64,000 bases of DNA. It comes from Antechinus flavipes (taxonomy: Eukaryota). The notes beneath the pieces are model-generated. The model saw only the letters and a list, made by a program, of their open reading frames with translations. It searched no databases and had not been told where the DNA came from. A program made the position numbers and the translations under genes. Shown piece after piece: positions 1 to 64,000 of this stretch (positions are counted from its first letter, which is position 1; each line of letters begins with the position of its first letter). The stretch lies in NCBI RefSeq assembly GCF_016432865.1, contig NC_067401.1, positions 190,526,001 through 190,590,000 on the forward strand. Reading direction: 5' to 3'.

Positions 1-129
1 CCGGCTTTACTTGTCTCCAGCCCTCCTAATGAAGGTCAGGCTGAGTGACAGTATGCGGCAGATATTGGCAGGGAAGGTAGATAGATGGATCATGGGAAAT
101 AAATAAAGGAGGCAAGGCCCTGGAGCTCC

Positions 130-620
130 TTATCTGGAACGGAACTGGGGACTATTTTCGTTGTCCCGGGACTTCAAACTTCTTTCTCCGAGATTCCATT
201 TTCCTAATACAGATGGTCGCTCTAACCCCTCTCGTCTTCCCCCTCTACTTCTTTTAGCAAATGGAACATTCCAATCTGCCCCGGGTCTCTTTTCCCCCAT
301 TCGATCTGACACTAGGTTGCTAGGAACGCCTCCAGGGTTGCCAGGGAAAGCCCCGGACGTGACGCAAGATTGTCGTTCAGCCCCGAACTCCCATCCCAAC
401 CTTTTCTACGCTAGGGCGCTCTCCCCGCCTCCTGCCCATCCCCCACCTCTTCCCCCCTCTTTCTCCCTTCCCCCCCACCGGGGACTCTGGAATAGGGGGG
501 AAGTAAACAAGGGGAGAAACGAAGCTCACAGATCCAGGCAAGGGTGGGGGGAGCGAGCAGAGTGCGGATCGGAGAGCGTGGGGGGCACGCGCGACACTTG
601 CATATATTCCCTGGGGATCC
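130..620. promoter_or_regulatory. CpG-rich PPT2 promoter / 5' region
   Basis: Local CpG enrichment, a TGACGCAA CRE-like motif near 360 and GC-rich boxes upstream of the PPT2 exon-2 acceptor (931-933). Confidence 0.6.
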
Positions 621-941
621 AGGCTGCTGCTGAGACTGCAAAATGGGAAAAGGGTTGGTGGGAAGTGGGTGCATAGAGCATCCTTGGTGGGGGCCTATCT
701 GGAGGAAAATTTGGGACTTGGAACAGAAAGGCGTTGAAGGAGCCCAGAATTGAGTCGGGGCTGGGAGAAAAGTTGGTGTAGATCACAGGACATAGATTGC
801 AAAGTACAAGGGGTGCACTAGATCTGGAACTCTGGGTAGAGTTAGGGGAGGAAGATGGAATTCAAGAAGCTTGGGTTCTTGAAGCAGAAGGATGATCTCT
901 TTATCTCCTGTTCTATCTTGTCCTTCTTCCCAGACTGGAGC

Positions 942-3900
942 ATGCTGGAGTCCTGGAGGCCCCGATTCCCCACGCTGGGAGTCGTGTTCATATTGGCCTT
1001 GCTGCCTCTCCTACTGCTCACGGCTCCGCAATCCCCCAAAGCTCCCTACAAGCCTATCATCATAGTGCATGGACTCTTTGACAGCTCTGCCACCTTTAGG
1101 CACCTGCTGCAGTACATCAACCAGGTGTGTGTATGTGTGCAGGGGGAAAGAAGGGGAAGGGAGGAAGCAAGGGAACCTTGGGTACAAGGGAACAGTACTT
1201 GGCTTCCTTTCAAACTCACTGGGGCCTTCCTGTGGGTTCTCCACGGGAGTTGATGCTGATGTGGAGAAAGACAGGGGGGAAAAAGGACACTTGGGCCCTG
1301 ATCTTGGGATGAGAGAAGACTCACCTGAGAGGTACAGCAATGGGAATGTGGAGGGTTGTCTCACACTGGCTTATAAATGCCCTGATTTAGTCTGTTTCAC
1401 TCCAGACCCATCCAGGGACACTGGTGACAGTGTTGGATCTCTTTGATGGGGGAGAAAGTCTTCGACCACTATGGGAACAGGTACAAGGCTTCCAGAAAGC
1501 TGTGACCCCTATCATGGAACAGTCTCCTCACGGAGTACATCTCCTCTGTTATTCCCAGGGTATGAATTTTTGTACCATATTGCTAACCCTGACCTCCTTA
1601 ATTTGTGACCATTCCTCCTTCACTTCTTACCCCATCTCTTACCTCTGAACTCTGCTGCTAATCTCTGATGCCAAAGAGTGACCCTGGCATTTCATCCCAT
1701 TTTGACTATTCCAGTCCCCTTCTTACTCACTATAGACTTTCTGATCAATCATTTGTGCCTTCTCTTTCTCCTCCTTCTCCTTACTCCTATACCCACTGAT
1801 ATATTCAACTTATATTATTTTGTCTTTGTATGTATCTGGCGAGAGTAACACCCAGCTCTGTTTCCATGCACTCCCCTTTACTCCCCAACTTCCCACATTC
1901 TTTCCTCTCTTTGGATCAATGAGATGATTGCTTCCTCCATTCCCCCACCATGCTACAGGAGGCCTCATCTGCCGGGCCCTACTCTCTGTTATGGATGAAC
2001 ACAATGTGGATACTTTTATCTCCCTCTCATCTCCACAAATGGGGCAGTATGGAGGTGAGTAGATACTCCTGATACCTTCATCTCTGAGGGGAAGGGAAGA
2101 GTGGGGACAGCTTCTGGATTTCCCAAGAGAACAGAAACTGGAGAGGATGCGAATCTGGATTTTCCAAGTCCTTGAAGGAGCAGGAGCTCCTTTTTCTGGG
2201 TCTCAGAGGAGCTGGGCCTTGGGAGGGCATAATCTGAGTTCCCCTTTTCTTAGCTCTCTGAAGAATATGGAAAGGATAAGTGCCTCAATTCCACCTGGCT
2301 GTGGCTTTCCCTTCCCAGACACAGACTACCTGAAATGGTTGTTCCCCACCTCCATGAGGTCTAACCTATACCGAATCTGCTATAGCCCGTGGGGCCAGGA
2401 ATTCTCCATCTGTAACTACTGGCATGGTGAGAGGAGGAAAGAGAACTTAGAAAAATGGGTTAGTGGCAGTGAGTGGGAGGGTCCAACTCTTTGTTTTTCA
2501 CTCTATTTTTCTGTTTGTTTTTCTTATGTATCTGTATATATTTTAAATTCTTTAAAGATCTGTAATTTCCTAAGTGTGGGTACCAATTTTCGCCAATTCA
2601 AATGGAAACCCCTCTGTGATTTAGTAGATGTTTTTAAAGAGTTTAGTGTGGCTGAAAAATTCATTAGATTATGGTCAAGCTGGTGATATTTCTCTTTAAT
2701 ATAGACATGAAATATATATCATAGATATACATTTGTGAACAGTTGTTCATTGTATAGAATATTTGTATACATTAATATATTTTATTATATATTGTATAAA
2801 ATATTTATATATATTATTATATACAGTATATAATTTGTATGCATTATTAATATATTAATATTTTTATTATATATAGATATAAATATCTATTTCATAGCTA
2901 TCTCTATTATCTTCTCTAGAATTTATAGTCAGAATTGCCTAGAGAACTGGGAAGTTAAGTGACTTGACTAGTTTACTCAGCTAATATGTGTTAAGTCAAA
3001 ATTTGAACTCAGGTATTCCTGAATTCAAATGCAGATTTCTATCAAATTTTTCATCACACAAACCCACAAAACTTATTTGTAATATATACACCCACTCTGT
3101 CTGTCTCCAGATCCCCACCACCCAGACTTATACCTCAATGCCAGCAGCTTCCTGGCACTTATCAATGGAGAAAGAGATCATCCGAATGCCACTGGTAAGA
3201 TACCCTGACAGTTCTCCTACTTCTTCCCTCTCCCCAGCTTGTCTCCCCACCCCTTTTATAGTTCTCTCCTCCTTTTAGGGCTTCATCCCCCTGTCTCTTC
3301 TTGATTCCTTCATTTAAACCTAACTTCTCATTTTTTCTTTCCTGGGCAGTATGGCGGAAGAACTTTCTCCGTGTGAAGCGTGTGGTTCTGATTGGGGGAC
3401 CCGATGATGGTGTAATAACTCCTTGGCAGTCCAGGTTGGAGACAGTGGAAAAAAGGGGTTATGATAGACCGTGGGGTCTGGGGAGTAAAGGCTAATTGAG
3501 GGACAAGAAGCTGTCTGGTACAGCAGAAGTAAGAGGAACATGTGTCACCTAGGGAAGAAAATTCACCAGCTTTTCTTCTTTCCACTCCCAAAATCTTTTC
3601 AGTTTTTTTGGCTTCTATGATGCAAATGAAACAGTATTGGAGATGGAAGAGCAGCAGGTAAGAAGCACTTATAACTCCTATTCCCCTAATTGTCTTCTGA
3701 GAGAAACTCTGACTCTAAATTTCCCCCCAATCTGGAAGGAAATTCAGCTCTGGGACTGAAATATCTTTTCCTTCACACATCTCCCTGTCCCTTCTCTCCC
3801 CTCTCCCCCCCACCCCCGTATCTCTACCTCTCTTTCTCCTCTGTCCAAGGTTTATCTCCTGGATTCATTTGGGTTGAAAACCCTCTCTGCTCGAGGGTCC

Positions 3901-3993
3901 ATTGTGAGGTGTCCTACACCTGGGATTCCCCACACTGCTTGGCACTCGAACCGCTCACTCTATGAAGCCTGCATTGAACCTTGGCTTTCTTGA
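942..3993 (+). CDS. PPT2: Lysosomal thioesterase PPT2, 302 aa, 8 coding exons
   Basis: Exons 942-1124, 1406-1559, 1959-2054, 2319-2426, 3111-3194, 3350-3434, 3603-3657, 3850-3993 (909 nt, all GT-AG). Signal peptide, then [13 protein letters not shown], nucleophile motif [26 protein letters not shown] and C-terminal CIEPWLS*. AATAAA at 4590-4595. Confidence 0.97.
2690..2900. repeat. AT-rich low-complexity (TA/TAT) tract in a PPT2 intron
   Basis: Degenerate (TATA/TATT)n sequence read directly. Confidence 0.75.
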
Positions 3994-6413
3994 GAGCATT
4001 CTTGGATAGCCCAAGAACTCTAAACCTGGAGATGCCAAGCCTGTCTCTTTGAAGATCCAGCAATGAGCCCTGGCTGTTCTATTACCTCCTGGCTGTTTGA
4101 CTTCTACCAAGCTGCTGCTTCGATTAAAAGGGGCCTCCTAGATCTACAACCTCCCAGCTATCTGACCTTCTTCCCTCTCTCATCCCCATATCCTCTCGTT
4201 CTGGGAGGAAGGTAGAAAATTGGATTTTAATCTTTTGGCTGCTGCTGTCCCTGTACTTTGGGGATGTGAAGGGAGATCCCAGTACTTTCTTTCATAACGG
4301 GAGTTTCCTCTAAGTGACTCAGGACATTTCTAGTTTCTCTTCCTCATGTATTCCCTCAGCCTCCAGGAGGACATTTTGGAGTGGGAGATCCCCCAATGGG
4401 ATGATCCCAGGGACAAATCTGTTTTTGAATTATCAGTATTGGGGTATCCATGGCTTATAAGCCTGTCTCAGGCTTGGGGTAGTCCCTACCCTCTCTCTTT
4501 GGGATCTCCCGTGGAAGCTGTTTCTCTGAAGATCCTACTCCATAAACCCCATCTTTGTGTAAAGGGGATGTTTTCTCTGTATTTATGGAAATAAAATTCC
4601 ATTTGTTCAACATAAACTGGTTTATTCTCTAGTTATGGGGGTCAGTACTTCTGTTCTTAAAAAAGGTGGATAGTGGGGTGTTTGGATCCTAGAGTGGAGG
4701 CATTTGTCCTCTCAATGCCCATTCTGTTTGGGCTCTTGATTCTCCCCAGGTTTGTTCCTGTTGAGGACAGTCCTCTTCCTGTTCTAGCCCTAGGAGTGGG
4801 GGACATAGCCAAAGACACCAGAGGCCTGAGTCCAAGGAGCACTCAGTAGGCTGAGGCCTACTAGGTGGAATGTCTTTCTCTGCCACCCCCCTTCCATTCC
4901 CCATCTTCCCCTCTTCAAGATATGGAAGCTGTGGAGTGGGAGTTAAAAGAGGCATCATTTGGGCCCTTTTTTGACCTTTATGGGGTTGGGTGGGTGTGGG
5001 TGAGTTAGTACTAGACAATAAGCCTCCTTTTCCTCCAGCAAGGAATGTTGATCTAGACAAGGGGGCCCTGTCTTCTCTGAAGTAGGGGGCAGACTGACTC
5101 ACAGCTTCTATGCCCCTCACAAATGCCAGAGGGTGCTAGAAACATTTCCTCCTGGGGCCCTAGCTTACCCCATTTTGGAGAGGGAGGGCATATTCTCTCT
5201 CAAACTACCTTTCCCCTTTTCCCCATATACTGGCCCACATTTATTCATTTTTATATTCCCATCTTCCTCTTATCAGGTCCATTTATATATTTTCCTCCCT
5301 CTCTAACCCTGACATTCTCTCCTGACCTCCTAATAGATCTTAGTCTCACTGATGGGAAATGGGGACTTGGGACCACTGGACCTTGCTGAAAGGAAGCTTC
5401 TGGGGTCTTAGGGATTATAAAAGATGGGGAGATACAGGTTGGAGAAAGCTCCTTTGCAAAGGTTTATTGGAGTTGAGTTTGAAAAGTATGTGAAAACTTG
5501 ACCTTAAATTTCCTGGCCTGGTGCTAACATTCACAGGATCTCAGCTAGTAGCAAAGGGAATAAGGTGGAGGCGGGGAAGAGAGAGCAGAGATGGGAGGCC
5601 CTATATCTAGCCCAACCCCTTCTCTCTTAGCTTTCCTACTTGATCCTGCCTGAGACTTTTGTCTGCAGCAATTCCCAGTGGACTGAGGGAGAGAGAAAGC
5701 CCAGGTGGGAATGGATATGGGGTAGGAAGGGGGTGGGGTGGGGAGGGAAAGAAAAGGAAAAGATGTTCTGATCAAGCTGAGGGATGAATATGATTTAGAG
5801 GTGGAGGATGTTGATATCACTCAAGATTTTGGTATGGAAGAAGCATATGTAAAAGGTGTAGGTGTAAGGATGTCTGTTTGGGATATTTGTAAAATGTAAT
5901 TCGGTTCCACAAACACGTGCTATTTTGTGCAAGGCACTATTTAAGATATGTGTCTGTAGAAAGATCAGAGCATTATTTCAGGAGAAGAGTGTCTGGGAGA
6001 TGAGAAACATGGAAATAATGGACAAGGTAGAAGGGAAGACAAGAGTCATAGGGGAGTATATTAAATAAGAGGCATATGTATGCATGTCTCTTATGTGTCT
6101 GGGTAGCAGTGCTTTGTAAAAAGAGAAGGAATAAGGACATATGCAAGGTGTTTAGAATATGTTGGCAAGTATTAGAGGAGTATATGACTGGACACAACTG
6201 TAAAGAAAGGTGAAGATTGCTACAGGTAGTGAGTGAGGGGGTATGGCCATAGTCACCTCACATTCAGCTTGAGAGGTACACGAATGAGGGATTCCTCCTA
6301 GGGTTTTGAGAGGCTCAGAGCAGACAGGAATAAGTGAGAACACTCGTTCATTCATTAACTCCTTCTTACTCCTTTCAGGATAGCAACGTGTGACCCCTCA
6401 TATACAAGTGATC

Positions 6414-8731
<2,318 letters not shown>

Positions 8732-10834
8732 AAGCCCTTTTGGACAGCAACACTTTCTGTTTTCAGTGCCTACCCTTCACCTTCTCTGCCCAGGGAAATT
8801 ATTGCTAAAGGAATTAAAACAGCTGCAAATCTGGACAGAAAATGTCATCTGCATGCAGAAACAGAACTAAGGAGATTGAATGTAAATCAATACATGCTAT
8901 GTTCACTTCTTTTTTCTTTATCTTTCCCATGGTTTTCCCCTTGTGCTCTGATCTTTCTCTCCCAATAATTCAAAAAGCAATATGTATTAAAAATAAATTT
9001 ACTATTAAAAAAACAAACTACAGAGCTAATTTCCTAAGGATATTGTTGGAAAAAAAAGGATCATTTGTACAAAAATGTCTATTGAAGGATTTTTTTTTTT
9101 TGTCAAAAGCTCATATGTAACTTGTGTCTAGTAGTTGAGGATAGCTGAATGTATTATAACAAATTGTAATATTACTGTAGCATAAAAATGATTTTTTAAA
9201 AAAGCTGCCTAAGGGAGAGGCAAAAATATTCTTTTACTGCAGCCCCGCCCCCTTTTAGCATAAGATGGGTTTGGACCACAGAGATCTTTCCCCCAACAAG
9301 ATACAACACACGGAGTCCTTCCATCTCCCTTTATTCTCCATATTTCGCTATTAATCCAGATAATAAAAACCATCGGAGCCAAGCAAACTCTTGGACTGCC
9401 TCTTTCATCCCCTCCAGTCCCACCCTCTTGAGGTAGGAGAGGAGAGTATTTGGAAAGGAGGAAAGGGCAGTCCTGGTACCCGTGATAGGGGAGATTACTG
9501 GAATACGGAGGCCTTGGGAGGAAAAGCAGAACCAGTTGGGAGAAATGTCAGGGAGTCCCCTCACCTCCCCAGATCACACTGGCCTGGGGTGGGGGAAAGA
9601 GTAGGACCATCAAATGGTCCTTCTTTCCCCACCCACCCTCTCATTAATGCTCATCAGGTTGGGGAAAGGGCATCAGCAGGACTGAGTTCCCCCAAAACAA
9701 GAATGGGGCTTCTCTTTTCCCCTCCCACCCAAATGGGGATGTGCTACTTAAGGCTGGGATCCTCTTCTAGGCTGGGAATGGCTGCTAGGCAAGGAAGCCT
9801 AGATTTGGCTGGGATTCTCCTCTACCCCTTTTTATAATCAGCCTCGAGCCTTTCCCTTTGGACTTTTAACACTGAGAGCTTTTGGCTGCCAATCTGGACA
9901 ATGGGAGGTGGGGGAAGGGCAGCTCCTCAGCAGCAAAGGAAAGAAAAATAAATTAAAACCTACTCCAGCTCCCTCTAATCAGCTTTCAGCTCTTCCTACC
10001 AAACGTCCTAGAGTAAGAAATTAATGCAGCACCTGTAACTCCACCCTTCCCAAAGGTCTGGGCCTAAGGCCTAAGGACTGTGTTGGAAAAGGACTGGGTT
10101 GGGCTGGTCTCCTGCTTCTCCAGGGGAATTTTTAAGAGTGTACTATCTCTGGAGTGTGCCACCCACAAGTCGAAAGGGAGGAGGAGAAGGAAAAGGAAGA
10201 GAAGAAGGGAAAGAACAAGGAATTCTTTGTGTCAGTGGAAAATGAGTATCGCCGGCAAAATGGACTGTACCAAGAAAAAGGGGAAGGTACAAGTCCCTAG
10301 GAAAGAGGACTCCACAAAAATTCATTGGGGTAAGGGGTGCAAAGAGGAGCTCTCGTCTGGGGTCTTCCTCGAGTCTGCGCCCCCGAGTTGGATAAGTCCA
10401 TTTGCATCCAGAGAGTTGGGAAGGGGGTAGAAGAGAAAGAACAGAGCACTTCCATAGAGGCGGATGAGTACACAAATCATGGGTGGGGAGAAGAGGGATC
10501 TTCCACTATGGGGTGGGAATGGTCCATGCCTAATGGAACATACCACTCAGGAGACAGAGAGGGGAGCAGAATGTTCCACAAATAAGATGAGAGGGAGTGT
10601 GTAGTCGGGAAAATCCAGAAAGGGATTGGGAAGAAAGAGGAAAAAGGGTGGAAGAAAAGCGCTTTGTCCATGTCCACTTCGGAAGCTGAAGATTCGGAGT
10701 AGAGAATTATGGGAGGAGTGGCTTGGCTGTACCATAAAGGAGAAATGGGATGGGGGAAGTGAAGAGGGAGTCAGGCCCAGTCCAGGGACCATTAGGCTTG
10801 GGGAGGGAACGTGGAGGAGTGGTAGGAGGAAGGC

Positions 10835-13800
10835 TCAAGGGCCAGCCTCACCAGCCCCACCAGGTTTCTTTAGATAGTCACCCCCTCCCCGGCCATCAGT
10901 AGAGATCTCCCGAAAAACTGTGAGCATGGAGTGACGGATTCTGTCAGCGAGGTCCGGCACGTTGTCTGGAGTCAGCCCTTCTGTGGCTACAGGGGGAAGC
11001 ACCCGTACCTGACATGTTCCTGGGGATGGGAAAACACAAGCTATCATTCCAGGTCTTTCTTCAATTTTTCATCTCCCTTTATACTCTTAAAAAAAGCCTT
11101 TGCTCAAGCCTCATTGGCAAACTTACACATTCTTGCCTGCAGACAGTAAATTTATCCTTTCTGCCCCTATGCCCCTTCTATTTTCTCCTCTCTACCTCCA
11201 ATATCTAAAACATTCAAAGAACCACTGAATGTCAAAGCTGGAAGGGACCATTTAGAAAATCAAGTCCAATGCCAGAGGAAATGAGGAGGGAAAGGAAGTG
11301 ATTTAAGTTAGTGGGATCACTGGAACTAGAACCTGTTCCTGACAGTTTAGTCCAATTATTCTTTCTGCTAGATGGAATCTGTAGTATACCAGTTATCAAT
11401 TCATCCAATAACCACAAAGGTGCCTCCAGTTACAAATATGGAGGTATGTTTCAGAAGCATTGTGGTTTAGTAAAGAGAGCATGGGACTTCAGTTTTACTG
11501 GCTATGAGTATGGGCAATTCACCTCTGTACAGCAGTTTCCTAATCTGTTGAATGAGGATAATAATAATTCATTACCTACAAGGTTGAAGAAAGCAACTGA
11601 AACTTTATAAAATGCTACACTCTCACTGTTATTCTGGAGCTGTTTCCTCCTCTACAAATTGATTCTTCACCAGATAGACACACCTCTACAAACAGAGAGG
11701 AGGTTACCTGAATGGGTCATCTAAAGGGGCTGGTGAAGAATCTCATAGAGAAATAGAAGCAGAGGGAAGAAAGTGGAGAAGGGAGGAGCAAAGATATGAT
11801 GCCTGCCCCAGGAGAAAGAAAACATTCAGAATGGTTCAAAATATTCTTCAAAAAAGGAAAAAAAAAAAGCATGACTTCTAATGACTGTTAAGGTCATGCA
11901 AGTAAGTTAGTACAGGGCCATTATTAGAACCCAGGTTTCTAGTCTCTTATGCAAGTACTCTTCCTTTCAAGACCCAGCTCAATCTCTGAAACCTTTCCTG
12001 ATTCACTCTAGCCCAAAGTGATCCATACTTTCTGCATTCTGTAAACATCAACACCTTTCTTACTATCTTGTATCTATTAGCTATTTTCTCATATGTTTTA
12101 AACCCTGGTTTCCTACTAGAGTATAAGTTCTTTGAAGGACATCTTTATGTCCACCACAGCATTTGGAATAATGATTTACATACATAGTAGCTATTCTATA
12201 TTTGTTGAGTCTGATTTCCAGGGACTTGACTAAGTAATTCAGCTCTGATGTTCTATGGTTCTATGACTAAATAATTTCCTGGCTTCTCAAAGACTCATAT
12301 TTCACTCTCCCTCCCACAATCCCACTGGCCACTCTACCCTCTCCCTACCAAATCTTCATGATCAACACCTGGGTCTTCTCACCTGAGGTGAAGCGCCGTT
12401 CTTTCTTGCAGTAGAAGTCTTTATAGGAGGACATGACAATGGGAATAATAGGGACCTGCAGGAGGGGTAAGGATAAAATCAGAGGACAGCCTCCTTCTTC
12501 AGCCCTCCTCCCCTGGTAGTCCCTTTATCCGATCAACTCCTGATGAGCTTCTCCCCTTGCTCATTAGCCCACAGAGAGTAAAGGGGTCTGGAGTTGGCTG
12601 GAAATTGGCAGGAGAAAGGTAATCTGTCAGTGGTCAAATGGGGAAACTGAATTCTGACCTGGGCCTGAACAGCAAGGTGGAAGGCGCCACGTTTGAAGGG
12701 AAGCATAGAGCCATTGTGGTTCCTGGTACCCTCAGGGAAAACCCAAACTCGGACCTAGGGAAGAAACTGGATCAGAGATAAGAAGAGACAGAGAACAAGC
12801 CAGAGATACAGCCAGTGTAATATAGAATGGAGAAGTTAGTGTCAAAAAACAGATGTAACTCCGGGATATTAGAGGTGCTTCTGTGTGGCTATTTTTTCCC
12901 CTTTTCCCAATGGATTTTTTTTTCCTCTTTTGGGTAACTCACGTTCTGGCTGAGCAGAGTTTGCGCAGCTTCAGCCATGACACTGATTGCGTCCCCAGTC
13001 CGTTTCCGGTCAATGAAGATGACTCCAGCCAACCAGCACGCTAGCCCTGCTGGCCCAGCCCATAGCAGTTCCCGCTTGGCAATGGGTACACAACGACCTG
13101 GGAGCACCTCCATCATTCCTAGGGCAGGGAAGTGGTAGTCATTGGAGCCAGTGAATATAATACTCACTCTCAGTGTCAAGAGCAGAAAATAGGTTGTGGG
13201 ACAGTAAGAAAAGTGCTTTTACTTGATGGGAAGAGTAATGGAATGACAGGAAAGTGACACCCAAAGGGTGTCAAGGATATTTTAGAAGGGAAAGAAGTAA
13301 TTTGGAGGGAGATTTACCTCCCAGGGAAGGTTCTCTAAAGGGAGATCAGACACCAGGTGGAGAGGGGTAGGAGAAGGAAGGAAGAAGAAGGAAGAGAAGT
13401 TCCTAATATAAATGGGGAGGAAATTCTCAGGGAGAAAACAGTAGGGAAAGGGGAAGCAGTACTTTCTAATATGAGAGGCTCTAGGAACATTTCCTATTGG
13501 GAACCAATGTATCTGGGGTGTGGGATAATGAATATCTCTAGGGTAGAAAGCTCCTTGGAGATAAGAGTTTTAAAACCTAGAGGGAGAAGAGGGTACTCTG
13601 GGAAGAAATTTTCCTATGGTTGTGAGAAAGGACTATCTTACCTAGTAGGTCAAGGGAGCTTTGGTGGTTGGAGACAACAACATAGGGCTGGGAGGGGGGG
13701 AAGTGATGGGCCCCTCGAACCTCCAGCCGGATCCCATACAGGTACTTGATGTGCAGCAGCATTAGTCGAAGGATCCTATGGGGATAGGCCCAGGATACCA

Positions 13801-14271
13801 CAGTTGAGTGTTTGTCAGAAAAGATCACATAGTTTTTCCACTTATTTCCCCAGTATTCCTCTAACCCACCCTCATCTTCTTGCATCTATCTTTTTCTCCA
13901 TTTTAATTTTCCCTTCTCTTTTTCTTTTCTTTTTTGCCTTATGTGTGTGATCTTTTTCCCCTGGGTCTTTCTATATCTTCCCCACTCTGTAATCCCTTGT
14001 GCCTGGTACCTCTAGTAATCCATTTCCCCCCACCCTGTTTTCATTTCCCATTCCTTGGGTTTCTCTCTCACTTCATGTTCTCCACGTTTCGTCCTCGAAG
14101 AGCACACACAGGAATGGCCAGCACTGCCAGGAAAAGGATCCAGCCGTTGTAGAAGGCCATTTTGCAGAAGTACTTGGCACTGGTGCTGTAACCCCAGAGT
14201 ACAGGCACCAGCAGCAAAAGTAGCAATAGAAAGAACAGCAGCATTGTCCATGGCCCTGGCCACAGCTCCAT
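10835..14271 (-). CDS. AGPAT1: 1-acylglycerol-3-phosphate O-acyltransferase 1 (LPAAT-alpha), 287 aa, 6 coding exons
   Basis: Exons 14271-14072, 13775-13642, 13118-12943, 12754-12659, 12455-12383, 11019-10835 (864 nt, GT-AG). Motifs NHQSSLD and FPEGTR. The track's GTG start at 14280 is the exon boundary; the true ATG is at 14271. Minus-strand AATAAA at 9335-9330. Confidence 0.97.
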
Positions 14272-17200
14272 GCTGGCCACCTGTAAGGAGCAGTGGGGAG
14301 GGAGGAGATAGATAGTGGGCCTGGAGCACTAGAAGGGAGATGTTGGGGGGAGTGGCCAACAGGGACCAGAGCAGAGAAACAATAAGACAAAAGTACAGTT
14401 GGGAGAGTAAGAATTTAGAGGGTCAGATTGGAGGGGGTGGAGGGGATGAGGGGCAAAGTCATGGTAGAGACAAGGGCCTTCCATTTCCAGATTCCCACCC
14501 AGCCAATCCACTTCTGAAAGATAGTAAGGACATAAGAATTGAGAAATCCTTCCTGGTTCCAACATAAACAAAAAGACACATATAAATGTACACACAAAGA
14601 GATATTTAAAAAAAAAAAAAAAGACGTACACAAAACACCCATCAGAATTGAAAGCAAGATAGTCATACCTATGAACAGCCTGATAGACACATATACATAT
14701 ATAAATACACTAAAACATATATATGGAAAAAGACAAATATAGATATATAGGGATAGGGACTAGATCTACGATTTCTTCACTCCCAAGTGAGGAAATTCCC
14801 TTTACCAATCTAGATCAGCACTTTCAATACAATTCATAGTTTATCCAGGGTCAAACAGCTATATGTATTGGATGCAGAATGTGAACCCAAGTCTTCGTGA
14901 CTACACAGCCACGTTGTCTCTCTCAGAGGCAGAGAGAGCTAAATACATCCAAAGAATCCCAATTTCACCCAAACTTTTCCCTTAGTCCCCGCTAAAAATA
15001 CAGAAAAATCTAAGGACAAAAGACAGATACAGATTGAACCCAGGAACAGAGAGCTGTGCTCCTCTTTTCCTCTGTTCCCCACCCAATATACAACCTCTCC
15101 AGGTATTAGAGGAAACATGATCAGGATTACATAGGTGACAAGTTAAGAATCCCACAGAACTGTAAAGAATCCATAGTATGTGAAATAAGAGGTGGGGTGT
15201 ATATGTGTCTAAGATCACACTACCTGCCTCAGGAGGAAGAAACGGATCAGGAGAAAAAGAAGACAATGTGACATGAGGAAAAAGAAGACAATGTGACGTC
15301 TCCCTCAGTAGTGGACACAATTTATCTTCCTTCTCCTCCCCCCATTAAGGGAAGGCAGTGGCTGACTTGAGTGTCAAAGGTAAAAGAGAGATCAATCCCA
15401 TTGGCCAAGTGTGATAACATCACAAGGAAGAAACATGTGACAAACACATACACATTTTCAAGTGGCCTGGCAGAGAAGACATAACTGAACAGGGACAAAG
15501 ACACTCATTGTACATCACCTATGCCTCTTTCTCTTTCCTGAGGATGATAATAACACTAAGCACACACTATATATTAGCTTAATTGAGTCAAGAATGACAG
15601 TAGGAAACACATAACAGACACTTAACAGGTGAGCACAAATGGAGAGGATAAGGGTCCTCATGTGGGGAAGGGGCAACCAGATCAGAGAATAAGTAGGCCT
15701 TGGGAATGAAGAAATGGTGATGGCAGAAGTCAACCTCCATGTGTAACAATCCTCTGAACACATATACACACACATACATATATGTACCAGGTGAAGAAGA
15801 CAAGAATGAAGACATGCTCACGCTGTTGATAACAATAACACCAGGTATTTAATACAGTGTAGTCCCAAAGACACTGTTTCTGACATGGAACATGATGTAC
15901 TCTAAGCACATGCACTACATGACAAAAGTATAACATGCTTTATAAAGAACACAGAAATCATGAGGATGTCATAACTACTGGAGAGGGAATGGGAAAGTGC
16001 ACAGGGAAAATTCAATAATATGAAGAGGCAGAATGGTGGTAACATAATGGAGGAATGAATATAACAAATGTAAATCATATGGAGATAACATTCAATGTAG
16101 TACAGAAACATAAAGAGTACTAATAAAATGCCTGGGGTGAAAATAACATGCCAAATCATTAAACATGCAAATGATGAAAGCAGTGGAATAAATGTTTAAC
16201 ATTAATAAAAACATGGACAGATGGGAGTGACATACTCATACACATGCCATATAAGTACACACTGATAAATTATAGTAGTAGTATAGATAACACGTCATGC
16301 AGAAATGTGGGTCAAGTCAAATACATGCAAGGACATATGAACATGAGATGGGTTTTGTGTCTGGAGATCCATTACTCTGTACATGGGCCATGTACACAAT
16401 TCCCTCAGGAATAAATATCTAAGAATATCCAGAGGATATCCAACCATAGAAGATTGCCAGATGTGTTACATAAACATATTGTTTACAAAACATTACAGGA
16501 AAGAAATGGTGAAATGGATGTTATCATATGACCAGAAATGCTATATAACATAACATAAGATATACATGCTCAAGCAATGCTAGAACTTCCTTAGAAAACT
16601 AAATGCAGCAAAAGGGGTTAATACAACATAAAGATATGTGTTAAAAATAAATTAAATAACGGACTCAGACACCTGATTGTCCTATAGGGCAATAATCACA
16701 GGTACAACTTGTGAAATGAAACAAAATATGCCATGGGCACAATGTGTATGTGTGTGTGTATGTGCATACATGTATATATATATAAAAACTATGTGAAGAT
16801 AACTACCTTGGTAGTGAAAGTCATGGGCAGAGCATATGAACATAAACACACAACTAATATGTAATGGAAAGATCTGAGAAGGTAGGCAATATATTTGAAT
16901 TTGAATATATAGATGTGTAAGGTATTTAAATATGCTCCAAATGGATATGATACACGGGACAGGTCATATTACATTATGTGATTGGACAAGTATGAACTTA
17001 GGAAAACAAAAGCATTATAGCCATCCTTCCTAAGGGGGAATGGATATAACATCCAGCTAATATGAGCACATCTGCCATAACCATGGATCATATGGGAGCA
17101 CATTCAACCATATACAGGCCACTATCTGAAGCATGCACACTCAGTGAAGAAAAGGAAACAAGACACGTGTGTCAGGAAGGGCCTAACATGCACATAGGAA

Positions 17201-17622
17201 TGTAGAGACCTTAAGTTCTGTGCATGGGAACAGAGGGGTGTCCTGGTATGATCCTGGCAACCAATATTCTCTTGGAGGAGGAGTCAGGAATGTAGTTTAT
17301 AATCTACACTCCTTCCAAGGGACACAAGGGACCGAAAGAGCAACTGGGGGGAAGGGTGTAGGGAATTCCACAGTCCCCTCACCAAGCACACTTCATTCCC
17401 ACCCCATCACTATCCCATAATCAGGCCAACCCTCCACTCACCAGGCCCTCCTCCATCCCTTTTCTTTTCTGTCTGGATCCTCTCCATCTTTCTCAGCCAC
17501 TCCTCTCCCAAGTCTATCTTGCACTCTTTCCCCAGACCCCATTCTCCACCTCCATGACCTCCCAGCTCCCTCCTCCCCCGACCCATCTCTCATCCCCCTC
17601 CCCAGCTCCATCCCTCCCCCAC

Positions 17623-18060
17623 CTCAGTGGGGTAGGGGGCCTAGGGGGCTGGCCCCCTCCCCAGCCAGGCTGCGGCAGCGGTGGTGGCGGCTGTGTCTCT
17701 GTCTCTGATGGGGAGTCGGTGCCAAGGGGCCCTCAGGGTTTAGGGGTATCCTAGCCCCGGCTGGTGGAGGGGCTGTGGGAGTGGGGGGCCGGACCCATAG
17801 TGGTGAGAATGGTGGGAGGGAGGGTGTTCCCCCGGCTCTCTCCCTCCCTCCCTTACTGCTGTCTCTCCCTCGGAGGGCTGGGGCGCCGATGCTGCTGCTG
17901 TCCCCCCCCCCCCTCCCAACGCCTGCTTGTTTCCGGGGCTGGCCAGGAAGTGGGGGGCGGTGACAGGCGGGCTATCTTGCCAATAGCCTGGACAGGGACC
18001 CAAGCATTCCCTCCCTCCAGCTTTTGGCCCTCCCTGCCTCTTCTTTTTTCTGCTAGCTCC
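17623..18060 (-). other. AGPAT1: AGPAT1 non-coding 5' UTR exon (contains a uORF)
   Basis: Donor CTGAG|GTGGGG at 17622-17621. GC-rich sequence resembles the recalled human AGPAT1 5' UTR (GCCGCCACCACCGCTGCCGCAGCCTGGCTGGGGAGGGGGCCAGC). The 5' end is approximate. Confidence 0.7.
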
Positions 18061-19549
18061 TCCTGCTGAGGATTTTGGTTATTCCTTCCAGCTGTCTCTC
18101 TTTCATAATCCTTTCTTCCCCCTGTCTCTGGTTCCGATCTTTCCTGGCTTTCCCTGCTCGTTTATCCCTTCCTCCATTTCTGTCAGCTTTCTCTGCTCTG
18201 TCCATTAGGATAACTTTCCTCTTTCTTCCAGCTTCTCATTACTCATCCTTTTTCATCAGCTGCTTTTCCTCAACTCTATCTCAGCCTCTCCCATCCTTAT
18301 CTCTCTTGTCTCTCCTAATCTTTCGATCCCTGTCCTATGGCTATCCTCTTCTTTCTGTCCTCCCATTATCTTTATGGTTTCTCAGAACACTAGCCCCATC
18401 CTCCCCTTTTTTCATCTTGCCCTCTTTCTGATCTTCCTACCCTCAAGGCCCCCCTCCTCCTTTTCTTAATTCCCCAATTCCTTTTTCTCTTCTCCCAACC
18501 CCCTTTCTGCACCTTCCTTTGGGGTCTCTCTTCTTCAGCCAGATTGGGAACTGTTCCCTCACCTCAAAGATGGAATTGCGTATATTTTTCCACCATTGAA
18601 ATCAGGTCTTTGTTATTCACTTCTTTCTGGGAGTATGGGCAGACCATTCACCTTGAAGATGAAATAGGGAGCAGACTCTAACCCCTAAAGGTTGTCATCC
18701 CCAGTTTCTAATACTTGTTTTCTGGCAGCCCAACTGCATCTGTAGCCCTGGCTTCCCACACTTCTTTTACCCTCCTTGATACTCCTCTACTTACTTAGCT
18801 TTATTCCTTTCACACAACTCTTCTTTCTATCTCTTTCTAAACAAAACAAAACAAAACATTTTCTCATTACCATCTTCCCTTCTTTTCCTTGCTGTCTTGC
18901 TAGGCCCTATTTTCTCTCTCTCCAATAAAAGCCCTACCTTCAACTAACCAACTCCATCAACTTGGGAATAGCCCTCTTTTGCTTTCCCTTTACTTTCCAG
19001 CTCCCCCAGATGTTGGGGTTCTTCTGGGTTCTTCCCCCTTTAGATGTCTTGGTTTCTCTCTGAGGGCCCCTGTCTGGTTTGTCTCCTCCCTCCCATAGAA
19101 CCATAGAACACAGAATGTCCGAGCTGGAGACCTTGGAGACCACCTATCCTCATTTTACAAAGGCCCAAAGAAACTGATGCCTAAGGAGACAAGCTTCTCC
19201 TCTCTCCCTCTCCTCTCCAGATTCCTCCCTCTCTACCGTTCCCACAATTAACCTAAGTCTCTCAATGGCCAGGCCTCCAAGCAGGGGAGAGGCTGGAGGT
19301 GGGATGGATGGAAGAGGGGGTGTGTGTGTGTGAAAGGGTGGGCTATTACCAGGTTGCTGTGTTTGGGCCCCAGAGGAGGGAGACTCACTGCCTAGGCCTG
19401 GCTGCCTACACCAAGCACTTGAGCCACGCTGAGCTGTAGCGGGTAGAGTAGGGGCACCCTGCCCTGGAAGAAGACCCCAGTTCTGCTTGGTGTGTCACAG
19501 GGAGGAAGGGGCGGTTCTAAATCTATCTCTGCAGATCATGGCAGAAACA

Positions 19550-19765
19550 TTACAGTATCAGAACTGGAAAGGACCTCGGAGATCATCCAAAGCATGATGG
19601 AAACAAGAATGTCCAGCTCCACTTTGCAAAGATGACGAAAACATTAGGATCTGGCGGAAAGCCAGTGACTCCCGAGGTCACCCAAAAAGTCAGAGGTTGA
19701 GTCAAAATTTGAACCCAGGTACTCTAACTACAAATTCAGCACTCTTTTTCCACTGCACCACTCGA
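19550..19765 (+). mobile_element. MIR-like CORE-SINE remnant
   Basis: CTGGAAAGGACCT..GAGATCATC..GAGGTCAC..TTTGAACCCAGGT. Similar remnants occur near 7645-7760, 19100-19190 and 22560-22730. Confidence 0.5.
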
Positions 19766-19879
19766 GCTGAACTAGATTTAAAATCGTTTCTGCTCTGTGC
19801 GTCATCGAAGAAAGGAATCTGGAGAGTTCCGCTCCGTGCGTAGGCCAAGATTAAGGGGGATGGAGTGCGTGTGCACTCT

Positions 19880-20810
19880 TAGGTATGGGGGTGGGGCGGG
19901 AAGAGTTTTATAAAGCAAGCGATGGATCTGTGACGTCAAGAAGATGGGGCCAATTGCCATTCTCCGGGCAACATCAATGTAAAAAGCGCCGGACGTACTC
20001 AGATTCGGTTCCTGACGTCACCGAAACGGCTGAAGCCATTTTGAACTCGGTGACTAGCATAATTCTTTTCGCTTCCAATCCTGGCTAATCTGCGAGCTCT
20101 ATAGGTAGCCAATCAAATTTGAGAGTTTGGTGGAAGTGGCGAACAGAGAAGGAATTTAAGGCTGGGGTGGTGGCCAAACCAAGACCAATTGCAATCCAGT
20201 CGTTATAGCAACGAGAAAGACGGAGAGGAAAGGGTGGGTCCAAGGAAGGAAAACTTCCTCCGGATAGGCCCACTCTATCTCTCACATGAATGTTTGCGAC
20301 CATTTCCTAGCCAACCGGCTGCTTCGGAATTTACGCGCTCATAGTCCAATAGGATCTCTGGATTGTGAATGAACTGAAGGAAGGACGGGGGCGGGAATTG
20401 GCTGGATAATTAATAGCTAGAATCTGTGTCCTGGAGCCAATTGAGCACGACACATAGCAATGGGGGACGAGTGGTGATGCTGATATAGTGGGCTCTTCTT
20501 TGCTGCGGACAATAGGGTCTGCCAGAACATTTTACGGCTTATCCTATGACGCAGCATCTTGACTGTCGACTGCTTCGTCCAATAATCACTCTTTAAGGGC
20601 GGGGCAATATGTGCCTCTCCCTCCCCAGACTGGCGACCAATCCTTTCTTTCCGAACGCGATGTGACTGGTGGGCAGGATCACCAATGGAGGCTCGAAGAC
20701 CTTGACGGATGACCAATGGGCAAGAGCAGGGGGGCGGGCTTTTCGGACCTTCTGGGTTTGTATATGTGTTTAGTGGGGGAAGACCTGTGTTGCGCGGGCA
20801 ACAGTTGAGG
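19880..20810. promoter_or_regulatory. Bidirectional CpG-island promoter of AGPAT1/RNF5
   Basis: Head-to-head genes, high CpG content, two TGACGTCA palindromes (19931-19938, 20013-20020), 11 CCAAT/ATTGG boxes and several GGGCGG boxes. Confidence 0.8.
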
Positions 20811-20814
20811 GGCC

Positions 20815-23800
20815 ATGGCAGCGGCCAGGAAGGAGGACGGGGGCTCCGAAGGGCCAAACCGAGACCGGGGAGGGGCAGGTGCGGCCTTCGAGTGTAACAT
20901 CTGTCTGGAGACAGCGCGGGAGGCGGTGGTCAGTATGTGCGGCCACCTGTACTGGTGAGAGCCCCGGGACACCCCCCACACACACCTTCCCCCCTTCCCC
21001 CCCACTCTACTCCCACCATACCAACGAGAACCTGGGACATATACCTTTACTAGTAAAATAGTGAGGGCTTTAGAACATCCCTCTATCCCATTACCCCCAC
21101 CCACACTCACTCTCTCTCTCTCTCCTCGAGAGAGTTCTGGGACACATTATCCTGAGCTCCACAAATTATCCCTTCCCTAATATACAATCACTCTGGGACA
21201 GAGCTACATTCATACCTATTTCTAGAAAGCCCCAAGAGACAGACCTCTACTTACTACACCCCTCTAGTTAAATGACATAAGACTGCAGCACATCTACAAC
21301 CCACATCCTTGGTACTGATGGGAGAGCTCGAGGAGACCCGCGGATAGGTTCTTGTATTGGTACTGGTGAGAACCTCAGGATGTTCCCACTGGATATTCTC
21401 CCTGTACTGTCAGCAGCCCCAAGATACCCACAACTCTTAGTGTATGAGAGTGGTAAGAATCCCTTGAAAACACACACACACCCCCCTCCTTGGGCTAGTG
21501 GGTGATATTGGTGTGTGTGTGTGTGTGCAATACATTTATGTAAGCCATTTTAAGAGATATACCCTATTCTTAACTGCATTCCTCTCTCTATGTCTTGACA
21601 GCCTTAGGAAGAACACACACGTACACATTTCCCAGGTTCTTGCAACATTCACATAGACGTGTCTTCATGACAGCTTTGGATAAATCCGCATACACATACT
21701 TGTACTGCTGAGAGCTTGGGCTCACATGTCTGTGCTGTTGACAGCCAGGGGATATAGACATACATATACCACTCCAGTGGGGGGAATTTAGAAAAGACGG
21801 CACGCCTGTGCACCCAGGATGCACATCCAACTTATATTTATAATAGCTTAAATAGTTATTAAATATCTACTGTATGCAGAGCAACAGATACAGAAGTTTA
21901 GATCAGCTATGGTACCTGACTTCATGGAGCTTCCAGGGGCATATAACATGTATATAAGTAATATATGAATGGATGCACAAAGTAGTATATGATAGGTGCC
22001 TGAGAGGTTCAAAACAAAGTGCTGTGTGAATGTGTTATTGCTGGAAGATGTCAGTAAGGGAAGAGTGGTATTGGGTTTTTAAAAATAAGCAGTCATCCTG
22101 ATAGTTAAACTTGGAGTTCAACTATATGGAGTTGTGATAGCTAGTAATCTAATTTGGAAAGTAGAGTACATAGAGGGGAAATATGAAATTAAATTGGAAA
22201 GGTAAGTTGTTTCCAACGTAGAGATGCTTGAATTCCACGCAGAGGTTTTAGGGAATTTTGATCAAAGTGACTTGACCAATGTTTAAAGAAAATTGGCCTG
22301 AGAATAAATGAAAGTAGTTAGGAAGGGAACCTTTATTGATGGTAGTAGTAGAAATAAAAAGGAGAATATTGATGAAAGAAAAGTAGACGTGAAAGTTAAT
22401 AGAACTTGCCAACTGATTGGATGTGAGAAGTTAATAAAAGGAAAGTGTGAAAAGCAATATTGGTTTTGAATATGGGAGTCTGTAAGAATGATGTTTATTG
22501 CTATCGACAGAAATAATTAAGTCAACAGGGAGAACAGGTTTGGAGGGAATGATAGGATTTTAGGATTTATACCTGAAAGGAACTTTGGAAATCATTTAGT
22601 TTAGCCTCATTTTCTTAATAAGGATATAGATTGATCTAAGTCAAATGTTTTGCCCAGAGTTAAACAAAAAACAGGCCAGCACAAATTCAAACTTGATTCC
22701 TTTGACTTCGAATATAACAATCATTCTGCTATATAAATGAACTTAGATTTACTAAATTGTTGAACTGGAAAATTTGGTCTGATAGACAGGTGCACCTCAT
22801 TTATGTATCTGTTGATTCAGTTAAGGAAGAGATGTCATAGCTGGTAATAAGAGATTGTGCTAAAGGAGATAGAAGAGGGTTAAGAACAGAACTTACCTTG
22901 AAGGGCTGAGAAGAAGAGCCAGCCAAGGAGACAAGGCATTATCAGAGATGGAGGAAAACTAAGGGGAATGTGGCATCTCTGAAGTCAAGAGAGGAGATAG
23001 ATATCTTGAAGGAGGGATTATTCAGTGTAACTGAGGTTATTGCATTTTTTAAAAATATCACTTTAAGAGATCAGTTTGATGTGATGTGATTATAATTCAG
23101 ATTGTGAAGGGTTGGTGCTAAGGAAGTGACACAAAGGATTGTATTGGTAGGGGAGACAGGGCATTTGGGGTAATATGAATTCATTTTGATGTGAAAACAG
23201 ACATATTGAAAAAGATTGAGAGGTAAAGGAATAATAATGAGTGGTGAGGGAAATGGGGCTGGGAAGCAGTTGGGGCCTGGGGCCTCTGTGTATCTTCTAT
23301 CTGCAGCTGTTCTGACCTCTGATCTCTCCTCCCACCAAGCTGGCCTTGTCTCCACCAGGTGAGTAGTGGAGTGGATGGAGAGGAAAGGGAAGTGGGAGAT
23401 GGGTGCTGAGGAATGGAGAGGCCTGGGGAGTAGAAAACCCAACCTATTTACTGTATATTACACTTCTTTCCTCAGTGGCTGGAGACTCGACCTGAAAGAC
23501 AAGAATGCCCTGTGTGTAAGGCTGGAATAAGCCGGGAGAAAGTTGTCCCACTCTATGGGAGAGGAAGCCAGAAACAACAGGATCCTAGGTGAGAGGGAGT
23601 AAATGAGGGTAGAATCAGGCTCTGGGGATAACTTTTAAGTCTTGAGAAAAGGTAGGTGATGGCTTCCTCGTGTAATCTTTATCTTCAACAGATTGAAAAC
23701 ACCGCCACGTCCACAGGGCCAGAGGCCTGCCCCTGAAAGCAGAGGGGTGAGTCTTGCTTTTTCCCATCATGACTTTGTATCCCAAAAATTCCTCTTTCAT

Positions 23801-24150
23801 CACTTATCTTATATCTACCATGTCTTCATCTTAACAGGGATTCCATTCGTATGGGGATGCTGGAGGCTTCCACCTTTCTTTTGGTGTGGGTGCCTTTCCT
23901 TTTGGTTTTTTCACAACTGTCTTCAATGCCCATGAGCCTTTCTACCGGGGTCCAGGTAAGAGCCTTCTCCCTTTTTCCTCAGGATGAGAGTCTTCTAGCT
24001 CATTCCTTGGGACAAGGGACTCTTTTCTGCAACTCTTTGATTTCTCTTATAGGTGTGGACCTGGGACCCGGCCGTCCAGGCTCCGGCTGGCAGGATTCCC
24101 TCTTCCTCCTCCTTGCCATATTCTTCTTTTTTTGGCTGCTCAGTGTCTGA
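20815..24150 (+). CDS. RNF5: E3 ubiquitin ligase RNF5 (RMA1), 180 aa, 6 exons
   Basis: Exons 20815-20954, 23340-23358, 23476-23588, 23692-23746, 23838-23955, 24053-24150 (543 nt, GT-AG). C3HC4 RING ([26 protein letters not shown]) and hydrophobic C-terminal anchor. AATAAA at 24578-24583. Confidence 0.97.
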
Positions 24151-24928
24151 GCTGCCCCCTCTTAGGGGCCTCCCCCAACTAGAGGGAGAATCAGTATTGG
24201 GGGGCCCCAAAACTTTTTTTTTAGGTATCTGCTCTCTGCTGGCTGAGGACAGACACAGCCTCCCCCAATCCCATCCCTCTAAGTGAGGGAGAGGGAATCA
24301 ACTGAGTACTGACTGGGAGAGCCAGAGAACCCTTTCCTCTCTAGTTGCTAAGTTGAGATGCAACTTTACTCCCAACTTGAGGGGTAAGGGAGTGAGAAAT
24401 GGGTAAGGGGACTGTCTACTTCTCTACTTCTTCCCAAGTTCTCTTATTTGGGATGAAGAGGAAGTGTTCTTTATTCTCCCAATTTTTGATTTAATTTAAT
24501 TTTCCCCTCTATGCCTAGGATGGGTTCTGTCTCCCTACCTTCATCCCCATCCTCACTCCATAATTTGTAAGGAATTCAATAAAAAAAATTGAAAATATGT
24601 CTGTGGGAGCTTCCCAACCCTCCTCCATTCCCCCAACCCCATCCCCCTGCTTCTTGCTTCTCAAGATCTTTCTTATTTGATATTTTTCCTGTGAGGTTCT
24701 TAGGGCAGTGAAGACACGCACAGAGGATAGGATTATCAGATATTTAATAATCATTGTTTGGATGAATGTGCACAAGCAGGGAACAGGTTCAGCTCTCAGC
24801 TGATGTAAGACTGACTTTTCAGGAGAAGTAATGAAAATGGGGAAGGGATACTGGGGTCAGGAGAAATAGCATTAGAGCAGGGGAGTGGGAAAAAGATGGA
24901 TGGAATTAGATGGGTAGCCAAGGGTTGC

Positions 24929-27854
24929 TCAGGGTTCCCCTTCATTGTTCTCAGCTGTTTCTTCTTTTTCAGGTTGATTTAGTTCTGCCCGTTCTTCCTC
25001 TTCCTCTGGGCACTCAGGAACCTTCCTACAGAAGGAAAAAGGGACAGAGCCCTAGATGTTGGCTTCTGACCTCTGGCCCTAGGCTTTCCATGCTCTTCAC
25101 TTACCTCTCTTCTTTGTGGAGCAGCCGCTGTCTTTTCCACAAAAAGAATCCCCCCAGCAGGGCAGCTGTGACCAGGCCACCCAAAACTACTAGAATGAGG
25201 GCCAGTAAGCCTAGTCCTGGGCCTCCCTCAGAGCCTGTGGGGAGATGACAAAACATGATTGGAAGGAGAGCAACTTTTGTGTTACTTCCAGTTTGCCTCA
25301 CCAGCCATCCACACATCTATGATCCTTACCTTCTACTTGGTCAATTTCTCTAGAATCTGAAAGTCAAAGTAGATCTTAGTCAAAGGGGATAGAGCTAGAA
25401 TGTGGGGAAGGAGGCAGGGAAGAGGTATTCCTACTGTACTTAGGACCTGTTTTTCTCTCCATCGATTGGATTTCCAAGGAAGATGAACTCCTCCTTTATT
25501 CTCCCCCTTCCCCCCCACTTCCTATTCCCTACCAAACACCCTTGCAGCTAAAGTTGTTTTTTCTGGCAATGGAGGAGGCTTGTTGGGCTTCCTCTGTTGG
25601 GCAGAGGAGCCTGGACAGGAGCCTGGAAGGAACAGCCTTCTTGGGGGGGGGGGGCAGTATGGGAAGTGGGAGCTGGGAAGGGAGGGAGGATTGAAACCTG
25701 AAGTTTGGCCTCTGTGACTCATGCCTCAATCTGGTCTGGGATTGAAAGATTGGACAGGAGGACTTTTCTCACCAATGATGCTGATGCTAACACCAGGACT
25801 TTCTCTTGACCTGTGACTTTGGTCAGTGGCAACACAACTGTAGATTCCTTGGTCTTGGACTGTGATCTCAGGAAGGAACAGCACAGAGCTTGGAGCAATG
25901 GCCAGAGGAGAACCCTGGGAAAGGATGGGGAAGGAGAGATACTGGATGGTTATCAGGGATCCCCTTCTACCATATTCTCCCATTTATCTTCCAAATTTCC
26001 TTTTCCCCCCACCTAGTATTTCTGTAACTTCTCCTTCCTCTTCCTTTCCCCTTTTTCAACCCAAATCATTCACCTCCCAGTGTTTTGCATGGCTCTCCTT
26101 TTCATTAAACTCACTGTACCATTAAGGAACTGAATCACTCACATCTTTAAGCCAATGAATTTGTGATGAGTGCTGAGCGGGGACCTCACAGGTCAGAGTT
26201 ACTGCCCCTCCAGGGGCCACTGCTCCACCCTCTGGATCTACTACTAGTCGAACTTCCTCCAAAGATTCTGGCTCTGGGAATGAGAATAGTGGTTAATTCC
26301 TCTATAGCATATTGCTTCCCCATTTGAAATACATATCACCACCCCTTTCACCAAAGACCCTATATATATAAGCCTATAGCTTTCTTCTTGTTCTCTTCCA
26401 CTCAACTCTCATCCCAGACACTGAGTTGAATAGGCGCTGCTTGGAGGGCCTGTTGTCCAGGGGCACTGGGACTGAAGCTAAGACTGCAAGAGAAGGTGGG
26501 GTTCAGAGGGCTTCCTGGGACTGGGGTCATTGTCAGCTCTGATTGTATTGTGAAAAGTCCTGTGTCAGGGTGTCTTCTGGTCTCTTCCCTCACAGATACT
26601 CCTGATGGGAAAAGAAAGAGATTCATGTCCCAAAAAGTAGAGGACCGGATATAGAGAGGGGAAAGGCCATGGCAAGAAGAAAGCTTTTAAGATTTGGGAG
26701 ATTACAGAGAGGAAATAGACATTGGACTATAGAGAAGAAAGTTTTCTTGAAGGAATCACTCACCTTTCCCATCAGGCACCAGAGCTTTCCCATCTAGATG
26801 CCAGCTAAGAGTCCCTGCTGGGTATCCCCCTTCGGATAGGCATGTTCCTATCTGGTATACCGGAAAGACCTCATCACCCTCCATTTTTGCCTTTGGAATG
26901 TCCTTTCCACCCCTCATACACCATTCCCCTTTTGTTTTTTTTTTCAATTCTACCTTGTTGGGGATCCCAGCAATGAGTTCAGAGGCAGAGTTCACTATTT
27001 TTGGCTTCTTTGGAATCTCTAGAGGGAAAAATGAGATCAGGGGCCCTCAAAGGATGGTTTTTTTAATCCAGGTAGAGGATGTTGTGGGTGTGGGGGAAGA
27101 AGCCCCAGGTTTGAAGATGCTGAAGATTGCAAAAGAGAAGCTCTTTTTGCCCTTACGGTAGACACGGAGTTGGTACTTGGACTTGAACTCCTTCCCATGG
27201 CGATTGGTTGCCTTGCACCTGAATGTTCCTTCATCCTGAATTCCAACAGCTGGCAGGAGGAGGGAGCCATTGGGGAGGACTCGAGCCACACTCTCCCAAG
27301 GGTTCTCTCCAGGAGAGAGGATTTTCCAGGCTTCAGTCCGGCCTGTGTTCTAGGGAGAGTTTAGGAAGCAAAGGATGACAAATAATTGAACAGGGGAGAA
27401 AGTTCATGTGAATTAGAAAGCAAGAAGGCTTAAGAGAGAACTCCTAACTTACCAGTTTCCATTCAAGTTGCTGGGGTGGTTTCCTAGGAGCCCCCTTACA
27501 GGTCAGCACCAAGGGCTCCCCAATCCTGGCTGAGATGTTCTGACTGCCAACCACTGCCCTCAAGGAGAAAGCATGATATATTTTTGGGGTAGGGATGGGG
27601 AAGGCCAGAGATATGTGACAGAGCCAGGACAGGGTTGGAGTCCCCTATTGAAGTAGCATCAGGCAAGGAAATAGCTAGGGAAGAACATAAGGAATAGATA
27701 TGGGAGGTAGAAGAGGAGTAGGAATGGTGGGGGAATTGCAGTTGAATAGGGAAGAGGGGGAATACTCAAAAAGGTTGGGCCTTATCTGGGCAAGTCCCTT
27801 ACCCCCTAGGCTAAGGATCAGCATCCAGGCTCCTGTGTTTGTCTGAAATGCCAT
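24929..27854 (-). CDS. AGER: Receptor for advanced glycation end products (RAGE), about 405 aa, 11 exons, with two anomalous splice sites
   Basis: Exons 27854-27803, 27553-27453 (shifted acceptor), 27349-27157, 27018-26954, 26851-26764, 26601-26413 (donor reads AT), 26273-26143, 25914-25773, provisional 25562-25533, 25234-25105, 25025-24929. V-C1-C2 Ig cysteines, NIS/NGS sequons, TM (LLALILVVLGGLVTAALLGGFFLW) and acidic tail EEEEERAELNQ are all present. Probable ATTAAA signal at 24748-24743. Confidence 0.88.
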
Positions 27855-29965
27855 CCTGTCTTCTCCCCAGCCTCCTGGTTGTTTGACTCTCTCTTAGTAT
27901 CTTGCTACTGTCCCACATAAAGCCAGCACCCTGTGACTCTCCTCCCCCTTTTCTCCCCAATCTCCTCTGTCTGCTCCCCTGGAGAATGCCAGGAATCCAG
28001 CTGGGTTCTCAACAAGGGCCCTTGAAGTACCAGAAGAAACTTGTGTTTCCCAACCCAGGTACTGCTGACTCTTAGCAAAGCCACACCCATGGGGACTGGG
28101 GAGAAGCATGCTCTAAATCTTGGTACCCCCAAGCCAAGCCACTGAAGACTAGTGGGCATAGTAGACCCTGTTCTAAGAGAGAAGTTGCCAGATAGGATGA
28201 GGGATAAGTCTATTCTCCCTAGGAAAAAGGGTATTGAGAGAAAGTAGAAGAGAAGGAAAAATCAGGCAAGGGAAGTTGGATAACATTTTTAAGTGAGTTG
28301 TGAAGTCAAGTGTCAAACTCAGGACTCCTGGATTTCCAGACCAGTGTTTGTCCCAGTAAGCCATGATGATGCCAGATTTCATGTGTGGGGAAAGATAAAA
28401 ACCTAGAGAAATCCAAGTTCTCATATATGTGAAAAAAATTCTTCACCAAACCCAGGGGAAAAAGAAATTTCTTTATTTAAAACTGTCATTTGTTCTGTGA
28501 AACTACAAGTTTACAAGTGAGGAGATAACTGCCCCTTTCCCCTCCCCCCCAATCCCCATTACTTCCTGACCCTACCCCAGAATCCCTAAATAGGGAGGAG
28601 TCCTCTCATCCCAACACACACACACACCAAATCCTGAGGATGTTTGAGGAGTTTAGCCAGGAGGGGAGAGGGGTGGAGATATGGGACATTTCTAATATTC
28701 CTCCCCCGCCCCCCACTTCACCCCTGTTGCTCTCCCACCTCTACACCCCAGATTTTGGGCTAAGATCAGAAACCTCATTTCTGGGGAAACTGAGGGAGAG
28801 ACAACAAGCGTACCCTCCTATTTAACGTATTTGGCAATAAGCCTCCCTTCCCCCCCCACGCTAGGATAACAATAAAATAAAGAAAAATGCAAAAACATAT
28901 TTTAAGATGTGTTAGTCCCTGGGAGAGGGGGCAGGTGATTTCACTTTTTCCCTTAAAATCACAATCCTCAGCTCTGCTGACCCATTCCTCAAGTGATTTC
29001 CTGGGGAGCTCATTTATCCCCTTTAGTCATCCTATTACCAGATATCTGGAAGAATGAAGCAAGCTTATTTGCACATGCAAATGAAAAAGTTCTCAGTACC
29101 CAGCAAGGTCTGAAGGGAGGGTTTTATTCTCCTCTTTCAACATATCCCGTAGATCAGACTGATGGACCCATTTGGGGAGTGAGATTGGCAGGTCCTCTTA
29201 AATTTGTTCATCCCCCCTATCCAACACTTCTGGCTATTAACCCTAATATGGGAAAGGAATAAATCAAAAGAAACAATACACTTAACCCCTTTCCTCACCA
29301 AAAACAAAACAAAACAAACCTAGATTAAAAATAAAAAACAAACAAACCAACAGATGAATCCCAGGTTTTCTTTTTTCTTTTTTTTTTTTTTTCTTAGAAA
29401 AAAAAATCCAAAGCCTGTCAACATTTTTCTAAAGTAGCAGAAACTCCCTTCGAGGTAGATATCTGAGTCAGACACTCTTGTCCACCGAGCAATTCTATTG
29501 GTTTAAGATGAGCTGCATATGAGGTAATAAGAGCTGTCTTAGGGGGCAGGGGGTGGGGTGCACAGGGGGTATGGCCTGTGTCCTCTGTCCAAAAATCTTG
29601 TCTCCATTTTTGGCGTCACTAGGCAGGCAGGGTGGCGTCTCTGCCTAATTCTAGAGTGGATAAGTGGGATAGGGTGGAGTGGGGAGGGCAAGAGGAATAA
29701 GTCATGAGGGAGAGAGAGACAGAGATAAGACTAAAGGAAAGAAGTAGGGTAGAGGGAGAAATGAAGCAAACGGAGAAGGATCCCTTAGGAGATCCTTCCC
29801 ACTCTCTGGTTTGCACACCTAGCACTGAGACACCTTCTTCATGAGGAAAAGCCCCATTTGTCCCTCTGCCTTGTGCTTCTCCTTTGGGTGGGGTGTGTTC
29901 ACTGGATGTACAGGGCCTCTTCAGGAGTCATCCAATGTGCCCCCACCCCTGAGACAGAGACTGGA

Positions 29966-33778
<3,813 letters not shown>

Positions 33779-35368
33779 CTACTGCCACCCCCCCTTTTCT
33801 CCCTGGGGGGCCCCTGCCCTGGGGGAAGCTCTGAGATATGGGATGAGCCCCCCCAGAGGAGACCCCGGCCCCGGGCGGCGGAGAAAATGGAGCCGAAGAG
33901 AGAGGAGGCCCGGGCGGGGGTGTGTGTGAGAGAGCGGGAGGGAGGAGGGGGGAAGCTGGGGGAGGGGAGATTAGGAGGAAGAGGAGGAGAGAGAAGAGGA
34001 GGAACAGGGAGGAGTTGTGGGCGGAGAGATAGACCAAAGAACAGAGACCAAAGAAGAGGTGGGGAAAAAAGAGAAAGATGAGAGGAGAGGGAGAAGGTCC
34101 TTTTGGAGAGAAGATTGGAATTGCGAGAGTTAAGGGCCTGATGCTTATTTTGATATTCTATAGGGAAGGAAACCAAAGGCTGGAGGGAGAGGTGGCATTC
34201 GACTCCTGATAAGGGATGGGGCTAGAGATGCCAGGTGCCTGGGTTCTTGGACAGCTCTGTTCATATTTCTAGTCCTAAAGACTCCCTCCCTGTCTTACTT
34301 AATTAAGACCAGGAGTGTGGGAGCTGTGCAGAGAGGGGAGGGGGTAAGTATGTAATTAGGGAGGTCTCCAGCCGAAGCTTAATGAGCTAGTAATTAACCA
34401 GCCTCGGAGGTGAGCTGGCCTGCAGCCAGACAAAGGAAAGAGCTATCCAGCCCTTGCCTCAGGCCTTTCCCCTTAGCTCCTCTCCCCAAAGATCCCATTC
34501 CCCCTCTCACTTAGTCACCAGTCTTCAAATGAGATGGAAATTAAATTTATTCATAAAATTGAAACAATATGCTTTCAGGGAGGTGGGATTAAGGAGAAGG
34601 GGTGTGATTGTCTCAGATCACCCTGTCTTTGGACCTCCTCCTTTCATCCTGTCCTCTCAAAGGATGAAATGAGTGTAGGGTGAAGGGGCTGGAGGGTCCC
34701 AATCTCTTTCCTCCAACCTTCCAAGCCTTTTCCCTCACTGATGGGAAAGAGGCCACAGTTGTTTATACAGGGCAGCACTCTAATTCCTTCAGAGGTCTTG
34801 GCTTCCTGGAAGACTGGGAGCGAGTGCAGATAAAACTGGTCCCCTAAGGGGGACAAAGTTGTTTGTATTTTGAGAGGAACAAGTTATAAGGATAGAGGTG
34901 CTGTCCCTTTTCCTTCCCCCTGGAAGTTTCTTAGGCAGTACATATCTGGTTGGATCTGGATAGTTTCTCAGTCATTCCTTAAGACCAAATCCTATTCTGA
35001 CCTCAGCAGTTCAGATCCAAGTGGACAAAGGTGTGGGTATCCTCCTGGGAGGATTTAAGTTACCAGGATTCCCTCTTTTCAGCCTTTCTCCTACATTGCT
35101 CTTATTCTCTGTCCTTCCTATCCCCAATCTGAAATTTTTTCTTAGAGGAACGTCAGGTGTCCTGGTCTCAAACTTTAGGGGTCTCAGCATCACTATACCC
35201 ATAGAGAAGAATGGAGGTGAGGAGTTGATGTTCACTGCTTTCTGCAATTCCTGACATCCCCTGGAGACAGGCCTAGGATGAGACAATTTTAGACAGTGCT
35301 CTCAGTCCCTTACTCCTCACTTCACCTCCCCACCACAACCTCCCAACTTCAGCAGGAGAGGGGAAAGA

Positions 35369-36602
35369 TCAGCAGGTATGTGTAGGCGGTCTGGATCTTT
35401 GTTCCTCCATTCGGCCATTTCCCTGCACCCTCAACAACAGCTCCAGGAGCTCTTGCCCTCCTGGTGGAAGAGGTGGGTCTGAACGCTGAGCTTCAATACG
35501 CTGGCACTGGGGGGAAAGAGGGATAGAGGTAAGGTGAGCAGGGGAGGGGAAAACTGGATGCCTGAGGTCCTGAGGGAATGATATACTGGAGTTAGGGGAT
35601 TGGGTAGAACTGGTTGGGGCTGCATACCTGATTTTCTCTCCGAAGGGAGCAAAAGTGGGGATAAGGACAGACAGGGGGAGAGGAGGTGGGAGTGATGCAG
35701 ATTTCTGGGTCCATTAGAGAAGTGAGTGCTGTGTGAAAGGGAATCTGAGGGCAGAGGAGCAGACTTATACCTAAGGGAAGTTAGGAAGGCTTTGGTCTCA
35801 CCTGGTGACTGAGGATGGTGCTGTAGAGCTGGTCTCTGTCCTCTGAAACCTGGACTCTGACTGAGGTTGTGGCTAGGGAGCCAGAGGGAATGTGGAGGGT
35901 GGCTCTCTGTCCTTCAAGCCTCTTGGACTGAGCTTCTGCTACTAAGTCCAAGAAGAGTTCTGTCTGCAGGGAGAGCATGGAGGCGGAGCGGGGTCCTAGG
36001 TCTGGGGGAGTATGTGTAGGGGGTGATGATCAGAGATTTGGAGGTTGAGGAGTTAGGATAGGAGAAGCTGTAAATGGGGAGGTTGGATATTGGGGGACTG
36101 TAAAAGGCATATTTGTGACAGTTAGGGAATGGGATGATGAAAATTCTGGATTAACTGAGGGAGAGTACCAGTTAGAAATGAGTGTCTCAGAAATCAAATC
36201 TGAGATTGGTACTTAGGCCAAAAATAAGGTTGAGGTAATGATTAAAATGGCACAGAGAAATAATAGTTGGATTACCTGTGTTTTGATCTCTGGAATGAGG
36301 AGGAGTTGGGGGTGCAGATCTCCAAGGTCTGATAGTATTGAGAGGGGGCCAGCCTTGATCATCTCGGGGAGGGCTCTGAAAATGATAAGTAGGTACTTCC
36401 ATCACAAGTAGACAAATCTTAAGGCAAGAAAGAGTACCTGGCTTGGTATTCCAATGCATTGTTTCTCTATATACAATTGTCTCTCTAAAAATCTAAATTT
36501 GTTGTCTTGTCCCTATTTTCCTTTCTGCTTTTCTCCCAACTTTCCCCTACTTACCTGCTCAATCTCACCTCCCTCTTCTTCCTGGAGTCTTTCTGTCTCC
36601 AT
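35369..36602 (-). CDS. GPSM3: G-protein signalling modulator 3 (AGS4/G18), 161 aa, 4 exons
   Basis: Exons 36602-36555, 36375-36276, 36001-35802, 35506-35369 (486 nt, GT-AG). Three GoLoco motifs ending RLEGQR, RIEAQR and RMEEQR; C-terminus RPPTHTC*. Minus-strand AATAAA at 34551-34546. Confidence 0.96.
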
Positions 36603-37039
36603 CCCCGTTAGTAGGGGGAGGTGAGAAGGGGATTGGAGGCAGTAGTGGTGGTTGTAGGCTTGGACACCTGAGCCCTAGACGGTAGCTGGAGATAGAATAG
36701 GATTGAAGGAGAACTTGAGGGCTCGATGCCTGGGTTCTAAGAAGGAAGCTGGGTTCTGGGTTAGTCCCCCCAAAACCCCGCCCATCCCTCTTAGTGATGT
36801 TTCCCCTTCCCCCAACCAACTTCCTCCTGTTCCCCTTTTCCACCCTCCCTGCAGTCTCTTATCCTCAGGAAAGTACCTGAAAAAAGGGATACAATAAAAC
36901 CGATTATTCTCAATTTGAGGGTCCTGGGGAAGTAGATGTTGATGAGGAGAAATAGGTATTGTGGGGGATTATCAGACTACAACATTGCTCCCCCTTTCTC
37001 TTTCTTTCTCCCTCCCCCATAACAGGTTCTCTATTCTTC

Positions 37040-37100
37040 CTAGCTGACTGTCAACACAGGAACTTGCTGTAGAGGAAGTGGTTTTACTCCTCAGGCTGTT
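37040..37100. promoter_or_regulatory. Candidate GPSM3 proximal promoter with an ETS/PU.1 site
   Basis: AGAGGAAGTG at 37071-37080 and CAGGAAC at about 37057, roughly 470 bp upstream of the GPSM3 ATG. GPSM3 is haematopoietic-restricted in eutherians. Confidence 0.45.
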
Positions 37101-37295
37101 CCCCACCCCCACCCCCAGTCCTTCCCCTCCCCTAGGGAATACCCCTGACCTAGTAGAATAATCTTTCAATGTAGCATCCCTCCTCCCCTCCTTCCTCTTT
37201 CCTCTCTCCCTCTCCCCCTTCCCCCCCCCCCCCCAATATCTACCTAGGTTGGAGAGATTCTTTCCTGCTGGGAGGCAGGAGGGTATTAGTGATAC

Positions 37296-38604
37296 TGTAA
37301 TGCTGGAGAAACCGAGGCAAGATAGAGATTAGAGAGTGTTTTTAATATTTTATTAGTGGAGAATTTGGACTGGCAGCCAAACAGGATCCATGGCCAAACA
37401 GGACTCATGTTGACCCCAGCCAGCTGAATTGGACTCTTGTCTCAGCATTCAGGGATTCCGGAGACTCTTATAGGGCTCCAGTGATCAGGAAAACAAAGGC
37501 AAGGGGGGATAGAACACTGGCGAACTGGAACTCCAGGAAGGACCATAACTTTTTATTTTGGACAGGTTGAGGGTAAAGAAGGATCATCCAGCCATTCTGA
37601 AGAGCAATTTGGAACTATGCTCAAAAATTTATCAAACTGTACATACCCTTTAATCCAGCAGTGTTTATACTGAGCTTATATCCCAAAGATCTTAAAGAAG
37701 GGAAAGGGAACTGTATGTGCAAAAATGTTTGTGGCAGCTCTTTTTGTAATGTCTAGAAACTGGAAATTGAATGGATGCCCATCAATTGGAGAATGGTTGA
37801 ATAAATTGTGGCATATGGATGTTATAGAATATTATTGTTCGGTAAGAAATGACCAGCAGAATGATTTCATAGAGTCCTGGAGAGACTTACATGAACTGAT
37901 GCTAAGCAAAATGAGCGGAACCAGGAGATCAATATACACTTCAACAACAGTACTATGTGATGATCAATTCTGATGGACGTGGCCGTCTTCAACAATGAGA
38001 TGAACCAAATCAGTTCCACAGAGCAGTAATGAACTGAACCAGCTATACCCAGAGAGAGAACTATGGAAAATGAGTGTGGACCACAACATATAGCCTTTCC
38101 ACTCTTTCTGTTATTGTTTACTTGCATTTTTGTTTTTCTTCTCAGGTTTTTTTTTTACCTTCTTTCTAGATCCGCTCTTTCTTGAGCAGCAAGATAACTG
38201 TATAAATATGTATACATATATTGTATTCAACATATACTTTAACATATTTTACATGTATTGGACTACCTGCTGTTTAGGGGAGGAGGTGGGGGGAAGGAGG
38301 GGAAAAGTTGGAACAGAAGGTTTTGCAAGGCTCAATGTTGAAAAAAACTACCCATGCATATGTTTTGTAAATAAAAAGCTATAATAAAAAAAAAAGGATC
38401 ATAAATTCTAATAAGTGAAGAAGTTAGAGATAGGATGTCTGAGCCTGAAACCAAGTGTTTGAGATAAGCCACCTGGAGTTTTATGACTCTTTGGAATGCC
38501 AGAGTGGCCAGGCCTTCTAGCCCTAATTGTCTCAGTCCTAATGGCTGCGAAGGGGATTGCCACCAGGGAGACTGAGAAAGAACAACTCAGGGAAATAGGC
38601 ATAC
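37296..38604 (-). mobile_element. Solo ERV LTR (about 500 bp) split by an L1 insertion
   Basis: TG...CA termini with ATAC on both flanks (37292-37295, 38605-38608). U5-like end with a minus-strand AATAAA at 37354-37349. Confidence 0.7.
37588..38395 (+). mobile_element. 5'-truncated LINE-1 (ORF2 C-terminus, 3' UTR, poly-A)
   Basis: ORF2-like MFVAALFVMSRNWKLNGCPSIGEWLNKLW and poly-A at about 38386-38395. Near-perfect TSD AAAGAAGGATCAT (37575-37587) / AAAAAAGGATCAT (38390-38402). Confidence 0.92.
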
Positions 38605-40742
38605 AATACCTCACATTTATCTGTCACTTTCTTCATTAAGAAACAAAAGCAAAGAAGTCTTGAAATAGGAATTCCAATATTATGCCAATTTTACCAATGA
38701 GGAAATTGAGGCTCAGAGAGACCAAGTGACTTGCCAGAAATTCTTCTGGGTCAGAACTTCCTGCTGTGAATGGATGCCTCCAACTTGAATAAGGAATTTG
38801 AATCTGAGAAGCTTCTATATCAGTTGGTTATATCATAAGTATTTACAACTTGTATAAATGCAGTGTTTTGGTAGAACAACTCTCCAGTCTCTTCAACAGA
38901 AGCTTCTTTTTGAAACAAACTCCTGTCTTTTAAATACCAGTTTCCAAAAGTGCTGTATGGTTATGAGTTACATGATATGAGAGTTTCCAAAGAATTGAAA
39001 AATGAGTTTCAGAGAACAATGGAGAAGCACATGGCAGCTGGGAATACGTTGTAATCCATTATGAGAGTAGTTTACTGAGATGGTAAGATGGGGACTAACT
39101 AATGGGCAACCTACACTTCATTGATAATCTCACAATGTTAAAAGGAAACTAGAATGGTGTCCAACATGTTTGGGAGACACTGTGGCAAACATAGAAGGCA
39201 TGAACAAGAATAGTGAAGAGTAGGAAGATGTGCATGGATGGTCTGTTTTATTGGAAGGGATTTCCAATCAATGAAATCACAGATCCATTTAGGTTTCTTC
39301 AGCATAGAATGGGGGAAAGACATGGTCTTTGGAATTATAGGATTTATGTTCAAATCTAACTTCTGACCTGTGTGTCCTTTCACATCCCTTCACTTGTTTC
39401 TGGGATTGGCTTCTGAGGTGCCTTTCAGTTCTAGATCTAGTATTCTGTAATAATGGCACTAGGGTTCTTTTAAGGTCTTTACTGGTTATCATCCTATGAT
39501 CCTGTTTCTCAAACTTAATGCTAAAGATACAAACATATATAAGATAGGATTGGAAAGTCAAAACTAGGAAGAATCAAGTTCTTGGGGCAGGGGCAACTTC
39601 TCAGTATTGAGGGCTAAGAAACTAGAATGAGGAGATGTAACAACTCCTCTGGATCTCTTGAATAGAGAAAACTATATGTCAGTTCTGGACTGTGAAAGTC
39701 ATTTGATGGTAAGCAGGGTTGGCGTTGAGAGAATATGGAGGATGTGGCTTCATGGACTTGTATTCCTAAGGACACACAGGTGAGTGTTTTCCTAATGTCT
39801 AGCCCTTTAGTTTCCTAAAGACCCTAAGCATTAGGTAGTCTCTAATTCCTGAACAAGATGACTATAATGCCACAAGACCAGTAGACATCTTCTTAAAGAT
39901 ATTAAGTACTTCAAAATTTCATAACTTCTACCCTTTAGTTATTTAAGTGGCTACTGTGCATTTATATTAGGGAATGTTAGCAAAGAAAAACGTGGCATTT
40001 GGATTCCTACATTGAATTAAGAAGATAGTTTGGCAAGTTTTACATCTCATCTAATTGCTGTGACCATAGATGTCAAATTATGGGAACCCCAAAGTTATCT
40101 TCTGTTTTTTTCCCACAAGCATTTGAACTATTCATTCCTGGACAATTTTTTTTTTTTTAGGGGGGGTGAAGTATGTGAGAAGTCCCATTCCAATTCTGTG
40201 TCATGCTCCCTCACTTTCTCTACAATTCTTCAGATCCAAGAAAGAACAAGGAACAAGTGATATATGAAGTTAGCTTTATTAGGAAATAACAATCCAGTTC
40301 ATCAAGGATAGGGGGGAGATGACTGGATGTGCCATCCTTAAGTGATCTCATCCTAGGGTAAGGGGAGAAACATAAGGAGTTCTGAACTGTTCCAGAGGCA
40401 GGCACCCATGGGAAGTCATCTGTACACGGAAAACAATTTCATATCCTATTTTTCTTTCTCTCGAGGCACCAGTTTTGGGGCTCCCAGCAACTCTGTATTT
40501 GGGATTTGCTTGTCCCTTTTTCTCTTTCTGTTGCTCCTAGCTCCTCATCAGGTCATAATCTTTTTTGGGGGTGGCAATAGTGATAATGGTATTGCCCCCC
40601 ACCCCTCCCTTTTAAGTATATGTAATAGTGTCCATTTTAACAGGAAAGGGATAGCTGAGGTTCTCTCCCATTTCAGGGAAAATATTGTTCAATCAAGGGG
40701 ATAAAAACTGATTTTAGGTGCAGACACATCCCTCTATTTCCA

Positions 40743-41483
40743 CTATGGGGGAGGATTTCCCTGCGTTGGAGTCTCATGGCCTAGAATTTGGGAGATCCCC
40801 AGACTGCTGCTTTCAACATCCATTTGATTCCCAACAACAACCACCTTATGCCCAGTACTTTCTCGGCTTAGGGGCTTCACTCCGAGGTTTTGGGTACACA
40901 GGAGGATGGAGGAACTTTGTTCAAAAGAGGGAGTAAGGCAAGAGGGAGGGATCCGGAGTTCTGGGGATGGGACCACAGGTTTCTAGAGCCACCCAATCAT
41001 AAGAGCAGCTGCCTGTCGTTCCTTTTCGTTGTCCGCAGGACCGATACAGTAGTAAGCTAGGACAGTGTCGAGCTTCGTGCATGCTAGCTGGGGACCTCAG
41101 GCCGCCTAGGGGAGCCTCTCCGCCTCTGGAGAGGCAAGGCCGTGCCCCACCATTCATCGACACTGTTCGCGGGGAGGGTAAGCGCCTACTTCTTCCTCCT
41201 GACGTCATACGGCCGCATGGAAAAGCCCCGCCTTCAAGTAAAGTCCTAGCGGGCCGGAAGGCGCCTTTCCGGGTCCCGTTTCTATCCAGAGAGCGTAGGG
41301 AGGCTTTGTGACGCAAAGAGGGCCGGGACTCTGGAAGCCCTTCCTCTTCCAGGAGCGTCAGCCGGCCCCAGTGTCCTCAGCGATGTCTTGGGCCTGGTCC
41401 TGCAGTTCCCGGGACGCCCCTGCTTCCCGAAGCAACCGGGCTACTTCCACTACCCCTTCCCGGGCAGTCAGGCAGAGCAGCGT
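40743..41483 (-). pseudogene. NOTCH4: NOTCH4 exon 30 remnant
   Basis: TLLCLTAREGVVEVARLLREAGASRELQDQA, frameshift, HWGRLTLLEEEGLPE..RHKA..DWVALETCG, second frameshift, IPPSCLTPS. The acceptor is missing. Confidence 0.85.
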
Positions 41484-41733
41484 GGAGGGGAGGGGAAGCA
41501 GACAGGTGGGGTCAGGGAAAGGCCACTCCCAGGGAGGTTCGATTCCTCCTAGACTTTCCGTCTTCCTACATCACGTGTCGACTCCGCCCAGTTTTCCTCC
41601 TTTTTTTTCCCTCTGCCCCCTCCTCTCCCTTCTCTTTTCCCTTCTCTCTTCTTCCTTTCTCTTCTTTCTTCCTCCTTCCCTTCCCCTCATCAGCCGCCCT
41701 TTGGACTTTGCCCCTCCTTTAAGAGACTTCACC

Positions 41734-41870
41734 CTAGGGGGCGCAGTGGATCGAACACCGGCCCTGAAGCCGGGAGGACCTGAGTTCAAATGCGATCTTA
41801 GACACGTAACACTTCCTGGCTGTGTGACCCTGGGCAAGTCACTTAGCCCCAACTGCCTCAGGGGAAAAAA
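41734..41870 (+). mobile_element. WSINE1-type tRNA-derived CORE-SINE
   Basis: CTAGG..GCGCAGTGGAT..GGAGGACCTGAGTTCAAAT (A/B boxes), core CTGTGTGACCCTGGGCAAGTCACTTA and A-tail. CpGs are retained. Confidence 0.88.
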
Positions 41871-41886
41871 AGCCATTCACCCTGAC

Positions 41887-41971
41887 CCTGCTGTCCTGAG
41901 CGTCCTTGTCTGCTCCTACCTGGAGTAGGGCATTGGCGGCTCAAACATTGTTTCCGCAGGGAAATGCCTTC
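41887..41971 (-). pseudogene. NOTCH4: NOTCH4 exon 29 remnant
   Basis: 85 nt (human about 98). Reads KAFPCGNNV*AANALLQVGADKDAQDSR with an in-frame TGA at 41943-41941. Confidence 0.85.
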
Positions 41972-43789
41972 CTAGGGAGGCAAAGAGCGATGAATCTGGA
42001 GTTGGGGTTGGGGTCCGTTGGGGGTAGATGACTGTGAGAAGTTTCTCCCGGCTTGGAAATAGGAGAAAAGGGACAGCTAGAGCTGGCATGGGGGTCCCTC
42101 TGCTGGTCAGTAGCGGGAAGCTTTATCGTGGAGATGGCGACCCGTGGGCAGGAAGTTTTGCGTCGGTGATGTCATCTTCTGAGACAATGGGGCTTTGTTT
42201 TGTGGCCTGGGAGATAGGGACCCCTCCTTCTTCTCCACCTCACTCCCCTCCTCCCCTCCCCTCCACCCTACCTCGCTCCCCTTCCCCGGCTTCCCCTCCT
42301 TCCTTCCCACTGCTTTCCCTGCTGGGTTGGACTTTGACAGGCAAACTGTCTGCTTCCTGGAGGCATCCCCCTGGATTCACCTACAGTCCAGTCCCTTAGC
42401 GAAACCCCGACGCTAAGCCTTATCTCCTCATCTCTCTCTCTGTTAGCTGATTTCTCCCTCACCATTCAGTTGAAACAGTACCCTTTTGTAGAGTGGCAGT
42501 ATTGACTTAAGTCCACGTACAGGAAGAGTCTGGTCCAGATATTACTAGAGACCTGCTCTCTATAAGGGCTGAACAACCCAAGGCATTGGTTCACTGACTC
42601 CCTTAACAATTTTTGAAAGACATACTTGGGATAAATTTAGAATAATCTTGATGGAGATTGCATGTGACAGGAACAAGGCATCACAACTGTGTTATTTACA
42701 ACCCTATTTTGAAAAATACCTTTGCTATTGATAATTTCTGTTATTGATGACTTTTATGATAGATATCTTGTTATTGTAGTTAAGGTGAATGAGAATAAGT
42801 TATTAATACCTTAAAAATAGGAAAAGCATAAAAATAAAATAAAAAATTTGGGGTGGTGAAGATTTTGGAGGTACAGGAAAAGAGGTGTTCTGCATGCAGT
42901 GTATCACTGGTTGTAAGCCATTTTTAAATAGAAATTAGAAGGGATAATTTAAATAATTATCAAAAATTGTTAAGGAAATCGTTGAGCCAATGCCTAGAAT
43001 TGTTCAGCCCTTACAAAGAGCAGATCTCAAGTAATACCTGGATTGGACTCTTCCTGTATATGGACTTCTTCAATACTGGCCCTCTATACCCTCCAAGATT
43101 ATTTATTTTTTTCTCACTCCTCATTTTCTCCTTCTAAAAGCTTTGCAGACTTTCTTCCTAAATACTATTTTTGTTTTCTTCCTCTGATCAGCTTCTCAGT
43201 CTTTGCCAGATCAGCATCTATGTTCTGCCCTCTAGGCTTAGATGCTGTATCAATTCTCTGTCCATTTTGATTATGTTTACACTTGATAATGGCATCAACT
43301 CCCACAGGCTTAATTATTAGATCTACAAGGGTAGCTCCCATATCAATATCTATATATCTAACTCTGATCTTTCCAGAACTCCAGTTCTATATCACCAATT
43401 AATGGCTCACTCATATCCATCAGATATCTTACTGGCATTTAAAAATTCAAAAATTTTCAGTTGCTCCTTAGCAGTTTTAGGATAAAATGCAAACCTCTTA
43501 GCCTAACAGTCCAAACTTTCTACAGATTTTCTCCAACCTGCCTTTCCAGACTTATTTCATATTATTTCCTTCAATGTGCTATAGTTCTAGACAAACTCTC
43601 CTATAATCTCCCCAAATATTGATATTCCATATCCTGTGTCTGTGCGTTTCTTCAGACTGTTCTCCATGGATTTCCTCTTTTTTTTTGCCTGTAGTTTCTT
43701 TTAAGGTATGGTTAAAGTGCTGTTTCCTGCGAGAAGATTGCTCCTCCTTCAAAATGCCTCATAATTTACTTTTTGTAATTATTATTTGT

Positions 43790-45365
43790 TATTATTAAAG
43801 CTTTTTATTTTCAAAACATACATGAATAATTTTTCAATATTAATCCTTGCATAGCCTTGTGTTTCAGATTTCCCCCTTTCCCCCACCCCCTCCTCTATCG
43901 CAAGCAACCCAACATATGTTATATATGTTAAAATATATATTAAATCCAATATGTGTAGACATATACAACTCTATTGCTGCATAAGTAAAATCAGATCAAA
44001 AAGGAAAGTAGTGAGTAAGAAAACAAAATGCAAGTGAATAACAACAAAAAGAGTAAGAATGTTATGGTTGTGATCCACATTCAGTTCCCATGGTCCTCTC
44101 TCTGGTTGTAGATAGCTCTCTTTGTCACAAGATCACTGGAACTGGCATCAGTCATCTTGTTGGAAAGAGTCACGTTTATCAGAATTGTTCATCGTATAAT
44201 ATTGATGTTGCCATGTACAATGATCTCCTGGTTCTGCTCATTTCACTTAGCATCCATTCATGTAAGTCTCTCTAGGCCTCTCTAAAATCATTCTCCTGAT
44301 CTTTTCTTATAGAACAATAATATTCCATAACATTCATATACCGTAACTTACTCACCCATTCTCCAACTGATGAGCATCTGCTCAGTTTCCAGTTTCTTGT
44401 CACTATAAAAAGGGTTGCCACAAACATTTTTGCACATGTAGGTCCCTTTCCTTCCTTTAAGATCTCTTCGGGATATAGACCCAATAGAAACACTGCTGGA
44501 TCAAATGGTATGCACAGTTTGATAGCCCTGTGGGCATAGTTCTAAATTGCTTTCCAGAATGGCTGGATCCATTCACAACTCCACCAATAATGTATTAGTG
44601 TCCCAGTTTTCCCATATCCCCTCAACATTTGTTATTATTTTTTCCTGTTATCTTAGCTAGTCTGAGAAGTGTGTAGTGGTATCTCAGAGTTGTCTTAATT
44701 TGCATTTCTCTGATCAATGGTGATTTAGAGGACTTTTTCATATGATTAGAAATAGTTTTAATTTCATCTGAAAATTGTCTATCATATCTTTTGATCATTT
44801 ATTAATTGGAGAATGGCTTGAATTCTTATAAATTTGAATAAATTATCTATATGTTTTAGAAATAAGGCCTTTATCAGAACCCTTATATGTAAAAATGTTT
44901 TCCCAATTTATTGCTTCCCTTCTGATCTTGTCTGCATTAGTTTTGTTTGTACAGACATTTTAAATTTTTAAAATTTAAATTGTACAGACAATTTAAAATT
45001 AAATTTTAAATTTAATATAATCAAAATTATTCATTTTTTGTTCAATTATGAGTTCCAATTATGTGTTCTTCTTTAGACACAAATCTTACTTTTTATGTCT
45101 AAATTATGAACCCATTTTGACCTTATCTTGATATGTAGTGTTAGGTGTGGGTCAGTGCCTAGTTTCTTCTATACTAGTTTCCAATTTTCTTAGTAGTTTT
45201 TGTCACATAGTGAGTTCTTATCCAAAAGCTGGGGCCTTTGCTATAGTTATTGACGATTTTGTCCTGTGATCCTAACTTATTCCATTGATCAATTACTCTA
45301 TTTCTTAGCCAGTACCAAATGGTTTTGATGACTGCTACTTTATAATATAGTTTTGGATCTGGCAG
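43790..45365 (-). mobile_element. LINE-1 3' fragment
   Basis: Poly-T/3' UTR plus a degraded ORF2 C-terminus (track ORF 44272-44493). Confidence 0.88.
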
Positions 45366-45484
45366 TAATTTACTTTTCTATGTACATGTGGTGTAATGGA
45401 AGCTGAAAAAGGACCTCCATTTTTTTCTTTGAACTCTCAGCAGCTAGCACAATGTCTTACCTGCAGTAAGTTCTTCTTCTTCTT

Positions 45485-46472
45485 CTTTTTTTTAAATTAA
45501 AGCTTTTTATTTACAAAGTATATACATGAGTAATTTTTCCAACATTGATCCTTGCAAAACCTTTTCTTCCAAATATTCCCCTCCTTCCCCCCACCCTCTC
45601 CCCTAGCTGGCAGGTAGTCCAATACATGTTAAATATGTTGAAATAAATGTAAGATTCAATATATATATATGTATATATATATATACACACATATTTATAC
45701 AGTTATTTTGTTGCACAAGAAAAATCAAGTCGAGAAGGAAGAAAAAGAAACTGAGAAAGAAAACAAAATGCAAGCAAATAACAGAGTGAGAATGCTATGT
45801 TATGTTCCACACTCACTTCCCACAGTCATCTCTCTGGGTATAGATGGCTTTCTTTTTGACTGAACAAGTGGAATTGGTTTGAATCATCTCATTGTTGAAG
45901 AAGCCACATCCCATCAGAATTGATTGTCATATAGTTTTGTTGTGGTATGTATAATGGTTCTGCTCATTTCACTTGACTTCAGCTCATGTAAGTCTCTCCA
46001 AGCCTCTTTGCAATCATCCTGCTGGTCATTTCTTACAGAACAATAATATTCCATAATATTCATATACCACAATTTATTCAGTCATTCTCCAATTGATGGG
46101 CATCCATTCAGTTTCCAGTTTCTGTCCACTACAAAGAGAGCTGCCACAAACATTTTGGCACATACAGGTCCCTTTCCCTTCTTTAGTATCTCTTTGGGAT
46201 ATAAGCCCAGTAGAAACACTGCTGGGTCAAAGGGTATGCACATTTGAATGGTTGGATCTGTTCACAATTCCACCAACAATGCATCAGTGTCCCAATTTTC
46301 CCATATCCCCTCCAACGTTCATCATTATCTTTTCCTGTCGTCTTAGTCAATCTTACAGGTGTGTAGTGGTATTTCAGAGTTGTCTTAATTTTCATTTCTC
46401 AGATCAATAGTGATTTGGAGCACCTTTTCATGTGGCTACAAATAGTTTCAATTTCTCCATCTGAAAATTGTC
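45485..46472 (-). mobile_element. LINE-1 3' fragment
   Basis: Poly-T, 3' UTR and ORF2-like KIKTTLKYHYTPVRL (46183-46395). Confidence 0.88.
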
Positions 46473-46619
46473 CACAGTAAGTTCTTAATTACTATATTGA
46501 GTGGAAGAATATCCTTGGTATTCCATCTTTAACTCATTGTCTTTTTTCCCACTTCAGTAATCTCCAGTTTACCAATCCTCCTTTTTAGAAGCCATTTGTC
46601 CCATCCCATTTGTCCTTAT

Positions 46620-46767
46620 CCCATTTGTCTCTGGCTCCTCTATCTGCTTGGGCATCAGTCAGCTCTTCTACCAGGTCTTCTGCAGCCAGCTGGGCAGCTA
46701 GCATGAGAGGTGTTGTCTCATTTTCTGTTCTAGCATCTATTGAAGTTTGATCACTTTGAAATAGGAG
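46620..46767 (-). pseudogene. NOTCH4: NOTCH4 exon 28 remnant (ankyrin)
   Basis: 148 nt, LLFQSDQTSIDARTENETTPLMLAAQLAAEDLVEELTDAQADRGARDKW. The donor reads G|ATAAG instead of GT. Confidence 0.9.
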
Positions 46768-46974
46768 CTAGAGTTGAGGGTATTGGGGATGGGCAGAGGA
46801 CAGTGGCTGTCTGAACTCACACAGCCTTGATATCTGAACAGTTTTGCTTTGCCTAACTTCCCTATCCTTCCCTTCCCATTCTTTTTTTCACTCATACTCA
46901 TTTTTATTCCATCCTTTTCTTCATCTTCTTTTAATTTTTTTCCCTACCCTTCTCTCTTTTTCATGTCCTAAACT

Positions 46975-47135
46975 GCCTTCATGGGTAATTTTTCAGCATT
47001 GACAATTGCAATACCTTTTGTTCCATTTTTCCCTTCTTTTCTCCCACCCCTTCCCCCAGATGGCAGGTTGACCAATATATGTTAAACATGTTAAAGCATA
47101 AGTTAAATACAATATATGTATACATGTCCAAGGTA
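46975..47135 (-). mobile_element. Short LINE-1 3' UTR fragment
   Basis: Same 3' UTR motif (GGGTAATTTTT..CATTGAC..TGCAA) as the neighbouring L1s. It lies where NOTCH4 exons 26-27 would be expected. Confidence 0.75.
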
Positions 47136-47211
47136 TGGACTTTTTTATCCCTCAGTTCCACACTAGATCCCAAGCCACTTCTTGGCCCAATCTCCATATC
47201 ATACTCTTTAC

Positions 47212-47746
47212 CTGGTATATTTCCTGTCTCTTTTCAGAGCTCAAGCAAATCACAACCCCATCCTCATCAGCCTCAGTCTCTGGCTTCAATGGCCTAGGAA
47301 AGAGAATGGAGCAAGGAAGGAGGATATGGGATTAGAGTTAACATGAAACTCTCAAGAACCTCAAGATCTAATTTTTGTGTCATAGATGACCTCTGCCATC
47401 TAATCGTACATGCTGATTTCATTCCTTCTGCCTTTAGGAGTCATTGTTTCCGTGAAATCATTATTTCTTCTTTCCCTTACTTCTTTCTCCATTTCTCTAG
47501 AGTCATTTGGGGGTATCTCCTGCTCTTACTTAAGTCCAATACTGGCGTCACCCAGAGGGGGCTGACGTCTACAGGAGGCAGGTTTTGTTTGAGGTCGAGG
47601 CCTCCTGGAGAAACCAGGGGGAAGCCACAGAGCACCATGTTCCTGGCACCTTCTCCGGATAAGCTGGAGGACCAGGAGTCTCCTCGGAACTAGGAGAATC
47701 ATCCCAGCCACTGGGGAAAAGAACACAGACCAGGGAAGCTGGAGGG
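47212..47746 (-). pseudogene. NOTCH4: NOTCH4 exons 24 (47746-47530) and 25 (47293-47212), TM and RAM
   Basis: LQLPWSVFFSPVAGMILLVPRRLLVLQLIRRRCQEHGALWLPPGF..IGLK / PLKPETEADEDGVVIC. Frames and GT-AG sites are intact, but the TM is interrupted by Pro-Arg-Arg. Confidence 0.92.
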
Positions 47747-48102
47747 CTGGGGAAGAGAAATGAAGACTGAATCAGAGAAAGATCCAGGAAGGCATACATG
47801 AAACAAATGTATCTATTCTAAGGAAGCTGCATCTAATACAGAGTGTAGACAGATAAGCAGAGAAATCAGGGTTAGTAGGAGGGACAGAGGATCAGTGAGG
47901 GAGAACAATCTCTCTACTGGCTATTCTGAGATTCTAGTCATTTTATTCCCTCTTGTGTAGACAGGAGTAAAATGATGTTCAATAGGTAGTTCTGGGAAAG
48001 GTGATAGATGAGTGTGGGATAAGATAATGGAGGATCTGTGACTGGTCTAAGATGGAGGGAAAATTCAAGAGAAAATTAAAAGCTGAGGGTGATAGCATCT
48101 AC

Positions 48103-48276
48103 CTGTGCCTTCTTGGGGATAGGCAACTCTCAGGGGCCCGGGCAGTAGAGTGTCTAGGCCCAACAGCAGCCATTGCAGCTAGGAAGGGGAGCAGAAAGCC
48201 TGGATCCCATTGGCATTGGGGGGCAGGAGGGGCAGAGCCACAGCAGGATGAATCTATCCCTAGCACCACCATAAAT
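48103..48276 (-). pseudogene. NOTCH4: NOTCH4 exon 23 remnant
   Basis: 174 nt (human about 176). FMVVLGIDSSCCG..WDPGFLLPFLAAMAAVG, then a frameshift before LLPGPL. Confidence 0.88.
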
Positions 48277-48365
48277 CTATATGAGTGGAAGCATGAGCAT
48301 TTAGTTATTTGGGCACCGGTTAGCTGCCCCTGTCCCTAGCCCTACTTTTTCCTAATCTTCCTTAT

Positions 48366-48530
48366 CTAGCAGGGCGGGTGTCAGTCTCGTTGCTGAACAG
48401 GTGTGTGTGTGGGTACTGTTCTTTCATGAGGTGGGTGGTTCCTATTTCTGGGAAGCTCTTCTTCGGTTTGTGGTCCAGGGTAAGGGAATACTATCTCTCT
48501 GCTTGGTCCCTTGAGGCCAGGAGCCAGGGT
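48366..48530 (-). pseudogene. NOTCH4: NOTCH4 exon 22, 3' remnant
   Basis: REIVFPYPGPQTEEEL..ER.. then a frameshift to NETD. The 5' part of the exon (about 220 nt) is absent and the donor reads AG|ATAAG. Confidence 0.75.
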
Positions 48531-48571
48531 TGGCTGTTACATTACTCTTTCTTTCCCCCAGTGTTCCTCAC

Positions 48572-49070
48572 GAGCAAATTTGGGATGTCTCACAATTGTA
48601 GCCATCAGACAGACACGCCATGGGTGACACTGCCCACCTCTGAAGGAGAGCCAGCATTGAGCATGGAGAGGACAGCCCTTCCAGGGATCTGGGATCCCCA
48701 GGGAACAGTCTCCCCCATCCCAGGCACCCTCAGGACCACTGCAGTCAGGATCACAGGCCCCATCTCCATATCGGCCTTTATATTCCTCTGCCTCTGATGT
48801 TTGGCATCAGGATTCCAGGAACAGTAGAAACTAGCGCTACCAGGGCCCTTTCCTCCATGGGACTCTAGCTGCCATTGCGTAGGCAAGGGGAAGGAGATCT
48901 ACAACTGTGAGTGACTGGAGGAAGCAGGCAATCAGGACCCCCATAGCCTTTGAGGCAAACACAGTAAGGGATAGATCCTGGCTGGGAAGAGGATAGACTG
49001 AAACCCCCAGGATGGCAGTGGTGGGGGCCATAGGAAGGAACTCCATGGAGACAGATGGGACCTTCAAAGT
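48572..49070 (-). pseudogene. NOTCH4: NOTCH4 exon 21 remnant (EGF/LNR)
   Basis: FEGPICLHG..CVCLKGYGGPDCL..SPCLRNGS* (TAG at 48867-48865, replacing Cys). Later GDGACDPDCSGPEGAWDGGDCSLGIPDPWKGCP, then a frameshifting deletion. 499 nt versus about 524 in human. Confidence 0.92.
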
Positions 49071-49313
49071 CTTGGATGGAGACGGGGAAAAAAAGTTAAG
49101 ACTAAGGACTCTGGACAGCTCATTCTCTATGGAACCTTTTTTTTTTTTTTAGGGCTTGATAAATTGTTTTATTGACTATGTAAATATAAAATAGAGATAT
49201 AGAAAAATGTAAATAATACATGTTAAACTTTAAAATTCATTTTGTGTATAATTTTTTTTGAGAACTGGTTATTAAACATTTACCAGCACACCCCTGACAT
49301 AGCCTTTCTTTCC

Positions 49314-49345
<32 letters not shown>

Positions 49346-49792
49346 AGCTTTTTATTTACAAAGTGTATGCATGAAAGCTGGTGCCCTATTGATCTTTTTG
49401 GTAGTAGGAAATTCCAAATTCTGGGAAAAAGCCTTCAAAGTGGGATTTCATTCAATTGGGAGATCTTGGTCTGATAATCAGCTCAAACAGCCCCCAGCCC
49501 AAGATTTGCTTATAAAATAGATTTCTGTTAACACTTTCTTTGCAGATCTCCTCATTATGAGATTTGTCCTAAGAGAGAGCTTCTTAGTGAAAAATAAAAC
49601 TTTTTTTTTTTTTTTTTGCCACTAAGATTTCAGCTTCCTGAATTCTTTTCACATTGGACTGTGCAGAGTCCAGAGAGGATTCTCACATCAATTCTCACAC
49701 CTCAGTTCTCTACCACTAGAACTGCATCAATATGATTGTATTCCCACTCCTCCAAGCTCCCTGAATCTTTCTTGTACCTCAGTCCCTCTCAT

Positions 49793-49977
49793 CTGGCAGA
49801 AGTACCCAGTGGGATGGGCCAAACATGTAGCCCCATGCTGGCAGGGCCTCAACTCACATACGTTCACTTTGTCCTGGCATGAGCTGCCTTGGAACCCAGG
49901 TGGGCACTGACAGAAATGGAACATACTAGTGTCCATGCAGAGCCCTCCATTCTGACACAAGGAAGAGATCTCTATGC
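49793..49977 (-). pseudogene. NOTCH4: NOTCH4 exon 18 remnant (EGF)
   Basis: 185 nt open frame, GIEISSLCQNGGLCMDT..FCQCPPGFQGSSCQDKVNVCELRPCQHGATC..YFCQ. The donor reads CAG|ATGAG. Confidence 0.92.
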
Positions 49978-50829
49978 CTAGGGAGAGGTGGAAAAAAAAA
50001 GGGAGGGATATCATAGAAGAAGTGAGGAGGGATCAGCCCAATGGAATGTTTAGATAAGAGCAGTGAGAAAGGAAAATAGCCATTCTCTTCTGGATTATTA
50101 CATTCCTGGTTTAAGCAGAGAATTTTCTTGAGCCTGAGAAACCTTGGCAGGCAATAGATTAAAATCACAATCTGTCTGCCCCTCCCCCAAGATTATGAGT
50201 GATAGATGGTATCTATTAAATGAAAAATTTTCTATAACTCCAAGAATATAGGATGTAGTTATATTGTATCGGGCTATTTTCAGCTGAGTTTAATGTAGTT
50301 GCGTTGTCTTGGGAGTGACTGACCAATCCTGCAAATTCTTTTGAGACACCTCATGATACCAGTCTATGACCCCAGACTTTTGGAGTCCCCTTTTCCAACC
50401 TCAAAACTAATAACATCTTGGGAATTTTCCTCTCAGTCTGTTCTCTTTGTCACTAGTAAATATTCTAGAAAGCTATGTTTCCTTGAGGGGCTAATAGGGA
50501 AAAGGAAAAATAACAGTATGAGTCTTAGGTCATTTGAGTTGAGAAATGTCAATTCTGAAGTGGAAACGTTGGGTGATGGTAGTGAGAAAATTAGAGAATC
50601 AGCCTGGGATCCAAGTGCCTAGAGAAAAATATTTTCAAAGTTTAAGTGGTCTGAAATTTGGGTATAGTAATAGGATCTAACGATTCCTGGGCATATATTT
50701 GGACAAAATGAAGGCTCAGCTCAGAGAAGGCCTCTGATGGGCAGAGGAGAATTGGAAGGCCTTATCATGTCCATTGGTATTTTGTTCCCCAGAGACAGGA
50801 GTGGCTTTAGGAGTGGGCTTTGGTAACAG

Positions 50830-51800
50830 GAAAATTTAATGAAAAGTGCTTACTGTGCGCCTAGCCCTGTGTTAGGGACTTTTGACACAAAGACTAAAAA
50901 ACATGGCAGTGCATATAATCAAGAAGTTTACATTAATACTTGAAGGACAAGTATAGTACAAAAAAAGGAGAGGTCAGTAACTGTCAGAAAGACTTTATAG
51001 AGGAGTTGGCAATAGAGTTGAGCATTGAAGTATGAGAAGGATGCTGAGAAGTAGAGATAATTAGTGCATTTGAGGCATGGGAAATGGCTTATGTGTGAAT
51101 AGAGGAGGGATAGATAAGAGTTCAGGGAATGGGTAATAGTCCAGTTTAGCTGAAATATAAAATTCCTGAATGGAAGTTGTTTGAAATGAGGCTAGGAAGG
51201 TAAATAGGGGAAATATTTTGGAATGTCTTAAATGACTGGCTAGGGAATTTGTACTGTATCTTAGAGACAATGAAGAGATGCTGAAAGTTTTTGGACATTT
51301 AGTTAATACACCTTAAGGATCTTATGTGGCTGGCCCGGTGGTTCAACTTCTGCTTTAGGAGGATTATTTTACCAATTGTGTGGCGGATAGTTTGGAGAGG
51401 GGTAGAGAATGAAAGCTATGATAACAATTTGAAAGCTTGTAAATAGTTTAGAGAGAGGGTGGTATGAATGGAATTAGACCGTGTGAGTGGAGATAAGAAA
51501 AATTGGCTTGGTAGAGTTGAGAAGTGAAGTTGGTAAATCTTGGTAACTGCTTATATAATGCAGGGTAAGGCTAGAGAAAGGATTATATATTTAGATGATT
51601 GGGAGATTGGTGGTATTCTTAAAAGAAGTAATTGAGGAAATTTAGGGGAAAAGATAATGAGTTGATTTGGAGGTATTTATGGTACATCCAGGTAGAAGTC
51701 CAGTTGCAAGATGGTGATGCAGAACTGGAGTGCTGGAAAGAGATGAGGGCTGGATATAAAGATTTGGGATCATTGGAATTGAGATGATATTTAAAATCAT
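50830..51800 (+). mobile_element. Old LINE-2-like remnant
   Basis: Degenerate purine-rich text typical of L2 3' regions. Boundaries and family are recognised by eye only. Confidence 0.4.
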
Positions 51801-52484
51801 ATGATTTGATTACATTGATAGAAAGGTCACAAAGGTGCTAAAATTATGAAATGAATCAACTAATAGACAAAAAATAGCCAACCATAACAAGTAAGAATAT
51901 ACCCTCCTCAACTTCTGTATTAAAATAACAGCTGGTTGCCTATCTCAGTTATATCCTAACTTCTTAGTCATATCATTGCCATCCTAAATGTTTTAGCATA
52001 GGTTTGGTGATTTGTGTGATGGCCTAAAACACTAGCCTAAAATAACAGAGGCAGAAAGAACAGAAGCTATAGGTGAAGGAATTGAAAATTGAGAACAACA
52101 CTAACTTCATCTTCTGACTCAATACTGGGTCTAGCTCAGTTCCCTTTCTATTCAGTTATGGATCTAGTTCAGTTTCTGTATTATGAGAACACTATTCAAC
52201 CATAGGAACTGTGAGAAAATTTACTGCATTGTTTGAACCTAACCCTGTGTGGCTGTGAAGCTGGATCACCTCTACTTGTTGTTTAGAGACAAAATTTGTC
52301 TGATGCTTAAGATCTAGGTTATATTGATCAGAAACTCAATCAGATCTGGGAGTTTTCTCATAATTCTCATAAGTACATATTTCAATCAATCTACATGTCT
52401 TATCTGAAAATTGGCCTCATACTAGTCAGGTACTGTTTCCTTCTTTCTTTGATTGAATATAGATATTTGAGGAGGAGTGGGACA

Positions 52485-52486
<2 letters not shown>

Positions 52487-52526
<40 letters not shown>

Positions 52527-52528
52527 CT
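52487..52528. repeat. Poly-T tract (about 40 nt)
   Basis: Seen directly; it explains the poly-F/poly-K track ORFs. Confidence 0.95.
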
Positions 52529-54759
52529 GGTTTCAGGGAATTGCACCTGTTCACTCTTCCCCTCCAAATTTGGAGAATCGCTAATCATTCCTTTAATTAG
52601 AAATTAGATCACTTTATCTTGTATATTGGCATTTATCCTGTTACTTGTTTTCTTTTAATTGATTGGTCTAATTTGATTAATTGTTTTTAATACATAAAAA
52701 TCCTTCTTCCCCAGTATTTGGGGTCCAGTGTCAAAGCTAAGGAAGCTTGGTCCTGATTTGTTATATAATTGGCACATTGTTGTTTAGTTATTTCATTCAT
52801 TTCTGACTTTTTTTGATCCTATGATTAGGTTTTGTGTTTGTTTTGTCAAGTGATTTGCCATTCCTTTTTTCATCTCATTTTACAGATTAGGAAATTGAGG
52901 CAAACTGTGAAGTGACTTACCCAGGGTTTCATAACTAGCAAGTATCTGAGGCTGGATTTGAACTCAGGTCTTCCTAACTTCAGATCTAGTACTCTATCAT
53001 CTAGCTTACAGTTGGCATGTATTGATTAATAGATTGATATGCTCACAAGCTCTAAACTTTTATTTCCTCTCAGATTCCACTAGCCACTCAGGGGAGCAGA
53101 CTTAAGATGGACAGACAGAGCAGGTAGGGAGAGTTTGCTGACATTGGACTAATGCAGAGGGCTTAGGCAGTTGAGATTCAGATATGTAAAATACCATTTA
53201 TTACTTAACCCTGGGCTGTCACTTCATTTGCTAATGCCCTAGCATTACTTGGTATTTTACATTACCAGTCTCTCCTAATTCCTAGGGTGTCAGAGAATCA
53301 TCTGGCCACTGACCTTTGCAGTGTCCACTAACTTTAACTCGACTCACTTCCTCTGAGTCTCTGGCGATGATTTCTTGAATCATAGTTTAATAACCGATAG
53401 TATGCTCAAGAACAGCCATGTGCAAACTTAAAGTCTTTATTATACTTGCTCACATAATGCCCTGATTTGTTAACTCCCAATTGAACACCTGTTCTGTGAG
53501 AGACCCTGTGTTCACTATCGAGCTCCTTACCTCTCTTGGCTAAACATCCACTCAGCTCAGCTACCCCAGGATAAAGAGAGCAACCTCCAGCTGCAGTGGG
53601 CTTAAAAAGGGTCTGTGAGGTCACATTCACAGGCAATCAGAGAGAGAGCCGTCTCCCGTTACAAGCAGTCCCTAGCCACAGAAATTACTTCTGGGCCATT
53701 CAAACCTCATGTTTGCACTGGACTTGACTCATAAAAGGACCCTTACACAGGTAGGTAATTAAGAATTTGTATCTGTGGTCCAAAGCCTTCCTATTCCCTT
53801 TTCAGCAGGCACTAGAACATTGGGAAATTCTCACTTTCTAAAAATGCTTGTTTGATGGGACCTTCTTCAGGGACCTTAAAACACTACTTTGTATCCTATT
53901 CAAATTTATGTAGGGATTTTTCTAGAGAAAACAGTCTATTTTGACCCTTGGAGGATCAGTAGTGGTGCTATTACAAGTAAGAGAGTTAAGAAGGTAAGAT
54001 TGTCCAGACTGTATGTTGTGTGAAGAAGATGGAGTGGAATAAGCTTGGAAAGGCAGTTTGGAACTTGTTTATGAGATTCTGAAAATACTTAACAGAGGAT
54101 TGGTACTTGATCCTAGAGGTAATTAGGAATTCAAGTTTATTGAGTAAGGGAATAAATAGCATGGTACACAATAAGGAAAAATCATTTTGGCATTTGGGTA
54201 GAAAATATATTGGAAATGTGTGTGGGCGGAAGATTTGAGGCAGAGAGACCAATTAGGAGGTTACTACAGTTCCAGGAGAGAAGATGATAAAGGCCAGAAG
54301 TAGGGTGGTGGCTGTATTTTTCAGTGGCTTTTTTATTGCCTAATAAACTCAGAGTCCTTAGTCTGGCATCTGGGATCTGTTTTTTCCTGCCTTGTATTAC
54401 ACTTTTCCTCCCACGTAGTTGATGCCCCACCTTGGCTCAGCTGCTTGCTGTTCCCCAGATAGCTCATTTTGTACTTTCCCACCTCCATGCCTTCTTCAAC
54501 AAATTTCCCTAGGTCTGGAATGCCTTCCTTTTCTTTCTCCATCTGTTGAATTGCTACTCATCTTTTAAATAATTTAATTGCAACTTCTTTCAAGAGGATT
54601 TTACTGATATAATTCAATTGCACCTTCTTTCAAGAGGATTTTACTGAGCTGGCAAAGTTATTACCTTTCTTTTCTATCTCCAAATTTTATATAAGATTTT
54701 CTTTGTGCCTCTCATGCACTTGTCATGCATGAGTTTTTTAATAATGATATTGGCATATA

Positions 54760-55275
54760 TGTTATGGGCCAGAACTTTGAACTTGAAACAAGGATGCTTA
54801 TAAGGTACTAATTAAGTGGGATTAATGAGACAATGGTTATCTAGTTTAGCATGGTTCAGTTGATTTAATCTTACAACAAATAATGATTTCCTAGAGATAT
54901 AATGAAGGTTTATACTCAGTGTGGTGAATAAGCAGGGACTGAGAGCTACAGAAGACAAGCGCACTAAGAGCTCTTGGAGCCAAGGAGACAGAGATTCATT
55001 TCCACCTTCAGTCAGGCTCCTGGTAGTAGGCTCTCCTCCTGCATTTCTCCACTGAGACCAAGGCTGGTCTGAAAGGGACGAGAAAGCTGCCCAGCCCAGG
55101 AAGGAGATAATAAAGGATCTGGACTATAAGAAAGCTAACCCCCTCCAGGAAAGGAGAAAAGACTTTGAAAGAGATAATAAAGGATTTGGACTTTAATACC
55201 TGACTGTACTTGTGGTGATTACTCTGAATTGAAACGAAGGCTGCTCCCAAGAAAACGGAAACAGAGAATATTACA
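54760..55275 (+). mobile_element. Solo ERV LTR, 516 bp
   Basis: TGTTATGGGCCAGAACT...ATATTACA with a 6-bp TSD CATATA (54754-54759, 55276-55281) and an internal AATAAA. Confidence 0.88.
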
Positions 55276-55753
55276 CATATAGGTTCTAGATCTTCATTAG
55301 ATTGAAATTTTAAGAGGGCAGGGATGGTGTTTCATCTAAATTTTATATCTCCCCTAGCCCCTAAACTAATGTTTTATATTGTAGATACTTGAAAAATATT
55401 TTAAATACAATTTTTTAATATTGAATTAGTGGCAGAATTCTTATCAAACAAAAACTGGTGAGAACTGTATAATTTAGAAGCACTAGATGGTAATAGCATA
55501 CAGTTTATTTAAAACAAAAAGAAAGTGAAAGACTTGAAAATAAAATTAGACAATCATAAAGGATATCATGGGCAAAGCCTTCACTTTTTGGCCATTGATA
55601 TACTGATCTGCTTTTCTTTCATGGGAGAGCCAGCTGTTGGTATTTGATTAGGAAGGGATCCTGTGATATACAGGAAGACTTGCAAACAAATTTTCAAAGA
55701 TACAGAGAAGCCTACTTTCCAAAAATATGAGGGAAATAGTCCTAAAAATAACA

Positions 55754-55980
55754 GGGCAGCTAGGCAGCAAAGCTAGGCACTAGACCTGGAGTCAGGAAAA
55801 TTCATCTGCCTGAGTTCAAATCTAGACTCAGAAATTTCTTGACAAATAATTTAATCATGTTTGCTTCAGTTTCCTCATTTGTAAAATGAACTGGAGGGGA
55901 AAAAAAGCAAACTATTTTAGTATCTTCCCCAAGAAAATCTCAAATAGGTCATAAACAGTTGGACGTGACCCAACAACAAC
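55754..55980 (+). mobile_element. Mar1/CORE-SINE
   Basis: GGGCAGCTAGG..CTGGAGTCAGG..CTGAGTTCAAATC head, core and CAA tail. Confidence 0.7.
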
Positions 55981-57014
55981 AAAGAGAAATGAAATCTGGG
56001 AGACAAAGAAACAGTGATTCAAAGGGCTATGTATTTTGCGGTTAGAATTGTAGAATATCAGAGATGGATGGGACCTTAGACACCATCTAGCTGACAGAAG
56101 TGAAAATTTTAATAGAAAAATCTTAATATTAGTGAATGCCTGTGAATTAGCAGGCCAATTATGTCTAAGTATCCACTTACCACCACTATTGCCACCTGGT
56201 TTGCTAGACTTACAATCACTTCCCTACCCAGATCTTCTCCCCCAAACCCTTCCACTTCTCTGTGCTCATAAGTTATCCAGTGCTATTCCCATACCTGGAG
56301 GACAAAGGCAATAGAATATAACAAGAAGGTCAACACAAGTGCTGCCAGGAAATAAATTCAAGTTTTTATATTTAATAGTTCTATGATGATGGGAAAGTAA
56401 TTTTATCTTTTTGAGCTCAATTTCTTCATCTATAATATAAAAATAACAATACCCGCACTATTCAGAGTTGTGGTGAAATTGTGGTGTTGTAAATTTTAAA
56501 GTCAGTCAATTAATATTTATGTTATGTCTGCTTAGTGCCAGGTACTGTACAAAGCTCTAAATGGGAGTTGTAGCATGCCTTTAATATGTCATTAAACTTA
56601 AATGCAATTGAAGCTGAACATGATTAATTATATCATTACATGTTCCTATAAATATGGATTTTTGATCAATTTGGATTTTTTGCCCCTCCTGAAGAATCCG
56701 ATATCCTTGATCTTATCTAGTATAATCCTTCCATTTTACAGATTAAGAAACAAAGGCTCTGAGAAAGAAAGTGTCATTGTTTTTATATCTAATAAATAGA
56801 AATAGCAGGATTAGTATCCAGGTTTGGTGAGGCTACATCCAGTCCTGTTTGTGGGAGAACAGAAAATTCTAAATCTGAGTAAAGTATTGTATGTAGCGTT
56901 TCAGTTGCTTGTCCAAAGCCTTGGTTTGGGATTTATAGATAGATCTAACAGGTATTGGCAAAAGGAGGGCCCATTGAGATCATTTGGTCCAGACCTCTCA
57001 CTTATCTTTTCTTT

Positions 57015-59245
57015 TCTTTTCTTTTTTTTTTAATTATAGCTTTTTATTGACAGGACATATGCATGGGTAATTTTTGCAACACTGTCCCTTGCACTCAATT
57101 CTGTTCAAACTTTTCTCTTCCCTCCCTCTACCTCCTCCCCTAGATTGCGGGCAGTCTTATACATGTTAAACATGTTAAAGTATGTCTTAGATACAATATA
57201 TATGTACAGATCCATACAATTCTCTTGTTGCATAAGAAAAATTGGATTCAGAAGGTAAAAATAACTTGGGAAGAAAAACAAAAATGCAAGTAGTCCACAT
57301 TCATTTCCCAGTGTTCCTTCTCTGGGTGTAGCTACTTCTGTCCATCATTGATCAATTGATCAATAGATCTTCTCTTTGTCAAAAATTTCCACTTCCATCA
57401 GAATACATCTTCATACAGTATTGTTGTTGAAGTGTATAATGATCTCCTGGTTCTGCTCATTTCATTCAGCATCAGTTCATGTAAGTCTTTCCAAGCCTCT
57501 CTGTATTCATCCTGCTGGTCATTTCTTACAGAACAACAATATTCATATACCACAATTTACCCAGCCATTCTCCAATTGATGGACATCCTTTCATTTTCCA
57601 GTTTCTAGCCACTAGAAACAGGGCTGCCACAAACATTTTGGCACATACAGGTCCCTTTCCCTTCTTTAGTATTTCTTTGGGATATAAGCCCAGTAATAGC
57701 ACTGCTGGATCAAAGGGTATGCCCAGTTTGATAACTTTTTGAGCATAGTTCCAAATTGCTCTCTAGAATGTATGTTTTCCCGCATCCCCTCCAACATTTG
57801 TCATTATCTTTTTCTGTCATCTTAGCCAATCTGACAGGTGTGTAGTGGTATCTCAGAGTTGTCTTAATTTTCATTTCTCAGATCAATAGTGATTTGGGAC
57901 ATCCTTTCATATGAGTAGAAATAGTTTCAATTTCATCATCTGAAAATTGTCTGTTCATATCCTTTGACCATTTATCAATTGGAGAATGGCTCGATTTCTT
58001 TTTTTTTTTTATTTAATGATTACTTTATAATGACAACATTATTCCTTGCACTCGTTTCTTTTCCGATTTTTTCCCCCTCCCTCCCTCCACCCCCTCCCCT
58101 AGATGGCAAGCAGTCCTTTATATGTTGGATATGTTGCAGTATATCCTAGATACAATATATGTTTGCAGAACCGAACAGTTCTCTTGTTGCATAGGGAGAA
58201 TTGGATTCAGAAGGTATAAATAACCCGGGAAGAAAAACTAAAATGCAGATAGTTCACATTTGTTTCCCAGTGTTCGTTCTTTGGGTGTAGCTGCTTATGT
58301 CCGTCATTTATCAATTGAAACTTAGTTAGGTCTCTTTGTCAAAGAAATCCACTTCCATCAAAATATGTCCTCATACAATATCGTTGTCGAAGTGTATAAT
58401 GATCTCCTGGTTCTGCTCATTTCACTTAGCATCAGTTCATGTAAGTCTCGCCAGTCCTCTCTGTATTCATCCTGCTGGTCATTTCTTACAGAACAATAAT
58501 ATTCCATAACATTCATATACCACAATTTACCCAGCCATTCTCCAATTGATGGGCATCCATTCGTTTTCCAGTTTCTAGCCACTACAAATAGGGCTGCTAC
58601 AAACATTTTGGCACATACAGGTCCCTTTCCCTTCTTTAGTATTTCTTTGGGATATAAGCCCAATAGAAACACTGCTGGATCAAAGGGGATGCACAATTTG
58701 ATAATTTTTTGGGCATAATTCCAGATTGCTCTCCAGAATGGTTGGATTCGTTCACAACTCCACCAACAATGCATTAGTGTCCCAGTTTTCCCGCATCCCC
58801 TCCAACATTCATCATTATTTTTTCCTGTCATCTTAGCCAATCTGACAGGTGTGTAGTGGTATCTCAGAGTTGTCTTAATTTGCATTTCTCTGATCAATAA
58901 TGATTTGGAACACTCTTTCATATGAGTGGTAATAGTTTCAATTTCATCCTCTGAAAATTGTCTGTTCATATCCTTTGACCATTTATCAATTGGAGAATGG
59001 CTTGATTTCTTATAAATTAGAGTTGTTTCTCTATATATTTTGGAAATGAGGCCTTTTCAGAACCTTTAACTGTAAAAATGTTTTCCCAGTTTGTTGCTTC
59101 CCTTCTAATCTTGTTTGCATTAGTTTTGTTTGTACAAAGGCTTTTTAATTTGGTATAACCAAAGTTTTCTATTTTGTGATCAATAATGATCTTTAGTTCT
59201 TCTTTGGTCATAAATTCCTTCCTCCTCCACAAATCTGAGAGCAGA
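57015..59245 (-). mobile_element. Two tandem LINE-1 3' fragments (57015-57990 and 57991-59245)
   Basis: Each has a poly-T and 3' UTR. The 203-aa track ORF 58358-58969 is the L1 ORF2 C-terminal region (QIKTTLRYHYTP..HCWWSC..PSIGEW). Confidence 0.92.
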
Positions 59246-59655
59246 CCTCTCATTTTTCTGACAAGGAAATTGAAGATTGAGAGGGGAAGTGAATTAAACA
59301 TAATGACAAATAATGAATCAATGACTGAAACAGGTCCTGGTTAAAGAATGCTCAGCTTTCTTCTAATGGCAACAAAGCAACTTGATTGACTGGCAATGAG
59401 GCTCTCTTGATTGTACAAATGGATTTTTTTCTTAATTAAGATATGAAATCATACCAGGGAATGGACAGACTGTTCTTTATATAATTCAGAAAGCTGATAA
59501 AACTTTTCAATTTAAGATTAAGGGACCATTGTTTTGTAAACTTTATCATTTTTTCATTGCATCTTTGGATGTTCTCTGGTCTTGATAACCATCTACTATG
59601 TTTAATAAGTTTAAATCCTTTCAAAAACTTTGAAAAGGTATTGTGCCTAGTTGAA

Positions 59656-59656
<1 letters not shown>

Positions 59657-59702
<46 letters not shown>
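59657..59702. repeat. (GT)n microsatellite
   Basis: Perfect run. Confidence 0.95.
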
Positions 59703-59704
<2 letters not shown>

Positions 59705-60189
59705 AATACTATGTTTAGAATCCATAGCTGGGCTGGGAAAAGTTAATTACTAGTTGGTAATTGGGGGGTAGCAATGAGAAAATGAAGGGACTGGTTTGAC
59801 CTTGGATCTCAGGAAATAAATATTTTGGGGATATACTCATTTAGCACTATAGTACCAAGAAATCAGTGTCCCAACTATATTCTTAACTGTACCTTCCTCC
59901 CATCCCTCAATCTCCCATTCTCATTTTATCTTCCTATTTCTATATAGAAATCCCCCAGTGCGTAATCAGGCTTTTGTCTCAGGGGGTCAGCAGTGGTTCA
60001 GGTGAAGTTAACTATGCTATCTGCCTTCCTTAGTCTTTAGAATTATGAATGAGCTGCTGGAAACCGACCTGAGATCTGATCAGCTGAATGGACAGTGGAT
60101 TGCACTTTGCTTTTTGCCTCTCTGGTTGCTGTCACTTCCCTACCCAGATCTTCTCCTTGCTCATAGGCTATCCAGTGCTATTCCCATAC

Positions 60190-60358
60190 CTGGAGGACAG
60201 AGGCAGTGGAATGTAGCAAGCAGGTCAGGACAAGTGCTGCCAGGGCCACTCATTGTGGTCCCTCTCATAGCGGGAGCCTATATAGCCTAGGGAGCAGAGA
60301 CCATTGAAGGTGTTCATGCAAGAACTGCCATGTTCACAGGGACTAAGGCTTTGGTGGA
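60190..60358 (-). pseudogene. NOTCH4: NOTCH4 exon 8 remnant
   Basis: SPCEHGSSCMNT-FNGLCSLGYIGSRYERDHNE, frameshift, PGSTCPDLLATFHCLCPP. The acceptor reads GG. 169 nt versus about 195 in human. Confidence 0.88.
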
Positions 60359-60654
60359 CCAAGAAAAGAGTGGAATGTATTTTAGGGGACAATGAAGAAG
60401 ATATATAAAGATGAGGAGGGCATATGGATAGGGAATAGAAACAGGAAAATGGAAACATATTTGATAAGGAACCTGATGATATAGTGGTGTAATAGATTTC
60501 TATACTAGATTTGGGATCAGAGGATTCCAGTTCTGGCAGTGTGATTTCATTTAACTTAAGCCTCACTTTCCTTATCTGCAAAAGAAGGGGAAGGACTAGA
60601 CTACATTACTCTCTGAAACTTCTTTCCAGTTCAGTCCATGATATTAAAAATAAC

Positions 60655-60890
60655 TTTTGTTTTTGGAGTTATGTCTGACTCTTTGTGATCCTATTTGGAG
60701 TTTTCTTGGGAAATGTATTAGAATGGCTTGCCTCTTTTTTTGAGTCATTTTAAAGATGAGGAAAATGAGGCAAACAGGATGGCATGACTTTCCCAGAGTC
60801 ACATAGCTGTAGTAAGTATCTGAGACTGGATTTGAACGTAGGTCTTCCTGACTCTAGGCCCTATCTACTGTACTACTTAGCTGTCCAAAT
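60655..60890 (-). mobile_element. Mar1/CORE-SINE
   Basis: Reverse complement of the SINE head (GGATTTGAAC..GGTCTTCCTGACTC) and core. Confidence 0.65.
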
Positions 60891-61656
60891 AATGATTTTA
60901 AATAGTACTTTATGGTTTTCAAATTGCTTTTCTCATGCTCAGTGAAGAAGATAGTACAAATCTTATAGGAAGGAAATTGAAACCTTCAAGCAAGGACGGA
61001 AACAAGCATTTATTAAGAATTTACTATGTGCCAGACATTGTGCTAAGTGCTTTACAAATATGTCATTTGATTTTCACAACAATCTTGGAAGATAAGTACC
61101 ATTATTATCCCCATTTTATAATTGAGGAAACTGAGGCAGGGAGAAACTTGCTCATGGTTGCAGAGTTAAGTCTGAAAATATATTTGAATTCTTGTTCAAA
61201 GCAGAAAGCTTCTAGACCCAGGGCTCTATCTACTGTGTCACCTAGCTGCCTTACCATTTAAGAGATTATAAGTGAATTATCCAAGGTCCATTAGCTGGAA
61301 GAGTCATGTCTTTTTATTCTGGCTCCAGTGCCCTTTCCATTATACCACATTGCCTTTGTGGGGGATGGAGAAGAGGAAATGTCTCTCTGTGGGGATGTTA
61401 AAGGTAATGTCCAAAGGGGATTAAACAGCAGAAAATCAAAGGGGAGAGTATAGAGTAAAGATGTAATGGCTTGGAAAAATTCCAGAAATATTCAGGGAAA
61501 AAAAGGTGTGCTTTTTTTCTCCTGGGAAACTGGAAAAACCTGAGAAAGTATAGGAAAATCTAATTTTCTATCCTTGGCTTTTCTATTTCTTCCGTGGGAA
61601 ATGGAGGGGGGTGGGAGGTCAGCTTAGCTGTAGAATTGAATACTGAGGTTTCTCAC

Positions 61657-61808
61657 CCATCTGACATTCATCCAGATCCTGGTGTCAGGTGGGCCCCGGA
61701 GTAGCCAGTCTGACATAAAGTATGACTCCTGAGATGGGATTGGTACTATGTTGGGCTTTGGGGTGGCAGGGCTGACTCAGACATATATCCTGTAGCTGCA
61801 CAGAAGAC
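61657..61808 (-). pseudogene. NOTCH4: NOTCH4 exon 7 remnant
   Basis: LLC/LQDICLSQPCHPKAQHSTNPISG/CQTGYSG/PT*HQDLDECQM with several frameshifts and TGA at 61687-61685. 152 nt versus about 156 in human. Confidence 0.88.
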
Positions 61809-61821
61809 CTAGAGTGGGAAG

Positions 61822-61822
<1 letters not shown>

Positions 61823-61877
<55 letters not shown>
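61823..61877. repeat. (GA)n microsatellite
   Basis: Perfect run; it explains the ERERER track ORF. Confidence 0.95.
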
Positions 61878-61880
<3 letters not shown>

Positions 61881-62759
61881 GACTGTGTTCCTTATGTTAC
61901 TTTATATCCTTTCTAGAGGTTTCTGAATCTTCCTGCTTACTCCTTGTCACTCCCTATTTTTCTTTTTTCTTTTCCTATTCCTCCCCCAGTCTTCTGCTTT
62001 TATATTCTCCCATCTTCCCATTTCTTTTTTGTGATCTTCCTGTGACTCCTTGTGTAACTCATTATCTTTTCCTCATAATTTACCTTTCTTCCCAATTGCT
62101 CTGTTTCTGTTGAAGAAATCACTATTCTTCCAATCTCTTAGGTCTATGAACTTGGTGTTTTTTTCAAATCTTCACCTTTGGCCCTTATTGCCTCTTGCTT
62201 CTATTACTATAGCATTTTCCTCATTGTTCTGCCTGTCCTGATTTCCTGTTCCTGTCCAACTTACACATTGCTGCCAAAGAGATTTTTCCTTAAATGTACA
62301 TTTGACATAGCACTTTCCTATTCAGTCAATTTCAATGATTCCCTGTAGTCTCTAAGATCAATATAAACTTTTCTCTTCAGCTTTTAGAACCCTACACAAC
62401 CTGTTCACAACCTGTGTTTCTAGACTCACTGGATATTACTCCTCTTCCTGCATGTTTTAGTCTAGCCAAACTGGCTTTCTTTTTGTTCCTCACATGTAAC
62501 ACTCCATCATCCCATTCATACTTTTGCACTAGCTATGTAGCCCTTGCCTAGAATGTAATTCTTAACTCTGCCTAAGAGAATTTCTCTTTGCCTTCAGAAT
62601 ATCTAACTCTAGTATCACCTTCTGCATGAAACCTTTTTTGATCCCCATTAGCTATGAGTGCCCTCCTTCCCAAACTTATGTTGCTGTTCAGTGATTTCTA
62701 GCTCTGTGTGATGCCATGGACTTTGGCTAACAGATTTTCTTGGTAAAGATATTGGAATG

Positions 62760-63340
62760 TATTTTGGGCCAGAACTCTGCACTTGAAACCAGGATTCTTA
62801 CAAGGTGTTAAGTTAGTGGAATTGATAAGTCAATGGTTATCTAGTTTAGCACAGTGGTTAATAGTTCTCTAGTTCAGTACATGTACTTAGTACTTAATAT
62901 AGGTCTATAAGATTGATACTTATTCTACAAGATTGACACCTATGATGATGTAATTATAATAGAGCATATAAAGCTGGGACACTCAGCCAGCCAGATTCAC
63001 TCCATCTCACACCACTGTGGTGGCAGACCTGTCCTCCTTCATTTCTCCACTGAGACCAAGACTCAGGAAGGCCTCCAAGAAAGCTAGCCTGAGCCCCAGG
63101 CAAGGAGACAGACTCAGAGAGACATTCCATCTTTGATCGGGCTCCTGGTGGGTCTCCTTCATTTCTACAGTGAAACCAAGTCCGGTCTGAAAGACCTTCA
63201 GAAAGCTGGTCCAGGCCCCAAGCAAGAAAACTAGACTTTTTAAAGGAGGCAATAAAGGTTTTGGACTTTATCCCTGGCCATTCTCATGGCGATTACTCGG
63301 CTGAAACAAAGGCTGCTCCAAGACCAACCAGAACATTACA
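62760..63340 (+). mobile_element. Solo ERV LTR, 581 bp, same family as 54760-55275
   Basis: TATTTTGGGCCAGAACT...ACATTACA (terminal TG mutated) with a 6-bp TSD GGAATG (62754-62759, 63341-63346). Confidence 0.85.
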
Positions 63341-63808
63341 GGAATGAATTCTCATTTCCTTTTCCAGTGTGTCCCCATTTTACAGATGAGGAACTGAGGC
63401 AAAAAGGGTAAAGTGATTTGCCCAGGGTTACATAGCTAGTCTCTGAGGCCAGATTTGACTCAGATCTTCCTGATTCCAGCCCAGCACTCAATCTACTGCT
63501 TTCCCAAAACAAGTCAATACTTAATTATTTTGTATCCTCTTTACATTAATTTTCCATTAATTCAAGATCCCTTATATTCATGTGTTCCTATGCCCATACC
63601 ATTGCCTCCTGAGTTTTCCCAATGTCCTTTTATCAATCAATAAACATTAGGTACCTACCATGTACCAGGCAGTGTACCTTTCATATCTCCTTTTCTTCCC
63701 CTATAGCCTCATATTTCTATGACTCTTACAATGAGATGGAGAGAGGAAAAAAGGCATTTGTTAAATGTCCATCTCCCTCACTCCCACAATGTCCCTTCAG
63801 CTTTGTAC

Positions 63809-63980
63809 CTATGAGACCTGCGGGACAGAGGCAAGGGAAGGAGCCCATCCTATCAATACATGTAGATCCCCAGGCATAGGTGGCAGAAGCACAGGTTTTC
63901 CTCATAGTTTGAGTTTCCCCAGTCCCCAAAGGGAACACAGTTTCATGCCCCCAGATTGAAGTAGTTACAGAAGTCTGAGA
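63809..63980 (-). pseudogene. NOTCH4: NOTCH4 exon 6 remnant
   Basis: EENL, frameshift, CASATYAWGSTCIDRMGSFPCLCPAGLIG|GT. Probable stop at 63945-63943. The 5' boundary is uncertain near the window edge. Confidence 0.8.
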
Positions 63981-64000
63981 TCTTTGCCCCTTTTTCCCCA

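What the first reader, a model, noticed from the sequence alone, without database searches (positions are those of the whole stretch)
40743..64000. NOTCH4 is a long-dead unitary pseudogene in this marsupial MHC class III region
All seven neighbours are intact or nearly so. The syntenic NOTCH4 has independent lesions in at least 10 exons: stops (63945, 61687, 48867, 41943), frameshifts (exons 6, 7, 8, 21, 22, 23, 30), dead donors (49792, 48365, 46619) and lost acceptors (exons 8, 30). Conserved cysteines are also substituted. This many dispersed lesions cannot be base-call noise and implies an old loss. Established: eutherians have four NOTCH paralogues, NOTCH4 is endothelial-enriched and is the MMTV int-3 mammary oncogene, and Notch4-null mice are viable. 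A naturally three-NOTCH mammalian lineage is a useful natural knockout. I do not know whether this loss has already been reported.
Basis: partly seen in the sequence, partly recalled or inferred. Interest (0 to 1): 0.85.

Follow-up and report, generated by a model that had tools for sequence, protein, structure and literature searches.

The report
Dead NOTCH4 gene in a dasyurid marsupial
The Notch-family receptor gene NOTCH4 sits in its normal place in this carnivorous marsupial's MHC but is a thoroughly wrecked relic; the same gene was already listed as a pseudogene in the Tasmanian devil in 2012, so this is real but only modestly new.

Summary
On the minus strand of 40.7-64.0 kb, next to intact GPSM3 and PBX2, lie the remains of NOTCH4. 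These are in-frame stops at 63945, 61687, 48867 and 41943, frame-breaking indels in exons 6, 7, 8, 21, 22, 23 and 30, dead donors at 49792, 48365 and 46619, and lost acceptors of exons 8 and 30.

The decay is worse than reported. Of the 25 exons expected in the window (6-30), 13 are undetectable on either strand: exons 9-17, 19-20 and 26-27. Most of exon 22 is deleted, and L1 fragments are inserted. No EGF array, complete NRR or ankyrin domain can be encoded.

With platypus as outgroup, this lineage carries 3-4 times more private amino-acid changes than eutherian NOTCH4. That fits tens of millions of years of neutral drift.

It is not new in kind. Cheng et al. 2012 list a "NOTCH4 pseudogene" beside PBX2 in the Tasmanian devil. 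Gene lengths here differ from the devil's by about 0.3-1.3%, so this is a close dasyurid relative. Opossum expresses NOTCH4, so the loss is probably dasyurid-specific, not marsupial-wide.

Untested: whether an intact copy lies elsewhere in the genome, and whether any lesions are shared with the devil.

The parts
63804..63956 (-). NOTCH4 exon 6 remnant (EGF8-9)
   Evidence: Matches NOTCH4 profile positions 337-384. TGA at 63945-63943 is in the aligning frame, and an 8-nt deletion near 63894 shifts the frame.
61649..61843 (-). NOTCH4 exon 7 remnant (EGF10)
   Evidence: 45-59% identical to NOTCH4 proteins. TGA at 61687-61685 replaces a conserved Cys. Several other Cys are lost and the net indel is -4. 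The AG acceptor and GT donor are still present.
60179..60362 (-). NOTCH4 exon 8 remnant (EGF11-12)
   Evidence: Profile positions 434-503 fall in two different frames. There is a 9-nt in-frame deletion and a 17-nt deletion near 60246. The acceptor reads GG, while the GT donor at about 60188 is intact.
56216..56352 (-). Duplicated fragment of the 3' end of exon 8 plus the start of the intron
   Evidence: 87% identical to 60150-60244. It matches the same profile positions, 481-503.
49988..60178 (-). Interval where exons 9-17 (EGF13-22, about 390 aa) should lie; none is detectable
   Evidence: No profile match with E<1 on either strand. The interval contains L1 3'-end fragments at about 57.0-59.3 kb. 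The alpaca gene has nine exons in the equivalent 7.2 kb.
49790..49987 (-). NOTCH4 exon 18 (EGF23-24), open frame but dead donor
   Evidence: 69-72% identical to eutherian NOTCH4, against 46% or less for NOTCH1-3. No indels. The acceptor AG is intact. The donor reads AT at 49792-49791.
49075..49789 (-). Interval where exons 19-20 should lie; none is detectable
   Evidence: No match to profile positions 953-1072.
48571..49074 (-). NOTCH4 exon 21 remnant (EGF28-29, LNR-A and LNR-B)
   Evidence: Pfam LNR domain and PDB NOTCH1/3 NRR matches. 71-73% identical to NOTCH4 over LNR-A. There is a stop at 48867 and the frames run 0>2>0.
48366..48503 (-). 3' third of exon 22 (HD-N); the 5' two-thirds (LNR-C) are deleted
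   Evidence: Profile positions 1331-1368 only. Only alpaca exon positions 248-370 of 381 can be aligned. The donor reads AT at 48365.
48098..48281 (-). NOTCH4 exon 23 remnant (NODP/HD-C)
   Evidence: Pfam NODP. Profile positions 1375-1436 fall in two frames, with a 2-nt deletion at 48158. The tammar wallaby NOTCH4 overgo probe matches 48128-48093 at 35 of 36 bases.
47529..47753 (-). NOTCH4 exon 24 (transmembrane segment and RAM), open frame
   Evidence: 68-70% identical to eutherian NOTCH4 and weak or absent against NOTCH1-3. The acceptor AG and a GTAAGA donor are present.
47200..47292 (-). NOTCH4 exon 25 remnant
   Evidence: Profile positions 1509-1539. 74% DNA identity to alpaca exon 25 with no indel.
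46768..47199 (-). Interval where exons 26-27 (ankyrin repeats 1-3) should lie; absent
   Evidence: Only 432 nt remain between exons 25 and 28, and nothing matches profile positions 1540-1680.
46612..46767 (-). NOTCH4 exon 28 (ankyrin repeat), open frame, donor lost
   Evidence: 69-71% identical to NOTCH4. Weak Pfam Ank match, below the gathering score. No GT at or after 46619, and a 15-nt tandem duplication sits there.
44150..46520 (-). L1 3'-end fragments inserted between exons 28 and 29
   Evidence: Repeat families D1-D5 and D8 are shared with 57.0-59.3 kb. The ORF pieces carry the Cys-rich C-terminal motif of L1 ORF2; this identification is from knowledge, as Pfam gave no match.
41887..41952 (-). 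NOTCH4 exon 29 remnant (ankyrin repeat)
   Evidence: 73% identical to NOTCH4 with TGA at 41943-41941. The donor GT is retained.
40743..41483 (-). NOTCH4 exon 30 remnant (last ankyrin repeat and NOTCH4-specific tail)
   Evidence: Profile positions 1765-1980 are spread over three frames. The acceptor reads AC. There are frame shifts near 41373 and 40950.
35372..36378 (-). GPSM3, the intact 3' neighbour (synteny anchor, not part of the pseudogene)
   Evidence: Three coding exons are open, and the two larger are 70-87% identical to the eutherian GPSM3 sequence carried in NOTCH4-GPSM3 read-through models. GoLoco motifs are weak Pfam matches just under the gathering score.

Best explanation
This is the orthologous, intron-containing NOTCH4 gene at its ancestral MHC class III position, now a non-functional pseudogene.

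Shown here:
- At least four premature stops and at least nine frame-breaking indels.
- Five destroyed splice sites.
- Complete absence of 13 of the 25 exons expected in the window.
- No Notch receptor can be made: the ligand-binding EGF array is missing, LNR-C is deleted, and ankyrin repeats 1-3 are gone.

Inferred:
- The gene stopped being maintained tens of millions of years ago, roughly 15-60 My.
- It then decayed by point mutation, small indels, large deletions and L1 insertion.
- The loss happened in the dasyurid lineage and is the same event as the 'NOTCH4 pseudogene' annotated in the Tasmanian devil.
- NOTCH1-3 cover Notch signalling, as they do in viable Notch4-null mice.
For: Synteny and orientation match human, with Pfam-supported neighbours.

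Identity as NOTCH4:
- Summed tblastn scores are 614-745 bits for mammalian NOTCH4 against 340-400 for NOTCH1-3.
- The TM/RAM exon and the tail of the last exon match NOTCH4 well and NOTCH1-3 weakly or not at all.
- LNR and NODP domains are present.

Lesions:
- The missing exons are shown.

Age:
- With platypus as outgroup there are 110-127 window-private changes against 24-43 eutherian-private changes over about 650 sites, chi-square 29-67.
- 56 of 290 otherwise invariant positions are changed.

Literature and species:
- The devil MHC table lists 'NOTCH4 pseudogene' upstream of PBX2 in the same orientation.
- PBX2, AGER and AGPAT1 lengths are within about 0.3-1.3% of the devil's.
Against: - No whole-genome search was possible, so a second, intact NOTCH4 elsewhere is not excluded.
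- Exons 1-5 and the promoter lie beyond the window end and were not seen.
- No read-level or second-assembly confirmation was obtained: look-ups of window ORFs in public assemblies found nothing.
- Sharing of lesions with the devil was not tested. Only a table entry was available, and its 3.7-kb extent does not map simply onto this window.
- Several exons (18, 24, 25, 28) still have open frames at about 70% identity, so a residual transcript or peptide cannot be ruled out.
- The age estimate depends on assumed neutral rates and on alignable, hence better preserved, segments.
Confidence: 0.87

Rival explanations
1. The loss is much older and wider. NOTCH4 died before the marsupial radiation, or at least in the ancestor of all Australian marsupials, so every marsupial is a three-NOTCH mammal.
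For: Two protein searches that returned about 20 eutherian, one platypus and many reptile NOTCH4 proteins returned no marsupial NOTCH4.
Against: - Those searches scored only 8000 candidates and recovered a minority of eutherian NOTCH4 clusters, so the blank is weak.
- NOTCH4 is reported as developmentally up-regulated in opossum lung.
- The opossum and wallaby MHC maps treat NOTCH4 as a class III gene.
- A 36-nt tammar wallaby NOTCH4 exon 23 probe differs from this window at one base. That is far less than about 60 My of neutral drift would give, although probe choice favours conserved stretches.
- Stop and indel densities suggest roughly 15-30 My of neutrality (inference).
Confidence: 0.08
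2. This locus is the decayed leftover of a duplication or relocation, and an intact NOTCH4 functions elsewhere in the genome.
For: Nothing positive. It is simply not excluded, because only this 64-kb window could be read.
Against: - The remnant occupies the ancestral position with ancestral neighbours and orientation.
- The devil MHC study annotates only a pseudogene.
- No dasyurid NOTCH4 protein appeared in the searches.
Confidence: 0.04
3. The lesions are assembly or base-calling artefacts in a functional gene.
For: No independent reads were checked.
Against: - There are no N runs in the window.
- The lesions are of many kinds and dispersed over 23 kb, and the flanking genes are clean.
- 13 exons are replaced by other sequence, including L1 fragments.
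- There is an excess of amino-acid change even in the open exons.
- An independent BAC-based study of a close relative reached the same call.
Confidence: 0.01

Closest known systems
Tasmanian devil 'NOTCH4 pseudogene' (BAC C12G5, FQ790241, 84027-87750; Cheng et al. 2012, BMC Genomics 13:87, PMC3414760)
   Same: Same position upstream of PBX2-AGER-AGPAT1-EGFL8-PPT2 and same orientation as PBX2. It is called a pseudogene. Neighbouring gene lengths and spacings are within about 0.3-1.3% of this window.
   Different: It is only a table entry of 3.7 kb, with no lesions described and no discussion. Here the remnant spans more than 23 kb and has an exon-by-exon lesion map. The species is apparently a different dasyurid. 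Shared lesions were not tested.
Functional eutherian and monotreme NOTCH4 (for example alpaca, 30 coding exons, 1990 aa; platypus, 1844 aa)
   Same: Retained exons are 57-73% identical in protein and 72% in DNA. The exon boundaries and the flanking GPSM3 are the same.
   Different: 13 exons are missing. There are stops, frame shifts and dead splice sites, and no complete EGF array, NRR or ankyrin domain.
Notch4-null laboratory mice (viable and fertile; from established knowledge, not tested here)
   Same: A mammal living without NOTCH4 function. This explains why the loss could be tolerated.
   Different: That is an engineered allele in one strain. Here the loss is natural, fixed and old.
Other class III gene decay noted in this genome (NFKBIL1, scan note s1-198791)
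   Same: A syntenic class III gene reported dead in this species and the devil but intact in other marsupial orders.
   Different: A different gene about 0.7 Mb away. It is an unchecked note and I did not examine it.

Membership tests
Unitary pseudogene of NOTCH4 | Lies at the ancestral syntenic position of the gene | tested here: met
   The order PPT2(+), EGFL8(+), AGPAT1(-), AGER(-), PBX2(-), GPSM3(-), NOTCH4(-) is as in human. Neighbours are identified by Pfam domains and by GPSM3 alignment. The 5' neighbour lies outside the window.
Unitary pseudogene of NOTCH4 | Orthologous to NOTCH4 rather than to NOTCH1-3 or another EGF gene | tested here: met
   Summed scores are 614-745 bits for mammalian NOTCH4 against 340-400 for NOTCH1-3. 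Exon 24 and the tail match NOTCH4 well and NOTCH1-3 weakly or not at all.
Unitary pseudogene of NOTCH4 | Retains introns (not a processed copy) | tested here: met
   Remnant exons are spread over 23 kb in the alpaca exon order. AG and GT are recognisable at several boundaries.
Unitary pseudogene of NOTCH4 | Multiple independent disabling lesions | tested here: met
   4 stops, at least 9 frame-breaking indels, 5 lost splice sites and 13 absent exons.
Unitary pseudogene of NOTCH4 | No functional copy elsewhere in the genome | not testable with these tools
   Only the window is readable. The scan's notes on this genome mention no other Notch locus, but they cover about 1% of it.
Unitary pseudogene of NOTCH4 | Evolves without constraint | tested here: met
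   Relative-rate test with platypus as outgroup: 110-127 against 24-43 private changes, chi-square 29-67. 7 of 45 invariant Cys are lost.
Functional Notch receptor | Continuous EGF-repeat ectodomain including the ligand-binding repeats | tested here: not met
   Only fragments of EGF8-12, 23-24 and 28-29 remain. Exons 9-17 and 19-20 are absent.
Functional Notch receptor | Three LNR modules plus heterodimerisation domain | tested here: not met
   LNR-A and LNR-B are present but frame-shifted. The LNR-C part of exon 22 is deleted. HD remnants are frame-shifted.
Functional Notch receptor | Intracellular RAM plus seven ankyrin repeats in one open frame | tested here: not met
   The RAM exon is open, but exons 26-27 are absent, exon 29 has a stop, and exon 30 has lost its acceptor and frame.

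The most novel reading that the evidence does not exclude
The loss is fixed across the whole family Dasyuridae (devil, quolls, antechinuses, dunnarts) and perhaps in related orders. That would make a clade of about 70 species natural NOTCH4 nulls for 20 My or more. Together with the reported NFKBIL1 decay, it would point to a burst of class III gene loss in the dasyurid stem lineage.
Probability: 0.55. Interest if true: 0.45.

Novelty: new member of a known kind. Interest (0 to 1): 0.3.

Why it matters
NOTCH4 is the endothelial-enriched, fastest-evolving Notch paralogue, and mice tolerate its loss. A mammalian family that has lived without it for tens of millions of years would be a natural experiment on how far NOTCH1-3 compensate. 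It could also inform work on vascular biology and on the cancer-prone dasyurids.

The practical value here is smaller:
- an exon-level lesion map that can be used to date the loss across marsupials;
- a warning that 'NOTCH4' gene models or expression values in dasyurid data sets should be treated as a pseudogene.

The basic fact has been in a published table since 2012.

Tried and rejected
- A protein search with the 151-aa C-terminal piece found nothing.
- The representative search with the LNR piece gave only 38 hits. The best was an unnamed eutherian-like genomic ORF (P0001/L001), with 67% DNA identity in exons and introns that cannot be aligned, so it is not a marsupial.
- Two searches from snake and platypus NOTCH4 supplied the eutherian and platypus references but no marsupial NOTCH4. 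I treat this as inconclusive because only 8000 candidates were scored.
- Exact look-up of ten window ORFs in public assemblies, meant to find independent contigs of this or related species, found none.
- The Atlas look-up of the TM/RAM exon gave no usable hit.
- A metagenome scan for a 24-mer shared with wallaby found nothing.
- Fetching the devil, koala or opossum locus through a neighbour's protein would have required typing a spliced protein that has no reference. That step was left out.
- I considered that the missing exons might be inverted or on the other strand. A profile search of all six frames of the whole window rejected this.
- I considered that the 56.3-kb EGF piece was a further exon. 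It is rejected: it is an 87% DNA duplicate of the end of exon 8 plus intron.


Full report
**Setting.** The window has no N runs. Its first 40 kb carries, in human order and orientation:
- PPT2 (+)
- EGFL8 (+, EGF_CA)
- AGPAT1 (-, acyltransferase)
- AGER (-, weak Ig-domain matches)
- PBX2 (-, PBC and homeodomain)
- GPSM3 (-, GoLoco motifs just below Pfam's cut-off)

These assignments rest. All three GPSM3 coding exons are open, and the two larger ones are 70-87% identical to eutherian GPSM3. In human, NOTCH4 follows GPSM3 on the same strand. That is where the finding lies.

**Identity.** Stop-to-stop pieces on the minus strand of 40.7-64.0 kb contain EGF modules, an LNR module (Pfam, 39 bits; PDB NOTCH1/3 NRR), a NODP piece and an ankyrin repeat. 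I obtained reference proteins stepwise:
- The LNR piece retrieved reptile NOTCH4.
- A snake NOTCH4 and then the platypus NOTCH4 retrieved about 20 eutherian NOTCH4 clusters.

Summed best tblastn scores over the remnant exons are 614-745 bits for mammalian NOTCH4, 428 for turtle NOTCH4 and 340-400 for NOTCH1-3. The TM/RAM exon and the tail match NOTCH4 well and NOTCH1-3 weakly or not at all. The locus is therefore NOTCH4, not a paralogue, and it is not a processed copy, because the pieces are separated by introns with recognisable splice signals.

**Exon map.** An alpaca NOTCH4 locus (L002) resolves into 30 coding exons. I searched a profile of 11 mammalian NOTCH4 proteins against all open pieces. 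It places the remnants as follows:

| Exon | Window coordinates |
|---|---|
| 6 | 63956-63804 |
| 7 | 61843-61649 |
| 8 | 60362-60179 |
| 18 | 49987-49790 |
| 21 | 49074-48571 |
| 22 (3' third only) | 48503-48366 |
| 23 | 48281-48098 |
| 24 | 47753-47529 |
| 25 | 47292-47200 |
| 28 | 46767-46612 |
| 29 | 41952-41887 |
| 30 | 41483-40743 |

Exons 1-5 would lie beyond the window end.

All were found.
- *Stops.* 63945 is in the frame that aligns to the first half of exon 6. 61687 replaces a conserved Cys codon. 48867 and 41943 are also present.
- *Frame breaks.* These appear as frame switches between adjacent protein matches. They also appear as indels whose lengths are not multiples of three in DNA alignments to the alpaca exons. 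They comprise an 8-nt deletion near 63894; a net -4 in exon 7; 17 nt lost near 60246; several in exon 21 (frames 0>2>0); several in exon 22; 2 nt lost at 48158; and at least two in exon 30 (near 41373 and 40950). Individual indel placements at 72% DNA identity depend on the alignment, especially in exon 30, so I count only those also seen as frame switches.
- *Donors.* The donors after exons 18 and 22 read AT. After exon 28 there is no GT, and a 15-nt tandem duplication sits there.
- *Acceptors.* The acceptors of exons 8 and 30 read GG and AC.
- *Cysteines.* Of 45 cysteines invariant in ten eutherians and platypus, 7 are replaced.

**What the summary did not say.** Of the 25 exons expected in the window, 13 are undetectable: exons 9-17, 19-20 and 26-27.
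- No profile match better than E=1 exists in the intervening DNA or anywhere on the plus strand.
- The retained exons still score 57-73% identity, so uniform decay cannot explain the gaps. These exons were deleted.
- Only 432 nt separate exons 25 and 28, and only about 70 nt separate exon 21 from the surviving part of exon 22.
- Repeated L1 3'-end fragments occupy 44.1-46.5 and 57.0-59.3 kb. The L1 identification is from knowledge of the ORF2 C-terminal motif, because Pfam has no model for it.
- A 135-nt piece of the end of exon 8 plus its intron is duplicated at 56.2-56.35 kb, at 87% identity.

The locus therefore cannot encode the ligand-binding EGF array, a complete negative regulatory region or ankyrin repeats 1-3.

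**Age.** With platypus as outgroup, the window lineage has 110-127 private amino-acid changes. Each of ten eutherians has 24-43, over about 650 shared sites (chi-square 29-67). In addition, 56 of 290 otherwise invariant positions are changed. I converted the excess with ordinary mammalian neutral rates, and did the same for the densities of stops (4 in about 770 codons) and frame-shifting indels. This gives roughly 15-60 My. It is an inference with wide error, and it is biased young because only alignable segments are counted.

**Species and prior knowledge.**
- Cheng et al. 2012 list a 'NOTCH4 pseudogene' in devil BAC C12G5, upstream of PBX2, AGER, AGPAT1, EGFL8 and PPT2.
- Start-to-stop lengths here against the devil are 3714 vs 3675 bp for PBX2, 2926 vs 2966 for AGER and 3437 vs 3446 for AGPAT1. 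Start-to-start spacings agree within 1%.
- The window therefore comes from a close relative of the devil but not from the same sequence. Other notes of this scan call the genome the yellow-footed antechinus. I could not verify the species name.
- No paper in the searchable library discusses the loss beyond that table entry.

**Extent of the loss.**
- NOTCH4 is reported as up-regulated during opossum lung development (supplement of PMC6173930).
- The wallaby MHC study used a NOTCH4 probe designed from tammar reads. That probe matches exon 23 here at 35 of 36 bases. This is far fewer differences than about 60 My of neutral drift would give, though probe design favours conserved stretches.
- These points favour a loss within Dasyuromorphia rather than in all marsupials.
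- The absence of marsupial NOTCH4 proteins from my searches is not evidence, given their limited recall.

**Not done.** I made no whole-genome search for a second copy, no read-level check and no alignment to the devil or other marsupial loci. The tools gave no route to those sequences without typing a spliced protein, and that step was left out.

**Verdict.** The finding is a further, well-documented instance of a loss already recorded in the devil, and is of modest interest.

Noticed in passing
window 56216-56352 vs 60132-60244: A short segment holding the 3' end of NOTCH4 exon 8 and the first bases of its intron is duplicated 3.9 kb downstream, at 87% identity. It is an old local duplication inside the dead gene.
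   Followed up: partly
window 44150-46520 and 57010-59300: Four to five truncated copies of one L1 3' end (66-94% identical to each other) lie in the same orientation as the gene. They sit beside or within the intervals from which exons have vanished, which would fit L1-associated deletion.
   Followed up: no
window 46604-46633: A 15-nt tandem duplication (GACAAATGGGAT...) sits exactly at the former donor of exon 28.
   Followed up: no
window 61825-61880: A long (CT)n microsatellite directly abuts the still-intact acceptor of exon 7.
   Followed up: no
window 48093-48128: The tammar wallaby NOTCH4 overgo probe (Siddle et al. 2011, Table S1) matches at 35 of 36 bases. The PBX probe matches PBX2 at 31902-31941 at 38 of 40. 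This is a small hint that NOTCH4 stayed constrained well after dasyurids and diprotodonts split.
   Followed up: partly
proteins P0081, P0184, P0199, P0202 (eutherian NOTCH4 models): Several eutherian 'NOTCH4 isoform' gene models end in GPSM3 sequence with GoLoco motifs. They are NOTCH4-GPSM3 read-through models that splice out of the last NOTCH4 exon. They were useful here as a GPSM3 reference but misleading as NOTCH4 C-termini.
   Followed up: partly
proteins P0007, P0070-P0074, P0203: Squamate and turtle genomes carry annotated NOTCH4 of only about 1560-1650 aa. NOTCH4 is therefore not mammal-specific and has a shorter EGF array in reptiles.
   Followed up: no
window 29966-33679, 24929-27854, 10835-14271: The start-to-stop spans of PBX2, AGER and AGPAT1 differ from the published devil BAC coordinates by only 39, 40 and 9 bp. 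This places the genome close to, but not identical with, the Tasmanian devil.
   Followed up: partly
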